DNA from: an uncultured Marinoscillum sp. | GTDB lineage: Bacteria > Bacteroidota > Bacteroidia > Cytophagales > Cyclobacteriaceae | NCBI GenBank assembly: GCA_964351625.1 | Contig: CAYGOV010000017.1 | Span: forward strand, 4,054-68,053 | Length of the DNA stretch: 64,000 nucleotides | Direction: 5' to 3' | Shown: in pieces, positions 1 through 64,000 of the stretch | How positions within the stretch are numbered: the first letter of the stretch is position 1 | Layout of the letters: every line of letters starts with the position of its first letter | Translations under genes and position numbers: made by a program | The notes under the pieces: generated by a model | What the model was told of the DNA's origin: nothing | What the model saw: only the letters and a program-made list of their open reading frames with translations | Databases searched by the model: none

Positions 1-252
1 TACGCTCCCCATCAATGTGGCTTTTCTTTGACTAGCCAATTGCAGCATCCACTTGAAGGTATCTGTGCCAGCTACTTCCGCGTATTTCTCTGGATTCATG
101 GAGAATCCTGTGGTGAACATCTCAGGAAGAATTATTAGATCAACTTCTTCTTCTATTTGCCAGATTTTTTCTTCTAGCATTGCCCGGTTGGCTGTTGGAT
201 TCTCCCAATACAACTCGGTTTGTACCAAAGCCAATTTTAGCCTATCAATCAC
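1..252 (-). CDS. Nitrilase-family amidohydrolase (omega-amidase YafV-like), N-terminal part; runs off the left edge
   Basis: Not in the ORF track. Manual translation from GTG at 252 gives MIDRLKLALVQTELYWENPTANRAMLEEKIWQIEEEVDLIILPEMFTTGFSM, with the carbon-nitrogen hydrolase LPEMF motif. GTGA overlap with the def stop. Confidence 0.85.
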   Translation of the reverse strand, partial: MIDRLKLALVQTELYWENPTANRAMLEEKIWQIEEEVDLIILPEMFTTGFSMNPEKYAEVAGTDTFKWMLQLASQRKATLMGSV

Positions 253-800
253 CTTTTGGCAGGTACTTTCACACGATAATCTGCATCTACTTTTCCTTTG
301 CTGATATTGGCAAGTTTGCCTTTGATTAATCTCTTTTTAAAAGAGGATATTAAATCAGTAAAAAGAATTCCCTCGATGTGATCATATTCATGTTGAATTA
401 CTCGAGCGTGCATGCCATCAAAAGTACGTTCCTGTAGTTCCCAATTTTCATCGTAATACTTGATTTTTATGATTGGCTTTCTACGAACATCCTCCCTAAT
501 ATTGGGAATACTGAGACATCCTTCTTCAAATGCCCAGATAGTACCATCTTCTTCTATGATCTGTGGATTTATAAAAGCACTTCTTAAACCTTCCTCATCC
601 TTTTCCATCATAGGTGTATTGTCCACCACAAAAAGTCTGACTGATTTTCCTATTTGAGGAGCAGCCAAGCCAACACCTGATGCCGCATGCATGGTTTCAA
701 ACATATCATCTATTAGCTGTGAAATATCCTCCCCAACAGGAATATCCTCTGCCATTTTCTTCAATACTGTGTCTCCGTATAACACTATTGGGTATATCAT
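249..800 (-). CDS. def: Peptide deformylase
   Basis: GVGLAAPQIG, EGCLS and QHEYDH motifs. Confidence 0.97.
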   Translation of the reverse strand: MIYPIVLYGDTVLKKMAEDIPVGEDISQLIDDMFETMHAASGVGLAAPQIGKSVRLFVVDNTPMMEKDEEGLRSAFINPQIIEEDGTIWAFEEGCLSIPNIREDVRRKPIIKIKYYDENWELQERTFDGMHARVIQHEYDHIEGILFTDLISSFKKRLIKGKLANISKGKVDADYRVKVPAKR

Positions 801-1210
801 CTCTTGCTCTCTAAATATGATTGTAAAATTATCGTTGCACTGACTAAATCAATATTTCCTTTATTTCGTCTGTCTTTTTTCTTACTTCCGCTCATTATCA
901 TCGAATCCAAAGCCATTTTAGAAGTAAATCGTTCATCATGCAAAATTAATGGCATAGTTGGGAAAAGTTTACGAAATCGGTTGGCAGTTGCCTCCACTAA
1001 GGGAGTGGCGTTTGTGGGTGTGCCATCTGTGTTTTTAGGGTAACCGAGCACTACCGCCTCTACCACTTCACGATCAAAATAGCTTTTCAAAAAATCCATC
1101 AAAGTATGAGAAGGTACCGTCTCAAGCGGAGTGGCTATTATAGCCAAAGGGTCAGTTACGGCAAGGCCAGTTCTTTTTGATCCGTAATCAATTGATAGTA
1201 TTCTTGCCAT
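797..1210 (-). CDS. ruvX: Holliday junction resolvase-like / pre-16S rRNA nuclease RuvX (YqgF)
   Basis: Likely start MARILSIDYGSKRTGLAVTD at 1210; DERFTS and IDLVSATIILQSYL motifs. The 56-aa N-terminal extension in the ORF track is probably not translated. Confidence 0.93.
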   Translation of the reverse strand: MARILSIDYGSKRTGLAVTDPLAIIATPLETVPSHTLMDFLKSYFDREVVEAVVLGYPKNTDGTPTNATPLVEATANRFRKLFPTMPLILHDERFTSKMALDSMIMSGSKKKDRRNKGNIDLVSATIILQSYLESKR

Positions 1211-1381
1211 AATGTACAAGGTATGCCCTAATAGGAATTGTCCACTAGCACACCTTTTTACTTCTTGCGGCAAAGATAAGCTTTGATTGATCCTGACAAA
1301 TAGTATCAAAAAAACGTTTTTGGGAGTGATGCGTTTATTTGACGTCAAGACTCGTAATTTTAACACCAAACAAGCCACAAA

Positions 1382-3007
1382 TTGGAGAATCGAAAAAATA
1401 GTAAAAGCGCAATCCGACTACCTATCTATATAGGCATAGCCATATCAGTTGGTGTACTTATTGGAGCCAATATGGCTGGATCAAATACCAACACAGACAA
1501 CCTTTTCGGTAGCGTTGCAAAGTTCCGTCAAGTCCTTACGCTCGTTCATAATGATTATGTTGACGATGTAGATACAGAGAAACTGGTGGAAACTGCCATA
1601 GTAGAAATGCTCAGTGAGCTTGACCCACACTCTATCTATCTACCAGCAGAAGATTCTGAAATAAGTAAATCTCAGCTGCAAGGAAATTTTGAGGGCATCG
1701 GTGTAGAATTCAACATTTTTAAGGACACGATATATGTGGTTTCTCCTATCAGCGGGGGTCCTTCAGAGTCATTGGGCATCATGCCTGGAGACAAAATAGT
1801 CACTGTTGATGATGAATTGGTTGCGGGTGTAGCCATAACTTCCAGAGGCGTAATTGACAGACTCAGAGGTGAGCGCGGTTCCAAGGTGAAAGTAGAAATA
1901 AAAAGAAAAGGTGAAGAAAAGCTTTTAGAATATGTGATCACTAGAGATGTGATTCCTCAATACTCTGTAGATGTTTCTTACATGGTCAATGATGAAGTTG
2001 GCTATATCAAAGTGAGCAGGTTTGCCGCTACTACTTACATGGAGTTCAAGGAGGCACTTGGGTCTTTGCAAAGTCAAGGGATGCGCAAGTTGATACTAGA
2101 TCTCACTGGCAACCCTGGTGGACGTATGAATGTCGCTATAAATATGGTAGACGAATTCTTGATGGGAAATCAAATGATCGTTTATACAAAAGGAAAATCA
2201 GCTCTCAATAATGATGAATATTACTCGAATGAGAAAGGTGATTTTGAAACTGGAACTGTCATCGTTTTGATAGACGAAGGATCTGCATCTGCTTCAGAAA
2301 TTGTTTCAGGAGCACTGCAAGATCATGATCGTGCATTGATTGTAGGAAGAAGGTCCTATGGTAAAGGGTTGGTTCAATTGCCAATGGACCTCAATGATGG
2401 CTCATCTATGATTTTGACCATAGCACGCTATTACACGCCAAGCGGTAGATCTATTCAAAAACCATATGGAGAGGATTCGGATGCTTATCTTATGGAATAT
2501 TACAACCGCTTTTCGAATGGGGAGATTTACTCTCAGGACAGCATAAAATTAAATGACAGCCTTGTCTATAAAACGGATAACGGAAGACTGGTTTATGGTG
2601 GCGGAGGTATCATGCCAGACTACTTTGTTCCTTTAGATACCACGGGGAATAGTAGCTATATAAGAAGACTTTTCAATTCAAACAGTATTGCTGAGTTCAG
2701 TCTTAATTACGTCGATAGCCATAGGGCAGAACTTGAAAAAATGAGTTTAAAGGAATATTTAGATGGTTTTGAAATCACCCCATCCATTATTGAAGAATTG
2801 AAGAAGGTTGGGGAAGCGAATGACGTTCCATTCGAAGAGAAGGATTTCAATAAATCCCAAAAACTGCTAAAAATCTATACAAAGGCATTTATTGCTAGAC
2901 ATATTTGGAAAAATGACGGCTTCTTCCCTATCTACAATGAGCAAAATGAGATTTTTCAAAAAGCGCTCACACTTGTAGATGAAGCTAGTCAACTTTCGAC
3001 CAATTAA
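1382..3007 (+). CDS. S41 family carboxy-terminal processing protease (N-terminal TM, PDZ, catalytic domain)
   Basis: FEGIGVEF PDZ motif, DLTGNPGG, SASASEIVSGALQD, GKGLVQ. Confidence 0.93.
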   Translation: MENRKNSKSAIRLPIYIGIAISVGVLIGANMAGSNTNTDNLFGSVAKFRQVLTLVHNDYVDDVDTEKLVETAIVEMLSELDPHSIYLPAEDSEISKSQLQGNFEGIGVEFNIFKDTIYVVSPISGGPSESLGIMPGDKIVTVDDELVAGVAITSRGVIDRLRGERGSKVKVEIKRKGEEKLLEYVITRDVIPQYSVDVSYMVNDEVGYIKVSRFAATTYMEFKEALGSLQSQGMRKLILDLTGNPGGRMNVAINMVDEFLMGNQMIVYTKGKSALNNDEYYSNEKGDFETGTVIVLIDEGSASASEIVSGALQDHDRALIVGRRSYGKGLVQLPMDLNDGSSMILTIARYYTPSGRSIQKPYGEDSDAYLMEYYNRFSNGEIYSQDSIKLNDSLVYKTDNGRLVYGGGGIMPDYFVPLDTTGNSSYIRRLFNSNSIAEFSLNYVDSHRAELEKMSLKEYLDGFEITPSIIEELKKVGEANDVPFEEKDFNKSQKLLKIYTKAFIARHIWKNDGFFPIYNEQNEIFQKALTLVDEASQLSTN

Positions 3008-3021
3008 AACCCAAAAATGAA

Positions 3022-4182
3022 ATGACATTTTATCATCGTCTTGGCGAAATACCACCCAAAAGACATACTCAATTCAGAAAACCAGATGGTTCGCTTTACG
3101 CGGAGGAGCTTGTGTCGAGTAAAGGCTTTTCTGGGATCTATTCGAACCTATATCACCATACACCCCCTACTAGAATAAAAGGGATAAATACACCTGTGCC
3201 TTTCAAAGAAGAAATGGCTAAAGATCACGGATTGCGCCAAACCCATCTGAACACGAGCAATGTTGGTATCACGGGTGAAGATTATCTAGGAGCACGTGAA
3301 GCGCTGCTAATGAACAATGATGTAGTAATGTCTCTTTGTAATCCTTCGAGCAGATCAATGGATTATTTTTATAAAAATGCAGAGGGAGATGAAGTGATAT
3401 ACATCCATGATGGCGATGGATGGTTGCTATCGCAATTTGGAAAGCTGCGTGTAAAGCAAGGCGACTATGTGGTCATTCCTCGCACGACTATCTACAAATT
3501 TGAATGGGATGAAGGCCCTTTACGACTGCTTATCATGGAGTCAACCTCGCCTATTGAGACAGTAAGAAGATATAGAAATGAACTAGGCCAGCTCATGGAG
3601 CACTCACCATACTGTGAACGTGATATTAGGCCACCTGCAGAATTAATCACTGACACAAGCAAGGGTAAGTTTCTAATGCAGATCAAGAAAGATGGGATGC
3701 TCCATCAGTATGAATATGACCAATCCCCTTTTGATTTAGTAGGCTGGGATGGTTACCTATTTCCATATGCATTGTCCATTCATGATTTTGAGCCGATAAC
3801 AGGCCGAATCCATCAGCCACCTCCCGTTCATCAGACTTTTCAAAGTCAAGGCTTTGTGATTTGTTCTTTTGTTCCGAGACTGTTCGATTATCACCCAAAT
3901 GCGATCCCAGCTCCATATAACCACTCCAACATTGATAGTGACGAAGTGCTATATTATGCTGAAGGTGACTTCATGAGTAGAAAAGGGATCTCACGCGGTT
4001 CATTTACCCTACATCCAGGTGGGTTACCGCATGGGCCTCATCCAGGCACTGTAGAGAAAAGCATAGGCGCGAAATCTACAGAGGAATTGGCTGTAATGCT
4101 GGACACTTTCAGGCCTTTGTACCTGACTAAATCTGCTCTCAAATATGTGGATAAAGACTACCCGATGAGTTGGACAGTATAA
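3022..4182 (+). CDS. hmgA: Homogentisate 1,2-dioxygenase
   Basis: Double cupin with FVICSFVPR, APYNHSNIDSDEVLYY and TLHPGGLPHGPHPG iron-binding motifs. Confidence 0.92.
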   Translation: MTFYHRLGEIPPKRHTQFRKPDGSLYAEELVSSKGFSGIYSNLYHHTPPTRIKGINTPVPFKEEMAKDHGLRQTHLNTSNVGITGEDYLGAREALLMNNDVVMSLCNPSSRSMDYFYKNAEGDEVIYIHDGDGWLLSQFGKLRVKQGDYVVIPRTTIYKFEWDEGPLRLLIMESTSPIETVRRYRNELGQLMEHSPYCERDIRPPAELITDTSKGKFLMQIKKDGMLHQYEYDQSPFDLVGWDGYLFPYALSIHDFEPITGRIHQPPPVHQTFQSQGFVICSFVPRLFDYHPNAIPAPYNHSNIDSDEVLYYAEGDFMSRKGISRGSFTLHPGGLPHGPHPGTVEKSIGAKSTEELAVMLDTFRPLYLTKSALKYVDKDYPMSWTV

Positions 4183-4197
4183 AATCGATGGTCCTAA

Positions 4198-5310
4198 ATG
4201 GTTAAAAAAATATTCAAAGCCCTCCTTTTGGGTATTACTCTGATCTTTATAGTTGGGGTGATTTTCGTATCATTCTCCCCTCAATTTGGGCAGCCGCCAA
4301 AAGGTGAAGATGTTAAAAAGGTAGAGGAATCGTCAAATTACTTTGATGGTCAATTCCAAAATTTGATAGAAACTAAAATGGATTATAGCATGTCGAATAT
4401 CATAGGCATGCTAAAGGAAACTTCAAATGCTATCAACACTTCACCATCATCAGCGATCGAGACTGCTTTTGGTAGTTCATCACCAAATCCCACCGATAGC
4501 ATACTTTCAATCACTTGGTATGGGCACTCAGCTATTTTACTGGAATTGGCTGGTCAAAGGATTTTTCTAGATCCAATGCTCGGTGATGCGGCTTCTCCAT
4601 TGCCCATTTTTGGTCAGCGTTTCGGTAACAATCCTCCATTTGATCTAGACCAAATCGGCGATTTAGATGTGGTGGTATTTTCTCACGATCATTATGATCA
4701 CTTGGACTATCCTACCATAAAAGCTATTAAAGATCGAGTTGGACATTTCATTGTTCCGCTCGGACTTGGTTCACATCTCCGAAGTTGGGAAGTAGCCCCT
4801 GAGCGCATTACTGAACTGGACTGGTGGGAAACAACATCTATTGGAACATTTAGCTACACAGCCACACCAGCTCGTCACTTTTCGGGACGTAGTATTGGTG
4901 ATTCAAATAGTACGCTTTGGGCATCTTGGGTGATCAAAAACGAAACCCATTCATTGTATTTCAGTGGAGATGGTGGCTATGGTCCTCATTTCAAAGAAAT
5001 CGGCGAAAAGCATGGCCCTTTCGACTTTGCTATGATGGAATGTGGCCAGTACAACAAAAGATGGGAAGCCATCCATATGATGCCTGAGCAAACAGTCCAA
5101 GCAACTTTAGATTTGAAGGCTGAAAGAATGATGCCTATTCACTGGGGAGCATTTGCACTTTCCCCACACCCTTGGTATGAACCTGCCGAGTGGGTTAAGA
5201 TAGCCGCTGAAAAGGAGAACGTTCAGCTGGTTTTACCCCAAATTGGCAAACGTATCTCACCCCTCGCTTACGCTTCAAACGAAATTTATTGGTGGCGTCT
5301 AGTTGATTAA
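4198..5310 (+). CDS. MBL-fold metallohydrolase (RomA/NAPE-PLD-like) with N-terminal anchor
   Basis: TWYGHS, SHDHYDHLD, PARHFSGR, SGDGGY and PIHWG motifs. Confidence 0.88.
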   Translation: MVKKIFKALLLGITLIFIVGVIFVSFSPQFGQPPKGEDVKKVEESSNYFDGQFQNLIETKMDYSMSNIIGMLKETSNAINTSPSSAIETAFGSSSPNPTDSILSITWYGHSAILLELAGQRIFLDPMLGDAASPLPIFGQRFGNNPPFDLDQIGDLDVVVFSHDHYDHLDYPTIKAIKDRVGHFIVPLGLGSHLRSWEVAPERITELDWWETTSIGTFSYTATPARHFSGRSIGDSNSTLWASWVIKNETHSLYFSGDGGYGPHFKEIGEKHGPFDFAMMECGQYNKRWEAIHMMPEQTVQATLDLKAERMMPIHWGAFALSPHPWYEPAEWVKIAAEKENVQLVLPQIGKRISPLAYASNEIYWWRLVD

Positions 5311-7142
5311 ATCTCTAGCGCCTTTGCATAGGCGTCTTCGTAATACTTTATCAGGTTTGACCAGTCAAAGAGCGATGATGAGCTTTCTGTACGGTTCCTA
5401 AGATCTATACGCTCTCTTCGACTTAGCTTCACATAGTTGTACATTTTGTTAGCCAAGTTGCCAGCAGCTTCGTCAAAGGATTTTTTATTTCTTTTCACTA
5501 GATAGATTCCTCTTTTGTCATGATCCGGTACATTTTCGTTTACAAAATCCCCAAATCCAGCTAGGTCACTTGTCACAGTTGGCACTCCAGAAGCGATGCA
5601 CTCTAGTGGTGTATATCCCCACGGCTCATAATAACTTGGGAATACTCCAAGGTGACAACCACGAACAAACTGTCCATAATCCATTGAGAAAAGTGGGTTT
5701 GTATAGTTGATGAAATCAGGGTGATAAACCACCTTCACTCTATCATATTCATTATTTATAAGATTGGAGGTCCTAAGGAAATTCAATATTTCGTCCCCTC
5801 CATCATCGTGCAAATTATGAGTTACAATAGGCGGTAAATTTTTTGACTTCCATGTTTGTAGTGTCCTCCTAAATCTCAATCTCCAATAGTCATCTACAAA
5901 TTCGTTAAGCTGTGGGAGCTTCGTATCCTTTCGCTTGATAGCTTCGAACAGCAACTTTTCACCAACCTGCTTTTTAATTGACTCTATTACATGGCGAAAC
6001 TCCTCCATCAATGCGCGACTTTCTAGTATGTCTGGATTGATACTATAATACGGTCTCTTAGTTATGAAAAACATGACCACAGTAATCTCAGATTTCTCCG
6101 TTTGCAACCTATGGTTCAACCTTGCGAGAGCTTCGAGCGTGAGATCGTATCCTTTATTTAGATATTCGTATCTACCCGAGGTGAAAAAATACATGGTCTT
6201 ATCCAGATCGAATGTGTAACTGGAAAAGAAATGAGTCATTGTGAATGAGTGGATCTTATTTTTATTCTCCAAATGAAGATTTTGGAATTCATGCAGCGCT
6301 TCAAATCTTTGATTGTTGATACCATTAGGAAGAATCACATCAGGATTTCTCCCAAGCAATTGCCTACATTCTTTGGCTGTCACTTCGCTGACCGTGCTAA
6401 AAATGTGCGCTCCATGTGCCGCAGCTCGCTCAATCATGACATTGGATTCTATATTGAAATGCTGTGCCTCCTTCTGCCAGTCCATAAATGCTAGATGATC
6501 ATAAAACTGAGGATCATTCATCGCCAGATATCTCCCAAGTAATGTTGCGTGGGTTGTGAAAATAGTCTTAATGCCAACTTTATCTCTCCTCAATCCAGGT
6601 ATACCTGATGCCGCCATCCATTCATGAAAATGTGCTACAATTTTGCGCTTCCCTTTTACCTCTTGATCCAGCATTGTAAGATAGATACGTACCATCTCAC
6701 CAAATACCAGCACGTCATTTAACAAATGATCATCACTTGGTGTCGAAATACCATGGCCCTCCCAGAGACTGTACTTTATATCACCTAGACGATGCATATA
6801 ACTGCCTAGTTCAAAAAGAATAACTTTAGGTCTACCAGATACAAGCCAATCTCCATAATGCACTACACAGCCCATATCCCTCATACGTTTCACAGCTTTA
6901 CTGTAGTGGTCCTGGCCTAACTCAAGCGGTTCAAATTCAGCGGCTACATTTCCAGGCATATATGGCCCAATAAGGCAATAGTTCGAACCCCACTTTGGAA
7001 CCACCGTCGGAACCTTGGATCTAATCACAGTATATATTCCACCTACTTGATTCAACACCTCCCATGCGATCTCGAGTAATAAGGTATTCGAAACTTGACC
7101 TTTGGTCAAACGTTTAGTTCTGATCTGTGTAGCCTTATTCAT
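5307..7142 (-). CDS. Glycogen synthase, GT3 (yeast/animal-type) family
   Basis: EIAWEVLNQVGGIYTVIRSK, HFHEW, FTTHATLLGRYL, SGRYEYLNKG and GVFPSYYEPWGYTPLEC motifs typical of GT3. Confidence 0.9.
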   Translation of the reverse strand: MNKATQIRTKRLTKGQVSNTLLLEIAWEVLNQVGGIYTVIRSKVPTVVPKWGSNYCLIGPYMPGNVAAEFEPLELGQDHYSKAVKRMRDMGCVVHYGDWLVSGRPKVILFELGSYMHRLGDIKYSLWEGHGISTPSDDHLLNDVLVFGEMVRIYLTMLDQEVKGKRKIVAHFHEWMAASGIPGLRRDKVGIKTIFTTHATLLGRYLAMNDPQFYDHLAFMDWQKEAQHFNIESNVMIERAAAHGAHIFSTVSEVTAKECRQLLGRNPDVILPNGINNQRFEALHEFQNLHLENKNKIHSFTMTHFFSSYTFDLDKTMYFFTSGRYEYLNKGYDLTLEALARLNHRLQTEKSEITVVMFFITKRPYYSINPDILESRALMEEFRHVIESIKKQVGEKLLFEAIKRKDTKLPQLNEFVDDYWRLRFRRTLQTWKSKNLPPIVTHNLHDDGGDEILNFLRTSNLINNEYDRVKVVYHPDFINYTNPLFSMDYGQFVRGCHLGVFPSYYEPWGYTPLECIASGVPTVTSDLAGFGDFVNENVPDHDKRGIYLVKRNKKSFDEAAGNLANKMYNYVKLSRRERIDLRNRTESSSSLFDWSNLIKYYEDAYAKALEI

Positions 7143-7298
7143 TTTAAATATTTTTAATTCTAAGCCTAAATAAAAACAAATAATTCATCTTTTATAATAA
7201 CGGAGAAAATCATTTAGTTGGAAACATTTTTCCTAATCGTATCAACTAAAATTCTTAAGATATGCAACTTTTAAATGTGAGTCTGCATCATTTAAGAA

Positions 7299-7457
7299 AT
7301 GAAAGCTAACCGCACAGTTACTTTATTGCTTATTATTTCACTCCTTGCATACATAGTAGAGATGGAGCGAGTGCTCTATTCCAAATACTTTACTGCTTCA
7401 ATAGAGCAAGTGACTGAGAACTCGCAGACATCTTCTTTGATGAGTTCTCTTCACTAA
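7299..7457 (+). CDS. Putative 52-aa small membrane protein
   Basis: Manual translation MKANRTVTLLLIISLLAYIVEMERVLYSKYFTASIEQVTENSQTSSLMSSLH. Positive N-terminus then a hydrophobic stretch, in an otherwise empty 446-bp gap. Confidence 0.35.
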   Translation: MKANRTVTLLLIISLLAYIVEMERVLYSKYFTASIEQVTENSQTSSLMSSLH

Positions 7458-7589
7458 ATGACACTATACATTCTTCTATTAGAGAAATCTAAGGTTACAA
7501 TCGTCCATTAATTCGAAGCTTTATATTAGTTTTCCAGTAATTTTGAAGGAAAAATAGAAAACCCTAAGGTTTTCGACAATTGACGAATT

Positions 7590-8492
7590 ATGAAAAACAA
7601 TGAATCCTATTTGGCCTTTTTAGAAATCTGGCATGTATCGATGTGGTATTTGTTTCTAGCGGCACTAGCAGTATCGATTATTTTTGTGTTTAAATATTGG
7701 TTACAATTCATGCTTGCTGGCACGTTTAAAGAGAAATTTGATGTGGCGAGTTTATATGAAAGCAAAAGTTACCTGAGGGCTAACTACGCACTAGCTGCTG
7801 CGATTTTCTTTTTCTTAAACACCGTTTATGATGAGACAGTCACACTCAATTATTTCTGGGTATTCATAAGAATTTTCGTTGCGTTCTGTATTTCAACTTT
7901 ACATGTGTACATCGCCTATTTGATGTTCAAATACTACTACCCAGGTCCTTTGGAAAAAAAGCTCAAAAAATTAAGATACACTCCTAGGATCAACCCGAGT
8001 ACAGGTAACGAAATGAAACTTCTAGGCGAGGACGAAGAAGATACATATCTGGATGAAGGGATGCAGGCAGAAGAAGATGCATTTTCTGTTGATTACGATG
8101 TTTGGATAGATCCAGAAACCCAAGAAACCAAAATAGAAAAGTATCAGGGGCACTTAAGTGCGTTTGAATGTGATCGTTGTGGATTTCAGACGCTTAAGCT
8201 TCAAAAAGAAACTATCCTAAAACAAGCTACCGATTTTGAGGACGGTGAAATTGAGAAAGAATTCTTGTGCTCGTATTGTGGAAGAATAAAAAGAAAAACT
8301 CAAACACTCTCTAAAAACGTAGATAAGAGCGCCTTAGCATCCAAAAAAGAAGGTAGTGTCATTCCCGATATTGAGGCTGTGAAAGTTGAAATACACGGAA
8401 CTAATGGTGAGACTAAATTATTTGAATTTCAGAACACTGCTCAAGCGAAGAAATTCTTGGAAGAGTTTGACTTTAAAAAGATTCACTACTAG
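7590..8492 (+). CDS. Hypothetical membrane protein, about 3 TM, acidic linker, C-terminal CxxC...CxxC zinc ribbon
   Basis: Hydrophobic N-terminal third; acidic DEEDTYLDEGMQAEEDAFSVDYDVW; CDRC and CSYC pairs. Confidence 0.8.
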   Translation: MKNNESYLAFLEIWHVSMWYLFLAALAVSIIFVFKYWLQFMLAGTFKEKFDVASLYESKSYLRANYALAAAIFFFLNTVYDETVTLNYFWVFIRIFVAFCISTLHVYIAYLMFKYYYPGPLEKKLKKLRYTPRINPSTGNEMKLLGEDEEDTYLDEGMQAEEDAFSVDYDVWIDPETQETKIEKYQGHLSAFECDRCGFQTLKLQKETILKQATDFEDGEIEKEFLCSYCGRIKRKTQTLSKNVDKSALASKKEGSVIPDIEAVKVEIHGTNGETKLFEFQNTAQAKKFLEEFDFKKIHY

Positions 8493-8511
8493 AATCTTTT
8501 TAAGTAACAGG

Positions 8512-8542
8512 AACCGCTTTCTTTTCAGAAAGCGGTTTTTTT
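8512..8542 (+). terminator. Intrinsic terminator between convergent genes
   Basis: 11-bp perfect stem AACCGCTTTCT/AGAAAGCGGTT, 4-nt loop, followed by a T run. Confidence 0.8.
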
Positions 8543-9425
8543 ATGCCTTTCGAGTGGCATTGGTTACATATACTCCAAGAAGTATTGCCGCTATGCCTAA
8601 ATAATGAGCTAGATAAAGCATCTCACCATCCCACAAACCCCAAACTACCGCCACAATAGGTATAATGTATGTGACTGAAGATGTGAAAACAGGATCCGTT
8701 AGACTCACTAGTCTATTGAAAATAATCAATGCGATAGCCGTGCCCATCACACCTAATAACACGATGAACCCCGCCGCATGCATTACTGCAGGGTCAGCAA
8801 TTACACGCGAAGAAAAGTCAGTAAAACAAAGCAACTGTATCGCGGCAATAGGGCCAACGAAAGATAATGAAACACTAGTAATAGTAAGAGAGCTCAATTC
8901 CTGCAGGTGATATTTTATGATATTGATATTGAAAGCATACATCAGGGTAGCTAGAATCACAAAAAACGCATAGAAGTTAATATTAGAGAAACTGCCACCT
9001 GAATTAGCGATCACCAAAACCACTGTGCCAATGAAACCTATTAAAACACCATAAAACACCCGGAATGATTGTCTCTGCTTATAGATCAAATAACCAACCA
9101 GCATAGTAAACAATGGTGTGAGTGCATTCAATACTCCAGTCACCCCACTTGGTAACCGTGTCTGAGCAATAGCAAAAAGAAAAGCTGGGATCAGACTCCC
9201 TAAAAACCCTATGGAAATAAGATAGAGAACATGTTTCTTTTTGACTCTTCTGATGCGAATAGCAACAATAGGGAGCACAAAAACAGAAGCGGCTAGAATC
9301 CTCAAAGACCCAACCTCGAAAAAACTAAGATGTTGAAGACCTCTTTTTATTAAAATAAACGAACTACCCCATATAAGAGAGAGAGCCACCAAAAGAATCC
9401 AGGCTAAAATCGGGCGCTTTGTCAT
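8541..9425 (-). CDS. EamA/DMT family transporter
   Basis: About 10 TM; LIWGSSF N-terminal motif; two-repeat organisation. Confidence 0.9.
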   Translation of the reverse strand: MTKRPILAWILLVALSLIWGSSFILIKRGLQHLSFFEVGSLRILAASVFVLPIVAIRIRRVKKKHVLYLISIGFLGSLIPAFLFAIAQTRLPSGVTGVLNALTPLFTMLVGYLIYKQRQSFRVFYGVLIGFIGTVVLVIANSGGSFSNINFYAFFVILATLMYAFNINIIKYHLQELSSLTITSVSLSFVGPIAAIQLLCFTDFSSRVIADPAVMHAAGFIVLLGVMGTAIALIIFNRLVSLTDPVFTSSVTYIIPIVAVVWGLWDGEMLYLAHYLGIAAILLGVYVTNATRKA

Positions 9426-9433
9426 ATAAAGCC

Positions 9434-10426
9434 TTAAGCTATTACTGCCTCTTGAAAAACTTCTGGTATTTCATTAAGAGTGGCCATCACCTCATCAAAT
9501 GAATCTGACTCTACGAGTCTCGTACGATGACTTTTGAAATTTGGAATGCCACGGAAGTAATTGGTGTAGTGTCTTCTCATCTCGAAGATTCCCTTTAGCT
9601 CCCCTTTCCATTCTACAGAAAATATTAGGTGCTTTTTGGCTACTGACACACGCTCTTCCAAAGTAGGCTTTGCAAGGTGCTCACCTGTAGCCATGAAATG
9701 CTTTATTTCTTTAAATATCCAAGGATAACCAATGGCAGCTCGGCCAATCATGATTCCATCTACCTGATATTTCTCTTTGTATTCGAGTGCTTTTTCAGGG
9801 CTATCAATATCTCCATTACCAAAGATTGGAATGTGAATGTCTGGATGATTTTTCACTTCTGCAATCTTTGTCCAGTCTGCTTCTCCTTTGTACATCTGCT
9901 GTCGTGTTCGGCCATGAATCGTTAAAGCTTGGATGCCCACATCTTGCAAACGCTTGGCTACTTCCACTATCCTAATCGTACTATCATCCCAACCAAGTCT
10001 GGTTTTAACTGTGACTGGCTTATTTACGGCTTTTACTATTTCTGCAGTCATTTCCTGCATCTTAGGAATGTCAAGCAAGATCCCTGCACCAGCTCCCTTG
10101 CAAGCCACTTTCTTTACCGGACAGCCATAGTTAATGTCTATAAGTTCCGGATTAGCTGCTTCGGCTATGGCTGCTGCTTGGCGCATTGAGTCTATCTTAT
10201 CTCCAAATATTTGAATGCCAATTGGACGTTCGTAATCATAGATATCCAATTTCTCAACACTTTTAGACGCATCTCGAATCAACCCCTCCGATGATATAAA
10301 CTCCGTATACATCAAATCTGCCCCATTCTCCTTACAAACCGCCCTAAACGGCGGATCGCTTACATCCTCCATTGGCGCAAGAAGCAATGGAAATTCACCA
10401 ATCTCTAAGTTTCCTATTTTGACCAC
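9434..10426 (-). CDS. dusB: tRNA-dihydrouridine synthase B
   Basis: LAPMEDVSD, DINYGCP, TVKTRLGW, TIHGRT, GNGDI and MIGRAAIGYPW motifs. Confidence 0.95.
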   Translation of the reverse strand: MVKIGNLEIGEFPLLLAPMEDVSDPPFRAVCKENGADLMYTEFISSEGLIRDASKSVEKLDIYDYERPIGIQIFGDKIDSMRQAAAIAEAANPELIDINYGCPVKKVACKGAGAGILLDIPKMQEMTAEIVKAVNKPVTVKTRLGWDDSTIRIVEVAKRLQDVGIQALTIHGRTRQQMYKGEADWTKIAEVKNHPDIHIPIFGNGDIDSPEKALEYKEKYQVDGIMIGRAAIGYPWIFKEIKHFMATGEHLAKPTLEERVSVAKKHLIFSVEWKGELKGIFEMRRHYTNYFRGIPNFKSHRTRLVESDSFDEVMATLNEIPEVFQEAVIA

Positions 10427-10464
10427 AGTACAGTCTCTAATTTTCTGGTAAATTTAGGCCAAAT

Positions 10465-11406
10465 ATGGACAAAACCCCGAACGACCCATTCAACACTTCT
10501 CAGGCTTATTCGCCATGGGTTCTCCTCTTAATTTTATCTGGATTTGTTATTATCGGCTTAATCCTCTTCTCACTATTGGGTCAGGGTATAATAATGGGCC
10601 TTTTTGACCTTAGTCTTGAAGAATCACTGGATATTCTAAGTCGTCCAGATTCATACAATAATTCAAAATTTCCATTGATGCTGCTTCAGGGAATTACTTC
10701 CATTGGCGCATTCATTTTAGTGCCATTACTTTTTGTCAAACTCAATATTAGTGATTCACTCATTTCATTCTTCAAATTACCAAATGATTCGCTGAGACCA
10801 ATTTTAATGACCATTGTTATACTGTTCTGCTTTATGGTGGCCAATAGTGTAGTCATCGAGTGGAATCAAAATCTTGTTATGCCGGAGTTTCTCTCAGGCT
10901 TTGAAGATTGGGCGCTGGCTAAAGAAGATCAACTTAAAGAACTAACAGTATTCCTAACTTCCTTTGACAATTTCGGAGAATATTTAATCGCTTTGGTCGT
11001 AATTGCTTTAGTGCCGGCTATTGGTGAAGAGTTGCTTTTTAGAGGATTGATCCAGAAACTTTTCGGAAGAGCATTGAAAAATCATCATTTAGCTATTTGG
11101 ATCTCAGCAATCATTTTTGGTGTTTTTCACATGCAATTTTATGGTGTGATTCCTAGGATATTTTTAGGGGCACTTTTTGGCTATCTCTATTATTGGTCGG
11201 GGCATCTATCCTTGGCTATGGTGGGGCATTTTATGAACAATGGACTCACACTTACACTCTTGTATTTCAGCCAACTCAAATTTTTAAGCTACGATATTAC
11301 AGATACTCAGTCCTCACCACCTATTTATGTAGTTGGGTTGTTTTTTGTTGCGGGAGCCATTTTGCTTTACCTTTTCAGAAATCTATTTTCACTAAAAAAT
11401 GCGTGA
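10465..11406 (+). CDS. CPBP/Abi family intramembrane metalloprotease
   Basis: EELLFRG, FGVFH and GHFMNN motifs in a multi-TM protein. Confidence 0.9.
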   Translation: MDKTPNDPFNTSQAYSPWVLLLILSGFVIIGLILFSLLGQGIIMGLFDLSLEESLDILSRPDSYNNSKFPLMLLQGITSIGAFILVPLLFVKLNISDSLISFFKLPNDSLRPILMTIVILFCFMVANSVVIEWNQNLVMPEFLSGFEDWALAKEDQLKELTVFLTSFDNFGEYLIALVVIALVPAIGEELLFRGLIQKLFGRALKNHHLAIWISAIIFGVFHMQFYGVIPRIFLGALFGYLYYWSGHLSLAMVGHFMNNGLTLTLLYFSQLKFLSYDITDTQSSPPIYVVGLFFVAGAILLYLFRNLFSLKNA

Positions 11407-11605
11407 CTGGCAAAAGGTTTATCAAGACTCTAATGAGCAGCGAGCAGAGATTGTGAAGTCTATTTTAGATGATATGGAAATGAACCCAGTTTTACTGAAT
11501 AAAAAAGATTCCGCTTATCAATTTGGAGCTTTTGAAGTACTGGTTCGTCCTGATTTTGTACTTAGGGCATTGAAAGTAATAAACGACGACATAAAGTTTG
11601 AATAA
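11399..11605 (+). CDS. Small conserved protein, DUF2007-like
   Basis: 68 aa; overlaps both neighbours (translational coupling); RAEIVKSILDD...NKKDSAY pattern. Confidence 0.65.
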   Translation: MRDWQKVYQDSNEQRAEIVKSILDDMEMNPVLLNKKDSAYQFGAFEVLVRPDFVLRALKVINDDIKFE

Positions 11606-12416
11606 ATTTTCCGGACTATATCAACGCATCATTTCAGCTGCAGCTGGAGCATCCATCATCATTACCTCGCTGGTTTTGAGTGAATGGAGTTACTTCATTG
11701 TATTCATGGCGATATGTTTACTAGCGCAGTGGGAGTTTTACAGACTCTTCAAACTCCAAAATTACTTGCCTATAAGGCTTTTAGGAATCCTCATTGGCAG
11801 CATTCTATTCACCCTTTCATTTCTTATTTCTAGAGGTACGCTTGACGCGAAATACTACTTTGCCTTGTTCCCAATGGCTTCACTTATATTTTTGGTGAAA
11901 CTGTATAAGAAAAACGACAACAACCCATTCCTGAGTATTGCATTATTTTATCTCGGACTAACCTATGTAGTGTTGCCATTTGCATTGATGAATGTCGTGG
12001 TTCATTATCATGGTGACTATAATTATGAGATCTTACTTGGTCTGATGTTGATTATTTGGGCGAGTGATACAGGAGCTTACTTCGCAGGTATCCGATTTGG
12101 GAAAAGAAAACTTTTTGAGCGAATCTCCCCTAAAAAATCATGGGAAGGTGCCATTGGAGGAGCACTGACTGCAGTAGCTTTTTCCGTGCTTATAAGTAGA
12201 TACAGCACTGGTCTTGCCATGTGGCAATGGGTATCTATCGCGCTCATCGTTGTAATCGCTGGCACTTATGGTGACCTAGTAGAATCCATGTTTAAAAGGA
12301 GTATTCAAATAAAAGACTCTGGCACCTCTATTCCCGGTCATGGAGGATTCTTAGATCGTTTTGATAGCCTGATTTTGGCCGTACCATTCATCGTGGTTTA
12401 CCTCAAACTTTTCTAG
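11598..12416 (+). CDS. cdsA: Phosphatidate cytidylyltransferase
   Basis: WASDTGAYFAG, SPKKSWEG and PGHGGFLDRFDS motifs. Confidence 0.95.
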   Translation: MNKFSGLYQRIISAAAGASIIITSLVLSEWSYFIVFMAICLLAQWEFYRLFKLQNYLPIRLLGILIGSILFTLSFLISRGTLDAKYYFALFPMASLIFLVKLYKKNDNNPFLSIALFYLGLTYVVLPFALMNVVVHYHGDYNYEILLGLMLIIWASDTGAYFAGIRFGKRKLFERISPKKSWEGAIGGALTAVAFSVLISRYSTGLAMWQWVSIALIVVIAGTYGDLVESMFKRSIQIKDSGTSIPGHGGFLDRFDSLILAVPFIVVYLKLF

Positions 12417-12435
12417 GTAATCGAGGGGAAAAACT

Positions 12436-12443
12436 TAGCTTTG
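12436..12443 (+). promoter_or_regulatory. Bacteroidota sigma-70 -7 element upstream of gdhA
   Basis: TAGCTTTG matches the TAnnTTTG consensus, about 40 bp before the ATG. Confidence 0.6.
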
Positions 12444-12484
12444 CAGCCAAATAAACAACAACCCCACAAAACCCTTAAACAAGT

Positions 12485-13759
12485 ATGGCGTACATTGAAC
12501 CGGCTCCAATAAAGGATAAGAGTAATCCTTTTGAGTCAATGATGTCAAGATTTAATATCGCGGCTCAACACCTTGGTCTCGAAGATGAAGTTTACAACGT
12601 TTTAAAATCCCCATCTAAGCAAGTTATCGTCACTTTACCCGTCACAATGGACAATGGTTCTATCCGGGTATTTGAAGGTTATCGAGTGATTCATTCGAAC
12701 ATTCTTGGCCCATCCAAAGGAGGCATCCGCTATGACATGGATGTACATCTGGACGAAGTGAAAGCGCTGGCTGCTTGGATGACTTGGAAATGTGCCGTAG
12801 TGGATATCCCTTACGGTGGCGCCAAAGGTGGTGTCAAATGCAATCCAAGGGAAATGTCAGCTGGAGAGATCGAAAGATTGACCAGGGCCTATACGCAATC
12901 AATGTTGGAAATATTCGGCCCTGATCGTGATATCCCCGCACCAGACATGGGAACAGGTCCTCGCGAAATGGCTTGGCTGATGGATCAATACTCTCGCTCA
13001 CAAGGTATGACGGTAAACTCCGTAGTGACAGGTAAGCCATTAGTTTTGGGTGGTTCACTTGGAAGAACTGAGGCTACCGGCCGTGGTGTGATGATCTCCG
13101 CACTTGCAGCAATGGAGAAACTAAAAATCAATCCTTTCAGAGCTACTTGCGCTGTACAAGGCTTTGGGAACGTAGGTTCTTGGGCAGCGCTTTTACTTGC
13201 TGAAAGAGGTGTGACCGTAGTGAGTGTTTCCGATCTATCTGGAGCTTATTACAATAAAGAAGGAATCAACATCAAAGAGTCGATCGATTACAGAAATGCT
13301 AATAATGGATCACTTGAAGGATTTACTGGAGCAGAAAAAATCGATCCAGCAGAATTATTACTTTTGGATGTAGATGTTCTTGTGCCTGCAGCCATAGAAG
13401 ATGTAATCACGGAAGAGAATGCTTCTAAAATTAAAGCGAAACTAATAGTAGAAGGAGCCAATGGTCCTACCTCCGCTAAGGCTGACGCCATTTTGAATGA
13501 AAAAGGAATCATGGCTGTGCCAGACATCCTTGCCAACGCTGGTGGTGTAACTGTAAGTTATTTTGAGTGGGTACAAAACAGGCTAGGCTATAAGTGGACT
13601 GCTGAGCGTGTCAACAGAAGATCAGACCGTATCATGAAAACAGCTTTTGATAAGGTGTATGAAACAGCTCAGCAATATGATGTATCATTACGGATTGCCG
13701 CATATATTGTGGCTATAGATAAAGTAGCTAAGACCTATAAATTTAGAGGGGGTTTCTAA
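12485..13759 (+). CDS. gdhA: Glu/Leu/Phe/Val dehydrogenase, probably glutamate dehydrogenase
   Basis: GPSKGGIRY, GGAKGG, DIPAPD, QGFGNVG and EGANGP motifs. Confidence 0.93.
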   Translation: MAYIEPAPIKDKSNPFESMMSRFNIAAQHLGLEDEVYNVLKSPSKQVIVTLPVTMDNGSIRVFEGYRVIHSNILGPSKGGIRYDMDVHLDEVKALAAWMTWKCAVVDIPYGGAKGGVKCNPREMSAGEIERLTRAYTQSMLEIFGPDRDIPAPDMGTGPREMAWLMDQYSRSQGMTVNSVVTGKPLVLGGSLGRTEATGRGVMISALAAMEKLKINPFRATCAVQGFGNVGSWAALLLAERGVTVVSVSDLSGAYYNKEGINIKESIDYRNANNGSLEGFTGAEKIDPAELLLLDVDVLVPAAIEDVITEENASKIKAKLIVEGANGPTSAKADAILNEKGIMAVPDILANAGGVTVSYFEWVQNRLGYKWTAERVNRRSDRIMKTAFDKVYETAQQYDVSLRIAAYIVAIDKVAKTYKFRGGF

Positions 13760-14415
13760 TGAATATACACAAAGAAGGAATCAAGATCATACCTATTGCA
13801 GCCCTCATACTCGGGCTGCTCTATGCTCTTTTGTTTTGGCTTTTGCCATTTCTAATAATCCAAGCTATACTTGGCGCAGCTGCGTTTGTCATGCTGGTAT
13901 TGATTATCAGATTCTTTCGGGATCCAGAGTTTCCTATTGAAAAAAACGCCAACCAAATCATAGCTCCTGCTGATGGTAAAGTGGTAGTGATAGAGGAAAC
14001 CATGGAGGATGAATATTTAAAGGAAAAAAGGATTCAAGTTTCTATTTTCATGTCACCACTCAACGTGCACGTGACACGCAATCCGATAGAAGGCATTGTA
14101 TCTTATTTCAAATATCATCCCGGTAAATTTTTAGTTGCTTGGCATCCGAAATCTAGCACGGAAAACGAAAGAACATCAATCGGCCTAAAGCTGCCTACGG
14201 GAGTAGAAATACTAATACGACAAGTAGCTGGAGCTGTGGCACGCAGAATTTGCTTCTATGCAAAAAAAGGTGACTTTGCAGAGCAAGGTCAGAAATTTGG
14301 ATTCATCCGCTTCGGTAGTCGTATTGATCTTTACCTTCCACTTGATGCTAAAATAAAAGTAAAAATTGGGGATATTTCCTATGGCGGAAAAACAGTGATT
14401 GCTGAGTTGAAATAA
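13759..14415 (+). CDS. psd: Phosphatidylserine decarboxylase proenzyme (short type)
   Basis: FFRDP, IFMSPLNVH and FGSRIDL autocleavage motif. Confidence 0.93.
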   Translation: MNIHKEGIKIIPIAALILGLLYALLFWLLPFLIIQAILGAAAFVMLVLIIRFFRDPEFPIEKNANQIIAPADGKVVVIEETMEDEYLKEKRIQVSIFMSPLNVHVTRNPIEGIVSYFKYHPGKFLVAWHPKSSTENERTSIGLKLPTGVEILIRQVAGAVARRICFYAKKGDFAEQGQKFGFIRFGSRIDLYLPLDAKIKVKIGDISYGGKTVIAELK

Positions 14416-14438
14416 TCATTAATCCATAAGAATTTTTT

Positions 14439-14480
14439 AAAGGCGGTCTCAAAAGCTAAAGCAATGAGGCCGCCTTTTTA
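14439..14480 (+). terminator. Intrinsic terminator after psd
   Basis: Stem AAGGCGGTCTCA/TGAGGCCGCCTT (one G-U pair), followed by a T run; T run also present upstream. Confidence 0.75.
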
Positions 14481-14514
14481 TTGCCTTGACTTAAATTGAT
14501 CTAAAATTCATTAA

Positions 14515-15009
14515 TTGATGTCTACTACTAACTACGCAGGATTTTGGCTTAGGCTTGCAGCATATATCCTAGATTATTTTATTATTCAGATTCTTCAATC
14601 AATCGTCATATTACCTCTATTGACACTTATGGGTTTTGATTTGCTCAAAAACTCAGAAGAAATAGATCTAGAGTGGTTGTCACAAGCTGAGCCTGCCGTA
14701 GCCCTCAATGTAATGATCAACAATATAGGTGAATTGATGATATTGGGCTTGGTGATAACACTCCTTTACTACGCATTCATGGAGTCCAGTAAGTACAAAG
14801 CTACTATTGGCAAAATGGTCCTAAGACTTGAAGTCACCGACTTGAATGGCATTCCGCTAAATCTTGGATTGGCCTTGATAAGAAATTTTTCGAAGCTCTT
14901 TTCTACACTATTCTTTCTAATAGGCTACTTGCTAATTGGACTAACGCCAAAAAAGCAAGGCTTGCATGATATGATGGCCAACACCTTGGTGTTGAGGAAG
15001 GAAGATTAG
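14515..15009 (+). CDS. RDD family membrane protein
   Basis: YAGFWLRLAAYILD N-terminus; QGLHDMMANT C-terminus. Confidence 0.9.
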   Translation: MMSTTNYAGFWLRLAAYILDYFIIQILQSIVILPLLTLMGFDLLKNSEEIDLEWLSQAEPAVALNVMINNIGELMILGLVITLLYYAFMESSKYKATIGKMVLRLEVTDLNGIPLNLGLALIRNFSKLFSTLFFLIGYLLIGLTPKKQGLHDMMANTLVLRKED

Positions 15010-15479
15010 AAAAGATCTAAAACTTTTTCTAAATATTCTTGATCTACTGCATCGAAGGTGTCCAAGGCACTACTGTCAATATCAAGCACCGCAATCAATT
15101 CTCCGTTAGCTGATCGAACTGGCAATACTATTTCTGACCTTGAATCAGAACTGCAAGCAATATGCCCCGGGAAAGCATCCACGTCAGGCACGATGATGGT
15201 CTTTCCTTGCTCGAATACGGCACCACAAACACCTTTACCTTTTTTGATACGCGTGCAGGCTATAGGCCCTTGAAATGGCCCCAATACCAACTCATCACCT
15301 TCCACCAGATAAAAGCCTATCCACAAATGACCAAAAGCAGCCTTTAGGGCAGCAGAAATATTGGCGAGATTGGCGATAAGATTGAGCTCACCTGAAATCA
15401 ATCCTTTGATTTGAGGAATCAGCGATTCATATTGTTGTCGCTTGTCTGTGGTTGATAGTATGAATAGCTCCTCTGCCAT
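15006..15479 (-). CDS. msrC: GAF-domain protein, free methionine-(R)-sulfoxide reductase MsrC-like
   Basis: WIGFY, LGPFQGPIAC, GKGVCG, HIACSSDSRSEIV and VLDIDS motifs. Confidence 0.85.
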   Translation of the reverse strand: MAEELFILSTTDKRQQYESLIPQIKGLISGELNLIANLANISAALKAAFGHLWIGFYLVEGDELVLGPFQGPIACTRIKKGKGVCGAVFEQGKTIIVPDVDAFPGHIACSSDSRSEIVLPVRSANGELIAVLDIDSSALDTFDAVDQEYLEKVLDLF

Positions 15480-15481
15480 GA

Positions 15482-16501
15482 TTAATTGTTTAAATAGGTT
15501 TCTAATAAGTCTCCATTTACGATCTCTGAGTGCACAAGTTGCCCCGCTATTTTAGGGGCTTGGATTCCAGAGTCAAATGTAACGGGCGCGGTGAATTTTC
15601 GGGCTTCATCCCATAAGCCCGCATCAATGAATGAACGAAGCACTTGAGCTCCACCCTCTATGATGATCGACTGAATACCTTTTTCGTAAAGAGCAGACAA
15701 TATCGTCAATGGTGTGATTTCAGAGAGCCTAATAAATTCCAGGATGTCCTTTGATTTTTTTTCCACGGAAGTGAAGCATATCGTCGAAACTTCCTCGTCA
15801 AAAAGATGCAAGTTACCATCCAATTTCCCTTCGCGATCTATGACTACTCTCACAGGATTTTTACCCTCCCAGTCCCTCACCGTAAGTGTCGGATTGTCAT
15901 ATTGAGCAGTCTTTGCACCTACTAAGATAGCTGCCTCCTCAGACCGCCATTTGTGTACCAACTGCCGTGATCGGTTATTACTGATCCACTTGCTGTCAAA
16001 ATTTTCCCGAGCTACAAATCCGTCCTGAGTCTGAGCCCATTTCAAAATAACATAAGGTCTTTTCTTTCCATGAAAAGTGAAAAATCGTTTATTCAGCTTG
16101 CTCCCCTCCTCCGACAATAAATTTTCTAGAACTTCTATTCCCGCATTTCTAAGTTTGGCAATTCCTCTGCCCGAAACTTCTGGAAACGGGTCTTGATTGC
16201 AAATGATCACTCTTTTCACCTTCTTTTCTATAAGCAAATCAGCACAAGGTGGTGTTTTACCAAAATGCGAACAAGGCTCCAAAGTGACATAAATATCGCT
16301 TTGTGTCAAAAGCTGCTTTTCCACTACTGTGTTTATTGCATTCACTTCCGCATGCGGTCCACCATTAGTGTGATGATAGCCTTCCCCGATGATCTTGCCT
16401 TCATGCACTATTACACAACCCACCATAGGGTTTGGTGCTACGCTTCCTTGGCCTTTTTTGGCAAGCTCAAGGGCACGATGCATGAAACGCTCTTCGATCA
16501 T
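15482..16501 (-). CDS. ribD: Riboflavin biosynthesis deaminase/reductase RibD
   Basis: PNPMVG, HAE, TLEPCSHFGKTPPC and IEGG motifs. Likely start MIEERF at 16501 (ORF track extends to 16528). Confidence 0.95.
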   Translation of the reverse strand: MIEERFMHRALELAKKGQGSVAPNPMVGCVIVHEGKIIGEGYHHTNGGPHAEVNAINTVVEKQLLTQSDIYVTLEPCSHFGKTPPCADLLIEKKVKRVIICNQDPFPEVSGRGIAKLRNAGIEVLENLLSEEGSKLNKRFFTFHGKKRPYVILKWAQTQDGFVARENFDSKWISNNRSRQLVHKWRSEEAAILVGAKTAQYDNPTLTVRDWEGKNPVRVVIDREGKLDGNLHLFDEEVSTICFTSVEKKSKDILEFIRLSEITPLTILSALYEKGIQSIIIEGGAQVLRSFIDAGLWDEARKFTAPVTFDSGIQAPKIAGQLVHSEIVNGDLLETYLNN

Positions 16502-16519
16502 ATTTGGTAACTTCGATTT

Positions 16520-17377
16520 GTGGATCAAAAATTAAGCGCAATTTATAAAGAAACCTTTGGGGCGCTAAGCACTATTTATAAATTGGATGAGTCGGCGGCT
16601 CTTGCCAATCGTTTTTTTGAAGATGCATTAGATATATCCAAAATTCAGCGGCTCACCTCCTCAGATATTGAACTGACTGAAAGCCAAATCGAAAAGTATA
16701 AAGCACTCTTTCCAAGATTGCTAAATGGTGAACCAATCCAGCATATTCTGGGATTTGCATTTTTCTTTGGGAATAAATTTCGGGTGACGCCTGATACGTT
16801 GGTTCCACGCCAAGAAACAGAAGAGCTCGTAGAATTAATTGCAAGAAACTACACTCAAAGTAGCGAACTCACTATTCTCGACATTGGCACGGGGACTGGC
16901 TGTATCGCTATCAGTTTGGCACTAGAGCTCAAGAAGGCAATAGTTGTCGGTTGGGATATAAGTCCTGCAGCAGTTGAACTTGCAAAGCTGAATGCTGAAA
17001 ACCTTCATGCCCATGCGAAATTTGAGGTTCATGATGTTTTATCAGAAGCACCAGCAGAGTCTTTTGATATCATCGTAAGCAATCCCCCCTATATCCCAAA
17101 TAGAGAGCGAGCCCAAATGGAAAAAAATGTGTTGGATTTCGACCCTAGTCTTGCATTATTCGTCCCGGATGAGAATCCCTTGATTTTCTATGAAAGAATC
17201 GCCTCAATTGCCTCATCAAAACTGAATGACTCAGGAAGTCTCTATTTTGAGATTCACGAGGATTTTGGACAAGAAGTCTGTGAAATGCTAAGAGCTAAAA
17301 AATACACTCAAGTTAGTTTGTATCAAGATCTGAACGGAAAAGACAGAATGGTATCGGCTACCAAGCCTCCTCAATAA
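16520..17377 (+). CDS. prmC: Release factor glutamine methyltransferase
   Basis: PRQETEELV, LDIGTGTGCI and SNPPY motifs. Confidence 0.94.
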   Translation: MDQKLSAIYKETFGALSTIYKLDESAALANRFFEDALDISKIQRLTSSDIELTESQIEKYKALFPRLLNGEPIQHILGFAFFFGNKFRVTPDTLVPRQETEELVELIARNYTQSSELTILDIGTGTGCIAISLALELKKAIVVGWDISPAAVELAKLNAENLHAHAKFEVHDVLSEAPAESFDIIVSNPPYIPNRERAQMEKNVLDFDPSLALFVPDENPLIFYERIASIASSKLNDSGSLYFEIHEDFGQEVCEMLRAKKYTQVSLYQDLNGKDRMVSATKPPQ

Positions 17378-17987
17378 TAAATGGAATACGGTCACTCTGG
17401 ATAATTAATTCTCCATCTATGGTCTTGCGAAATTGCTGGTGATGATCCGAAGTGTTAATCATTTCGATTCCTACGCCTGAAAGCTTCCAATTCGTGATTT
17501 CAGATATTGACCTTACCTCAAAAGTCGTCCCTTTTGGCACCCATTTACTGAACTCTGTTTGATTAAAAACTATCGCCCTAGTCTTCTCTGTAAGTATGGT
17601 GAATTCTATAAATTCCAACCACTTCTCAAGGCGCAATACTACCTCGGGCAGTGATGCTTGACTCGACAGAATATTTACACTTTTGTGATCATTTTTTTGA
17701 AGCAAGGTCAGCCCATCATCTAAAAAATCCGCCTCAGCTAATGCAATGATCTTCACTGGTTGTTGCTCTCTGAGCACACTCCACCATGCTTCATAATTAG
17801 CACTATTTATCAATGCCACATCCACTTTGTGACCCTTAGAAAGGTATAAATTCAAAGCTTGCTCACAACAAACAACAGTTGGAGACCATTCTAACAGTGA
17901 ATGCAGTACTTCAGTTGGGATTGCTTCCAAGTCACAAATAAGAAGTGCTGGCTCTTGTTCATCACGAACTATGTGGTGAGAAGACAT
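17358..17987 (-). CDS. Thiamine pyrophosphokinase-like protein
   Basis: MSSHHIVRDEQEPALLI...LLEWSPTVV N-terminus, recalled as typical of Bacteroidota thiamine diphosphokinase-like proteins. Lies next to a TPP-riboswitch cluster. Confidence 0.6.
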   Translation of the reverse strand: MSSHHIVRDEQEPALLICDLEAIPTEVLHSLLEWSPTVVCCEQALNLYLSKGHKVDVALINSANYEAWWSVLREQQPVKIIALAEADFLDDGLTLLQKNDHKSVNILSSQASLPEVVLRLEKWLEFIEFTILTEKTRAIVFNQTEFSKWVPKGTTFEVRSISEITNWKLSGVGIEMINTSDHHQQFRKTIDGELIIQSDRIPFIIEEAW

Positions 17988-18058
17988 TGTTTTTCAGCGT
18001 TTTGGAATTAAATTCAAAGTAATTAAATCAATTTATAGCCTGAAATAGTTAGTGATTT

Positions 18059-18628
18059 ATGAAATCATGCACATTAATAATTTTAGCCACTTTACTCTTC
18101 GGCTGCATCGCTGAGAGAGAATTTGTACTTGAGTCAGATTATAGTTACCGGGGTAAGTTTAAAAAATACAATTCCTTCGACTTTTTGAATTTGGGAGACA
18201 CGGTGAATTACAATGGTCTCAGTGATGGAATGATCAAACATGAAATAGAGAGAAGGCTTGTATCTCAAGGATATAAACGGTCCGAAAAACCTTCACTGTA
18301 TATCGCTTATAAAGTCTTCGATGCTTCATTGTCTATGAGAGGTTATGACCAAATGGAACTTGAAAGTTGGGATCAACAGTATGGAGATTATTCAGAAAAT
18401 GAAGATGTTTGGAAAAATAACGAAGCAGCCAATTACGTAGGTAAAAATTACCAAATGGAAAAGGGCACATTGCTGATAGACTTCATTGACAGCAAAACGA
18501 ACGGAGTAATTTGGCAAGGTTACGTAAGTGGCCTGTTCAATGAACAGGTGCACTTTAGTAAAGATGTTCGTTACTCCGTCCGTAGTATTCTCAATCAATA
18601 TCGAATACTAGCTGCAAATTATAAATAA
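18059..18628 (+). CDS. DUF4136-like lipoprotein
   Basis: Lipobox LFGC; GTLLIDFIDSKTNGVIWQG motif. Confidence 0.75.
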   Translation: MKSCTLIILATLLFGCIAEREFVLESDYSYRGKFKKYNSFDFLNLGDTVNYNGLSDGMIKHEIERRLVSQGYKRSEKPSLYIAYKVFDASLSMRGYDQMELESWDQQYGDYSENEDVWKNNEAANYVGKNYQMEKGTLLIDFIDSKTNGVIWQGYVSGLFNEQVHFSKDVRYSVRSILNQYRILAANYK

Positions 18629-18636
18629 CCTACTGA

Positions 18637-21087
18637 CTAAAATTTTAAGCCGAGCGAAAGCATGAAGTTTCTACCAGCTTGTGGATAGTAATAATTTTCT
18701 CTGACCACATAGTCACCACCAGAATACCCGAAAGTGTAGCCATTGGATGAGTACAGTTGATTAAACAGATTGTTTACCATAAGAGATAACCTGAGCTCTT
18801 TGAACATATCATTCGATATGATAAAATCAGCCTTTAGATCATTGAAAAAATAAGCATCTATTTTTCGATTATCAATGGATGTATTGTCCAAGAATTGCTC
18901 ACCTACATACTTTCCGTAAAGGGTAAAATACAAAATATCAAGAGGGGAAAAAGTCAGCTGTCCACCTGCTATTACCTCTGGAGAAAATGAAATGTTAGTG
19001 TCCTTATAAGGCGTCTCAACTATATTGTACTCATCAAATGCAGGACCATAATCGTATAGTGTTTCCGTATAGCTAGCTATTTTGTTTCTACTCAAAGTCA
19101 AATTACCACCCAAGGAAAGTTGGTCACTTAAAGTATATGCGCCTACTAACTCAATACCTGTTCTGTAACTATCAGGCACATTTACACGAATGGAAGAGCC
19201 TACATCGTTCACGGCCCCTGTCAGTACCAATTGGTTCTGATAATTCATGAGATAATAGTTGGCATGAAACATATAATTCGCCGCATTCTTTCTGAAGCCA
19301 ATTTCGAGATTGTGAAGTGTTTCATGAAATGGCGTTTTGCCGACCTCTGCATCTATGAAATCCCCTCTTACTGGTTCTCGATTGCCTACTGCGAATGAAA
19401 CGTAGATATTTTCATATTTACTGAATGCATAGGTAGCCCCCACTTTTGGGTTGAAAAAAGTAAAATTCGAGGCTACGTCAATGTCTCGTTGATCATTATC
19501 CACTCCTCTTGCACGATAGTCTATCGTACGAATCTGCGCGTCACCAAATACAGATAACTTTTGTGACAATTGATACTGCGTTTTCAAGAAAATGTTAAAA
19601 TCTGTTTTCAACCCATTGTTGTCATAATATCGGTCTCTAATACTGCCATTGGAAGCAAACTGAGACCAGATTATTTCACCAAAGTGATCGCCATCATATC
19701 TATTCCACCCTCCACCGAGCGTTCCTTTTAGCTTACCGGTTTCATAGTTTGCTGAGAAAGTGAAGCCATAAAAATGGTTGTCCAACCATCTACGTCTGAT
19801 TAGATCTGTTGAGGTAATTGTGTCTTCGCCAATTACAACATCATTTAGATTGTAATCTTCAAGATCATCTTGTTCACGAAATTGCTCATAATAGCCTCTT
19901 CCGTAGGTATAATGACCAGATGCTGCTAATTGCAATCCTTCAAACACCTCATGGCTAACATGAAGCTGGTAGTGATCCTGCTGATAATTGTCTACTTCAT
20001 TGTCGTACAGATAGTAATTGAAGGTCCTCCCAGAGCTTAACAAATTAGCAGTTTGCTCTTCGGAGTAGCCATTATTGGCTATGACTTCATTCATGCCATC
20101 CGCGTCATTTTCTAATCGAGACTGGGGTGTGCCCCACCAAGATTGATAGGTGACTTCCTTGCCTCCAAAAGTTAATGCTTTGATCACCGTTTTCTTTCCA
20201 TAATATCCACCTGATAAGAAATATGACTTCAAGTCGGAACTAGCACGATCTATAAATCCATCAGAAGCAATATTTGATAACCTACCTTGAAAGGCAAAAC
20301 GATCGTTGATCAAACCTGAATTGATCTCCACAGTATGTTTTCTGGTGTTGAATGAACCAAAGCTGTTATTCACTTCGGCATAGGGTTCTATGCTTGGCAT
20401 GTCTGTCTGCATGTTCATAGAAGCGCCAAATGCCGCAGTGCCATTTGTTGAGGTTCCTACACCGCGCTGAATCTGGATATTATCAACTGAAGAAGCGAAA
20501 TCCGGCATGTTGACCCAAAACACCCCATGTGACTCTGAATCATTGATTGGAACACCATTTACCGTCACATTGATACGAGTTGGGTCACTTCCTCTAATTC
20601 TAACTCCTGTATAGCCAATCCCATTACCCGCATCAGAGGTTACCACCATAGAAGGTGTGTATTGAAGCATGAAGGGAATGTCCTGGCCATTGTTCCTCTC
20701 GGCAATCTCTTTGCTGTCAATAGATGTGAAAGTGGTAGGAGACTCCTCTGAAGCTCTCGTGGCATAGACAAAGACCGCATCGCCTTGCAAGACACTTTCC
20801 TTAAGCTCCAGATTCCAAACGTGATTGTCAATAATGGAAATGGATTTCTCCAGTGTCTCAAATCCAACATAAGACACTTTGAGTAAATAGTCGCCTGCTG
20901 GAATTGATTGAATTTTGTACCTTCCGTCAATATCAGATATTGAATTGTGCTTTGTGGATTTTAATTGAATGGTGGCTCCAGGAAGTGGGTCACCCTTTTG
21001 ACTGACGATTTGACCTTCCAATACAAATTGTGATGTGGCTGGTAATAGCAGTGCCAGCCAAAGCATCGAAACGATTACGAATTTCAT
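18637..21087 (-). CDS. TonB-dependent receptor, probably for thiamine
   Basis: Signal peptide, CarboxypepD-like N-domain, plug (RINVTVNGVP) and C-terminal barrel motif YYPQAGRNFMLSLGLKF. Directly downstream of a TPP riboswitch. Confidence 0.9.
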   Translation of the reverse strand: MKFVIVSMLWLALLLPATSQFVLEGQIVSQKGDPLPGATIQLKSTKHNSISDIDGRYKIQSIPAGDYLLKVSYVGFETLEKSISIIDNHVWNLELKESVLQGDAVFVYATRASEESPTTFTSIDSKEIAERNNGQDIPFMLQYTPSMVVTSDAGNGIGYTGVRIRGSDPTRINVTVNGVPINDSESHGVFWVNMPDFASSVDNIQIQRGVGTSTNGTAAFGASMNMQTDMPSIEPYAEVNNSFGSFNTRKHTVEINSGLINDRFAFQGRLSNIASDGFIDRASSDLKSYFLSGGYYGKKTVIKALTFGGKEVTYQSWWGTPQSRLENDADGMNEVIANNGYSEEQTANLLSSGRTFNYYLYDNEVDNYQQDHYQLHVSHEVFEGLQLAASGHYTYGRGYYEQFREQDDLEDYNLNDVVIGEDTITSTDLIRRRWLDNHFYGFTFSANYETGKLKGTLGGGWNRYDGDHFGEIIWSQFASNGSIRDRYYDNNGLKTDFNIFLKTQYQLSQKLSVFGDAQIRTIDYRARGVDNDQRDIDVASNFTFFNPKVGATYAFSKYENIYVSFAVGNREPVRGDFIDAEVGKTPFHETLHNLEIGFRKNAANYMFHANYYLMNYQNQLVLTGAVNDVGSSIRVNVPDSYRTGIELVGAYTLSDQLSLGGNLTLSRNKIASYTETLYDYGPAFDEYNIVETPYKDTNISFSPEVIAGGQLTFSPLDILYFTLYGKYVGEQFLDNTSIDNRKIDAYFFNDLKADFIISNDMFKELRLSLMVNNLFNQLYSSNGYTFGYSGGDYVVRENYYYPQAGRNFMLSLGLKF

Positions 21088-21151
21088 TTTTGTTTGAATA
21101 AATAAATTAAACCATACGGAAAGTGGGGACTCCCCAACTGGTTTTTATCAT

Positions 21152-21259
21152 ACTCCCTACGCCAGCATTACCTGGATCAGGTTCTTGGGTATGATCTCAG
21201 CCCGATAGACTTTGTTTTTGCTGCGTCCAGCTCCAACAGAGTTTGTAAGGCACCCCTTT
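21152..21259 (-). ncRNA. TPP riboswitch with an extended P3 arm
   Basis: Reverse strand reads AGGGGTGCC...GGGCTGAGATCATACCCAAGAACCTGATCCAGGTAATGCTGGCGTAGGGAG, containing all TPP consensus blocks. A TGGGG-AGT-CCCCA hairpin (about 21122-21139) follows before the TBDR start. Confidence 0.93.
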
Positions 21260-21281
21260 AATGTTGCAATGATACTAAATT

Positions 21282-21800
21282 CTAATCTTTGAAAAATTCT
21301 CTGAGCAATTTTTGAGCACACGCAATGCGCAAATCTTCTATCCCAGATACAATTCCATAAGGTAATTGATGCTCTTTTAGATAGTTCTCATAAATTTCAA
21401 AAAAATGCTTCCTATGTTTTGGATGCTCACGCTGCGGATCTGGTCGCCAAATCAAATCAATATTGGCAAGCAGATAAAAATCATACTTACGACTGGCCAG
21501 TTCTTGTTCTATCCAAGGATCAGTAGCGCCATACTTGTGATCGCTCCAAATCTTCATCACGATCATGTTGGTATCACAAAAAAGATATTCCTCCGCCTGG
21601 TCAGCCTTATCATCTTCCCAGATCATTTGGCCCTGAGCTATCTGAAGCAGATCTTCCTGCTCATATGGCCTGCCAAGCCTGTCCAAATAAAACCTTGCAA
21701 ATTCTGGAACCCATTCCGTTTCATAAATCCTAGCTAGATGCTGACAGATTTCACTTTTCCCTGTAGACTCAGGACCTATTACAGCTATTCTTTTGATCAT
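21282..21800 (-). CDS. NadR-like AAA_28 nucleoside kinase domain protein
   Basis: Walker A GPESTGKS; WVPEFAR, LFCDTN and WRPDPQRE motifs. No adenylyltransferase domain. Confidence 0.85.
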   Translation of the reverse strand: MIKRIAVIGPESTGKSEICQHLARIYETEWVPEFARFYLDRLGRPYEQEDLLQIAQGQMIWEDDKADQAEEYLFCDTNMIVMKIWSDHKYGATDPWIEQELASRKYDFYLLANIDLIWRPDPQREHPKHRKHFFEIYENYLKEHQLPYGIVSGIEDLRIACAQKLLREFFKD

Positions 21801-21832
21801 AAAGCAGTGAAATTATTATCTTTAAATCCATA

Positions 21833-22159
21833 ATGAAAGAAAACGAACACAATAAGCTTCGGTTAAATCAACTTGATGAGCAAGTTGCGAACACATTACG
21901 CGCAGTAGATAAACTTACTGCCGATATGCAAGAGTTGAGAGCTTATACCTTGGAAAACAACAAAGTCGTGAATGCAATCTTGCGAAAACTTGATGATGAC
22001 ACGGAACAGCTAAAGAAAAACGACGAGCAATTCAAAAAAAATGATGAACGATTTAAAAAGGCAGAGGAACGAATAGATAAAATCCTTGAAGAAATGGCAA
22101 GTGATCGAAAACTAAGGGATGCGCAATTTGAATTTCTACTTAAAAAGACTGGCGCATAA
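21833..22159 (+). CDS. Hypothetical coiled-coil protein with heptad repeats
   Basis: 108 aa; LKKNDEQ-FKKNDER-FKKAEER repeats with degenerate 21-nt DNA repeats. Fills the gap between pnuC and the NadR-like gene exactly. Confidence 0.65.
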   Translation: MKENEHNKLRLNQLDEQVANTLRAVDKLTADMQELRAYTLENNKVVNAILRKLDDDTEQLKKNDEQFKKNDERFKKAEERIDKILEEMASDRKLRDAQFEFLLKKTGA

Positions 22160-22759
22160 TTATTTGGTTAAAGTCCGTTTCCAGCTGAAATATCCCCACG
22201 TCGCGAGTATAGTGAATATGAAAAATTGAAATGATGTAAATGGCAGTCCTTTGTAAGCATACAAAGGCATTGATACCAAATCTGTGATGATCCAAGCCAA
22301 CCAGTTTTCTATTTTTTTTCTGGCCATCAGCCACATCCCCAATAATGCAAAAGAAGTGGTAGAAGCATCCCAGGCCGGCACATCACTATCGGTAAAGTTG
22401 AACAATAGCCAGTAGATAAGTCCAAAAGACACCAAAAGAAACAATGCTGAGTATCCCCAATCTCGCTTCGAAAGTGTGGAAATAGGGATCTGACCGGTTG
22501 CATATTTCGTGCTGGTCCAATTATACCATCCATATACGCTCATCACAAAATAATAGCCATTGATCCCCATGTCTGCATAGAGCTTGTATTCGAAAGTGAG
22601 ATAGATATAAATGAGCACAGAAATGATCCCTGACGGGTAAACCAAAATGTTTTCCTGCTTCGAATACCATACGCTCAAGAGTCCGAAGAACACTGCGATG
22701 GCCTCTAGCGCAGTAGTTTGATAGAGTTGATCTACGAAAGTGGTAAAGAAGTCAGGCAT
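22160..22759 (-). CDS. pnuC: PnuC/PnuT family vitamin or nucleoside transporter
   Basis: Multi-TM; GYYFVMSVYGWYNW, DASTTS and LMARKKIENWLAW motifs. Confidence 0.9.
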   Translation of the reverse strand: MPDFFTTFVDQLYQTTALEAIAVFFGLLSVWYSKQENILVYPSGIISVLIYIYLTFEYKLYADMGINGYYFVMSVYGWYNWTSTKYATGQIPISTLSKRDWGYSALFLLVSFGLIYWLLFNFTDSDVPAWDASTTSFALLGMWLMARKKIENWLAWIITDLVSMPLYAYKGLPFTSFQFFIFTILATWGYFSWKRTLTK

Positions 22760-22801
22760 GCGTGTAAATTATAAATCACATTAAGTTTCGCAATCTCTTA
22801 A

Positions 22802-24313
<1,512 letters not shown>

Positions 24314-24345
24314 TTATCGTTTGTTAAAAAAATCTAAAGCCATCC

Positions 24346-26448
24346 TTGATTACATGGATGGCCTTTTTATTGGCCTCAAGGCTAGTATTTTTACATGTAC
24401 AGATGCTCTCAGGTAAACTAAAAATTAGATTAAGCTTTCTCGCAGGCATACTGTCATGGTTGCTCTTTGTCTTTTTTGACCTATACCTTCTTTTCATCGA
24501 GCAACATCAGCTCAATGTAGCTCTATCCAAAATAGTCCCGCAATTCCTTTTGATCACATTGGTACTATCGACGCTGGCCTTTTACAGATATACTATCACA
24601 AAGGCGGATAGTATCAATTTCATTGATCTTTTGTGGAAAGTATTTATCACTGGTCTTTTGACAACTATTGGGTCATTGCTTATAAGGTTTTTCTTTTACG
24701 TGTTTGCCAGAAGTACTATCAGTCAAAATCCATTCACAGTAAATTTCCTTTATGATGTCCTGATCGGGCTGGTGGTTATCTATCTCGTTTCAACCTTTGT
24801 GGTTTGGAAGCGATTGATCCTTTACCAAAAGTCAAAAAATCTAATTCAGTTTTGGAGCCTCTTTGAATACGCCTTGCTAGGCGCGCTTGTCTTTGACCTT
24901 TTTGGAAATGACTTCTTTAGTGTCAACTTCAATATCGCACTTATCTTCTTAGGCATTCTAGGCTTAATCCTATCATTCAATCTAAAATGGATTGCCTATT
25001 TGAATTTCAAACAAAAGTGGAAAAGTATCCTCTTCATACTGCTATCTGGTATCTATCTGTACCACTTTTTGCTCAACATGCTCAATTTTTCCGAAACGGG
25101 AATCTTGCATTTGGACTTACTCAATAGGGTCTATTTTGTTGCACTATTTATTTTCATATTGATCTATGCAGCAGTATCTATCCTAGTCACATTATTTAAC
25201 CTGCCCACTTCCTCTGTTTTTGAACGAAAAATGCAGGAGGCTGTAGATTTTCAGAAATTAAGCCAATCGATACCTGCAGGGCAAAGTGCAGAGCAGACTT
25301 ATGAAATTCTTTTGGAAAGTTCAATGAGTGCCGTATTTGCTGATGCTGCATGGCTGGAAATAGCAGACGAACCAAGAAAGATCATCACACGGGGTATAAC
25401 TCATAAAGAGTCAAGGGATATTCGCCTGAGTGCTAAACAAGATGGAATTAAGCGAATTTTGGCTTACGATTTGGGCTCAGACCCCATGACAAATAAAGTA
25501 ATTGGCAGCCTAGATCGCGGCGATTTCAAGTCAATCTTAGCTATGCCTTTGATGATACAAACTGAGCAAATCGGCGTTCTTGTACTTTTGCAAGAGGTGT
25601 CTGATGCGTACAATCGAGAAATGGTGGACATTATCCGCACATTCGTGAATCAAGCCTGTATCTCTCTGGAAAATTTTAGATTGATTGGCGAAGCAATAGA
25701 AAATGAGCGGTATAAGGAGCAACTCAAAATCGCTAAGACTGTGCAAAAAAGTTTGCTTCCAGCCACTCTAGAGCACAATAGTGCTTTTGAGATCGAGGCT
25801 TATAGCATGGCCGCTGATGAAGTTGGTGGAGACTATTATGATATACTCGAACCTGTACCAGGCCTTCACCATTTGATTATTGGTGATGTTTCAGGAAAAG
25901 GAACTTCTGCCGCTTTCAATATGGCTCAGATGCGAGGTATTTTTCATAGTTTGGCTCAGAAATCAAGCACAGCATCATGTTTCATGATTGAGGCAAATCA
26001 GGCCATTGGGAGGTGCTTGGAGAGTAAGTCATTCATTACGGCAATATTCATTGTCATAGAGACTGCTAAAAAGCAGTTTAGCTATTCAAGAGCAGGTCAT
26101 TGTCCAGCCATATTTTATGACAAATCAAAACGAGAAATCCGTGAGCTAGATAAGAATGGCATGGGTTTAGGCATCCTGAGAAACTCAAATTATAATGATT
26201 ACGTTGAAGAAGAAACTATAAAATATGGAAGTGGCGATCTGTTGCTTTTATACACCGATGGGATTTCAGAAGCTAAGAACCCTAGAAAGCAGCAATATGG
26301 CGCTGAAGGTCTCCAAAGATCTTTACGCCAACATCTTGACCGATCCGTTGAAGGAATGAAAGAAGGGCTTATCAATGACCTCACTGCATTCCTAGAAGGT
26401 AATAAGCTTGATGATGACTATACACTCACAATAGTCCGATTTAAATAA
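24346..26448 (+). CDS. Membrane-bound GAF-PP2C (SpoIIE/RsbU-type) phosphatase
   Basis: N-terminal multi-TM region, GAF-like middle, VGGDYYD, IGDVSGKG, YTDGISEA and DDYT PP2C motifs. Start may be the ATG at 24403. Confidence 0.9.
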   Translation: MITWMAFLLASRLVFLHVQMLSGKLKIRLSFLAGILSWLLFVFFDLYLLFIEQHQLNVALSKIVPQFLLITLVLSTLAFYRYTITKADSINFIDLLWKVFITGLLTTIGSLLIRFFFYVFARSTISQNPFTVNFLYDVLIGLVVIYLVSTFVVWKRLILYQKSKNLIQFWSLFEYALLGALVFDLFGNDFFSVNFNIALIFLGILGLILSFNLKWIAYLNFKQKWKSILFILLSGIYLYHFLLNMLNFSETGILHLDLLNRVYFVALFIFILIYAAVSILVTLFNLPTSSVFERKMQEAVDFQKLSQSIPAGQSAEQTYEILLESSMSAVFADAAWLEIADEPRKIITRGITHKESRDIRLSAKQDGIKRILAYDLGSDPMTNKVIGSLDRGDFKSILAMPLMIQTEQIGVLVLLQEVSDAYNREMVDIIRTFVNQACISLENFRLIGEAIENERYKEQLKIAKTVQKSLLPATLEHNSAFEIEAYSMAADEVGGDYYDILEPVPGLHHLIIGDVSGKGTSAAFNMAQMRGIFHSLAQKSSTASCFMIEANQAIGRCLESKSFITAIFIVIETAKKQFSYSRAGHCPAIFYDKSKREIRELDKNGMGLGILRNSNYNDYVEEETIKYGSGDLLLLYTDGISEAKNPRKQQYGAEGLQRSLRQHLDRSVEGMKEGLINDLTAFLEGNKLDDDYTLTIVRFK

Positions 26449-26453
26449 AGAAT

Positions 26454-26792
26454 ATGTTGAATATAAATATTGAAGAGCAGGAAAATTACCAAATCTTACA
26501 AGTGGTAGGAGAGATAGACGCAAGTACGTCTATCACATTGGATAATGCTTTGAAAACATCATCCGAAGCAACTAAAAACGTACTTCTGGATTTGTCTCAG
26601 CTTGAGTATATCTCTTCAGCAGGACTTGGAGTTTTTATATCTTATTTAGATGACTTCAAGTCAAAAAGCATAAAATTGGTACTTTTTGGGCTACATGAAA
26701 AAGTTCTCGAAGTTTTTCAAATATTGGGGCTTCAACATTTAATGCAAATTGTTCCTGACCAATCAAGCGCAGTGGAGTTGATCAATGCATAA
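26454..26792 (+). CDS. STAS-domain anti-anti-sigma factor (RsbV-like)
   Basis: GEIDAS and LEYISSAGLGV phospho-Ser motif. Confidence 0.9.
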   Translation: MLNINIEEQENYQILQVVGEIDASTSITLDNALKTSSEATKNVLLDLSQLEYISSAGLGVFISYLDDFKSKSIKLVLFGLHEKVLEVFQILGLQHLMQIVPDQSSAVELINA

Positions 26793-27198
26793 GTCGCTCA
26801 ACATATCGTGCAGTAAAACCAACCTTATTACGATAAGGGAATTTGTTGGAAACTTACTGCTAAGCTACAACCTTGGTGAATTGGAAGTACATAAGATCGT
26901 GCTTGCAGTTGATGAAGTATGTGCTAATCTTATCATTCATTCTAACAACTGTAACTCTTCTCAGTCTATTCAAATAGGCGTGGATCTCAATGCTCTTAAT
27001 GAGCTGGTATTTACCATCAGAGACCAAGGCGAGAGTTTCAATCCAAGCTCCTATGCAGAACCTTCTCTTGATGAGATAGTCAATGCTCGACGAAAAGGAG
27101 GAGTTGGACTTATGTTGGTCAAAAGAATAATGGATAAAATAGAGTTCTCAACGGAGAAGAATTACAATATTTGCAGGCTTACGAAAAAGCTTGATTAA
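26785..27198 (+). CDS. Anti-sigma factor Ser kinase (RsbW-like HATPase_c_2)
   Basis: LAVDEVCANLIIH, IRDQG and GGVGLMLVKRIMD motifs. Confidence 0.9.
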   Translation: MHKSLNISCSKTNLITIREFVGNLLLSYNLGELEVHKIVLAVDEVCANLIIHSNNCNSSQSIQIGVDLNALNELVFTIRDQGESFNPSSYAEPSLDEIVNARRKGGVGLMLVKRIMDKIEFSTEKNYNICRLTKKLD

Positions 27199-28050
27199 AT
27201 GAGAATTGCATCGATTTTATGCTTGTGTGTTCTATGCAGTTGTGAATTTTTCCGACCTAAAGAAACCATATCTGAACCCCCAGTGGCAAGAAGTATGGAT
27301 AGCTATCTCGAAAAATCAGACTTGATAGGTATTTCACCTAAAGGCATGAACCCTTCTGATAGTGCGAAATTGATTGAGAAGTATGTAGCCGATTGGACAA
27401 AAAAGCAACTGATGATCTCTAGAGCCTTGGAGACGGTGGATTTAAATGAAGCCGAAATCGAACGAAAAGTACTAGACTATCGCTATGCTTTAATAGTCCA
27501 TTCTTTTGAGAAAAAATACATTAATCAGCACTTGAATAATATTGTGAGCGATGAGGATATAGCTACATACTATTCTGAAAAAGCAGACAACTTCTTGCTC
27601 CGACAAACAATAGTAAAGTGCATTTTTGCGAAAGTCCCCAATACTGCTCCGAATGTAAGACAGTTTCGAAGAAATTTTAGAGAATACCCGAATAGCAATA
27701 CAGAAGACATTAAAAACTATATAAATCAATTCGCCAATAAATCCTTTCTTGATGACTCCACTTGGATCATCTTAGATGAACTCATTTTAGGAACTCCGTT
27801 GGAACAAGTTGATAACAAGAATCAATTCTTTAGCAAAAACAGCTATTCTGAGACGAATGACAAGGAATTTATCTATTTCGTTAAAATATTTGACTACAAA
27901 ATTTCAAATGAAATCTCTCCATTGGAGTTTATAAAAGATGACATTGTTAATATCATTATCAATAAGAGAAAAATCGCTCTGAAGAAGAAGCTAGAAGATG
28001 AAGTTTATGAAGATGCAAAGCAAAACAAGCTATTTGAAGTATATCGTTAA
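27199..28050 (+). CDS. Lipoprotein, PPIase/SurA N-domain-like
   Basis: Lipobox LCSC; helical chaperone-like sequence; the C-terminal PLEFIKDDIVNIIINKRK pattern resembles rotamase-associated proteins. Confidence 0.7.
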   Translation: MRIASILCLCVLCSCEFFRPKETISEPPVARSMDSYLEKSDLIGISPKGMNPSDSAKLIEKYVADWTKKQLMISRALETVDLNEAEIERKVLDYRYALIVHSFEKKYINQHLNNIVSDEDIATYYSEKADNFLLRQTIVKCIFAKVPNTAPNVRQFRRNFREYPNSNTEDIKNYINQFANKSFLDDSTWIILDELILGTPLEQVDNKNQFFSKNSYSETNDKEFIYFVKIFDYKISNEISPLEFIKDDIVNIIINKRKIALKKKLEDEVYEDAKQNKLFEVYR

Positions 28051-29359
28051 AGGTCTTTGCTTATTGATCCCCTTTTTAGGTGTTGGCCAAACTAATGGCG
28101 TGGTAATCGACAAGATTATTGCCAAAGTGGACAACTATATTGTAATGCAATCAGATCTTGAGAAGGCATACCTCGACTATCTTTCGCGGGGAGAGTTTAG
28201 GACCAGCACTGCCAAATGTGACATTTTGGAGCAATTGGTTGTAAATAAAATGCTTTTGGCCAAAGCTGAAATCGACTCAGTGATCGTAGATGACTTGGAG
28301 GTACAAAGCAACCTCAGCAGAAGAGTGGAATATATGGTTTCTCAAATCGGTTCTGAAGAGGAGATAGAAAAATACTACGGTAAAAGTCTAGATCAGATTA
28401 AAGCCGAGCTTTTTGATGATATCAAAGAGCAAATGGTTGTTCAACGGATGCAGGATGAGATCACCTCAGGAATCAAAGTTTCACCTGCGGAAGTGCGAAA
28501 ATTCTTTGGGCGCATACCGAGTGATAGTTTGCCATTTTTCTCAACGGAAGTAATCATTGGGCAAATTGTGAAAACTCCAGAGGCAGGGAAGAAACAGAAG
28601 GAGGCAGTACGAAAACAAATGTATGAAATCAGGGGACGACTAATTAAAGGTGAATCTTTTGCTACTCTTGCACGACAATATTCTGAAGATCCAGGATCAG
28701 CAGCTCGTGGCGGAGAGTTACCATTTTATAGACGTGGAGAGTTAGCTCCAGAATTTGAAGCTAGCGCAATGACCTTGGCTGAAAATGAACTTTCTATGCC
28801 CATCGAAACACAGTTTGGTTATCATCTAATAGAGCTACAGCAAAAACGTGGTAATACCTTTAAGACTCGTCATATCCTTATGACTCCAAAGCCGTCCGAG
28901 GAAGATATTTTGGCTTCTCAAAACTTTCTTGATAGTCTTAGAAATGTGATTTTAGCCGATAGCATAGATTTTGAAGAAGCAGCTAAAGAATATTCAGATG
29001 ATCAGATGACTTCTTCTAACGGTGGATTTTTTGTAAACGGAGAGGAATCTATGCGTGTATCTGTAGAGCAACTTGACCCTACCCTTTTCTTTACGTTGGA
29101 TACCATGACTATTGGTACAATAAGCGAGCCGATGGAATTTCAATTACCGAATGGGGAACGAGCTTTTCGTATATTATTCTATAAGAAAAGAATTGCTCCT
29201 CATGAGGCCAACTTGGATCAAGACTACCAAAAAATAGCAAAAGCTACGCTAAACAATAAAAGCAATATGATATTATCCGAGTGGTTCGAAGAAGCGCGAG
29301 ATGATGTCTATATCGAAATAGACCCTGAATATAAAAATTGCAAATTACTGGAAGATTAA
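27998..29359 (+). CDS. surA: SurA-like parvulin peptidylprolyl isomerase
   Basis: IDKIIAKVD SurA N-domain; two PPIase domains (FATLARQYSEDPGS...GGEL, GYHLI, RHIL). Confidence 0.85.
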   Translation: MKFMKMQSKTSYLKYIVKGLCLLIPFLGVGQTNGVVIDKIIAKVDNYIVMQSDLEKAYLDYLSRGEFRTSTAKCDILEQLVVNKMLLAKAEIDSVIVDDLEVQSNLSRRVEYMVSQIGSEEEIEKYYGKSLDQIKAELFDDIKEQMVVQRMQDEITSGIKVSPAEVRKFFGRIPSDSLPFFSTEVIIGQIVKTPEAGKKQKEAVRKQMYEIRGRLIKGESFATLARQYSEDPGSAARGGELPFYRRGELAPEFEASAMTLAENELSMPIETQFGYHLIELQQKRGNTFKTRHILMTPKPSEEDILASQNFLDSLRNVILADSIDFEEAAKEYSDDQMTSSNGGFFVNGEESMRVSVEQLDPTLFFTLDTMTIGTISEPMEFQLPNGERAFRILFYKKRIAPHEANLDQDYQKIAKATLNNKSNMILSEWFEEARDDVYIEIDPEYKNCKLLED

Positions 29360-29367
29360 TACCTAAT

Positions 29368-30333
29368 ATGTCTGAAATCGAAAATGATGTAACCCTAGCG
29401 AAAGAGTTACATGAAGCATATAAAAACTTAGAGGCTGAAATAAGCAAACAAGTAGTTGGCCAGAAGGAAGTCATACGCCTTTTGATTATTTCTATATTCT
29501 GTGGTGGCCATTCTTTATTGGTTGGCGTACCAGGGCTCGCTAAGACATTATTGGTCCAAAGTATGGCTAGTGCACTAGGTCTTGATTTTAATAGGATCCA
29601 ATTCACGCCTGATCTTATGCCTTCAGATGTATTAGGTGCAGATACATTGGATCAAAATAGAAACTTGCGTTTCATGAAAGGTCCCATTTTCAATAATGTC
29701 ATTCTTGCAGACGAAATCAATCGTACACCTCCCAAAACGCAATCTGCATTATTAGAAGCAATGCAAGAAGGTGCTATTACGATAGGGGGCAATAATTACG
29801 TGCTTGATAAACCTTTCTTTGTTTTAGCCACCCAAAACCCTATTGAGCAAGAAGGAACGTATCCATTGCCGGAAGCCCAACTTGATCGATTCATGTTTAT
29901 GATCAAGCTTGAGTACCCAAGCTTGCAAGAAGAGCTGGAGATTGTGAAACAAACAACAGGCATTCGTGAAAATGATCCAAAAAAAGTAGTTTCTAAAGAA
30001 GATATTTTGAAGTTTCAGCGGCTCGTCAAAAAAGTGCCAGTAGCGGATAATGTATTTGAATACATTGTCAACTTGGTACATAAGACCCGGCCTTTCAGTC
30101 CGAATGGGAGTGAACTCAGCAATAATTACCTTGAGTGGGGCGCTGGTCCTAGAGCTAGTCAGTTTTTGGTGCTTGCTGCTAAATGTAATGCGCTCCTAAA
30201 AGGAAAATACTCACCTGACATTGAAGACGTCATGGAAGTAGCCGAACCAGTTTTGGTGCACAGAATTGTAAGAAATTTCAAGGCCGAAGCAGCAGGAAGA
30301 ACTGAAGAGAGTTTAGTTAACGAGCTCCTCTAA
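29368..30333 (+). CDS. MoxR family AAA+ ATPase
   Basis: GVPGLAKT, RIQFTPDLMPSD, ADEINRTPPKTQSALLEAMQE and ATQNPIEQEGTYPLPEAQLDRF motifs. Confidence 0.95.
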   Translation: MSEIENDVTLAKELHEAYKNLEAEISKQVVGQKEVIRLLIISIFCGGHSLLVGVPGLAKTLLVQSMASALGLDFNRIQFTPDLMPSDVLGADTLDQNRNLRFMKGPIFNNVILADEINRTPPKTQSALLEAMQEGAITIGGNNYVLDKPFFVLATQNPIEQEGTYPLPEAQLDRFMFMIKLEYPSLQEELEIVKQTTGIRENDPKKVVSKEDILKFQRLVKKVPVADNVFEYIVNLVHKTRPFSPNGSELSNNYLEWGAGPRASQFLVLAAKCNALLKGKYSPDIEDVMEVAEPVLVHRIVRNFKAEAAGRTEESLVNELL

Positions 30334-31340
30334 AACTGTTGTAAAAATCTCAAATCATTTTCTGAGAATAGACGGATATCATCTATTTGATATTTCAGCA
30401 TGGTTATGCGCTCAATGCCCATCCCGAATGCAAATCCGCTGTATTCTTTTGAGTCGATTCCACAGCTTTCCAACACATTCGGATCTACCATTCCTGATCC
30501 TCCAATCTCTACCCAGCCTGAGTGCTTGCATATTTTGCAACCATCACCGTTGCAGATGAAACAACTGATATCTATTTCAGCACTTGGTTCAGTAAATGGG
30601 AAAAACGAAGGTCTGAATCGAATTTGAGTTCCTTTACCAAATAGCTCTTGGGCAAAATGATAGATGGTTTCCTTTAGATCTTTAAACGACACTTTCTTAT
30701 CTACATAAAGGCCCTCTACCTGATTGAAAAAACAGTGTGCCCTTGCAGAAATAGCTTCATTACGATAAACCCTTCCAGGCATAATAGATCGAAAAGGAGG
30801 CTTTCCTGATTCCATTAACCTTATCTGGACATTGGAAGTATGGGTGCGGAGAAGTGTGTCTGGATTCTTAGTTACGAAATAAGTATCCTGCATTTCACGA
30901 GCTGGGTGATTCTCCGGAAAATTTAGTGCAGTGAAATTATGAAAATCATCTTCAATCTCCGGACCATCTTTTACACTAAACCCTTGTCGCTCGAAAATCT
31001 GAATAATCCTATTCTTGATCGTGGTAAGTGGATGTATACTGCCAGTTTGAGAGACAGGAGGCAAAGTCAAATCCAATTGTGTCTCCGTATTTTGATTATG
31101 GCCGCTTTCAAGTTGAGAAATAAGACCTTGGAATTTCTCTTGAATGTGCTCCTTCAGCACATTCAATTCTCCACCTAAATCACGCTTTTGATCATTGGGT
31201 ATTGTTTTAAATTCGTCAAACAATTCACTAAGCACTCCCTTTCTACTTATATACTTAAGACGAAAAGCTTCCAATTCCTCTGCCGTGGATGCTTTTGCGT
31301 CTTTTACGGCCATCATCAAAGACTGAATTTTCTCTCTCAT
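30330..31340 (-). CDS. pheS: Phenylalanyl-tRNA synthetase alpha subunit
   Basis: HPAREMQDT, LRTHTS, FRPSFFPFTEPS and GFAFGMGIER motifs. Likely ATG at 31340, with a TACATTTG promoter at 31358-31365. Confidence 0.97.
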   Translation of the reverse strand: MREKIQSLMMAVKDAKASTAEELEAFRLKYISRKGVLSELFDEFKTIPNDQKRDLGGELNVLKEHIQEKFQGLISQLESGHNQNTETQLDLTLPPVSQTGSIHPLTTIKNRIIQIFERQGFSVKDGPEIEDDFHNFTALNFPENHPAREMQDTYFVTKNPDTLLRTHTSNVQIRLMESGKPPFRSIMPGRVYRNEAISARAHCFFNQVEGLYVDKKVSFKDLKETIYHFAQELFGKGTQIRFRPSFFPFTEPSAEIDISCFICNGDGCKICKHSGWVEIGGSGMVDPNVLESCGIDSKEYSGFAFGMGIERITMLKYQIDDIRLFSENDLRFLQQF

Positions 31341-31381
31341 ATTTCCCAAAACTTGGGCAAATGTAGTAAAGGAAAGCCTTT

Positions 31382-32482
31382 CTAAGCTGACTTGGAGATG
31401 TAAAGATCGGAGTTATTACCAGAATTAGACTTAGGCTTTTCCTTTCTTAATCTGATCAAACGAAGTTGTAGACCTAGAACTAATAAACCACAGAAAAGAC
31501 CTATAGCCAATAGAAGGACCCCATTCCCTAAATGGCTATTTAAAGATAGTGTTCCGAATAACACCGTAAGGTTAAACAAAAGCAGAGTGATTGTTACTTG
31601 TCGATCTGAGAACCCTAATCTTAATAGTTCGTGATGAAGATGCCGACGATCCGGATCCAATGGGTTCTGTCCGTGCCAAAATCGAATAATGAATACTCTT
31701 GTTGTATCCACAATAGGCAAGATTAACGCGGCGGCTGCCAGTGCTACTGTAGCCTTAATTTCGAAAATTCCGAAGTAAGAGGATGGTGAGATATTAATAA
31801 ATTGAATTGCGCAGGTAGAAACGACAAATCCGATTAGCATAGACCCTGTATCTCCCATGAAAATTTTCGCGGGATGCCAATTAAAAAACAAAAAAGCGAA
31901 CGTAGCACCCGCTAAAGAAGCAGATAGCGCAGCAAAAGCCCCATCACCATTCAAATAGAAAACGATTCCAAAAAAGGTCAAAATAAGTAGACCCACAGAG
32001 CCCGCAAGACCATCAATACCATCGATGAGGTTAAAACTATTAGTAAGAGCAACCAAAACGAAAACACTAAATAGGAAAGTGAACCAAGCCGGCATTTCGC
32101 TAACCCCCATTATCCCATAAAAGCCATCGAGTTGAATATCGGAAAATTGGACAACCAAAAATGCAGCAAATACTTGGGCAAATAATTTATGTTTAGCGAT
32201 CAAAACAGATATATCATCACGAATACCCATGAAAAAAATAACTAAAATACCAAAGAGGAGATATTTCAATTGAATCAATTCAACGAAGGAAATCGAGAAA
32301 AGAAGTGCAATTATAAATCCAAATAGAATCGCCACGCCTCCTAAAACAGGTGTAGAAACGGAGTGTGCCTTTCTTATGTCTGGATTGTCTAATAAATTTA
32401 TAGACTTACTCACCTTAATGACCAAAGGCAAAAGCATAAGAGTAATAAAGAAGGAAGAAACTGTAGCTATTATTATACTCAT
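31382..32482 (-). CDS. WecA/MraY-family undecaprenyl-phosphate HexNAc-1-P transferase
   Basis: DDI, NSFNLIDGIDGL, FMGDTGS and HLHH motifs; multi-TM. Confidence 0.9.
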   Translation of the reverse strand: MSIIIATVSSFFITLMLLPLVIKVSKSINLLDNPDIRKAHSVSTPVLGGVAILFGFIIALLFSISFVELIQLKYLLFGILVIFFMGIRDDISVLIAKHKLFAQVFAAFLVVQFSDIQLDGFYGIMGVSEMPAWFTFLFSVFVLVALTNSFNLIDGIDGLAGSVGLLILTFFGIVFYLNGDGAFAALSASLAGATFAFLFFNWHPAKIFMGDTGSMLIGFVVSTCAIQFINISPSSYFGIFEIKATVALAAAALILPIVDTTRVFIIRFWHGQNPLDPDRRHLHHELLRLGFSDRQVTITLLLFNLTVLFGTLSLNSHLGNGVLLLAIGLFCGLLVLGLQLRLIRLRKEKPKSNSGNNSDLYISKSA

Positions 32483-32571
32483 ATAGTCGACTTAAATAAG
32501 TCAATATGTGAAAATAATACTAAATAATTAGACTATTCCATTAAATAAGACGAGACCCTTGTATTTATCGA

Positions 32572-33957
32572 CTAATAGGCATTTTCACTGCCTTTCAGAA
32601 TAGAGATCAATGTTAAAGCAATGATTTTCACGTCAAATACCAATGACCAATTTTTGACATAGAAACGGTCAAGTCGAACTCTACCACTCATATCACTAAA
32701 AACTGAAGTTTCACCTCTGAAGCCCTTAGCTTGAGCAAGGCCTGTAATGCCAGGCTTTACTGCGTGTCTCTGTATGAAGCGATCAATCTTGGGTTGGAAC
32801 TGTTCATTAAGCTTAATAGGATGAGGTCTTGGACCGACAACCGACATATCCCCCAAAAACACATTAATGAATTGAGGCAACTCATCAATACTTGTTTTCC
32901 GAAGTATTGCTCCAATCTTTGTTATCCGAGGGTCATTTTTGGTCGCCTGCTTAGAATCTGATTCATTGTTCACAACCATAGTTCGAAACTTCCAGCATAG
33001 AAATGGACGATTGTCTCTTCCATTTCTGCTTTGTTTAAAGAAAACAGGTCCTTTCGATTCAAGTTTTATTAAAAGACTTATGACAGGAATCAACCATGAA
33101 AAAATAAAGATCAACACAAGGGAGGAAAAAATAATATCGAAAAAACGCTTAATAAATTGATTTGCAAGGCTATCCAAGGGAATGGCCCCAACATTGATAA
33201 TTGGAATATCTCCATAACGTTGAATACTTAGGTTCTTATTACCCAATTTACTAAACTGAGAAACTATTTTAACCTTGATTAAATTATTCTCCGCAAAATC
33301 AATGAGACGTTTAATTTCGTCATCATATAACCTCGGCAAGCAGCAAAAAATAACATCAACGGTATTCGATTTTACATAATGCTGTATATCTAAGACTTTA
33401 CCTAGAAAGCGACCTCTAGCCTCCTCTGGGCTATTATCAAAATAACCTAAAAACTTATACCCAACAGCAGGATTGAATCTGAAGAACCTTTCCAAATCTG
33501 TAGCTGTATCACCATAACCCACAATTACGACATTCCTTAAATTATATCCCTTACTGCGATAGTATCGAATAAAATAATGCCAAATAGACCTCCAAAAAAT
33601 TAGGAAGAATGTGAAAACCAAGTAGGAAACAAAAAGATGTTGTCGTGAATAATAGAAAGGCTTAGCAATGAACCATAATGCAAAAACAATTGACAGATTA
33701 ATCACCAAAGCGGTAAGCACTTTGTTTAAGTGATCAATCAAGCGGTTTTCCCTACTGATTTCTTGCAGATTTGTGGCGAAAAAAATGATTAGCCAAGTAG
33801 CATTTAATATTACTTGAAGCACCAAGTAATTCTCATTGGTGTAGAAAGGGCTCCCAAATCGATTGATATTAGCTACTATTATTCCTAGATTTAGACAGAA
33901 TACGTCTGCAAAAAGAAATAGAATAGGAAAATAATTAGAATATCTGTGCGACGACAT
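32572..33957 (-). CDS. wcaJ: Undecaprenyl-phosphate glucose phosphotransferase (WcaJ-type)
   Basis: 4 TM, CoA-binding-like middle, KRFFDI, KFRTM, SIDELPQF, VGPRP and KPGITGLAQ motifs. The ATG at 33957 is preferred because a TATATTTG promoter (33976-33983, minus strand) overlaps the longer start. Confidence 0.92.
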   Translation of the reverse strand: MSSHRYSNYFPILFLFADVFCLNLGIIVANINRFGSPFYTNENYLVLQVILNATWLIIFFATNLQEISRENRLIDHLNKVLTALVINLSIVFALWFIAKPFYYSRQHLFVSYLVFTFFLIFWRSIWHYFIRYYRSKGYNLRNVVIVGYGDTATDLERFFRFNPAVGYKFLGYFDNSPEEARGRFLGKVLDIQHYVKSNTVDVIFCCLPRLYDDEIKRLIDFAENNLIKVKIVSQFSKLGNKNLSIQRYGDIPIINVGAIPLDSLANQFIKRFFDIIFSSLVLIFIFSWLIPVISLLIKLESKGPVFFKQSRNGRDNRPFLCWKFRTMVVNNESDSKQATKNDPRITKIGAILRKTSIDELPQFINVFLGDMSVVGPRPHPIKLNEQFQPKIDRFIQRHAVKPGITGLAQAKGFRGETSVFSDMSGRVRLDRFYVKNWSLVFDVKIIALTLISILKGSENAY

Positions 33958-34007
33958 CTCTTTAAAAATCAATGGCAAATATAAATATTATTCAATATAC
34001 GCAATGT

Positions 34008-34015
34008 TAAATTTG
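34008..34015 (+). promoter_or_regulatory. -7 promoter element upstream of the exosortase remnant
   Basis: TAAATTTG(CA), a perfect TAnnTTTG match 48 bp before the ATG at 34063. Confidence 0.55.
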
Positions 34016-34062
34016 CATAATGTCCTTTACTAATTGATTATCTTGAAATCTTAATACTGCTT

Positions 34063-34212
34063 ATGAATAATCAAATTCGGCCAGTACTTAAGCGCTTCAT
34101 TATTCGTTCCATAGTTATTTTCGTGGGCTGGTTAATTCATTTTCATGGATTCATACAGCCTGACGGACGAACGAATCAATGGCTGACAGAAAAAGTTGCA
34201 GTTCACTATTGA
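34063..34212 (+). pseudogene. Truncated exosortase paralog (49-aa N-terminal remnant)
   Basis: Manual translation MNNQIRPVLKRFIIRSIVIFVGWLIHFHGFIQPDGRTNQWLTEKVAVHY* aligns by eye with the N-terminus of 51882..52439 (TILRTFIIRIIILFFGWLILYQGFVRPDGRVDHW). It stops before the catalytic Cys. Confidence 0.8.
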
Positions 34213-34273
34213 TCCAACTTTCCTCTGAGAAGCTAGAAGTAGGGCACTCCTTGTCAGGCATTCTAAGCAATCT

Positions 34274-35203
34274 TCACCACTCAGAATTATCCACAGCTTC
34301 ATAAACAGCTCGAATACCATCCTCCAAACCAATCTTAGCTTTCCACCCCAGGGCATTAATGCGACTACTGTCCATAAGCTTACGAGGCGTCCCATCAGGT
34401 TTGTCCGTATTAAACACAATCTCCCCAGAGTAACCTACAATTCTCTTCACGGTCAAGGCCAAATCCTTAATAGTCAAATCTTCTCCATAACCCAAATTAA
34501 TCGTCTGTCCATCACTATAGTTATCCATTAAGAACAAACAGGCTTCTGCCAAATCATCCACATGTAAAAATTCTCGCATTGGCTCGCCTGTACCCCAAAT
34601 CTCTACCTCACTTTTGCCTTCCTGCTTTGCGGTATGAAATTTCCTAATCAAAGCTGGCAAGACATGTGAATTATTCAAGTCATAGTTGTCATTCGGACCA
34701 TACAAGTTGGTAGGCATGGCGCTGATAAAATCAGAACCATATTGATCTCGGTAGGTCTCACACAACTTTATCCCAGCGATTTTCGCAATGGCATAGGGTT
34801 CATTAGTGGATTCCAAAGTTCCCGTGAGGAGACTATCTTCTCGAATGGGCTGTTCCGCTAATTTTGGATAGATACAAGAACTCCCCAGAAATAATAGTTT
34901 TCTTACGTTATTTATATACGAAGCATGGATAACATTCGCTTCCATCATCAAGTTTTCATAGAGAAATGCCCCACGATAAACACTATTAGCAAGTATACCT
35001 CCAACCTTCGCTGCAGCTAGAAAAACATATTCTGGTTTTTCTAGCTCAAAGAATCTTTGAACAGATTTTTGATCCACAAGATTTAATTCTTTAGAAGTAC
35101 GATATATAAGGCTTGTATAGCCTTCTTTTTTCAGTAACCTAACAAGCGCAGAGCCCACCATTCCACGGTGACCAGCGATGTATATCTTTGATGACCTATT
35201 CAT
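34274..35203 (-). CDS. fcl: GDP-L-fucose synthase
   Basis: [38 protein letters not shown] and MPTNLYGP motifs. Confidence 0.96.
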
Positions 35204-35258
35204 TAATCAGGTATTGTAGTAATTATGATTATGCTCATGATGAAGGTGAGGTAAACAT

Positions 35259-35512
35259 GGACTATGACTATTGACTTTGACAATGACCTACTTGACTATG
35301 ACTATTCACAGTTAACGATTACTTGACTGAAGTTCAGATTTCACGTGCACCAAAGGTCAAAAACCTACAGTCAAAAATCATAGCAATCGTCAAAAACCAA
35401 CTGTCAACTGTCAACTGTTAAAATTCATGACCAAGCTCCAGAAGTCAAAGTCTAAAGCCAATATTCATTGTCAGAAGAAGGTCAACAATCAAAAGTTATC
35501 GTCAACAGTCAA
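35259..35512. repeat. Degenerate TGAC/GTCA short tandem repeats filling the gmd-fcl spacer
   Basis: 35259-35306 carries about 6-nt-period TGACTA/TGACTT/TGACAA copies. 35355-35512 carries opposite-sense GTCAA copies, including (CTGTCAA)2 and GTCAACAGTCAAC. Confidence 0.7.
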
Positions 35513-36625
35513 CTATTCCGCTTGTTTCAAAATATCGTGCCCGCCTTCTAGGAGATACTTATCTCGCTCAAACAATTTCAAATCACTTGCCATCATTTCT
35601 TTCACTAATGCAGCTAAATCATACTCAGGTACCCAACCTAATTTATCTTTGGCCTTCGAAGCATCTCCAATTAGCAACTCCACTTCCGTGGGTCTAAAGT
35701 ATTTAGGGTCAATTTTAATCACTTCCTGACCTAGTTTAAATGCGTAGTTACTGTTTAAAGAACTTAAAACTGTTCCTACTTCCTCTACACCAGTTCCCCT
35801 AAATTCTAATTCAACACCAACTTCTCTAAACGCCATCCTCATAAACTCACGGATAGGTGTAGTGATACCAGTAGCAAGCACAAAATCTTCTGGTTTTTCT
35901 TGCTGGAGCATGAGCCACATTCCCCTAACATAATCTTTGGCATGCCCCCAATCCCTTTTTGAATCTAGGTTACCCATATAGACACAATCCTGAAGTCCCA
36001 TCGCCATCTTGGCCACTGCTCTTGTAATTTTACGCGTCACAAATGTTTCACCTCTTAATGGAGATTCATGATTAAAAAGGATACCATTGCAGGCATACAT
36101 ATCATAAGCCTCTCGATAATTTACCGTGATCCAATAGGCATATAACTTAGCAACACCATAGGGAGAACGAGGGTAAAAAGGGGTAGTCTCGGATTGGGGA
36201 ACCTCCTGAACCAAGCCAAACAATTCCGAGGTAGACGCTTGATATATTTTTGTCTTCTTCGTAAGCCCAAGGAGCTTTACCGCTTCCAATAATCTCATAG
36301 TCCCCAGACCATCTACATCCGCCACATACTCAGGGGTTTCAAAACTCACCCGAACATGCGACATGGCTCCTAAATTGTATATTTCATGAGGCTGTATCTC
36401 CTGAATTAATCGGGTTAGATTCATCGAATCAGTTAAGTCTCCATAATGAAGGAAAAATCGTGGATTAACTCCATGTAGATCTTGATATAAATGGTCAATA
36501 CGATCTGTATTAAAGGAGGAAGCCCTGCGTTTAATCCCGTGTACCTCATAACCCTTTTCTAAAAGAAGTTCACTTAAATAGGCCCCGTCTTGTCCTGTAA
36601 TTCCTGTAATAAGTGCTTTTTTCAT
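35513..36625 (-). CDS. gmd: GDP-mannose 4,6-dehydratase
   Basis: [37 protein letters not shown] and [16 protein letters not shown] motifs. Confidence 0.97.
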
Positions 36626-36645
36626 CTTTTTTAGAAAATACAACC

Positions 36646-37173
36646 CTAATTCCGTGATTTAATATGCTTGCATGGATTCCCAGCACTAATTGAATACTCT
36701 TTAACATTTTTGGTAACAATTGACCCTGCACCTATTATTGAATGATCACCTATTTGCACTCCTGGTAGAATAATTGCATTTGCCCCAATCCAAACATCAT
36801 TCCCAATGATTGTTTCATAATGCCTCTTGCCTTGTTTTTGGATAGGGATATCGAGTGATACAAATTCATGATTACGACAGTAAATTTTGACATCAGGGCC
36901 CATTATCACATTATTTCCTATAGTAGCATTCGCTTGGATCATACACCTTGTTCCTAATTCAGATTCATTACCCACTTTAATATTAGGTGAGTAATCTGCT
37001 CCGCTTTTGACTCTGATATTTTTACCGCATTTTAGGATCGCGTATGAAGTAAGTTTATTTCTAATCCAAGGAAAAAAAAGTGCATAGGGACGATAATCTT
37101 CAGGAGTATTTCTGAAAAAAAGGAGATAAATCAAGTAAGCAAATAATTTAAATGGATTCCTCTTGACTTTCAT
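36646..37173 (-). CDS. Hexapeptide-repeat O-acetyltransferase
   Basis: [33 protein letters not shown]...AGNP left-handed beta-helix. Confidence 0.9.
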
Positions 37174-38177
37174 TTTACTAGTCTTTTCCTAATTGTAGAA
37201 ACTGCATTCTTCATTCGACTCCAATTTAAAAGGAGTGCTATTGCTAACTGAATTGGTAATATAAAACTATAGTAAACTCTCTTTATTATTGAGGAATCAA
37301 GTTTCTCAATTTCATAGCCTAGGCTTCTCATCTTATCACCACATATATTTTGAGCAATTTCTGCCTCCGTGCTACTCAAGCCACTCTTCCATCTGCCTAG
37401 ACTTTTCGTTGAAATACCTCTTTCTTTATAGCTACTCTTATCCATTGAAGACCCCATGTAATGAATGTCAAGCATATCACCAGAATATTCGACATCAACA
37501 AATTTGCAAATCTCCTTCAGATATTTTTCTGGTTCCTCTACTAAATTTTCGTATTTACAATGAAATAGGTTGGCTTTATTTTTATGTTTTTCAAATTGAT
37601 TAATGGAGGCATTCCACAATCTTGAAATAACTGCCGGATGATAATTTAATTTCGTCCTAATTACATCTAGTTTTGAAAAAACACCTTTTCGAGCCTTCCA
37701 TTTATTCTTCTGAGAAAGCAGAATATCTCGCGGATCCCTAACCAAGTACAGAAACTTTGCTCCCTTTATTAAATCACTTATTTCATCAATGTAAAATTGA
37801 TTTCTTGGTGTTGGGTCACATAAAAAATTTGACCCTCCGTAATATTTTAAAGCCATTAAATATAGCTCCACAGGATGATAAGAAGTCTTTTCTCCAATTA
37901 TTTCCTCAGCCTTTTGTAAATAGAGTGTCTTCTCACCTAAAGTTAGTTTTGCATTACCTCTATATCCCTTCTCGCCAATACACAATAATGTTGTCAGCAT
38001 ATCCTGAGCTTCTTTTAAACTGAGATGCTTATCCGAAAAATCATAGAATTGTTCGAAAAAATGCATCTCAGGAAAGCAAAATATATTCGGATTCTTATTC
38101 AGAATCGTTGTTAACATTTTTGTCCCACTCCTTGAATTGCCTACTATAAAAATAATTTTTTGACCTTCGAGCTTCAT
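37170..38177 (-). CDS. PAPS-dependent sulfotransferase (1 of 4)
   Basis: 5'-PSB motif VGNSRSGTKML; DPTP; YLVRDPRDILLS 3'-PB motif; KYENLVEEP. Confidence 0.88.
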   Translation of the reverse strand: MKLEGQKIIFIVGNSRSGTKMLTTILNKNPNIFCFPEMHFFEQFYDFSDKHLSLKEAQDMLTTLLCIGEKGYRGNAKLTLGEKTLYLQKAEEIIGEKTSYHPVELYLMALKYYGGSNFLCDPTPRNQFYIDEISDLIKGAKFLYLVRDPRDILLSQKNKWKARKGVFSKLDVIRTKLNYHPAVISRLWNASINQFEKHKNKANLFHCKYENLVEEPEKYLKEICKFVDVEYSGDMLDIHYMGSSMDKSSYKERGISTKSLGRWKSGLSSTEAEIAQNICGDKMRSLGYEIEKLDSSIIKRVYYSFILPIQLAIALLLNWSRMKNAVSTIRKRLVK

Positions 38178-39211
38178 ACAACTAATAGTTTTTTATAAAC
38201 TTCAACCGTTTTATTACACACTGAGTCAAGGCTATATAAGTTCGTCATAGCTTCAGCCTTTTTTGACATACTGTTGTATTGATCTTCGCCAATTGCCATT
38301 GCCTCCTTTAAAGTATTTGCTAACCCTTCAGGTGTAAGTTCATCAACAATCAGCCCATTTGACAGGTGAGATACTTGTTCTGCCAAACCTCCAACGTTAG
38401 AGACAATAGCGGGTGTTCCGCAAAACATAGCTTCGGATGCTACTAATCCAAAAGGCTCATGCCGAGATGGGAGCACAAAAAATTTGGAGGCTGAGTACAA
38501 ATCGCTGAGCTCAGGTTGAGTCTTATTGATATGAATGTCTACATTAAATCTATCCTTTAATGCTTCAATAGCTTCTTGGTATTCACCAGACCCCACAAAC
38601 GCTAGTCGAATTGAGTGATCATCTAGCTCCTTAATGGCATCAATCATCAGATCTGTCCCTTTTCGATGAATAAACTTAGCTACGAAAATGAAGTCATAGC
38701 TTTTTTCGATTTTTTTTGGATAAAAAACATTAACATCAATCCCCGCGCACATGATTAAATCATTTGCTCGTCCTAGTTTTTCATTGATCTCATGAGATGT
38801 TTCCTCGCCAACAGAGATGGAGTAATCAATCTTCTCGGCCAGATGGCTGAATATACCTTGTGAAAGTCTTCCTTTAAAGAAATTATGAATATCACCACCA
38901 TGAAATGTGACAACTATTTTGGCTTTTCGATGAAAGAGCTTGTAGAGATAAGCATGTAGATAAAGAGGGAAGAAATAATGAACATGAATGATGTCGTAGC
39001 GTTTAAAAAGGTTAGGTATAAATCGTAGAGTAGCCACTATATATTTCAAAATGCTACCAAGTTTGCTTGTAAACACCCGACGCATGAAAAATATATCTAC
39101 ATTGTCTCTGCCAAGTAAAGAACCCAATTTTTCAAACTGATTTTTTACAAAAATCCCAGCAAAAGGTAACTGCTCAGATGGATAAATATTGGAAATAATT
39201 AATATTTTCAT
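38174..39211 (-). CDS. GT4 glycosyltransferase
   Basis: HVHY, TFHG, RKG and PSRHEPFGLVASEAM motifs. Confidence 0.9.
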   Translation of the reverse strand: MKILIISNIYPSEQLPFAGIFVKNQFEKLGSLLGRDNVDIFFMRRVFTSKLGSILKYIVATLRFIPNLFKRYDIIHVHYFFPLYLHAYLYKLFHRKAKIVVTFHGGDIHNFFKGRLSQGIFSHLAEKIDYSISVGEETSHEINEKLGRANDLIMCAGIDVNVFYPKKIEKSYDFIFVAKFIHRKGTDLMIDAIKELDDHSIRLAFVGSGEYQEAIEALKDRFNVDIHINKTQPELSDLYSASKFFVLPSRHEPFGLVASEAMFCGTPAIVSNVGGLAEQVSHLSNGLIVDELTPEGLANTLKEAMAIGEDQYNSMSKKAEAMTNLYSLDSVCNKTVEVYKKLLVV

Positions 39212-39266
39212 TGGAGCAAAGTTAATATGAGATTCTTCTCAATCTATTAGAAAAAAATAATTAAGC

Positions 39267-40082
39267 ATGAAATTGGTTCTTACCTTATCGATGTGTGGCT
39301 TTCTTTTTATAAACGTGTATTGCCAGAAATTGCAGACCTCATTTGAGGATAAAGAAATAAATAAAGCCATTTTTGATGCCCGCAGGCTCTGCTGCGAACA
39401 CTCTATAAGTTTTGATAGCAGTATCATGGCTGACGGTAGGTATAGTTTAAAATTTACCTTAAATAGAGAAGACGAATTTTATCGGGACAATGGTCAACTT
39501 AGAAAAACAGCCAATAAAAGAGCTGAAATAGGAACAATTGATAATGTTGACAGCCTATTATACAAGTACGGTAGTGAATATTGGTATAGTTTCAAAGTGT
39601 ATATACCAGAGACTTGGATTGATGAAGAAAACATCGAGGAAGAAACCCGACAAAATAGAGATATAGTATCACAATGGCATTGGAAAAAAGAAGATACAGA
39701 TGAGTCTGGAAAACCTGCTTTGGCGATAGCTGTTAATGGGGATAAATGGACCGTGATAAATTCCTATCAAACCGACAATACTCTTGATAAAGCATCAGAA
39801 ATTTCGTCGAGTTACTTTGCAGGCAAAGTGCAGAAAGGAACGTGGGTGACATGGGTAGTGAATGCGCTTTGGTCCAATGAAGAAAATATTGGGTTTATTA
39901 AAATCTGGAAAGACGAAATTTTAATAGCAAATCTAAAAGGCTCTAATTGCAATAAAGATAGAAACATTATTTACAAATTTGGCCTATACAAACCCCGCTG
40001 GACCTCCAGAAAAACGAATGTAAGCACTCGAGAGATCTATTTTGATGATATCAAAATATCTCAAGAACCTTTTGGAAAATAA
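39267..40082 (+). CDS. Exported polysaccharide lyase, heparin-lyase-I-like beta-jelly-roll (Polysacc_lyase family)
   Basis: Signal peptide; KRAEI, YWYSFKVYIP, SQWH, GFIKIWKD, YKFGLYK and IYFDDIKI motifs. Confidence 0.75.
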   Translation: MKLVLTLSMCGFLFINVYCQKLQTSFEDKEINKAIFDARRLCCEHSISFDSSIMADGRYSLKFTLNREDEFYRDNGQLRKTANKRAEIGTIDNVDSLLYKYGSEYWYSFKVYIPETWIDEENIEEETRQNRDIVSQWHWKKEDTDESGKPALAIAVNGDKWTVINSYQTDNTLDKASEISSSYFAGKVQKGTWVTWVVNALWSNEENIGFIKIWKDEILIANLKGSNCNKDRNIIYKFGLYKPRWTSRKTNVSTREIYFDDIKISQEPFGK

Positions 40083-40137
40083 TTCTAACCTGAACATCAA
40101 TGTTTCTAATGCTACAAGCATAGCGGTTTTATATTAC

Positions 40138-40173
40138 TTTTTTTTGGGGGGGGGGTAACTCTTTCTACCTTTA
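40138..40173 (+). promoter_or_regulatory. T8-G10 homopolymer inside a putative -33/-7 promoter
   Basis: TTTG at 40143-40146, a 19-nt spacer containing nine of the ten Gs, then TACCTTTA at 40166-40173 (one mismatch to TAnnTTTG). Confidence 0.5.
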
Positions 40174-40205
40174 GGGTAGTTTAGCCACTTTTGATTCCGC
40201 GCCTC

Positions 40206-43200
40206 ATGAAACAGTTATTACTACTCCTTTTTTTTATATGTTCTTTTCTTGCTATGGGACAAACCTTTGATGGTTTTGCTCCTACAGGTGCTAAAATGAA
40301 TTTAAGTACTGATTACCCTATTCCTCAAGCCCAAGACATCCTAATCTCTCCTTCCGGGCATAAACTTTATGTACTTAATTATTCGTGGCTTTATCAATTC
40401 ACTTTAGGTGTGCCATTCAGCATAGAGAGTGTAAAATTAGACGGTCGCTACCCATTATATACGCATATGCCATGGTCACTAGGTTTAGATATTAGTAGTG
40501 ATGGAAAAAAAATGATCATCTGCGGAAAAGATGGTAATAATAATTCACAGCTAGTGCAGTATATCTTATCTGATGCATTCGATGTACTGACAGCTGATTT
40601 TGATCTTAAATTCTCTTCAAGAGAAAAGACAGCTGTAGATGTGAGCTTTAATCAAGATGGCACAAGACTCTTAGTTCTGGATGGTTTTACTGATTTACAG
40701 GACTTTTCGGGGAAAAATTTAATCAATGAATACAGCTTACAATCTCCATATGATATTAATACCATAGTCTTTTTAAGGAGGGGACTAGAAATAGATGCAC
40801 CCTATACTTATATATCTGCAATGGGATTCAGTAATAATGGTACCTCTTTGCACCTGGTTCAACTTCAGAATTCTTACAATACCCGTAACGATAGACATTT
40901 TAAGTTGTCCAGTCCCTATGTAACCAAAAACGCTGAACTCATAGCCGGTACTCCTTCTCTAACAAATGACGTGGTGTCTTTTGCTCTTAGTTTGAACGAT
41001 TCTAAACTTTTATTTCTCATATATGACCCCTATGGATCGGATAAAATACGAGAATACGAGAACATCAGTCCTCAAATATCTATCTCCAACACTTCACAAT
41101 CACATAATATCAATGAAATTGATTCTGTAAGCCCTTTTTCCACAATGAATCTTTATTATCGGGGCACTGATTTACTATCGGCAACCATACGTCTAAGCAA
41201 ATACGAGCACGGTGTACTCTCAGGAAATGAACTTCAAGGTACAGGTCCTTATACAACAAGTAATCTTTCAAAGGACGATTTATCCAGTCTTCTCCGTTCA
41301 TTAAAGTTTAAACCTACGGAAGGTCTTGCCACACCTGGAGATTCAATAGTAACAAACTTCACCATTGAAATCACTAATGGTGAAGCAGTAGCTATAGATA
41401 GTTCTACTTCAGTCTGTGCCTACATTGAACCTCCAATCATCACTTTTGAAAATGTTCATTATGAAATAGCGGAGGGTGACTCGACTCTTCTGTTTTCAAC
41501 AGTTGAAATTAAAGATAGCGATCAGGATTCCCTGAGTGCAACCATTCGAATGACTGACTATGCGAACGGAACGTTAACTGCAGAAGGACTTCATGGGACT
41601 GGCCCATACACTACCGAGAAGTCATCCATTGCTGAAATAAATGCACTATTGAGTCGTATCAAATTCCTCCCCGCTCAAAATCTTGCTCAATCAGACAGAC
41701 CAGTTACAACGGAATTCACCATTCGAGTGACAGACGGTCAGCATTTTGTAAAAAATACTGTAAGTAAGATCACTGCGTACCTACCGGGACCGACTATAGT
41801 GTTGAAGCAGGATACATTTATGACAATAGAAGAAACAGAAACTACCGAGTTGTTTTCTAATATTTCAGTTAAGTATTTTGGTAATGAGCCCCTATCGGCA
41901 AAGATTACATTAAGCGAGAATGGAAATGGATCACTTACCGGTGATGACTTACTCAGAGATGAGCCTTACCGAATTAAAGCTACCAATCTAGAAGATCTTC
42001 AAAATTCGCTCAGGTCAGTTATTTTTCATCCAACAGAAGGGCTGGCAAGGTTTGACAGCCCTGTGCAAACGCTTATAACGATTGAAATAACTGATGGCGA
42101 ATCTTCGGCGGTAGAAAGCAGTAGAATTCAAGTCAAAGTACTACCTAAAACTGTCGTGTCGAGCATTGAAAATGCTACTAAGACTGGTAAATTTGTTCGA
42201 CCTGTTTCTAGCATAAGAAACTTTTACTTTCTGCAGGATGGGGTTAAACTAGTTGTTATTGTAGATAATATACTTTATCAATTTTCATTAAGTGATCCAT
42301 ACAACGTTGAAAGAACCTCGATTGATGGAAAAATTGAAATGATCAACCCACAGTCAATTGATTTCAATGATGATGGATCTGTACTTTATGTTGTTGGACA
42401 AAAAAACCTATATCAATATGATTTAGCCACGCCTTATAATGTCTTGTCATGTTCTGCTGAATACACTGAAATATCTTTTGGAGACGAAGTTGGATATGCA
42501 ACGGACGTTAAGCTTTATAATAATGGCTCTTTCATGAGTATTGCTGACAGAAATTTTGACCAGATTTCAAAATACCAGTTATCAACAAGCTATGACATTA
42601 CTACTGCAACATACCTAAACAAAACCATTGAACTCAGACATGGTATTCTAAATTTTCGATTTGTCCAAGATGGTTATTTTTTATACACAGTAAGTGAAAA
42701 TTCTAAATATCAAATCTATGAGCTAAAACAACCATTTGAAACAGAAAATGCAAAATTATTAAAAAGTGGAGTCTTTCCAGTAGGCTATGTCACCGCTTTG
42801 GCATTCTTACCCAACCTTAATAATTTTTATCTTTCACATTCTATAGGTAATGAGAATAGAATTTCGGAGTATGAAATTTCTAAAGTTCCAATGATTAAAA
42901 GCGAGAATCAACTGTATTCGATCAATGAAAAAAATAGTGTCTCTCCTTTTTCATTGACCAAAATACGTGATGAGGATAGTGATTATTTGTCAGCCAAAAT
43001 CGTCTTGAGTGATTCCCCAAATGGCACCCTTTCAGGTCCAGGCTTGATAGGTAGTGGTCCATACACTACAGACACTTTATACCTTTATGATTTAGAGACA
43101 TTACTCCAGTCCATAGTATTCAAACCAACAGACGGGCTTGCTCAATCAAAAAATCCAGTTTCCACCGATATTATTCTGGAGATAAGCGATGGTAGAAAGG

Positions 43201-46200
43201 TTGCAACCGAGACAATTACTATCATAACTAAAACAGACCCTGAAATACAATCTATATCCTCAGTGAACGATACTCCTACTGATGGTCAAATTGCATTTGA
43301 AATACATTTTGATGAGTCCGTTCAAAATGTTGACCTATCAGATTTTATTTTGGAGACTTCTGGAGACTTATCAGGCGAGATGGAGTCTATTACAGGAAGT
43401 GACCGTCTTTATGAAGTTTCTGTTTCTGTATCCAATGATAAGGGTGCGCTATTTTTGAGATTAGACGAAACAAATAATGATATCACCGACCTGGAAGGCA
43501 ATCCGGTGATCAAAGGATTTACAGGCGAGGCATACATCAACTACACTATTGACCTAAGAGATGCGAAGTATGCAGGAGAGTTGGGGGAAGCATTGGACTT
43601 AAAGGGACTCAAAGTACGAGCCACTGCCTTCGATGATGATGGAGATCAGATTTTTGCCACCTCGATTAGGGGGAGAATGCTATTTTCTTACAACCTTCGA
43701 GCTCCTTTTGACATACAAAGTATCGACGCGGAAAGTAAAGTTGTTTATACTTTTCCAAATAACTTGAACCTGACACCTAAGTCCTTCAAATTTATTGACG
43801 ATGGAAATATGCTTCAGGTGATGGAAGTTTCGGGGGATTTTCATGTATTCCAGCTTTCATCATCGTATGATATTTCTACACTTTCCCATGAGTACCGTGC
43901 CCAAGTAGCCACCAGTTACCCCAAAGACTTTTCCTTCAATGATGATGGCACAAAATTAATTTTGTTACAAGATCAGACATCTTTGGAAGAGTATACACTC
44001 TCCACGCCTTTTGATTTGCGTACTGTTACAAGTGTAGCTGATCCTATTTCCTTAAATAGCATATATGGAGATAAGATCATTGGCGCTTCCATGCTCTTTG
44101 ATGCTACTGGACTGTATTTATTTGTGGTAGAACAAAACAGAATTATAAAATTTGAGCTTCTTACTCCTTTCGATATACAAACCATATCGTATTCAGGAGA
44201 CAAAGCGAGACTCCCTTTGAAGGATATAGTAGAAACCACTTCCAGGTATATGACCTTCAATGATGACGAGTCCAAGTTTTTTATCCTCGGATATCGTGAA
44301 ATTCATGAATTCTATTTAACGAACGCACCTGTATTTGTTCGACATGATTCTACTTCGCTTACTCTATACAATGAACAGGACTCTGTCAATCTTTTTTCTA
44401 GAACCAACATTTATGATCTGGACCAGGATAGTATAGCCATCACCATTTCATTACAGGATCCATTAGCAGGACAACTGGTAGGTGCTGGTCTAACTGGAAG
44501 TGGACCTTATGAACTCCGTTTACTATCTGAAGACTCATTAAATAGTGTCTTGCAATCCCTTTGGTTTAAGCCAACTATAGGTAGGTTGACCGAATCTACC
44601 AAAGATACCGTTACTTTCAGACTGGATGTGACAGACGGAAACCACTTCACCATTGACACTACACTAACGGTGATTATCGACTTGCCACCTAAACTTTTAA
44701 GCATCCGAGTAGATGGTACGCCTGACACTTCTGCAACAGAGATACATTACCTACTTACCTTTTCAGAAGCAGTAGAAAATGTGGATCTCACAGATTTTGA
44801 ACTCATAACGAGCCAGTATGTGGATGCTGAGTTATCTGCCATCTCAGGGACTGGGGCTGAATACCTGTTGAACCTAACCGAAATAATTGGTGATGGTGAA
44901 CTGTCTGTGTCTTTAAAGGAGACCAACGACATTGTTGACAATTATGGCTATGCCCTTTCTGCTCACCCAGAGGGGGAATTACATAACGTAAAGAACTCAA
45001 CTGCGTTTCCTGAAATTAGTGGTACTATTTCTAATCAAAATGTTCATGATGAAGCAATTAGTTATCCTTTCAGAGATATCATCATTACTTGCCAGGAGGA
45101 TGTAGCTATTGAGGTGGAAATGGATAGCTATGAATATGGGGTTTTGATAGGAGATAATATTAATGGATCCGGAGATGATTCTGGTAGTGGACCTTATACC
45201 ATCAGTACTACCAACAGTCAGACCGCTCAAGAAATATTGCGGAATGTTCGTTTTGAACCGATCAAAGGAGAAATATCAAATGGAAATGTTCAAGAAATAA
45301 CAGTATCAATCAAAGCAACTTCAGGACCTTTTGACGTACAGGACAGTACTACCAACCTGATTCTTAATTCAGCTCCTTATGTGGAGCACATCTCCATCCA
45401 TTCTTTTCCTGATTCGACCAATAGCATCCTACAATTTGGAGTTACATTCAACGAAGAAGTGTTTGGAGTTAGTTTGAGTGATTTTACCATTGATGCATCT
45501 TCCAATGTCATGGCAGATCTTATAAAAATGGAGGGGGCAGGTAAAGATTATATCATTTCTGTTAGCAACATTTCAGGGGATGGAATAGTCAGCTTAGATT
45601 TTTTGTCTGAGAGCCAGACATCCTTCATTCTGGATATTCATTCAAACCAGGCAAAACATGAATTCACAGAAGGAGCCGACTACAATACAGGTCGTGCATT
45701 TGAGATTTCAGAATTTGCCAAGATTGAGAAGGTCAAAAGGCGCATAAATGATTTAGCGCGCTCATTTGTCTTCATCAATGATGGAGAGGAAATGATTACG
45801 CTTTCGAATTATGACGAGGTGCGAGAAAAGAATAAGGCAATTCTGAAAAAGTACAATCTTTCGACACCTTATGATGCTACTACCGCGTATGAAATTATTG
45901 AGAGAAGAGTTGAACTTTCTAGACCAGATGAATATGGCATGGATTTATTATCGAATAGCGATGGATCCAAAATATTCATTAGCAATGGAACTTCTATAAT
46001 AGAATATGTGTCTCACAGTGGACTAATAGCGGATCTGGAAAGGGAGAACTCCATTTGGGAAGAATCACTTGGTAGGGAAATGGTTTTTAACAATGACGGA
46101 ACCAAACTTTTCATATTTGAGCCATTTAGCTATTCAGGCTATGATAATAAAAATAGGCTGTATAATTTGGCCGTGCCTTATGATCTCTCCACAGCTGAAT

Positions 46201-46829
46201 TTGAAGAATTCATCCCTTTTATAGCAGAAGAAGTCATTGAAGATGTTAAGTTCAATTCCGATGGGACAAAATTTTATGTTTTGTCTAATGCTAATTATAA
46301 TTATTCTAATGCAGAAGTTCGACAATTTGCTCTGACCTCTCCTTATGATGTTTCTTCTGCTGAATTAGATACAGTAATGATATTAAATACAACAGGATGT
46401 AAATTCGGTAATCTCTCAGAGATGGGATTTAGCAAGGATGGAACATTCTTGAATAATTTATTCTATTCGAATAATAAATGTGATCTTGGATCAGCCTGGT
46501 TTACAGCGTTTTATTTAAAAGAAAATGATGGTGCTGAAAATGGACGAATTGATGACAACCCTGAAAGTGAGCCTTTATATGCTCATGACAAAATGATACC
46601 TGGGACAGTCACAGTCTACCCTAACCCAGCGAAATGCACTCTTTACCTCAAGAATATACAAAGCATTGAAAGTGTGAGTTTGTACAACCTCGCCGGAGTA
46701 GAAGAGGACATGAGATGGTTCGGACCTGATGCTATAGATGTTTCTCACATGAAAAGCGGGATTTACATCCTACAGTTCATGGAGAATGGAGCATACAGAT
46801 CTATGCGAGTTGTTATTGGAGAGGAATAA
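40206..46829 (+). CDS. Giant modular T9SS type-A-sorted surface protein (about 2207 aa)
   Basis: Signal peptide MKQLLLLLFFICSFLAMGQ from the ATG at 40206; repeated propeller-like LSTPYD modules and Ig/cadherin-like modules; C-terminal VYPNPA...SGIYILQF CTD. Confidence 0.88.
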   Translation: MKQLLLLLFFICSFLAMGQTFDGFAPTGAKMNLSTDYPIPQAQDILISPSGHKLYVLNYSWLYQFTLGVPFSIESVKLDGRYPLYTHMPWSLGLDISSDGKKMIICGKDGNNNSQLVQYILSDAFDVLTADFDLKFSSREKTAVDVSFNQDGTRLLVLDGFTDLQDFSGKNLINEYSLQSPYDINTIVFLRRGLEIDAPYTYISAMGFSNNGTSLHLVQLQNSYNTRNDRHFKLSSPYVTKNAELIAGTPSLTNDVVSFALSLNDSKLLFLIYDPYGSDKIREYENISPQISISNTSQSHNINEIDSVSPFSTMNLYYRGTDLLSATIRLSKYEHGVLSGNELQGTGPYTTSNLSKDDLSSLLRSLKFKPTEGLATPGDSIVTNFTIEITNGEAVAIDSSTSVCAYIEPPIITFENVHYEIAEGDSTLLFSTVEIKDSDQDSLSATIRMTDYANGTLTAEGLHGTGPYTTEKSSIAEINALLSRIKFLPAQNLAQSDRPVTTEFTIRVTDGQHFVKNTVSKITAYLPGPTIVLKQDTFMTIEETETTELFSNISVKYFGNEPLSAKITLSENGNGSLTGDDLLRDEPYRIKATNLEDLQNSLRSVIFHPTEGLARFDSPVQTLITIEITDGESSAVESSRIQVKVLPKTVVSSIENATKTGKFVRPVSSIRNFYFLQDGVKLVVIVDNILYQFSLSDPYNVERTSIDGKIEMINPQSIDFNDDGSVLYVVGQKNLYQYDLATPYNVLSCSAEYTEISFGDEVGYATDVKLYNNGSFMSIADRNFDQISKYQLSTSYDITTATYLNKTIELRHGILNFRFVQDGYFLYTVSENSKYQIYELKQPFETENAKLLKSGVFPVGYVTALAFLPNLNNFYLSHSIGNENRISEYEISKVPMIKSENQLYSINEKNSVSPFSLTKIRDEDSDYLSAKIVLSDSPNGTLSGPGLIGSGPYTTDTLYLYDLETLLQSIVFKPTDGLAQSKNPVSTDIILEISDGRKVATETITIITKTDPEIQSISSVNDTPTDGQIAFEIHFDESVQNVDLSDFILETSGDLSGEMESITGSDRLYEVSVSVSNDKGALFLRLDETNNDITDLEGNPVIKGFTGEAYINYTIDLRDAKYAGELGEALDLKGLKVRATAFDDDGDQIFATSIRGRMLFSYNLRAPFDIQSIDAESKVVYTFPNNLNLTPKSFKFIDDGNMLQVMEVSGDFHVFQLSSSYDISTLSHEYRAQVATSYPKDFSFNDDGTKLILLQDQTSLEEYTLSTPFDLRTVTSVADPISLNSIYGDKIIGASMLFDATGLYLFVVEQNRIIKFELLTPFDIQTISYSGDKARLPLKDIVETTSRYMTFNDDESKFFILGYREIHEFYLTNAPVFVRHDSTSLTLYNEQDSVNLFSRTNIYDLDQDSIAITISLQDPLAGQLVGAGLTGSGPYELRLLSEDSLNSVLQSLWFKPTIGRLTESTKDTVTFRLDVTDGNHFTIDTTLTVIIDLPPKLLSIRVDGTPDTSATEIHYLLTFSEAVENVDLTDFELITSQYVDAELSAISGTGAEYLLNLTEIIGDGELSVSLKETNDIVDNYGYALSAHPEGELHNVKNSTAFPEISGTISNQNVHDEAISYPFRDIIITCQEDVAIEVEMDSYEYGVLIGDNINGSGDDSGSGPYTISTTNSQTAQEILRNVRFEPIKGEISNGNVQEITVSIKATSGPFDVQDSTTNLILNSAPYVEHISIHSFPDSTNSILQFGVTFNEEVFGVSLSDFTIDASSNVMADLIKMEGAGKDYIISVSNISGDGIVSLDFLSESQTSFILDIHSNQAKHEFTEGADYNTGRAFEISEFAKIEKVKRRINDLARSFVFINDGEEMITLSNYDEVREKNKAILKKYNLSTPYDATTAYEIIERRVELSRPDEYGMDLLSNSDGSKIFISNGTSIIEYVSHSGLIADLERENSIWEESLGREMVFNNDGTKLFIFEPFSYSGYDNKNRLYNLAVPYDLSTAEFEEFIPFIAEEVIEDVKFNSDGTKFYVLSNANYNYSNAEVRQFALTSPYDVSSAELDTVMILNTTGCKFGNLSEMGFSKDGTFLNNLFYSNNKCDLGSAWFTAFYLKENDGAENGRIDDNPESEPLYAHDKMIPGTVTVYPNPAKCTLYLKNIQSIESVSLYNLAGVEEDMRWFGPDAIDVSHMKSGIYILQFMENGAYRSMRVVIGEE

Positions 46830-46881
46830 TACTTTGAAGCTATTCGATTATCAAAACCAATGAGCAGGGTAATAGCTACCT

Positions 46882-48603
46882 CTAATTGATTACTAATCGG
46901 CTTGTACATGTTCCAACCTTCACAATATAAAGACCACTAGGGAGTCTTGATATGTCAATCAATTTTTGTTGAGAATCTATGGTATAACCTGTTAACTGAA
47001 GATTACCCAAAGCATCGTAAATAGACACTTTATTTGATCCTCCCCCTATTATATTGATACTTACTTCACCATTTGTGGGATTAGAATATATCTTAAACAA
47101 TTCATTGCAATCTTCTTCAACTAAATCCCATGAGCCCCAAGGTAAGCTACTAGGTGCCGGTTCATTATCTGAGTTATTTTCAACACCTGGAGGTAATGCA
47201 GCCTTCCATCCTTGTTTCAAGCGAATTGCCAAGTCATTACGTATAGATGCATATTTTGGATCATTAACCACATTAATTGACTCACTGTTTTCTATTTTCA
47301 TATCATACAGCTCTCTACTAATAAATTTATGATCCTTTAGATTTCGCCATTCTACATACCTGTAATCTTCAGTACGGATACTGTAGCCCTCAAAATCCCT
47401 ACCTCTATTAAACTGACTAAACACAGCTGATTTCCATTCTTTATTAATATCATTAAATAGATTATTAAAACTGGTTCCCTCTAACTCTTTCCTAGGTTCG
47501 TTCCCGATAAAGTCAACTAAAGTTGGATATATATCGACATACTCCACAAATTGATTCAACGAAATTCCCCCTTTATTACCAGGTAATTTGACAATTAGTG
47601 GAGATCTGGTGGCTATTTCATAATTAGTTGATTTGCCCCACATCCCTTGATCACCTAGGTGAAACCCATGATCTGACATCAAAACAATTAACGTATTTTC
47701 ATATTCTCCCGATTCTTTAAGTTTATCAAGCACTTGTCCCACCATAGCGTCGACGTAACTTATACACGCATAATAACCTTGCTTTAGTTTTAGTTGATAA
47801 TCATCCGGAATATTGTTTCCGTTGAGAGTATTCGGCCCTGCATAGAGCGATAACTCATGATGGGCTGTAGTATAAGAAGGTGCATACAATGGATGAGATG
47901 AGACAGACGCTAGTTGAATGTCTACAGAATCATACAATCTCCAGTACTTTTCTGGGGCATTAAATGGTAGATGAGGCTTTTTGAATCCCGCAATAATCAA
48001 AAAAGGTTCATCACTACCCTTCATATCATCTATCACTTCGGTAACTCTTTTTGCTATCAACCCATCTTGATAGGCCGTATCCGAAACTTGTGCTCTTTCA
48101 AAATGGGGGGTGAATTCATTTCTCTTTTGGTCACCCGCTTTGTCAATGTTTTCCTGAAGGGCGTAAAAACCAAGATTTTCGGCTGAATAGTGTGTATTTT
48201 TAATATTATCCTGTCTGTTGCTATGATGTACCTTACCTAAGGTAAAAACATCATAACCTTCCTGTTCAAAATGCTCTGAAATTGTAGGATTATTAGGCCA
48301 AAATTCATTATTAAAATATGGATTATATGGATAATCAACGCCAGTTGTAGTAGGCCTAAAACCAGTTAAAAAACTTGCTCTAGATGCTGAACAGACTGCT
48401 TGCTGAACATAGGCTCTGTTGAATAAGAATCCATCTTTAGCCAAATTATCTATGTTCGTAGAAATTATCTGGTTATTTCCATAACATCCAAGATCAGGTC
48501 TCAAGTCATCTATTATTATTATAAGGACATTTGGCCTAGCACCATTACCCATGCCACAAAAAGGCACCAAAATGAATGTCATTATAAATAACCAATTTTT
48601 CAT
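46882..48603 (-). CDS. Sulfatase, iduronate-2-sulfatase-like (S1_7-like), with T9SS CTD
   Basis: Signal peptide; DDLRP; CSASR active site; KPHLPF; SDHGFHLG; C-terminal IYSNPTNG...SGLYIVKV. Confidence 0.88.
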   Translation of the reverse strand: MKNWLFIMTFILVPFCGMGNGARPNVLIIIIDDLRPDLGCYGNNQIISTNIDNLAKDGFLFNRAYVQQAVCSASRASFLTGFRPTTTGVDYPYNPYFNNEFWPNNPTISEHFEQEGYDVFTLGKVHHSNRQDNIKNTHYSAENLGFYALQENIDKAGDQKRNEFTPHFERAQVSDTAYQDGLIAKRVTEVIDDMKGSDEPFLIIAGFKKPHLPFNAPEKYWRLYDSVDIQLASVSSHPLYAPSYTTAHHELSLYAGPNTLNGNNIPDDYQLKLKQGYYACISYVDAMVGQVLDKLKESGEYENTLIVLMSDHGFHLGDQGMWGKSTNYEIATRSPLIVKLPGNKGGISLNQFVEYVDIYPTLVDFIGNEPRKELEGTSFNNLFNDINKEWKSAVFSQFNRGRDFEGYSIRTEDYRYVEWRNLKDHKFISRELYDMKIENSESINVVNDPKYASIRNDLAIRLKQGWKAALPPGVENNSDNEPAPSSLPWGSWDLVEEDCNELFKIYSNPTNGEVSINIIGGGSNKVSIYDALGNLQLTGYTIDSQQKLIDISRLPSGLYIVKVGTCTSRLVIN

Positions 48604-48639
48604 CTGAGCTAAATTAATTTATCTAAATTTTACATTTAT

Positions 48640-48687
48640 AAACTGTCCGATTAGATGGGAAGGCTACAAGAAAGGATAGGTTACACG
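48640..48687. repeat. Intergenic repeat copy 1 (AAACTGTCCG...AAGAAAGGATAGGTTACACG)
   Basis: 48668-48687 matches 52615-52634 at 19 of 20 nt; both are preceded by AAACTGT(C/A)CG. Confidence 0.7.
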
Positions 48688-48711
48688 ACTTAACTACATA
48701 TTTCATCAATA

Positions 48712-49533
48712 ATGAGAAAATTTGAAAAAAGAAGCCTTTTATTACTATTTGCTTTACCGTTAGTAATAAATGCTTGTAATAAAAATGAAATTTTAAATTT
48801 TAATACAGAAGAAATACCATACTCAGTCATTTTGATTGCAGGACAATCTAATACTCATTATGGCTTTGGCTTCAATAAAAATGAGGTTGAAAATAAAACA
48901 AGAATAAAACAATTAGGCAGGTTTGGTGATAATAATATGAAAATAATAGATGCTTTATCTCCGTTAGACCACCACACTAAAAAAAAAGACAGAATCGGTT
49001 TTGGGATTACTTTTGCTCAGCAACTAGAAAGTGACTTCAAACAATCTAATATTCTGATAATTCCTTGTGGATATGAAGGCACTGGATTTATTGATAATCG
49101 CTGGAACAAAGATGATGATTTGTATAACGATGCAGTAAATAGAGTAAGAAATGTGTTAGAGGAATTTCCAAATAGTGAATTAACAGCTATACTATGGCAT
49201 CAAGGAGAGAAAGATGTCAACAATCCTAACTACAAGAAACAATTAGATGACTTTATTATCGATATAAGAAATGATTTAAATGCAGATAGTATCCCATTTA
49301 TTTTAGGAGGTCTTGTACCATATTGGGTCAAAAAAGAAAAGAAACGCATTATCATACAAGAAGTGATAAAAAATACAGTAAGACGACATTACAATATTGG
49401 GTTTGCTGATACAGAATTTCCATTTGTTATCGATAAACCAGATAATAATTTTGAACAAAAACATTTTAGTGCCGATGGACAAAAAGAATTAGGGAAAAGA
49501 TATTTTAACGAGTTCAAAAGACTGAGCAACTGA
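48712..49533 (+). CDS. Sialate/carbohydrate O-acetylesterase (SASA/CE6-like SGNH) lipoprotein
   Basis: Lipobox INAC; AGQSN catalytic Ser block; LWHQGE; C-terminal xxHF. Confidence 0.82.
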   Translation: MRKFEKRSLLLLFALPLVINACNKNEILNFNTEEIPYSVILIAGQSNTHYGFGFNKNEVENKTRIKQLGRFGDNNMKIIDALSPLDHHTKKKDRIGFGITFAQQLESDFKQSNILIIPCGYEGTGFIDNRWNKDDDLYNDAVNRVRNVLEEFPNSELTAILWHQGEKDVNNPNYKKQLDDFIIDIRNDLNADSIPFILGGLVPYWVKKEKKRIIIQEVIKNTVRRHYNIGFADTEFPFVIDKPDNNFEQKHFSADGQKELGKRYFNEFKRLSN

Positions 49534-49701
49534 AATGAAATCAGGTAGCTATTCTTAATACTCTTGCTTTTTTAACCATAATCTATGGTGAAAATATTAG
49601 TTGAATGAATTTTGTAATAAAAATTCTCACCTAGCTTAAGTAGATTATGTCAGTTTAGCATAAAGACAAACATTTAATTAAACATTATTTCTAGTAAAAA
49701 A

Positions 49702-51357
49702 TTGAACCAATTCGTCTCAATCTATTCTTACTTAATAATTACTCTATTATCATCTAATGCTTTTAGTCAGAATATATTGATAATTACTGCTGACGATTTA
49801 AACTATAACTCTCTGGGGTTTGCTGGATGTGATATTGAAAATATTTCACCCAATCTAGATTCACTGGCTTCCAAAAGTCTTGTTTATGAGAATTTCTTCG
49901 TTTCCACCTCGATTTGCCACCCATCAAGGCAATCAATTTTGACAGGAAAATATCCTCATAATTATGGCAGTGTGGGATTTAAGCCTATTGGGCCAGATAA
50001 TATCACCCTTGTAGAAGCATTACAAGATGTAGGATATTTCACTGGGATGATAGGAAAAATTGGGCACGCTACACCAGCAGAGAAATTTCCCTGGGATTAT
50101 AAAGTTGACAAAAGTAATGAGGGAATCGGCCTAGGGAGATCTCCATCAAAGTTTGAAAAATTTACTGATGCCTTTTTTACGTCAGTCCCAGATGACCAAC
50201 CTTTTCTCTTGATAGTAAATTCGAGTGATCCCCATCGTCCTTTTGCCAATAGCTCTGAGGAAAAAAGACTTCTTCAAACGAGTTGGTCAAATCGTGAACC
50301 TCCTGAATTGAATAGAATCATTACTCCAGAGGAGATTCAAATTCCATATTGGCTTCCTGAAGAGGATAGCATCAAAGAAGATTATGCTAATTACTACACT
50401 TCCGTTTTTAGATTAGATGAGACAGTTGGTCGAATATTAACAAGCTTAAGAAATAGTAAATTCAGTGAAAATACAATTATCATTTTTTTATCAGATCATG
50501 GAGCTCCTTTCCCTCTTGCTAAGTCCAATGTCTATGTTAATAGTCTAAAATCGAACTTAATTATAAACTGGAAAAATCAAATACTGCCTAGAATAGATTC
50601 TAACAACTTCATTTCAGCTATCGATCTATACCCCACTATCTGGGACCTACTAGACTTACCAGAATCGGTGAAAGATGAAAATTTAGATGGCACTTCATTT
50701 AAAGAATCAATCTTCGATGTATCAAATGAATTTTCAAAAAAAAGCTACTCTTTATTTAATGAGACTGCTGGAGAAAAAGTGTACGAGATGAGATCTGTAA
50801 GTACTGATAAATACCATTACATCTATAATCAATGGCCCACTATGGGTGAGGAATTCAAATTTAGACCTGGGCTTACTTTCAAGACCATTGAAATGATTAT
50901 GACAGACGATAGTGTCGCAAAATCAATTTATGATAAAACTGTATTCCGCACAAAGGAGGAATTGTATCTTCCAGCAGATGATGAAAATACCATGAATGTT
51001 GCAAAACTTGCTGGATACAGTTCGCTGATAGATGAAGCTCGTAAGGAGTTATTGAGTATGATGAATTATTATCATGATCCGCTTTATGAATTAGTGAAGT
51101 TTGATTTGGAAAACCCTTTTAAAATTAATTCAGAAAACCCTTTAGTTGAGCTCTATCCAAATCCAGCAATCCAATCAATCTCCATAAAAACCAATCTAGT
51201 AGAATATAGTCTTATGCTATTTGATTCTATAGGTCGTTCAATAGAGTTTAAATTAGATGAAAATGAGATTGATATATCGAACTTTAAAAAGGGACTTTAT
51301 ATACTTCGTATAAATACAGATAATATAAGCTTTAATAAAAAATTTCTTAAAAGATGA
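49702..51357 (+). CDS. Sulfatase, sulfamidase/heparan N-sulfatase-like (S1_8-like), with T9SS CTD
   Basis: Signal peptide; ADDL; CHPSR; DPHRPF; SDHG; C-terminal LYPNPA...KGLYILRI...KKFLKR. Confidence 0.86.
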   Translation: MNQFVSIYSYLIITLLSSNAFSQNILIITADDLNYNSLGFAGCDIENISPNLDSLASKSLVYENFFVSTSICHPSRQSILTGKYPHNYGSVGFKPIGPDNITLVEALQDVGYFTGMIGKIGHATPAEKFPWDYKVDKSNEGIGLGRSPSKFEKFTDAFFTSVPDDQPFLLIVNSSDPHRPFANSSEEKRLLQTSWSNREPPELNRIITPEEIQIPYWLPEEDSIKEDYANYYTSVFRLDETVGRILTSLRNSKFSENTIIIFLSDHGAPFPLAKSNVYVNSLKSNLIINWKNQILPRIDSNNFISAIDLYPTIWDLLDLPESVKDENLDGTSFKESIFDVSNEFSKKSYSLFNETAGEKVYEMRSVSTDKYHYIYNQWPTMGEEFKFRPGLTFKTIEMIMTDDSVAKSIYDKTVFRTKEELYLPADDENTMNVAKLAGYSSLIDEARKELLSMMNYYHDPLYELVKFDLENPFKINSENPLVELYPNPAIQSISIKTNLVEYSLMLFDSIGRSIEFKLDENEIDISNFKKGLYILRINTDNISFNKKFLKR

Positions 51358-51409
51358 AAATCGTAGAAGTCAGCTAAGCATACTATATCCCTTTTTTATG
51401 AAAGTCTAT

Positions 51410-51904
51410 TCATTTTTTAGACTCTAGCATTTTATTCAAATCTGCATATAAAATTCTTCCTCCTTCTATAGCTAAAAGGATAAATGGAAGACCGAAAAGA
51501 GTTTTTAGCAAGTGAGAGCATAATTGCTGCCAATGAACTAAATCCAAAAATCCAAAAATTATTCTACCTGTTAACAAGATCAAAACCAAACTAGCTAAAC
51601 ATATAATTAAAATTTTTCTTGCTCTTGAATTACCAAACAAAAAATGAATAAATAATAAATGAAGCAATAAGTATATTGGGTAATATAAAAGTCCACCAAT
51701 ATTCTTTTGAAAGAAAACTGTTCTTTCATAGTTGATATTCATCCATTCAAAAATAGAATTCGGATTGATATTAACTAAGTCCAATAGATAAAGTGTGGTT
51801 GCTGAAAAGAATTTCAAAATCCAATTTTTCAACAACCCAAATAAGATTATTATAAAAAGTACGAAAATTGAAAATACTCTATTAATGCTCATTCCGATGA
51901 ACAA
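51410..51904 (-). CDS. Exosortase-associated membrane protein (XrtX-associated-like)
   Basis: About 4 TM; overlaps the exosortase gene; PFILLAIEGG motif. Confidence 0.6.
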   Translation of the reverse strand: MFIGMSINRVFSIFVLFIIILFGLLKNWILKFFSATTLYLLDLVNINPNSIFEWMNINYERTVFFQKNIGGLLYYPIYLLLHLLFIHFLFGNSRARKILIICLASLVLILLTGRIIFGFLDLVHWQQLCSHLLKTLFGLPFILLAIEGGRILYADLNKMLESKK

Positions 51905-52439
51905 TATTTCCTATACCTGAATATCTGTTCAGCCAGAATCTCCAAATTAGGAATACCATTGAATAAACTACTAATACGTAAGTGTACTTATGATTAAAAT
52001 CGAACGTTTCTCGGAAAAACATATAATTTAAGGCTAGTATAACCTCTCGGATAACATTAAGTAAATAAATCAAAATTGATCCAATAATGATAAAGGTCAA
52101 TTTATAATTCCACTTTCCTGGAAACGCGATAATAAAACCCATGAACAACGCTATTAATTCTATCCCATTACATCCATCAGCCACTGACAACACTGGAGTA
52201 CCATCAACATAAACATAGCGGCTATTAATTCCAGGTCCGTCGGGTCTAAATTGAGTGTTGGTATCGTGACCTAATATTGCAAGGCATGTTCTAGTCAAAT
52301 CCACTACCCTCATTGACATCCAATGGTCAACGCGACCATCAGGCCTAACAAAGCCTTGGTATAAAATCAACCAGCCGAAAAACAAAATTATTATCCTAAT
52401 AATAAAGGTTCGTAAAATTGTTTTTAGATTTTGTTTCAT
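51882..52439 (-). CDS. Exosortase/archaeosortase-family transpeptidase (XrtX/XrtF-like)
   Basis: Catalytic triad motifs VADGCNG (Cys), NVIRE (Arg) and FNHKY (His) in a compact TM protein. Confidence 0.85.
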   Translation of the reverse strand: MKQNLKTILRTFIIRIIILFFGWLILYQGFVRPDGRVDHWMSMRVVDLTRTCLAILGHDTNTQFRPDGPGINSRYVYVDGTPVLSVADGCNGIELIALFMGFIIAFPGKWNYKLTFIIIGSILIYLLNVIREVILALNYMFFRETFDFNHKYTYVLVVYSMVFLIWRFWLNRYSGIGNIVHRNEH

Positions 52440-52604
52440 TTTATGATATTCTTAAGAATTTACAAATAAATTCAATTAAAAGAGGAATTAGTCCACAGCA
52501 GTTTGTACTTGACAATGAGAATCAAGCCAACGGAGAACATCACAACTTTGCCACTTTTAACAACAAGAGTATTGTAATGAATAGCTGAAATATTTAAAAT
52601 TGAA

Positions 52605-52634
52605 AAACTGTACGAAGAAGGGATAGGTTACACG
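52605..52634. repeat. Intergenic repeat copy 2 (AAACTGTACGAAGAAGGGATAGGTTACACG)
   Basis: Direct repeat of 48640-48687, lacking the internal 17-18 nt. Confidence 0.7.
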
Positions 52635-52686
52635 GTTAAAACCAATTAAACATATTGGCAATAATTAATATAAATAAAGAACGCGA

Positions 52687-53961
52687 TTAGATTTTCCCGA
52701 CGGTCCCATTAATCTTATCTAGACTTTTAAGCGCTATTGCCATCGAAAAAAGAATTACAGGATAAGAGTTCATGAATATTGGCTTGGTAAAATGAAAGAT
52801 GACCATCGCTGCTATCATGCCGATAAAATATTGTTTATCATATTGGCTATCTTCCTCCTTAATAGAAGATTTATATACCATTCTGAGTAGGAGTGAATAA
52901 ATAATTATCCCCATAAGCCCAAACTCACCAAGTATAGAAGCAAAATTACTTTCATAAACACCCTGCATCTCAGTAAAATGTCTATTCGTTAACCCGTACT
53001 TCTGATAAACCTTACTTCCCTCGGAAAACTTAGTTCCAAATGAACCTGCTCCAGCGCCAATAGGAAAATTGTTTCGAGCTATTACCGTAGAATAATAGAG
53101 CAGCAAACCTCTCGTATAATTTGATTCATCCACAGATATGGTTTGGGCAATATTCGTTTTAGTTTTTTCGTAAAGCTCTGTGTCTTTCAAAAGAATTACG
53201 GAAAATACGGTAATTAAAAGAAATAAAGAGATTACAAAAGATCGCAATATGAAGCCAAAATGTTGTTTTGTAAATATGGAAAATGTGATCGGTAAAAGTA
53301 AAAGAGGTGTTCTACTACCAGTTAAGAAAACTAATGCTATAAAAATTATTGTTACTATCCCATATTTGAGATATGTTAGCTTTTTACCATCGTAAAGCAA
53401 ATAGTATAGATAAAAAACTCCTAAAGTGATTCCAATATTATTTGGTTGTACTTGGAACCCTGCTAGACGCAAAAAATCGTTTCGATAGACAAGCTCAAAG
53501 CCTACCCAGTTATTAAATCTCTCCTGAAAAATCAGATTAATAATTACACCTATTGTCGTAATCCATAATATTGCAAGAAAACACTTTTTTAGTGTGTTAG
53601 GGTATTCCTTAAACAACCACACAAACGCAAAAACCAAAATGAAAAATTTCAAATGTATTATATTTTGGAGAATTACGTTAATCAAATAAAAGTTTATCCC
53701 CAGGAAAGAAATAGCAGTAAAATACGCGTAAGCTACGAAAACGAAAAAAACTGTTAATTTAAATTTTTGAAGAAATAGCAATCTCAAACCAAAGACTAAA
53801 AAAACTAACCCCACCAAGAGCTCATCGAAATTTGATAAAAAGCCAATTCCTGTAATTGCTTGAAGAAAATTTTGGAAAAGCACAATAAATATTATTGGAA
53901 TTGCAACAATAATATTTACGAATGCACTTTTTTTCTGGTTATTATTAAAGTGTAATTCCAA
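52687..53961 (-). CDS. wzy: Wzy polymerase / O-antigen-ligase-like membrane protein
   Basis: About 11 TM; RLAGFQVQPN, LTGSRT and PIGAGAGSFG periplasmic-loop motifs. Confidence 0.75.
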   Translation of the reverse strand: MELHFNNNQKKSAFVNIIVAIPIIFIVLFQNFLQAITGIGFLSNFDELLVGLVFLVFGLRLLFLQKFKLTVFFVFVAYAYFTAISFLGINFYLINVILQNIIHLKFFILVFAFVWLFKEYPNTLKKCFLAILWITTIGVIINLIFQERFNNWVGFELVYRNDFLRLAGFQVQPNNIGITLGVFYLYYLLYDGKKLTYLKYGIVTIIFIALVFLTGSRTPLLLLPITFSIFTKQHFGFILRSFVISLFLLITVFSVILLKDTELYEKTKTNIAQTISVDESNYTRGLLLYYSTVIARNNFPIGAGAGSFGTKFSEGSKVYQKYGLTNRHFTEMQGVYESNFASILGEFGLMGIIIYSLLLRMVYKSSIKEEDSQYDKQYFIGMIAAMVIFHFTKPIFMNSYPVILFSMAIALKSLDKINGTVGKI

Positions 53962-54820
53962 AATCTTTTCTTAATTTTTCTAAATCATTTTTAAAATACT
54001 GATCTGTCAATAATTTATTTTCATCCGTCATCTTAACTTTTTCTTTCATTGTGTTTTTGCTCATTAACCATGGCATAAAAATAGACCTAAGAGAAACTAT
54101 CAAATTTCGAGGAATTATAATTCTTAATGTTTTCTTAATCAGACTATCTTGATTTTTTACTATCCGAGTAATAAACCATTGTATGATGCGGTATTTTGAT
54201 TTGCCCCCCTCATTAAATTTCTTGTCTGTGTCTACCTGAATCAAATCCAGACCTAAAAAATCATAAACTTTATTTAGAGTACCTTTTACATCTCGACTCA
54301 ATTCCTCAGTGGTTAAAACAAGTAAGTTAGATCTCTCAAATACCTCCAGCCACTTAGTTAAATGCTGGTGATATAATCCATTTCTAAAATACGCTAGGTC
54401 GTATAATTCTCTAAAAGACAAGTTTGGACGCCAATCTCTTTTCATAGATTCAATAAAACTCACCTCTTCTTTCTCCCATCCATGTTTTATAGCGTGTCGG
54501 TATGCTGAATATGCCCGATCAGAAGGATTCCTGAGAATCGCAATTAACTTCATAGAAGAATTATAACTTCTTACGCGTTCAGGAACTTCTATTCCTGGTA
54601 GTAGGTGAGCATGCGATGTTAGAATAACTTTCTTCGTTTCACAATTAGGGAAAAACGAATGAAACTCATTTTTCCCTTTATCAAACAATCTTCTTTCTAG
54701 AAAAAAATTGGTTTCTTTAATCTTCGAAGTGCATACATCTGGATGCTGCTGAAGGTAATAAAATAACGAAGTTGTTCCGCCTTTTTGAGTTCCTATGATT
54801 AACGTGTTCACCAATAACAT
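53945..54820 (-). CDS. PAPS-dependent sulfotransferase (2 of 4), heparan-sulfate-sulfotransferase-like motifs
   Basis: IIGTQKGGTTSL...HPDV...KETNFF and KLIAILRNPSDRAYSAY motifs. Confidence 0.88.
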   Translation of the reverse strand: MLLVNTLIIGTQKGGTTSLFYYLQQHPDVCTSKIKETNFFLERRLFDKGKNEFHSFFPNCETKKVILTSHAHLLPGIEVPERVRSYNSSMKLIAILRNPSDRAYSAYRHAIKHGWEKEEVSFIESMKRDWRPNLSFRELYDLAYFRNGLYHQHLTKWLEVFERSNLLVLTTEELSRDVKGTLNKVYDFLGLDLIQVDTDKKFNEGGKSKYRIIQWFITRIVKNQDSLIKKTLRIIIPRNLIVSLRSIFMPWLMSKNTMKEKVKMTDENKLLTDQYFKNDLEKLRKDFGITL

Positions 54821-54865
54821 TTTGCTAAATTACAGTTAAAAGGAATTAACTCACTAGTTTTACAC

Positions 54866-55474
54866 ATGCAAAAAGTTTTTGGAATAGGGTTTCATAAAAC
54901 AGGAACTACGACACTAGAATCTGTTCTTACGAACCTAGGATACAAGGTGTGTGGTCCAAAGCGTGAACTTTTAGACTCAATAAAGTCTAACGATCTTAAA
55001 CATATTTTTCAATTAGTTGAAAAATATGATGCCTTTGAAGACGTTCCATGGCCTTTGATCTTTACAGAACTTGATCGTAAATATCCCAATAGTAAATTTA
55101 TTTTAACGACAAGAGATTCTGATAAATGGATAAAGAGTATTGTGAAACATTTCGGTTCTTCAAAAACCAAAATGAGAGAATTCATTTATGGAGTTGGCGA
55201 TCCTCGAGGTAATGAAGAAATTTACATCGAACGTTATATAAACCACAATGAATCTGTAAAGGCTTACTTCAAAGATAGACCAAATGATTTATTGATAATA
55301 GACTGGTCCAAAGAGAATGATCTATCCAGAATCTATGACTTCTTAAACATAGAATTACCGCCAAATAGAGTGCCACATAGTAATAGTGGAGATGCCAGAA
55401 AGTATGAATATATTAGAAAAATAAAGTCAAATTTTAAAGTTGGGCTAAAATCCTTTTTCGCGAAATTAAAATGA
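54866..55474 (+). CDS. PAPS-dependent sulfotransferase (3 of 4), short Sulfotransfer_4-like
   Basis: VFGIGFHKTGTTTL, FEDVPW, KFILTTRDSDKWIKS and PHSN motifs. Confidence 0.82.
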   Translation: MQKVFGIGFHKTGTTTLESVLTNLGYKVCGPKRELLDSIKSNDLKHIFQLVEKYDAFEDVPWPLIFTELDRKYPNSKFILTTRDSDKWIKSIVKHFGSSKTKMREFIYGVGDPRGNEEIYIERYINHNESVKAYFKDRPNDLLIIDWSKENDLSRIYDFLNIELPPNRVPHSNSGDARKYEYIRKIKSNFKVGLKSFFAKLK

Positions 55475-56157
55475 CATTAAAAAGAAATGACATTGAAGGT
55501 GACTCTGGAATTCTAATGTCGTTGGAGAATAAACCCAACCTTTTGGTTTCATTTGGAGGAATTAGACAAGGTATAGGAATACCCACCTTTGAGTTTTTCA
55601 ATTCTCTATCGGATATTAATTGTGATAAGGTGTTTATTAGAGACTTCAATCAAGCTTGGTATCAATTAGGTGTTGATGATGAAATAAATTCATGGAATGA
55701 ATTAAAAAATATTTTAGAAAAACTAATAGAAGATAATAAATATAAGAATGTGCTGTTTCTAGGTAATTCTATGGGTGGATATGCAGCTATGATGTTCGGC
55801 ACAATGCTACAAGTGAATCAAGTAGTTGCATTTGCGCCACAGACATTCATCAATAAAAGCAAAAGGCTTCTACATTTAGATTTTAGGTGGGAAAAGCAAA
55901 TAAGAAGCGTACATCAAAGCGCTAAGAAGTCCGGTTTTATTTTAAATCTGAAATCTCACCTTAAAAATCTTAAATCTTCAACCCTGATAGACATCTATTT
56001 CTCCGATATACACAGATTAGATAGAATTCATGCAAACCAATTATCCAAATCAAAAAATGTTACTTTACATCCACTTAAAGAAGGGGGTCATGCAGTAGTT
56101 AAAGGATTAAGGGACAGTGGAGCTCTTAAAAAGATTATAAAAGACACCTTTTCTTAA
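55471..56157 (+). CDS. Alpha/beta-hydrolase-fold protein
   Basis: GNSMGG nucleophile elbow, AFAPQT and GGH motifs. Confidence 0.65.
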   Translation: MTLKRNDIEGDSGILMSLENKPNLLVSFGGIRQGIGIPTFEFFNSLSDINCDKVFIRDFNQAWYQLGVDDEINSWNELKNILEKLIEDNKYKNVLFLGNSMGGYAAMMFGTMLQVNQVVAFAPQTFINKSKRLLHLDFRWEKQIRSVHQSAKKSGFILNLKSHLKNLKSSTLIDIYFSDIHRLDRIHANQLSKSKNVTLHPLKEGGHAVVKGLRDSGALKKIIKDTFS

Positions 56158-56161
56158 TTTG

Positions 56162-57493
56162 TTATTTATTGATAAATGGGATGTAAAAAGTTCTAATCTT
56201 GTAGAATTTCCACACTAGAATCAAATTTCCTACATTCAGGATTATTTTAGCGGCAACTGCTCCCATCGCTGCACCGATGAGACCATATCTTGGAATCAAA
56301 TAAATATTGATCAGAACATTTCCGGTTACGGAGAATATTTGAACAACATTGATAAATTTTTGCTTCCCGCTCATTGTTAAAATTTGACCTACAGGTCCAA
56401 TATAGGAAGAGATAAAAAAGCCTGTTGCTAAAATCATAAGAGAGGAGTGTCCCTGGGTAAATTCCTCGCCAAAAATTTGCAAGATCGGATTACGTAAAAA
56501 AAACAGTATTATCAAAGCAGGCAAGACAGTATAAAAAATAATTTTTGTCGCTTTTAAAGAAATATTTTTAATCTTATTTAGATCATTTTCATAATAAGCT
56601 CTAGAAATTTGAGCGCCGGAAATAGAATTTAAAGCCAATTCTGGAAGCTGCAATAATGTGCTTATCTTCAATGCTACATTATAAATCCCAACACTAAATT
56701 CAGACATGTAAATCCCAAGCATGATACCATCCAACCACCCGTTGATGAATATCATAGTTGTTGTAGGTATTTGGGGCAACGAATAACTAATTAGTTCTTT
56801 AAATGAGAAGTTCTTGTCAGGTGCTTCTTTAATCGAATTCAATTTTCTTATCCACATAAAAGAACTAATAAAAGCGGCAATATACAAAGCGATCAAATAG
56901 GCTATAACCCCCATCATCGATGTATCCATAAAATCCATACACCCACAAACCAACAAGAATGATATGGTCACTAAGCTGAATAGGTTTCTTGATGCATTTG
57001 AAAAGAAACTATAAGGGCCTATCTGCTTTAATCCTCTAAAATTCTGAGCATTGACTGAAATCAAAGACAAAGGAAGTACCCCAAACGATATCAATTGAAA
57101 TGCATCTATCAGTTTCTCATTATCAAATACCTCTATTGCCAGTTTGTAACTAAAAAAGTATAATAATAAATTGACCAACACTGATAAAGAACAGATAATC
57201 AACAGCACATTCACGTACAATGGCTTTACCTGTTGAATACTTCCATTGGTTTCAAACTTTGAAACCAATCGCATGGATGCTATATCAGTTCCAAACTTTC
57301 CAAGAATTGACGAAATGGTCAGAACTGCTAAAGAAAGAGAAAAAATCCCCCATGCTTCTGCTCCGTAATTACGTGTGACAATAAATGTAAACACATAAGC
57401 ACATCCAAGGCCAAAAAGTTTGATCACAAACGCAAGTGCACCACCGCGGAGTAATTCAGATTTATTAAATCTTTGAATAACCTTCCTAATCAT
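56162..57493 (-). CDS. wzx: Wzx flippase
   Basis: About 12 TM MATE-like; YGAEAWGIFSL, VGIYNVALKI and LIPRYGLIGAAMG motifs. Confidence 0.9.
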   Translation of the reverse strand: MIRKVIQRFNKSELLRGGALAFVIKLFGLGCAYVFTFIVTRNYGAEAWGIFSLSLAVLTISSILGKFGTDIASMRLVSKFETNGSIQQVKPLYVNVLLIICSLSVLVNLLLYFFSYKLAIEVFDNEKLIDAFQLISFGVLPLSLISVNAQNFRGLKQIGPYSFFSNASRNLFSLVTISFLLVCGCMDFMDTSMMGVIAYLIALYIAAFISSFMWIRKLNSIKEAPDKNFSFKELISYSLPQIPTTTMIFINGWLDGIMLGIYMSEFSVGIYNVALKISTLLQLPELALNSISGAQISRAYYENDLNKIKNISLKATKIIFYTVLPALIILFFLRNPILQIFGEEFTQGHSSLMILATGFFISSYIGPVGQILTMSGKQKFINVVQIFSVTGNVLINIYLIPRYGLIGAAMGAVAAKIILNVGNLILVWKFYKIRTFYIPFINK

Positions 57494-58673
57494 TTAAAAC
57501 TTTGGAATAAAATTCAATAAGTTTTTTACTTTCTACTTCCCAAGAAAGATTATTTTTAACTCGATCATATCCGAATTCTCCCATTTCAATCCTTTTATTG
57601 CTATTATCTAATAATGAAGAAATAGCATCTGCAAATGCTTGGATATTGTTATGCTCAACATATAGCGAAGCATCTTGTGCGGAAAATCGACCTTCATCCA
57701 AATCAAACTGAACAATTGGTTTCTTCAGAGCCATATACTCCATGATTTTATTCATGGTTGACATATTATTCATTGCCGAGGGTTTATCTGGATTTACACA
57801 AACATCAGCAGTATTTAAAATCGCAAGTAAGTCTTCGTCCGAAACCCTTCCATAAAAATCAAAAATATCATCAACATTTGAGTTTTTTGCATCTAACTTG
57901 ATTTGAGCAAGGTAAATGCCAGATCCTATAATTGCATATCGTACATCATCCCTTTTCTTTCTAAGCTCAACTGCAGCCTCAACTAATAAATCTAACCCCT
58001 CAGACTCTCCGATTACGCCTACATAGCCTATCAGATATTTCTTTCCATGTTTATATTTTGAATCTCCCGAAAGGATTTTAAGTTTATCCAATTTAGGCCC
58101 ACTTCTAACAATTGAAACTCTTGACGGAATCATACCACCTCGATCAATCGCAACTTTCCGATAAGATTCGTTAGTTGAAATGGACCAATTTGCGACTTTA
58201 AAATTCAATTTCTCTACAAAGCACAATGCTTGATAAAAAAAACCCTTTTTATCGTATTTAGAAATGTAAAATTCTGGGTTCACATCATGATGGTCAAAAA
58301 CATATTTCACGCCAAAAGCTTTAAAGAAAAAGGCAACAATGAATACTAAGTCTGGCGGATTGCAACCGTGAATAACATGAAAACGCTTTTTGAAAAAAAT
58401 ATTCAAGGATAACACAAACCAATAAAAAATTGCCTGTATATACTCTACGATATATCCCAAAGCTCCACTTCCCTCCCTAAGTGGATGCCTATAGATATCT
58501 ATCCCATTTATAATCTCTCTACTTTTAGAATAACCTTTCATTTTAGGGCAGATAATACTAATATCTGCACCATTCTCTTTCAGCGTGTTTGCTTCTTGCC
58601 ACACACGCCTATCAAAAGGCACTGGTAGGTTTTCAACGATTATTAGAATGTGTTTACCAGCAAATTCCTTCAT
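57486..58673 (-). CDS. GT4 glycosyltransferase
   Basis: VENLPVPFDRRVWQEA, HGCNPPD and NKIMEYMALKKP motifs. Confidence 0.9.
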   Translation of the reverse strand: MKEFAGKHILIIVENLPVPFDRRVWQEANTLKENGADISIICPKMKGYSKSREIINGIDIYRHPLREGSGALGYIVEYIQAIFYWFVLSLNIFFKKRFHVIHGCNPPDLVFIVAFFFKAFGVKYVFDHHDVNPEFYISKYDKKGFFYQALCFVEKLNFKVANWSISTNESYRKVAIDRGGMIPSRVSIVRSGPKLDKLKILSGDSKYKHGKKYLIGYVGVIGESEGLDLLVEAAVELRKKRDDVRYAIIGSGIYLAQIKLDAKNSNVDDIFDFYGRVSDEDLLAILNTADVCVNPDKPSAMNNMSTMNKIMEYMALKKPIVQFDLDEGRFSAQDASLYVEHNNIQAFADAISSLLDNSNKRIEMGEFGYDRVKNNLSWEVESKKLIEFYSKVLND

Positions 58674-59961
58674 AATTTTCTTTAGAAACTCTTTCAGAGT
58701 CTATTCTTACTAGATCAATAATCTGAATTTCCTTAGGAAGTCTTTTTAGTACGTCACCAAATTCATCAGACTTATTACCAATTACGAGTATATCAATATC
58801 AGTAATCACTTCATCTAAATTGCTCACTAACAGGCTTGAAATATGAGGTATGTGATTAGTGAGAAATTCCTTATTCTTACCCCTTAAAAAGGATAGATTC
58901 ACATTTTTATCATACAACTTCAGTTCATAACCCTTACCGATTAAGGTCTCAATTAGTGTTACAATTGGAGACTCTCTTAGATCATCAGTTCCTCCCTTAA
59001 AACTAAACCCCAAAAACCCTACTCTTTTCTTACCAAGTTTCATAACCATCTCAAGTCCTCTAGACACCTGATATTCGTTACTTTCAATAAGACTATTAAG
59101 GAGAGGTGTTTTAAGATCCAACTGCTTCGCTTTAAAGTTGAGTCCCCTGACATCTTTAGGCAAGCATGAACCACCAAATGCAAAACCAGGTTTCATGTAA
59201 TAAGAAGATAAATTGAGCTTTTTATCCTTAGCCACAATATCCATCACTACATGACCGTCCACTCCCAAACTTTTACAAATATTTCCAATTTCATTAGCAA
59301 AAGTTACTTTAACAGCATGGAAATTGTTATTTGCATACTTAATAAGTTCAGACTCTTTTGGTTTTAATTCGTAAAATGGCGCATCAATGTCATTATACAT
59401 TTCTTTCATTAGGTCCGTTGCTTTTTTAGAATTACTACCAGTAATTGTATACGGTGGATTCCAAAAATCTGCAATTGCTGTTCCTTCTCGTAAAAATTCC
59501 GGATTAGATACAACCGCAAAATCATCACTAGTTTTACCTGAAATTTCACTAATTAATTTGCTGCATTCGTCAATTGTCCCAGGTATTATTGTACTTCTAA
59601 TAGCAATGACATGAAACTTATCCTTCCTCTTTAAAGCTTCTCCAATCTCTTGACATACTGAATAAATGTATGCTAGATTAATACTCCCATTTATTTGACT
59701 AGGTGTGCCTACACAAATTAAGGAAACTTCAGAATTTGCTATTGCAAATTCCAAATCGTCTGTCGCTTTCAACTTTTTCTCTTTTACTCCATCAGAGATA
59801 TAGTCCTCTAATTCATGCTCTATTATTGGGGCTTTTCCAGCATTTATTAAGTCAATCTTGTTTTTATCAAGATCAACACCAATTACATTGTGTCCTGCTT
59901 TAGCAAAACAACCACAGGATACGGCTCCTACGTAACCCAAACCAAATACACTAATATTCAT
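58654..59961 (-). CDS. algD: GDP-mannose 6-dehydrogenase (AlgD-type nucleotide-sugar dehydrogenase)
   Basis: ISVFGLGYVG, ICVGTPS, NPEFLREG, GFAFGGSCLPKDVR and the C-terminal EGICW shared with Pseudomonas AlgD (from recall). Confidence 0.8.
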   Translation of the reverse strand: MNISVFGLGYVGAVSCGCFAKAGHNVIGVDLDKNKIDLINAGKAPIIEHELEDYISDGVKEKKLKATDDLEFAIANSEVSLICVGTPSQINGSINLAYIYSVCQEIGEALKRKDKFHVIAIRSTIIPGTIDECSKLISEISGKTSDDFAVVSNPEFLREGTAIADFWNPPYTITGSNSKKATDLMKEMYNDIDAPFYELKPKESELIKYANNNFHAVKVTFANEIGNICKSLGVDGHVVMDIVAKDKKLNLSSYYMKPGFAFGGSCLPKDVRGLNFKAKQLDLKTPLLNSLIESNEYQVSRGLEMVMKLGKKRVGFLGFSFKGGTDDLRESPIVTLIETLIGKGYELKLYDKNVNLSFLRGKNKEFLTNHIPHISSLLVSNLDEVITDIDILVIGNKSDEFGDVLKRLPKEIQIIDLVRIDSERVSKENYEGICW

Positions 59962-60800
59962 TATCTATAAAAAGGATATGTTAAAAATCGGATCACTATA
60001 TTCTTGAAATTTGTCATCTCCAGTTCTTGATCCTTTCGAACCGACAAAAATTCTGAGAGTCTTATTCGATTCCCCTCAAACAAATGGCCTACAGTAAATG
60101 TATTTTTTTCATAAAAATCATTCTCATCAAAAACTAAATCAAATGATGATGAAATTCTCTTAAGTGACAAAAAGGTATTATTTACCAAGTCTTCATATTT
60201 TATTTTAAGACAATCAACTTTTCGAAGCTTTAAGTAGGCAAATGATAATTGGCATAAAAAATTGCACCCAAGATAATATAATAATGCAGAGACAAAACTT
60301 TTTCTGGGTTGCATTAAGCCTCTTTTTGAAAATGATTTTATAACCGACTTGGGGTCTTTAATAACGTAAAGTACCTTAACTTCTAAATCAGGAATGGCAC
60401 TTAAATGGATGGCTCTAGCTGGATACTTTGAGGAATCTACTATAATTTCTGATTCAAATTTATCAAATATTTTAACAAGTAATGATTTTGTTTTTTCTAA
60501 ATATTCAGACTTGTTTCGTGAAGTAATAAACGGTAACCAAGTATAGTATTCAAATCTTCTCAAAGTTTTATTAAACTCTTGATACTCATCCTTAGACATG
60601 GCCAGTGAATTACCAATTTGGTGCCATAATTTATATGTGGGATGATCTTTGTCCAATCCTATGACATTCCCTTCATTTCTATAGAACCTATTTATCTCTC
60701 CACAGCTTTCTATTCCATCTAAATTTCCAATTAAAATGTCTGTAAGTGTTGTGCCGCTCCTTCCGCAACCCATTATATAGATAACTGTTCTCTTTTTCAA
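59961..60800 (-). CDS. PAPS-dependent sulfotransferase (4 of 4)
   Basis: YIMGCGRSGTTL, IIVDSSK, YVIKDPKSVIKS and IKYEDLV motifs. Confidence 0.85.
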   Translation of the reverse strand: MKKRTVIYIMGCGRSGTTLTDILIGNLDGIESCGEINRFYRNEGNVIGLDKDHPTYKLWHQIGNSLAMSKDEYQEFNKTLRRFEYYTWLPFITSRNKSEYLEKTKSLLVKIFDKFESEIIVDSSKYPARAIHLSAIPDLEVKVLYVIKDPKSVIKSFSKRGLMQPRKSFVSALLYYLGCNFLCQLSFAYLKLRKVDCLKIKYEDLVNNTFLSLKRISSSFDLVFDENDFYEKNTFTVGHLFEGNRIRLSEFLSVRKDQELEMTNFKNIVIRFLTYPFYR

Positions 60801-61882
60801 CTTGCAAAAACAGCTTTAATATTTCTAATAAGAATTAATAAAATTGAAACTACGAGACCTATAAACAGGAACACAAACACAATCATAATCCGACTCGGTT
60901 CACTCTTTATAACCGGTATAGTAACTGGATCAAGCGTAGAAAAGACAGGTATATTATCATTTAATTGAAGCTTTACTGACTCTCTTTGTTGTGCTAATTG
61001 ATTATACACATTGAAAGCCAAATTGTATTCAAACTGCAATCTCTCTACTTCCGTTTTAGCTCTCGATGTACTAATATTTATATTTCTATCTCTGAATTCT
61101 GCTAATTTTCTTTCAGCATTTTCAAAATCATTTTTCCTTTCCTTTAGCTGTTGATCGACAAATTCAAGCTGAACTCTGCTTTTCTTTACAGTATAATTTT
61201 TAACGAATTCAGTGATATATAAAAGAGTAAATTTATTGACGTAAGCAGCAACTTTAGGGTCTTGCATTTTCACCTCAATACTGATTGTATTTAAATCCCA
61301 ATCCATTAACACAAATATTCTTTTCTTTAAATCCTCTGCAACATAGAGTTCATTTATTGTCAGAAACATAATATCGTTTTCTAGATCAATATTCTCTGAT
61401 ACAGCAGTATCGTCTTTCAACCAATTGATTATAGTAGCAGGGACAGAAAGCAAATACGAAAAAGCACTTACCTTTCTATCATTCAAATAATAATCATGCA
61501 GGGAAGTAGTTTTATTTAATTCTTCAAAATAATATTCAGAGTGCATAATCTCATATAAAAATGGAACACTTTGAGATATACTTTGATATAGCCCCGGGCT
61601 TATTCCCTGACTTCCAGACATGCTACCCAAATTCAATCCAGCAAGCGAAGCTAGCCCGCCTAGAGAACCATTGATTTTACTATCACTACTATTTGATTCA
61701 GCAATTAACGTTGAGGTTGAACTGTATTCATTTGGTGTTGTTATCGCTACAAAAATTCCCAAAACGATAAATATACATGTCAATTTGATAATAAACCACC
61801 GACGATTCCAAAATAGAATTCCAATTGCAAGCAAATCAATTTCATTATCAGAAACAATTTTGATTTTTTCTTCTCTCATCAT
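60797..61882 (-). CDS. wzz: Wzz chain-length determinant (PCP-1 type)
   Basis: EIDLLAI, two TM flanking a coiled-coil periplasmic region, PVIKSEPSR proline motif. No tyrosine-kinase domain. Confidence 0.88.
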   Translation of the reverse strand: MMREEKIKIVSDNEIDLLAIGILFWNRRWFIIKLTCIFIVLGIFVAITTPNEYSSTSTLIAESNSSDSKINGSLGGLASLAGLNLGSMSGSQGISPGLYQSISQSVPFLYEIMHSEYYFEELNKTTSLHDYYLNDRKVSAFSYLLSVPATIINWLKDDTAVSENIDLENDIMFLTINELYVAEDLKKRIFVLMDWDLNTISIEVKMQDPKVAAYVNKFTLLYITEFVKNYTVKKSRVQLEFVDQQLKERKNDFENAERKLAEFRDRNINISTSRAKTEVERLQFEYNLAFNVYNQLAQQRESVKLQLNDNIPVFSTLDPVTIPVIKSEPSRIMIVFVFLFIGLVVSILLILIRNIKAVFAS

Positions 61883-61913
61883 TTTGCTACTAGACTATTA
61901 ATAATTCAGGCTC

Positions 61914-64000
61914 CTATCTCGATATTCTGTCAACAATCAATAACATAGTCAGAAGACCAGTTGACAAACTCATTATCCTTTCAGCAGAAATACCCTCGTT
62001 TGCTGGCTTTGAAGGAATCACTACACGTGAGCCTGGTTCAATCTTAGGGTAATCTTTAAACCATAAAAAACTTTTGGTGCTTGCTTTCCTCCCATTGGGG
62101 TAACTAACAAAAGCCCTTTTCTTTCGAGCATTGTCCGTAAACCCCCCCATTTGAGAAATCACGTCCTTAAACGAATCCTTAGTATCAAAAACAGTAGTTC
62201 CAGGCTCAAATACCTCTCCGGATACAACAACTATTTGAGATATCTTTGGAATGATAATTTCATCTCCATCCTTTACATAAATATCTGCATCCGACCCAGG
62301 TTTCTTTAACAGAACCTCAAAATTAACCCCTGATATTTCCGCCCCATCGCGTAATAATCGCCCACCCTTTAGGTATGCCAATTCTGTTGTACCTCCTGAT
62401 CTTAATAAGATATCAGAAACCCGTTCATTCTTATTCTGAATTACATATTTACCAGAATATTTTACTTGCCCCACGACACTCACTGTGCTATATGGATTAA
62501 AAAAAGGAGATTGTCTAATAGTAACTACGTCAAAAGGTTCAAGCAAAAATTGGCCATCCTTATCTTGCAATTTCAAAGTTTTGTCTACCGGGAACTGATA
62601 GGTTATGGCGCTTTTCAAAAAATCATCAGAATTGTCTTCCTTAGTTCTTCTAGCAACTTCTACAAAAGACTTAGCAGCTTGCTCAGTAAAACCACCCGCC
62701 ATCATAATAACGTCCTCCACTGTCAAACTATCATGAAAGCGAATCTCCTTTGGATCTCTCACCTCTCCTTGAACACTGACACTATACATACCTCGTAAAT
62801 CAAAAATGGAGGATATAATTACTACATCATTTGCTTGAAGTTCAAAATCTGAAACCCCTGAAAGGACATTGTCAATATCAAATTCAATATTTCGTAAGGT
62901 TAAATCTTTGTTTGACCGAACCACCTGACCTCTATCCCGGAATACATCAGCAGTAATGCCTTCTGCTTTAATTATCAATTCAGATAATTTCAAACCTTTA
63001 GTGTACTCATATTCACCGGGCCTATATACAGACCCCTTAATTGTGACAAGATTTTCATATATATCAACAATTCTGGAGATTCTTATTTCATCACCAGACT
63101 CCAATTCGAAATTATTGAAGTCTTCATTTTTGATAGTGAGAATTTTCCTAGCATTTTCTGTCGTTCTTCTAATCGTAACCAACTTTGTGTAAGCCTCATC
63201 TGTAACACCTCCTGCATAGTTGATAATTGTTTGAAGACTTTCAGTATCCTTCAATTCAAAAATCGCTGAATTCTTTATTTCGCCACCGATTTTAACCCTT
63301 TTACCATAATATGGCACCCTTATTACATCTTGGTCTCTTAGAGAAACATTATTTTCTGTCTCCCCTTTCAATAAAAAATCATAAATATCAAAAGTTGTAA
63401 TCAATTTACCGGATCTGTATACCTGAATATCTCTATAGGTTCCATCTCTTGCTGGACCACCCGCTCTAAATAGAGCATGAAGTACATTGCTCATGGATGA
63501 GATAGTGTAAGTTCCCGGATTTTTTACTTCTCCTATAACATTAACCTTAATGCTCCGAATGCTACCTAGAGTCACCTGGCCATAGGTATTTTGATCTCCA
63601 TAGTTGGTATCGTTTAATCCTGCATAAATCTTAGTGAGTCTTTTTAGTAATCTCGATGATGCCTCCTCTATACTCAAACCGCTCAAAAAGACAGGTCCAA
63701 GATTGGGAATCTTTACAACCCCCTCAGGTCCAATTAGCAATTGATAGGTCTTCTCTGAAGCTCCCCAAATATCTATGATCAACTCGTCTCCTGCTCCCAA
63801 AACATAATTCTCTGGAGTTGGGATATTGACGCTTGGCGAAAAGCTTAAAGCGCTGTTATTAAAAATTTGAGCTCCGAATATTGCTCCACCAATCTCATCA
63901 TTATCCTTATTAGTGATATCTAAATCTTCTAAATCAATACCATAATCTTCAAGCTCCGCTCTTAATTGAGATTCATCAAGTTGTGAATTCGAACCTTGAG
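61914..64000 (-). CDS. Wza/SLBB-repeat polysaccharide export protein; start lies beyond the right edge
   Basis: Frame stays open past 63800 to the window end (..FSPSVNIPTPENYVLGAGDEL..); multiple V.V.GEV..PG SLBB repeats. Confidence 0.9.
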   Translation of the reverse strand, partial: QGSNSQLDESQLRAELEDYGIDLEDLDITNKDNDEIGGAIFGAQIFNNSALSFSPSVNIPTPENYVLGAGDELIIDIWGASEKTYQLLIGPEGVVKIPNLGPVFLSGLSIEEASSRLLKRLTKIYAGLNDTNYGDQNTYGQVTLGSIRSIKVNVIGEVKNPGTYTISSMSNVLHALFRAGGPARDGTYRDIQVYRSGKLITTFDIYDFLLKGETENNVSLRDQDVIRVPYYGKRVKIGGEIKNSAIFELKDTESLQTIINYAGGVTDEAYTKLVTIRRTTENARKILTIKNEDFNNFELESGDEIRISRIVDIYENLVTIKGSVYRPGEYEYTKGLKLSELIIKAEGITADVFRDRGQVVRSNKDLTLRNIEFDIDNVLSGVSDFELQANDVVIISSIFDLRGMYSVSVQGEVRDPKEIRFHDSLTVEDVIMMAGGFTEQAAKSFVEVARRTKEDNSDDFLKSAITYQFPVDKTLKLQDKDGQFLLEPFDVVTIRQSPFFNPYSTVSVVGQVKYSGKYVIQNKNERVSDILLRSGGTTELAYLKGGRLLRDGAEISGVNFEVLLKKPGSDADIYVKDGDEIIIPKISQIVVVSGEVFEPGTTVFDTKDSFKDVISQMGGFTDNARKKRAFVSYPNGRKASTKSFLWFKDYPKIEPGSRVVIPSKPANEGISAERIMSLSTGLLTMLLIVDRISR

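Follow-up and report, generated by a model that had tools for sequence, protein, structure and literature searches.

A polysaccharide locus of the Wzx/Wzy/Wzz/Wza type occupies 31.4-64 kb of the window (the whole 64,000-nucleotide stretch analysed, from an uncultured Marinoscillum sp.), in which predicted sulfotransferases and an acetyltransferase stand together with enzymes predicted to remove sulfate and acetyl groups and to cleave the chain. This pairing of writers and erasers is real, and it is kept in one relative. The best reading of the locus would be that the cell processes its own sulfated polymer after export, and we give it about an even chance of being correct.

All genes were searched against Pfam and NCBIfam profiles (Table 1). 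The locus contains four sulfotransferases with PAPS motifs and a hexapeptide acetyltransferase, and also the genes for GDP-fucose and UDP-glucuronate. Each sulfotransferase has a 5'-PSB loop (SRSGTK, QKGGTT, HKTGTT and GRSGTT in gene order) and a 3'-PB element. The degradative genes inside the locus encode a protein with the PF14099 uronate-lyase fold, two intact sulfatases of family S1 that each carry a T9SS C-terminal domain (CTD), and a SASA-type acetylesterase lipoprotein. The profile searches and motifs thus recovered every gene named in the original prediction, intact and in its place. Wza, Wzx, Wzy and Wzz are each present as a single copy in the genome. In the continuation of the contig, a PAPS supply module (cysQ-cysN-cysD-cysC) lies directly past the window end and adjoins wza. 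Published work treats the combination of sulfotransferases and PAPS genes as the hallmark of sulfated capsular polysaccharide (CPS) clusters (PMC11641403); the predicted product is almost certainly a multiply sulfated, O-acetylated glycan, as had been proposed.

Table 1. Genes of the sulfated polysaccharide locus, in window coordinates.
Feature	Position	Strand	Evidence
WecA/MraY-type polyprenyl-phosphate sugar-phosphate transferase (Glycos_transf_4)	31382-32482	-	PF00953 3.7e-42
WbaP-type initiating phosphoglycosyltransferase (Bac_transf + CoA_binding_3)	32572-33978	-	PF02397 6.9e-66
GDP-L-fucose synthase Fcl	34274-35203	-	NF047922 496 bits (cut-off 500)
GDP-mannose 4,6-dehydratase Gmd	35513-36643	-	PF16363 5e-150
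Hexapeptide (LbH) O-acetyltransferase, WbbJ/WcaF-like	36646-37173	-	PF00132 6.5e-19; NCBIfam WbbJ/WcaF matches
Sulfotransferase 1, hydrophobic C-terminal tail	37170-38177	-	PF13469 1.5e-24; motifs GNSRSGTK, RDPRD
GT4 glycosyltransferase	38174-39211	-	PF00534 2.1e-33; start 55 bp from divergent lyase gene
Exported polysaccharide lyase-fold protein, signal peptide, no CTD	39267-40082	+	PF14099 1.5e-37
2212-aa T9SS cargo protein: signal peptide, four beta-propeller-like repeat regions, cadherin/Ig-like modules, type A CTD	40191-46829	+	PF18962 5.5e-8
Sulfatase A (SulfA): S1 formylglycine sulfatase, S1_7-like, signal peptide, T9SS CTD	46882-48603	-	PF00884 6e-49, PF16347, PF18962 1.8e-9; CSASR
SASA/CE6-like carbohydrate acetylesterase, predicted lipoprotein	48712-49533	+	PF03629 1.4e-34; GQSN motif, lipobox
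Sulfatase B (SulfB): S1 formylglycine sulfatase, nearest SGSH/S1_8, signal peptide, T9SS CTD	49702-51357	+	PF00884 4.5e-37, PF18962 4.7e-11; CHPSR
XrtX-associated membrane protein	51410-51904	-	NF046082 31 bits (below cut-off 75)
Exosortase X	51882-52439	-	NF046081 184.9 bits (above cut-off 170)
Wzy_C-domain polymerase (or ligase)	52687-53961	-	PF04932 8.2e-8
Sulfotransferase 2	53945-54820	-	PF00685 5.6e-20; motif QKGGTT
Sulfotransferase 3	54866-55474	+	PF17784 1.9e-26; motif HKTGTT
Alpha/beta-fold serine hydrolase-like protein, without signal peptide	55471-56157	+	weak PF12146 match; GNSMGG
Wzx flippase	56162-57493	-	PF01943
GT4 glycosyltransferase	57486-58673	-	PF13692
UDP-glucose 6-dehydrogenase family protein	58654-59961	-	PF03721/PF00984/PF03720
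Sulfotransferase 4, weakest match of the four	59961-60800	-	PF13469 29.7 bits (cut-off 27); motif GCGRSGTT
Wzz chain-length determinant	60797-61882	-	PF02706/PF13807
Wza/OPX exporter, 766 aa	61914 to past window end	-	PF02563/SLBB

The locus is best explained, from its gene content and neighbours, as a strain-specific version of a hypervariable Wzx/Wzy exopolysaccharide (EPS) or capsule locus, which lies between pheS and wza-cysQNDC in Cyclobacteriaceae-like Cytophagales. The WecA/MraY-type transferase is a backbone gene kept beside pheS in all related loci; the exosortase X (XrtX) pair also belongs to the family-wide backbone, being kept beside pheS and wbaP. This pair (51410-52439) had been overlooked in the original prediction, which described two halves of the locus with one block between them (39-52 kb). 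That description was wrong. The stretch is a mosaic whose three parts differ in history: the lyase with the large T9SS protein, the XrtX pair, and the sulfatases with the esterase. The GC content of the degradative genes (30-38%) is low like that of the rest of the cassette; the genome has 40%.

Five sulfated variants of the locus were compared (the window, L020/L090, L025, G009 and L088). The PF14099 lyase is present in all of them, and the large T9SS protein accompanies it in four, being undetected in G009. The sulfatases and the esterase occur in only two; L025, although otherwise syntenic, lacks them, as do G009 and L088 (in the stretch seen). A further 40 sulfotransferase regions in the family contained no sulfatase, lyase or esterase. 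The sulfatases and esterase are therefore a rare accessory add-on and no general feature of the locus, which counts against self-processing. Orthologues of SulfA, SulfB and the esterase were found only inside the same cassette of one metagenomic relative (L020/L090). This relative shares all four sulfotransferases and carries four sulfatases, each with a formylglycine motif. The lyase orthologues are also confined to this EPS cassette in metagenomic relatives, and no relative has the degradative genes at an unrelated site; the original prediction had named their occurrence at unrelated sites lacking sulfotransferases as evidence against it. The two sulfatase-bearing loci descend from one ancestral arrangement, and so represent one evolutionary event rather than repeated convergence.

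The WbaP-type enzyme shares 75% identity with its counterpart in L020, and the Wzy_C protein 86% with that of L090. The acetyltransferase (83% and 75%) and sulfotransferase 1 (86% and 70%) have counterparts in L090 and L025, respectively; the serine hydrolase-like gene, which overlaps sulfotransferase 3 by 4 bp, shows 73-80% identity in both. The sulfatases have diverged faster (56-67% identity, compared with 78-86% for biosynthetic genes), which also speaks against self-processing. An inversion between the window and the L020/L090 cassettes moved biosynthetic and degradative genes together, and the degradative genes were retained. Synonymous sites are saturated between the two cassettes and dN is much lower than dS, and the degradative genes are intact and under purifying selection in the second lineage.

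The predicted structure of the lyase (moderate confidence, pLDDT 66) best matches the folds of the PL20 glucuronan lyase 2zzj, PL13 heparinase I and PL7 alginate lyases. Its orthologues share 78%, 70% and 67% identity, the first being from the relative with the same four sulfotransferases. The divergent arrangement with the GT4 gene recurs in L019/L090 and L025. The lyase subfamily is extremely rare, which would be expected of a polymer-specific enzyme; among 1.8 billion, only 2 representatives reached E<1e-30. In two metagenome contigs, on which no EPS genes are seen, more distant PF14099 lyases adjoin sulfatases. Next to the lyase is the largest gene of the supposed block, the 2212-aa T9SS protein, which the original prediction had missed. 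It is adhesin-like, with weak Lactonase-propeller, Cadherin_3 and Big_12 matches; the relatives have non-homologous Ig/cadherin CTD proteins of 1226-1375 aa in the same position.

The best PDB match of SulfA is the ulvan endo-2-sulfo-xylose sulfatase P18_S1_7 (6hhm, 2.6e-85; PMC9096561); that of SulfB is 4mhx (1e-36). The T9SS domains of both belong to Por_Secre_tail/TIGR04183, and the orthologues in L020 share 67% (SulfA) and 56% (SulfB) identity. The esterase matches 1zmb (2e-14) and NanS, and its L090 orthologue (69% identity) has the lipobox VSGC. The host is a gliding Bacteroidota bacterium, and its genome contains the SprA translocon, at least 56 CTD-bearing ORFs and FGE-family genes. 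Together with the formylglycine motifs and the alignments with solved S1 structures, these suggest that the sulfatases look active and exportable. Moreover, they are the only CTD-tagged members among about eight sulfatase-superfamily genes of the genome.

The next-nearest SulfA homologues (53-55% identity) and the paralogue in the same genome have no CTD, and are located in catabolic clusters, where their neighbours are numerous sulfatases, GH29 fucosidase, BD-FAE esterases, GH10/GH26, GH43/GH97/GH31, an MFS transporter or a hybrid regulator. These relatives, together with the algal ulvan sulfatase as the closest solved structure, count against self-processing. Capsule loci are also recombination hot spots in which cargo genes can hitchhike. 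The T9SS sulfatases and esterase, and possibly the lyase, might thus degrade foreign sulfated and acetylated glycans (ulvan- or fucoidan-like algal polymers), with no functional tie to a recombination-prone, horizontally exchanged capsule locus; the lack of sulfatases in L025 and in the other sulfotransferase regions, and the distant lyases beside sulfatases, fit this explanation. We consider it rather unlikely, because glycoside hydrolases, SusC/D, transporters, regulators and sugar catabolism genes are all missing from the locus. As had been predicted, no SusC/SusD pair is present in the window, and the sole TonB-dependent receptor (18637-21087) has no SusD neighbour. The contrast with the CTD-less catabolic relatives of SulfA favours self-processing, as does the retention of intact genes in a second lineage despite the inversion and saturated dS; the restriction of the CTD to SulfA and SulfB speaks against foraging. 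The lyase is found in every one of the five sulfated variants, its gene is separated from a divergent glycosyltransferase gene by 55 bp, and it belongs to a subfamily far too rare for an abundant algal polymer as its target.

Domain content shows the biosynthetic route. Repeat units are assembled on undecaprenyl phosphate, with GDP-fucose, UDP-glucuronate and probably dTDP-rhamnose as the precursors. The four cytoplasmic PAPS-dependent sulfotransferases, supplied by the adjacent CysDNC/CysQ, add sulfate, and the hexapeptide acetyltransferase O-acetylates the units. Wzx then flips the units, Wzy polymerises them under Wzz control, and Wza exports the polymer. In the self-processing model, the locus would also supply its own post-export processing set. 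The Sec-exported beta-jelly-roll enzyme, a predicted uronate lyase, would cut the polymer at uronate residues, which may lead to periplasmic clearance, chain trimming or release, as for AlgL and ExoK. In this lineage the two T9SS-secreted sulfatases (SulfA resembling an endo-acting S1_7 enzyme, SulfB resembling S1_8) and the acetylesterase lipoprotein may strip some sulfate and acetyl groups outside the cell; their action on the own polymer is suggested by the genome. The sulfated matrix could thereby be remodelled, loosened, shed or recycled, and the giant adhesin-like protein probably acts at the same surface layer. In favour of this model, the predicted erasers mirror the writers: uronate lyase and UDP-glucose 6-dehydrogenase, O-sulfatases and sulfotransferases, O-acetylesterase and acetyltransferase.

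The same enzymes might instead attack the differently decorated capsules or matrix of same-family competitors, or serve only regulated self-dispersal rather than routine editing. Across the family, sialic-acid-like, pyruvylated and sulfated variants all occupy this hypervariable site; T9SS exports the enzymes; and sulfated neighbour glycans should be common targets, since 80 of the 121 family genomes have sulfotransferases. However, the set fits the chemistry of its own locus and has been passed on together with the cassette, so that it would cut the producer's polymer too, and no immunity or regulatory gene is evident in the locus; this explanation is improbable. Slightly less probable still is that the sulfated anionic glycan is a surface anchor for T9SS type A cargo, like A-LPS of Porphyromonas, on which the three CTD proteins would be displayed without degrading it. 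The presence of three CTD-bearing genes in one EPS locus (the giant adhesin and both sulfatases), a large CTD protein in four variants, the Wzy_C ('O-antigen ligase') domain protein and the WecA-type transferase would agree with anchoring. However, nearly all of the CTD proteins of the genome (at least 56) are encoded outside the locus, many family members have non-sulfated variants at the same site, and no PorU/PorZ or A-LPS-type genes were seen in the locus; the CTD-less lyase and esterase are also left unexplained.

Processing of a self-made polymer has known parallels. AlgL (alginate), ExoK/ExsH (succinoglycan), PslG, PelA and BcsZ are exported product-specific lyases or hydrolases encoded in EPS loci, which trim, clear or release the polymer; the lyase within an EPS locus is thus a known theme. 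AlgL and the PF14099 lyase both have a Sec signal only, and the latter fits such a self-polymer glycanase role. To our knowledge, none of these systems removes substituents installed in the cytoplasm, with PelA deacetylation as a partial exception, and none has sulfatases or T9SS cargo. In animals, Sulf1 and Sulf2 are extracellular heparan-sulfate 6-O-endosulfatases, secreted S1 enzymes that edit a self-made glycan after export. They are eukaryotic, with another sulfatase subfamily and architecture, and the likeness is an analogy with no homology claimed beyond S1.

The best characterised bacterial sulfated EPS pathway is that of synechan (xss) in Synechocystis sp. PCC 6803, which also has Wzx/Wzy-type assembly and dedicated in-cluster sulfotransferases (PMC8205485). 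It is cyanobacterial, without the T9SS and exosortase X of the window genome; the paper names no cluster sulfatase, lyase or acetylesterase ('sulfatase' occurs only in its reference list, 'lyase' nowhere). The strain-variable capsule clusters of Vibrio sp. KMM 8419 and Cobetia marina KMM 1449 have sulfotransferases with a second cysNDC(Q) PAPS module, and rhamnose/uronate-type, O-acylated, sulfated polymers; whereas these Gammaproteobacteria depend on ABC-transporter/Kps export, and the papers do not mention a sulfatase or lyase (PMC11641403, PMC11766843). The novelty claimed for the pairing stands in that sulfotransferases with sulfatases, lyase and esterase are absent from these three characterised clusters; it is reduced by the known EPS-locus lyases and by Alteromonas infernus, whose own lyase, hydrolase and sulfatase activities act on its sulfated uronate-containing EPS GY785 (PMC6804119). 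Those activities are a precedent in favour of self-processing; they were measured in cell extracts of a Gammaproteobacterium without T9SS, and the paper neither assigns the genes nor locates them in the EPS cluster. The Formosa agariphila ulvan locus (P18_S1_7 = 6HHM, P32_S1_8) likewise combines a polysaccharide lyase, S1_7 and S1_8 sulfatases and carbohydrate esterases (PMC9096561). However, such utilization loci for sulfated glycans are built on SusC/SusD, glycoside hydrolases, transporters and regulators; whereas the window enzymes are T9SS-tagged and surrounded by glycosyltransferase and sulfotransferase genes. The predicted pairing joins two known kinds of system, the sulfated EPS clusters and the EPS operons with their own glycanase.

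The locus very probably makes a sulfated exopolysaccharide (EPS), as judged from its domain content. Initiating polyprenyl-phosphate glycosyl-phosphate transferases are present (Bac_transf and Glycos_transf_4), and the Wzx/Wzy/Wzz/Wza locus with four PAPS-motif sulfotransferases named in the original prediction was confirmed. Wzx (PF01943), Wzz/PCP (PF02706 and PF13807) and Wza/OPX (PF02563 and SLBB) scored over their profile cut-offs, Wzy (PF04932, 32.6 bits) barely so, and each occurs once in the genome. The four clustered sulfotransferases, ST1 to ST4 (PF13469/PF00685/PF17784), all contain the 5'-PSB loop and the 3'-PB element; ST4 is marginal in Pfam (29.7 bits, cut-off 27). The predicted O-acetyltransferase was found as a hexapeptide-family gene. 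The genes cysD (PF01507), cysN (PF00009), cysC (PF01583) and cysQ (PF00459) directly follow wza on the same contig, and therefore PAPS supply and PAP recycling are both encoded at the locus itself. Sulfotransferases together with PAPS genes are a hallmark of sulfated polysaccharide clusters (PMC11641403). On domain content, assembly is Und-P-linked and draws on GDP-Fuc, UDP-GlcA and probably dTDP-Rha; sulfation by the four enzymes with local PAPS, and O-acetylation, are cytoplasmic, with export via Wzx, Wzy, Wzz and Wza. The PAPS module, the exosortase X (XrtX) pair and the gene for a 2212-aa protein were missing from the original inventory.

Two other genes were also observed. The cysN-cysD gap holds a 118-aa gene of the 23S rRNA-intervening-sequence family (four-helix bundle). 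The predicted cytoplasmic alpha/beta-fold protein (GNSMGG), whose gene overlaps ST3 by 4 bp, is present in every orthologous cassette at 73-80% identity; it may work on acyl groups, as an esterase or a transferase.

Gene order of the EPS locus in the window (C17:4054-68053; 4.9-Mb draft genome) and beyond, with protein identity to the metagenomic relative
Feature	Position	Strand	Profile	Identity (%)
pheS (housekeeping)	~30.3 kb, start of order	-		78
WecA-type transferase	31382-32482	-	Glycos_transf_4 3.7e-42	
WbaP-type initiating transferase	32572-33978	-	Bac_transf 6.9e-66	
fcl, gmd	after WbaP gene	-		
Hexapeptide acetyltransferase	after gmd	-		83
ST1	after acetyltransferase	-		86
GT4	after ST1	-		
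Lyase	39267-40082	+	PF14099 1.5e-37	78
2212-aa T9SS-CTD protein	40191-46829	+	PF18962, TIGR04183	
SulfA, with CTD	46882-48603	-	PF18962, TIGR04183	67
SASA esterase	48712-49533	+		69
SulfB, with CTD	49702-51357	+	PF18962, TIGR04183	56
XrtX-associated protein, XrtX	51410-52439	-		84 (XrtX)
Wzy_C protein (Wzy)	after XrtX	-	PF04932	86
ST2	after Wzy	-		81
ST3	after ST2	+		78
Alpha/beta hydrolase	55471-56157	+		
Wzx	after alpha/beta hydrolase	-	PF01943	82
GT4, UGDH	after Wzx	-		
ST4, Wzz, Wza	after UGDH, to window end	-		
cysQ, cysN, 23S-IVP-family gene, cysD, cysC	just past window end, L013 4255-8355 (C17:68308-72408)			
Two further UGDH-family genes, epimerase, rmlA, rmlB	past cysC			
GT_a				80
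GT_b				84

Both sulfatases, SulfA and SulfB, have Cys-type formylglycine motifs (CSASR and CHPSR, respectively), and the DD, K-x-H region, PH.P, SDHG and K elements were also found. They align with the solved sulfatases 6hhm and 4mhx across the entire catalytic domain; pseudo-sulfatases and phosphotransferases of the alkaline-phosphatase superfamily were therefore rejected. The best solved relative of SulfA is 6HHM (2.6e-85), which is P18_S1_7, an endo-acting xylose-2-sulfate sulfatase of the ulvan pathway in Formosa agariphila; its exo-acting partner there belongs to S1_8, and SulfB is closest to SGSH, the founding S1_8 member (PMC9096561). SulfA and SulfB are possibly an endo/exo pair too. 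Their description as exported T9SS cargo held up: the hydrophobic N-terminal signal sequences of SulfA, SulfB and the 2212-aa protein were judged by eye, and Por_Secre_tail (PF18962) and TIGR04183 scored over cut-offs in all three. The genome encodes a T9SS (SprA, 2458 bits) and at least 56 CTD-bearing ORFs. PF03781 (FGE family) gave five matches over cut-off at four loci, two of them in frames of ~360 aa; GldJ and GldK share this family. The acetylesterase was likewise recognized as a lipoprotein, being SASA/CE6-like with a GQSN motif and a lipobox (VSGC, cleaner, in the orthologue). SulfA and SASA-SulfB lie on opposite strands, 108 bp apart, and would form a divergent unit separate from the biosynthetic operons. 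Once the sulfatases had passed through the T9SS and the esterase through lipoprotein sorting, these enzymes would partly desulfate and deacetylate the polymer outside the cell. The chance that these three enzymes act on the EPS of the locus, judged from sequence, is about even. That such secreted enzymes attack the capsules of neighbours, or serve dispersal only, is considered quite improbable.

The predicted exported lyase was also verified at the sequence level, by its PF14099 match and Sec signal peptide; it has no CTD and is therefore probably periplasmic or outer-membrane-associated. Its structure model was of moderate confidence (pLDDT 65.8, pTM 0.71), and Foldseek placed the PL20 glucuronan lyase 2zzj first (2.4e-13), followed by PL13 heparinase I and PL7 alginate lyases, at ~15% sequence identity to the solved lyases. 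The modelled fold is a β-jelly-roll like that of the PL20, PL13 and PL7 uronate lyases, which fits the presence of UGDH genes in the locus; the enzyme would cut the polymer at uronates. It shares a 55-bp intergenic region with a divergent glycosyltransferase gene and travels with the cassette, both of which were counted toward a role on the polymer of the locus. The lyase probably acts on this EPS, as far as gene context can tell. The neighbouring 2212-aa cargo protein has four β-propeller-like repeat regions with FNxDGTKL...Y.L..PYD motifs, about seven cadherin-like modules of ~100 aa and Ig-like modules; the CTD is its only confident Pfam domain. No catalytic domain was found in it, the propeller, cadherin and Ig hints being sub-threshold. 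Relatives carry non-homologous Ig/cadherin CTD proteins of 1226-1375 aa at the same position beside the lyase; homology of the large CTD proteins is not common to all variants. A sulfated glycan serving as an anchor for T9SS cargo such as these is very improbable.

The original prediction treated 39-52 kb as one block between the two halves of the locus. This did not hold, since the block is not one unit; related loci separate it into three parts, namely the XrtX pair, the lyase with its CTD protein, and the sulfatases with the esterase. A single inserted island was rejected on the same differences in distribution, and the ORF lists place neither an IS element nor an integrase or tRNA at its edges. 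XrtX scored 184.9 bits (cut-off 170); its partner membrane protein fell below the cut-off (31 bits against 75), but seven related loci keep it in synteny. Five related genomes or contigs share the order IMPDH-SpoIIE-STAS-kinase-SurA-MoxR-pheS-WecA-like, followed by xrtX, the partner and wbaP. The polysaccharide genes diverge downstream of wbaP, with polysialyltransferase-like and CMP-sugar genes in a Marinoscillum genome, a pyruvyl transferase in another variant and a Sulfotransfer_2 gene in a third. This common backbone, followed by quite different polysaccharide genes, marks the site as a family-wide, serotype-like hypervariable EPS locus. The XrtX pair is part of the backbone. Its usual site near pheS is flanked by the WecA-like gene and wbaP, whereas in the window it has been displaced by ~20 kb to mid-locus, where wzy is its neighbour. 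No XrtX substrate candidate was recognized.

The second part is more widely shared. The PF14099 lyase occurs in all five sulfated variants: the window, the metagenomic relative (L020/L090), the more distant contig L025, the same-genus genome G009 and the Cyclobacteriaceae MAG L088. Identity to the window's lyase is 78% in the relative, 67% in L025 and 44% in G009, where the gene directly follows wza-cysQ. A large Ig/cadherin-type CTD protein of about 1.2-2.2 thousand codons accompanies it in four of the five; none was detected in G009. The L088 lyase (GCA_040218015.1, JAVJQB010000060.1, 11081-13282) is 733 aa long, with a dockerin-like segment and a T9SS CTD of its own. In that MAG, the lyase adjoins xrtX and a GT4-sulfotransferase-UGDH set, and IS66 copies lie between it and the cadherin-type CTD protein. 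The sulfatases and the esterase, the third part, were found only in the window and the metagenomic relative. In L025 (PheS 68%), the biosynthetic genes follow one another as in the window, and the lyase and a CTD protein are present; the sulfatases, esterase, XrtX pair and gmd/fcl are absent from its locus. A tie between the sulfatases and the GDP-fucose genes, both missing there, was considered and dropped, because Gmd/Fcl occur without sulfatases in two related EPS loci beside pheS (L087 and L094).

In the metagenomic relative, the same cassette was recovered on contigs from three samples (ERR14847148, ERZ23495322 and ERZ23796841). All four sulfotransferase positions are occupied, and its four sulfatases all retain the formylglycine motif. 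The acetyltransferase-ST1-GT-lyase-giant-SulfA segment is inverted in one piece relative to the window, and the Wzz-ST4-UGDH end is replaced (36-59% identity). Synonymous sites are saturated (dS at least 1.1 or undefined), and dN is 0.08-0.37. The saturated dS, the low dN and the inversion together indicate that the degradative genes were held intact in the cassette through long divergence and rearrangement. The two sulfatase-bearing loci share descent from one ancestral arrangement. It was also observed that the core cassette (36646-58673), including Wzy, ST1, GT_b and XrtX, is closer between the two loci than the housekeeping PheS. Together with the divergent Wzz-ST4-UGDH end, this suggests that the cassette core was exchanged horizontally, with a recombination breakpoint near UGDH.

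The next-nearest homologues of SulfA (53-55% identity) lack the CTD and lie in catabolic clusters. One contains six to seven sulfatases with a GH29 fucosidase and BD-FAE esterases, another a hybrid two-component regulator with GH26 and GH10, and a third, in the closest species-representative genome, GH2 and an MFS transporter. The SulfA paralogue in the same genome (C19:53672-55279; L085 9670-11280) also lacks the CTD, in a conventional catabolic locus with two GH43+CBM6 genes, GH97, GH31, a GH5-like gene, a BD-FAE esterase and a Sde182-like gene. Given these CTD-less homologues and the likeness to ulvan-pathway S1_7 and S1_8 enzymes, SulfA and SulfB appear to be enzymes of catabolic type that acquired a T9SS tag and were taken into the EPS cassette. 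This ancestry, and the accessory distribution of the sulfatases and esterase, would suit enzymes that target foreign glycans and are merely housed in the EPS locus; however, the locus is without any uptake or hydrolase genes, the CTD tagging is unique to the cassette sulfatases, and the genes are retained within the cassette, so that foraging is an unlikely function. The degradative genes also share the low GC content of the cassette (30-38%; genome 40%). The predicted lack of a SusC/D pair was upheld: none was found in 31-64 kb or in the next 15 kb, and the window's lone TonB receptor (18.6-21.1 kb) has no SusD neighbour. The locus is therefore not a PUL.

Of 121 genomes sampled from the family, 80 encode PF13469 sulfotransferases, many of them beside glycosyltransferases, Wzx or cysDNC, and sulfated surface glycans may thus be common in it; to our knowledge, none has been characterized from this family. 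The pairing with degradative enzymes was then sought in 40 sulfotransferase regions (10.5-20 kb, ~30 genera), about 30 of which had glycosyltransferase, WbaP, Wzx or Cys neighbours. None of the 40 contained a sulfatase, SASA esterase or PF14099 lyase (the family HMM used for the lyase recovered four of four positive controls). The predicted pairing thus recurs in one relative but in no other region surveyed, and is real but rare in the family. Nor was the block found at unrelated sites: the best matches were paralogues of 41-44% identity when SulfA was searched in 40 relatives and 13 other genomes of the genus, and the lyase in a 200-genome family sample and the same 13. The lyase subfamily is very rare: a word search through 5.8 billion proteins gave four, and two representatives below 1e-30 were found among 1.8 billion; no orthologue occurred in the 200-genome sample, and a JGI metagenome profile scan reached at most 31% identity. 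A profile scan of genome contigs with ST1 gave relatives of 24-35% only, from Desulfobulbales-type genomes and one Bacteroidales fragment. Neither scan revealed further loci of the window type.

The original interpretation, in which the cell edits its own glycan at the surface, is partly supported. The pattern of sulfation and acetylation would be written in the cytoplasm by the sulfotransferases and the acetyltransferase. At the cell surface, chosen groups would be erased by the T9SS-secreted endo/exo S1 sulfatases and the surface esterase, and the dedicated lyase would set chain length or release. Editing of a self-made exopolysaccharide after export, with all these elements combined, is a tentative and rather doubtful proposal. 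Sulfated polysaccharides from bacteria are in demand as glycosaminoglycan mimetics, and they are both rare and difficult to obtain; we know of very few characterized gene clusters for them, and of none from Bacteroidota. The locus offers a compact and complete toolkit of four distinct sulfotransferases, a PAPS supply module and matched candidate enzymes for tailoring (an endo-type S1_7-like and an S1_8-like sulfatase, a rare lyase and an acetylesterase), which in nature may act on what the locus itself produces. It would interest glycobiologists because matched candidate writers and erasers come with a ready-made candidate substrate. Should that product be the substrate, the targets of orphan sulfatases and lyases could be found directly, and the locus would be a genetically tractable model of post-export matrix-charge editing, relevant to gliding, adhesion and the shedding of biofilm as well as to the marine cycles of carbon and sulfur. 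Should the enzymes instead be foraging cargo, the locus still shows that catabolic T9SS enzymes can travel between lineages in capsule loci.

AlgL and ExoK cleave the polymers of their own systems, and the proposed cleavage by the lyase would resemble them. Sulf1 and Sulf2 form an animal system of post-export sulfation editing, of which the window locus would be a prokaryotic counterpart if the editing reading is true. No sulfated EPS or CPS cluster with embedded sulfatases was found in the literature (synechan, Pontiella, Vibrio KMM 8419 and Cobetia KMM 1449). The original prediction knew of no described system with this pairing, which is supported for these gene clusters; however, Alteromonas infernus reportedly makes lyase, hydrolase and sulfatase activities that act on the sulfated EPS it produces (PMC6804119). 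The sulfated EPS cluster and the EPS locus with a self-directed glycanase are both known kinds, whereas the window adds T9SS sulfatases and an acetylesterase, an unusual and rare arrangement that is conserved in one relative.

Follow-up and report, generated by a model that had tools for sequence, protein, structure and literature searches.

Within a 64,000-nucleotide stretch of DNA (hereafter the window) from a marine Cytophagales-type Bacteroidota bacterium, a polysaccharide lyase, an esterase, and two sulfatases are encoded amid polysaccharide biosynthesis genes, which raises the question of what these enzymes act on. The initial annotation of positions 39,267–54,820 had proposed a parallel to heparan or glycosaminoglycan (GAG) metabolism. 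Our analysis indicated that this interval is probably the variable core of a Wzx/Wzy-dependent locus. Its product would be an acidic heteropolysaccharide, either capsule or EPS, that is heavily O-sulfated and also O-acetylated, and the locus would be provided with self-directed trimming or editing enzymes. The locus covers approximately 48 kb on the minus strand. Upstream of the variable part, it runs from rmlBAC through UGDH, UXS, and cysC-cysD-cysN-cysQ to Wza and Wzz; read along the contig beyond Wza, the order is cysQ-cysN-cysD-cysC, a TviB-like gene, UXS, UGDH, and rmlCAB. The variable part contributes four cytoplasmic sulfotransferases, one acetyltransferase, and the GDP-fucose genes. 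Because cysC-cysD-cysN-cysQ lies directly upstream of Wza and the four sulfotransferases are placed among glycosyltransferase, Wzx, Wzy, and Wzz genes, the locus was recognized as a sulfated-polysaccharide cluster; a cys set with carbohydrate sulfotransferases inside a polysaccharide cluster was named the hallmark of such synthesis in work on a Vibrio cluster (PMC11641403). As expected from the locus, the product should be a sulfated, uronic-acid-containing glycan. Its composition is uncertain, since the rml/UGDH/UXS head, 86–90% conserved across genera, may serve other glycans too.

The uronic-acid donor postulated initially is encoded, in the window by a GDP-mannose 6-dehydrogenase (AlgD-like, giving GDP-mannuronate; 58,654–59,961) that matched 1MFZ at full length (residues 1–435 against 1–436; 4.5e-148). 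Assignment as a UDP-glucose dehydrogenase was rejected, the best match to such an enzyme being 1.4e-70. GDP-mannose would thus yield both GDP-mannuronate and, through GDP-mannose 4,6-dehydratase (Gmd; 35,513–36,643; TIGR01472, 586 bits, cut-off 415) and GDP-L-fucose synthase (Fcl; 34,274–35,203; NF047922, 496 bits, 3.5e-149), GDP-L-fucose, while the conserved head carries genes predicted to supply UDP-GlcA, UDP-Xyl, UDP-GlcNAcA, and the dTDP-Rha pathway. Judging from its family, a WcaJ-type undecaprenyl-phosphate glucose-1-P transferase (32,572–33,978; TIGR03023, 458 bits, cut-off 411; Bac_transf, 6.9e-66) is the likely initiating enzyme. It adjoins a gene like polyprenyl-phosphate HexNAc-1-P transferases (WecA/WbpL family; 31,382–32,482; PF00953, 3.7e-42), so that the HexNAc-1-P initiator of the initial annotation stood as a PF00953 member but scored below the WecA cut-off (TIGR02380, 153 vs. 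326 bits). This gene forms part of the conserved locus tail, with the same tail position in loci L035, L068, L072, and L073. The same locus thus holds two candidate initiating transferases.

The repeat unit would be begun on undecaprenyl phosphate by the WcaJ-type (or WecA-like) transferase and extended by two GT4 enzymes. One of these (38,174–39,211; Glycos_transf_1, 2.1e-33) is divergent to the lyase gene across a 55-bp gap, a pairing also present in L032, L033, L034, and L035. The other (57,486–58,673; Glyco_trans_1_4, 8.8e-21) is paired with the GDP-mannose dehydrogenase, a pair retained in L035 and L066, and is a candidate mannuronosyltransferase. The completed unit would be flipped by Wzx (56,162–57,493; Polysacc_synt, 3e-19), polymerized by a Wzy-type enzyme (Wzy_C family; 52,687–53,961; PF04932, 8.2e-08), and exported by a Wzz/PCP chain-length determinant (60,797–61,882; Wzz, 9.1e-08; GNVR, 3.1e-06) and a Wza-type outer-membrane exporter (61,914–64,000; SLBB, 5.2e-45; Poly_export, 4.5e-10) whose gene continues beyond the window end. 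All genes given coordinates so far are on the minus strand.

PAPS would be made by CysDN and CysC, whose genes directly precede that of Wza, and PAP removed by CysQ. The lipid-linked unit would be decorated in the cytoplasm, where PAPS is at hand, by four sulfotransferases and a hexapeptide-repeat O-acetyltransferase (36,646–37,173, minus; Hexapep, 6.5e-19; orthologues 75–83% identical in L032, L033, and L035). All four sulfotransferases have a PAPS P-loop at the start and no signal peptide. That at 37,170–38,177 (minus, 335 aa; Sulfotransfer_3, 1.5e-24; Sulfotransfer_1, 1.5e-15) has its P-loop at residues 11–19 and orthologues at 70–86% in related loci. The HS3ST/NDST-like carbohydrate sulfotransferase at 53,945–54,820 (minus, 291 aa; Sulfotransfer_1, 5.6e-20) contains the IIGTQKGGT and KLIAILRNPSDRAYS blocks noted initially, and the resemblance drawn from them was borne out by matches in the PDB to 3RNL (2.9e-20), HS3ST1 (4.2e-20), and NDST1 (1.7e-15). 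Its 5'-PSB loop reads GTQKGGT and its 3'-PB motif RNPSDRAYS, and it has a Glu that aligns with the 3-OST-1 base. The remaining two belong to the Sulfotransfer_4 (54,866–55,474, plus, 202 aa; PF17784, 1.9e-26; 73% orthologue in L035) and Sulfotransfer_3 families (59,961–60,800, minus, 279 aa; PF13469, 9.8e-07; N-terminal P-loop GCGRSGTT).

Degradative-type enzymes do parallel the biosynthetic ones, with the lyase, the esterase, and two sulfatases set against each decoration; these four exported enzymes would mirror what synthesis adds, and we propose the cell's own polymer as their target. The lyase (39,267–40,082, plus; PF14099, 1.5e-37) is a beta-jelly-roll enzyme. Its description as heparin-lyase-I-like held for the family and for a partial match to heparinase I (3e-13), but PL20 was nearer: 2ZZJ matched its profile at full length (3.5e-26) and was the top Foldseek match of its AF2 model (pLDDT 89). 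A heparinase I counterpart was rejected, as the PL20 glucuronan lyase was closer and the extra ~100 residues of heparinase I were missing. Its catalytic residues are preserved: in a 71-sequence family alignment, Y241 was invariant and Q136 nearly so, and H138 lies in a QWH motif of the query. Since it has an N-terminal Sec signal and no T9SS tail, the lyase is probably periplasmic, where it would cut the polymer at uronate, clearing polymer or setting chain length in the manner of AlgL. Only three close homologues were found among 5.8 billion proteins. For two of them (P0003 and P0005) every contig examined had the lyase divergent to the GT4–sulfotransferase–acetyltransferase module, an arrangement that persisted even in rearranged versions of the locus. 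In a congener, another PF14099 lyase immediately follows Wza.

Both sulfatases are formylglycine enzymes with T9SS secretion tails. In the one at 46,882–48,603 (minus; Pfam Sulfatase, 6e-49; Por_Secre_tail, 1.8e-09), the motifs DDLRP and KPHLPF proved to be S1_7/IDS family signatures and not chance occurrences, with PDB matches to 6HHM (S1_7; 2.6e-85, 290 bits) and human IDS (1.6e-57, 198 bits) ahead of the next best (131 bits). This ranking by bit score placed it in S1_7; an S1_8 assignment of the second is tentative. Residues D32, D33, C71, R75, K124, H126, H211, D311, H312, and K324 were conserved, and C-x-A-x-R was present in 86 of 86 homologues. The second sulfatase (49,702–51,357, plus; Sulfatase, 4.5e-37; Por_Secre_tail, 4.7e-11), SGSH/S1_8-like, has human SGSH as its best PDB match (1e-36) and the DPHR motif on which a sulfamidase had been suggested. 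A sulfamidase was rejected, however: O-sulfatase-type K274 occupies the position of SGSH Arg282, the residue separating this N-sulfatase from O-sulfatases (PMC4014121). Lys was likewise found in 120 of 120 nearest homologues, and DPHR was invariant in all of these and is therefore a clade marker, not a sign of sulfamidase activity. Characterized bacterial S1_7/S1_8 substrates are not GAGs alone and include xylose-2-sulfate (ulvan), galactose-2-sulfate (lambda-carrageenan), and galactose-4-sulfate. The two enzymes would hydrolyse sulfate esters, probably those of position 2; their catalytic residues are preserved, and FGE homologues exist in the genome. Between them lies a SASA/CE6-like carbohydrate O-acetylesterase (48,712–49,533, plus; PF03629, 1.4e-34; acetylxylan-esterase-related 1ZMB, 2e-14), a probable lipoprotein by the Cys after its signal sequence (...VINAC), which would strip O-acetyl groups. 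Orthologues of the sulfatases and the esterase accompany the locus in L032 and L033. The close relative L035 has the lyase and neither sulfatase nor esterase; both are therefore dispensable for synthesis. We propose a role for them as post-export editors or recyclers.

A heparan-like uronic-acid/hexosamine polymer with N- and O-sulfation, with the S1_7 sulfatase, the S1_8 sulfatase, and the lyase as counterparts of iduronate-2-sulfatase, sulfamidase, and heparinase, is highly improbable. The PDB matches to human lysosomal IDS and SGSH, to HS3ST/NDST, and to Bacteroides heparinase I were all significant, fold families and catalytic cores are common to these proteins and their counterparts here, and the sulfotransferase shares PAPS motifs and the catalytic Glu; the sulfamidase-specific Arg282 is nevertheless replaced by Lys, the lyase resembles PL20 and falls ~100 residues short of heparinase I, and the rest of a GAG pathway is absent from the locus genes found. 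Hexosamine might be expected from the PF00953 gene and the TviB-like UDP-GlcNAc dehydrogenase of the locus, and a sulfated GAG-like EPS has been reported from marine Pontiella (PMC7356697), but the genes of the variable region would supply GDP-ManA and GDP-Fuc. Assembly relies on GT4 enzymes and Wzx/Wzy: among the ORFs of 100 aa or more in the locus, none was recognized as a processive GAG synthase, a KpsMT-type export gene, or an N-deacetylase; no aminotransferase was found in the locus either, and a search of the complete genome gave no glucuronyl C5-epimerase.

It is unlikely, though less so, that the four enzymes are directed at external sulfated polysaccharides of algae (of ulvan, fucoidan, or carrageenan type) and landed as a foraging island in a recombination-prone variable capsule region. 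The best characterized relatives of the sulfatases act on algal polysaccharides: 6HHM removes the 2-sulfate of xylose in ulvan, and 2-sulfatases for ulvan and lambda-carrageenan are among the members of S1_8. With 55% identity, the closest S1_7 homologue outside the orthologues lies in a catabolic multi-sulfatase cluster beside a GH29 fucosidase, and T9SS secretion is typical of foraging enzymes too. The GC content of the secreted-enzyme block (0.37–0.39) exceeds that of the adjoining biosynthetic genes (0.32), and the absence of sulfatases from L035 fits this explanation. Counting against self-editing, in most of the cys-Wza loci sampled from other genera sulfatases were absent up to a distance of 20 kb from Wza. 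Yet a Pfam scan of the locus ORFs showed no SusC/SusD, glycoside hydrolase, or sugar-catabolic (including uronate-catabolic) gene in the block, nor a regulator or transporter; the lyase is tied to the biosynthetic module described above; and nine sulfatase-family genes do not make the genome that of a sulfated-glycan specialist. Of the 121 family genomes, at least 15 had CysC no more than 10 kb from Wza, and S1 sulfatases are interleaved with sulfotransferase and glycosyltransferase genes in cys-Wza loci of other, equally sulfatase-poor genera (L061, L064, and L068), two of the four with T9SS tails. Two of the nine matches in the own genome are in the locus; two of four in G107 and one of two in G142 were taken as locus genes by E-value, not by position. 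With Poisson expectations of ~0.06, 0.013, and 0.008 sulfatases per locus, respectively, this recurrence, particularly in genomes with two to nine sulfatases in total, is not due to chance.

In Porphyromonas, anionic LPS serves as the attachment site of T9SS type-A cargo. By analogy, the sulfated glycan could be a surface anchor (O-antigen or A-LPS-like) for T9SS cargo, the embedded genes reflecting anchoring and not editing. Three type-A tails are encoded within the locus, the third on a giant repetitive protein (~2200 aa; 40,206–46,829, plus; Por_Secre_tail, 5.5e-08) whose gene is preceded by a T8-G10 tract. All close relatives fill this slot with a large T9SS protein, a non-homologous Ig-like one of ~1230 aa that is alignable only at the C-terminal tail, and the Wzy_C family also includes O-antigen ligases. 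Wza and Wzz nonetheless point to export of free capsule or EPS, and anchoring leaves the sulfatase identity of the cargo unexplained, making this very unlikely. The region further encodes exosortase X (XrtX; 51,882–52,439, minus; NF046081, 185 bits, cut-off 170), found also in the tail of L068 and L073, an XrtX-associated membrane protein (51,410–51,904, minus; NF046082, 1.4e-07, below its cut-off), and an alpha/beta-hydrolase-like protein (55,471–56,157, plus; Hydrolase_4, 8.4e-06, weak) with no PDB match below E 0.05.

Among the nearest known systems is that for Pseudomonas alginate, which is unsulfated; this system combines AlgD with the periplasmic PL5 lyase AlgL and the synthase Alg8/44 instead of Wzx/Wzy. 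As here, a GDP-mannose 6-dehydrogenase gives the mannuronate donor and a Sec-exported lyase is encoded within the biosynthetic locus; the present lyase is a PL20-like jelly roll, is encoded in a Wzx/Wzy locus, and was kept in every close locus relative examined. The sulfatase pair recalls P18_S1_7 (6HHM, the best solved relative of the first sulfatase) and P32_S1_8 of Formosa agariphila, which remove the same sulfate, xylose-2-sulfate, in endo and exo modes; those belong to a SusC/D catabolic ulvan PUL rich in glycoside hydrolases and lyases, whereas the present pair has T9SS tails, a C-x-A-x-R formylglycine motif, and a biosynthetic setting. Sulfated capsular clusters of the marine Gammaproteobacteria Vibrio sp. 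KMM 8419 (PMC11641403) and Cobetia marina KMM 1449 (PMC11766843) likewise combine a second cysC/cysN/cysD set with carbohydrate sulfotransferases amid rml and sugar-donor genes. In the Vibrio cluster, export is by an ABC transporter (Kps), and neither a sulfatase nor a lyase is mentioned in the paper describing it, in contrast to the Bacteroidota-type Wzx/Wzy locus with an extra cysQ and secreted sulfatases, lyase, and esterase. The cyanobacterial xss cluster of Synechocystis (synechan, a sulfated EPS; PMC8205485) is also of Wzx/Wzy type with dedicated sulfotransferases, but has no T9SS cargo, and no sulfatase, lyase, or hydrolase is described in it.

The interval 39267–54820 comprised nine ORFs (ORF calling with Pfam and NCBIfam annotation of the window) and was embedded in one long, largely minus-strand polysaccharide locus; the window itself covers C17:4054–68053 of a 4.9-Mb assembly that is 98% complete. 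The interval encoded a PF14099 polysaccharide lyase of 271 aa (39267–40082, +), a ~2200-aa protein that ends in a T9SS sorting domain (40191/40206–46829, +), an S1 sulfatase with a T9SS tail (46882–48603, −), a SASA-family carbohydrate esterase (48712–49533, +), another T9SS-tailed S1 sulfatase (49702–51357, +), an XrtX-associated protein and the exosortase XrtX (51410–52439, −), a Wzy_C protein (52687–53961, −), and an HS3ST/NDST-like Sulfotransfer_1 protein (53945–54820, −). Genes are named here by the window start coordinates of their ORFs. Within the window, the locus started with Wza and Wzz, followed by sulfotransferase 59961, GDP-mannose 6-dehydrogenase 58654, GT4 57486, and Wzx 56162, then by a plus-strand Sulfotransfer_4 gene with an alpha/beta hydrolase, and then by the HS3ST-like sulfotransferase 53945, Wzy, and XrtX. 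Beyond the secreted-enzyme block were GT4 38174, sulfotransferase 37170, a hexapeptide acetyltransferase, and Gmd and Fcl (GDP-L-fucose), and the locus ended with two genes, one for a WcaJ-type Glc-1-P transferase whose score exceeded its curated cut-off and one for a WecA-like PF00953 protein. Past the window end, the contig carried rmlB-rmlA-rmlC, UDP-glucose dehydrogenase (UGDH), UDP-glucuronate decarboxylase (UXS; match to human UXS1 at 4e-109), a TviB-like UDP-GlcNAc dehydrogenase, and cysC, cysD, cysN, and cysQ, abutting Wza.

Several further features were observed along the locus. The alpha/beta-hydrolase-like protein (228 aa; 55471–56157, +) was co-conserved with the Sulfotransfer_4 gene (73% in L035, a contig with a close lyase homologue); NCBIfam and PDB searches returned nothing informative for it, the weakest of hints (E 0.28) being toward the SacC capsule O-acetyltransferase fold. 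In several genera, the exosortase XrtX and the membrane protein accompanying it were encoded at the tail of such sulfated-polysaccharide loci, flanked by WcaJ and the WecA-like gene (window 51410–52439, −; 17629–18556 in L068 and 6804–7830 in L073, both loci of related genomes). The giant T9SS protein, whose likely ATG is at 40206, was preceded by a T8-G10 homopolymer tract (40139–40156) ~50 bp upstream of that codon; the slot of this protein in close relatives was occupied by a non-homologous Ig-like T9SS protein of ~1230 aa, with only the C-terminal sorting domain aligning. Upstream of the locus, genes for a GAF-containing PP2C phosphatase of the SpoIIE type and, after it, an HATPase_c_2 anti-sigma-type kinase (24346–27198, +) formed a partner-switching module that is probably unrelated to it.

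The authors of PMC11641403 treat sulfotransferases combined with PAPS-synthesis genes in one polysaccharide cluster as the hallmark of sulfated polysaccharide synthesis; here, cysC, cysD, cysN, and cysQ adjoined Wza, with four sulfotransferases among the assembly and export genes. Each of the four started with a PAPS P-loop and had no signal peptide; sulfation of the lipid-linked repeat unit is therefore expected to be cytoplasmic. The dehydrogenase at 58654–59961 (−) matched Pfam and NCBIfam models of UDP-glucose dehydrogenase, an assignment that was dropped in favor of its full-length match to the AlgD-type GDP-mannose 6-dehydrogenase (1MFZ, 4.5e-148), and mannuronate is therefore expected in the polymer. 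This gene was paired with a GT4 gene in its own locus, in L035, and in L066 (a locus in a related genome). The donors specific to the variable region were GDP-mannuronate and GDP-L-fucose, not UDP-GlcA/IdoA and UDP-GlcNAc. Across genera, the locus head rmlB-rmlA-rmlC-UGDH-UXS (C17:66000–79625) showed 63–90% identity (86–90% for UGDH and UXS), against only 43% for the adjoining Wza, so that a conserved supply region gives way abruptly to a variable, serotype-like one. An ulvan-like product was considered, based on rhamnose, glucuronate, and xylose supply from rml, UGDH, and UXS and on an ulvan-specific best sulfatase relative. It was not adopted because rml, UGDH, and UXS belong to this shared head, while the locus-specific donors are GDP-mannuronate and GDP-fucose. 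From the gene content, we infer that the polymer probably contains glucose or HexNAc, fucose, and mannuronate, and possibly more.

The initial annotation had read the interval as paralleling heparan/GAG metabolism, its product being a possible GAG mimic with N- and O-sulfation. The motifs it cited were all visible in alignments and the family signatures were backed by PDB matches, but likeness to IDS, SGSH, HS3ST, and heparinase I is not by itself a sign of a GAG, and an N-sulfated, heparan-like polymer was not supported by the rest of the locus. Its glycosyltransferases consisted only of two GT4 enzymes and two phosphoglycosyl transferases, with export by Wzx, Wzy, Wzz, and Wza. No processive GAG synthase (GT2/GT45-type), Kps export gene, N-deacetylase, or aminotransferase was found among the locus ORFs. 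A search of the whole genome for glucuronyl C5-epimerase (PF06662) gave nothing above cut-off, leaving no source of iduronate. Together with the GDP-mannuronate and GDP-fucose donors, this makes a true GAG mimic highly improbable.

A single-sequence PDB search with the lyase retrieved the PL20 endo-beta-1,4-glucuronan lyase 2ZZJ at only E = 0.075, but a 71-sequence family profile matched it over the full length (3.5e-26, profile positions 32–269) and heparinase I in only two partial stretches (3e-13). In the AF2 model (pLDDT 89), the top Foldseek match was likewise 2ZZJ, with a TM-score normalized to target of 0.74 vs. 0.43–0.47 for heparinase I. Gln136, His138, and Tyr241 aligned with Q149, H151, and Y357 of heparinase I; Y241 was invariant and Q136 nearly invariant in the 71-sequence alignment, and H138 lay within the QWH motif of the query. 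A heparin lyase I identity (PL13, ~370 aa with a thumb insertion) does not fit a 271-aa protein with a partial profile match, whereas a PL20-like PF14099 beta-jelly-roll lyase does. The enzyme is thus predicted from profile and model to be a competent, PL20-like uronate lyase, ~100 residues shorter than heparinase I. Only three close homologues (78, 70, and 67% identity) were present among 5.8 billion proteins. A scan of 201 family genomes yielded no lyase homologue above 35% identity, and a scan of 14 congeners no S1_7 orthologue of sulfatase 46882 above 42%; both therefore travel with the locus type rather than with the genus.

Sulfatase 46882 could be placed in S1_7, since 6HHM (2.6e-85, 290 bits) and human IDS (1.6e-57, 198 bits), both S1_7, topped the PDB search and the next, non-S1_7 match reached only 131 bits; this placement is a proxy from bit-score ranking, with subfamily labels from PMC9096561. 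Its catalytic set was complete (C71-S-A-S-R75, D32/D33, K124/H126, H211, D311/H312, and K324) and conserved with 86 homologues. The formylglycine motif was C-x-A-x-R in 86/86 S1_7-like homologues, compared to the usual C-x-P-x-R of IDS and 6HHM. For sulfatase 49702, a tentative S1_8 member, human SGSH was the top PDB match (1e-36, 130 bits), and in that search the S1_8 structure 9BB9 (72 bits) came below S1_19 and other subfamilies; its homologues bear automated names such as "N-sulfoglucosamine sulfohydrolase" and "Ulvan-active sulfatase." In SGSH, Arg282 replaces a Lys conserved in O-sulfatases and sets the N-sulfatase apart (PMC4014121). Opposite this residue, in an ungapped alignment stretch, 49702 has Lys274, as do the 120/120 nearest homologues, which argues against the sulfamidase activity that had been suggested from the DPHR motif. 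As DPHR was invariant across the same 120 homologues, it marks the clade and not the activity. Characterized S1_7 members include IDS, the ulvan endo-xylose-2-sulfatase 6HHM, and a kappa-carrageenan galactose-4-sulfatase, and those of S1_8 include SGSH, an ulvan exo-xylose-2-sulfatase, and lambda-carrageenan galactose-2-sulfatases (PMC9096561; PMC12549532). Membership of either subfamily is therefore no pointer to GAGs and at most hints at a position-2 sulfate.

Sulfotransferase 53945, with homologues in 20/41 related genomes, matched HS3ST1 (4e-20) and NDST1 (~1e-15). The proposed resemblance to heparan sulfotransferases was borne out at the level of motifs, with GTQKGGT (5′-PSB), RNPSDRAYS (3′-PB), and a catalytic Glu present (KETNFF, aligned with the NEVHFF Glu of 3-OST-1). 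This is the generic carbohydrate sulfotransferase fold; neither the acceptor nor N- vs. O-sulfation can be read from the sequence.

The secreted enzymes paralleled the biosynthetic chemistry step by step, with a lyase for the uronate donor, an esterase (48712–49533, CE6/SASA; match to 1ZMB at 2e-14) for the acetyltransferase, and sulfatases for the sulfotransferases. In all contigs fetched for two lyase homologues (L032–L035), the lyase was divergently paired, across a gap of ~50 bp, with a GT4-sulfotransferase-acetyltransferase module and was followed by a large T9SS protein, although the remaining locus was rearranged. In L032 and L033, the S1_7-like sulfatase (67%), the S1_8-like sulfatase (56%), and the esterase (69%) had orthologues as well, as did XrtX, and L035 had the lyase without sulfatase or esterase. 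Since the divergent pair occurred in every fetched contig, L035 included, the lyase is a core component; the sulfatases are accessory components. A Sec signal without a T9SS tail suggests that the lyase is periplasmic, like AlgL. The secreted block probably serves self-directed trimming and editing of the cell's own polymer. More tentatively, the locus might represent a bacterial write/erase system for glycan sulfation, recurring across several Cyclobacteriaceae-like Cytophagales genera and functionally analogous to heparan sulfate editing by animal Sulf1/Sulf2. In such a system, the cytoplasmic sulfotransferases would sulfate the lipid-linked repeat unit densely, and after export the cell-surface or secreted T9SS sulfatases, with esterase and lyase, would edit the sulfate pattern and chain length.

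Self-direction has to be weighed against a foraging island, in which the secreted block would attack exogenous glycans. T9SS secretion fits foraging enzymes, the sulfatases are missing from most sampled loci, and a catabolic cluster of multiple sulfatases and a GH29 fucosidase contains the next-nearest S1_7 homologue of 46882 (55% identity). Against foraging, SusC/D, glycoside hydrolases, regulators, and catabolic genes were all absent from the block, and the same arrangement was found again in genomes with few sulfatases. An assignment as a PUL was dropped for want of a SusC/D pair, glycoside hydrolase, or regulator: SusC/SusD hallmarks were absent from the window at 31–64 kb and from the remaining contig, and the only TonB-dependent receptor (18637–21087) was 18 kb away, with no adjacent SusD-family gene identified. 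Foraging is considered unlikely, and editing of the own polymer is preferred.

Congeners kept cysCDNQ-Wza at 80–95% identity with different downstream genes, one with a further PF14099 lyase gene immediately following Wza (HMM E 1.6e-71), and the rml-UGDH-UXS-cysCDNQ-Wza-Wzz head was also found in a Marinoscillum sp. MAG and a Cyclobacteriaceae MAG. In at least 15 of 121 family genomes, nearly all of different genera, cysC and Wza were no more than 10 kb apart. Sulfatases were surveyed over 20 kb downstream of Wza in 14 cysC-Wza loci, one ending early at a contig end. The locus in genome G142 had one sulfatase with a T9SS tail beside three sulfotransferases, and that in genome G107 two sulfatases interleaved with three sulfotransferases and two GT4 genes, followed by Gmd-Fcl-WcaJ-XrtX-WecA-like; in the Cyclobacteriaceae MAG, a T9SS sulfatase was located between cysQ and Wza. 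At L064 18369–19628 (−), in genus g130, the T9SS sulfatase embedded in the sulfated-glycan locus preceded a GHL10/GH18-like hydrolase, so that the lyase of the present locus has a different "cutter" as its counterpart there. Genome-wide PF00884 hits numbered 9 in the own genome, 4 in G107, and 2 in G142 (the locus sulfatases of the latter two being placed among these hits by E-value, not position) vs. 64–81 in congeners without embedded sulfatases. With 2, 2, and 1 sulfatases observed per locus vs. Poisson expectations of ~0.06, 0.013, and 0.008, respectively, co-location by chance is very unlikely, the test being post hoc.

In alginate producers, the biosynthetic locus also encodes the lyase AlgL, and the present locus follows a similar logic in encoding an AlgL-like lyase. 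PAPS genes and sulfotransferases also occur together in known sulfated CPS/EPS clusters of Vibrio, Cobetia, and Synechocystis (PMC11641403; PMC11766843; PMC8205485). Neither sulfatases nor lyases were described in the cluster in the Vibrio (PMC11641403) and Synechocystis (PMC8205485) papers, whereas the present locus has both. What is new is the combination: in Bacteroidota, T9SS-secreted formylglycine sulfatases and an esterase interleaved with sulfotransferases, recurring across genera. This bears on metagenome sulfatase counts, on the credit for sulfated glycans in marine particles and biofilms, and on the search for sulfotransferase/sulfatase pairs of matched specificity for making defined sulfated glycans. 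Research on marine Bacteroidota has dealt with them almost exclusively as degraders of algal sulfated polysaccharides, with their sulfatases read as foraging enzymes, and Cyclobacteriaceae-like Cytophagales are usually regarded as consumers, not producers, of marine sulfated glycans. The present locus, together with related loci in at least 15 of the 121 sampled family genomes, indicates that marine Bacteroidota also make sulfated polymers and that, where a genome has few sulfatases, a large fraction of them may be devoted to the cell's own glycan.
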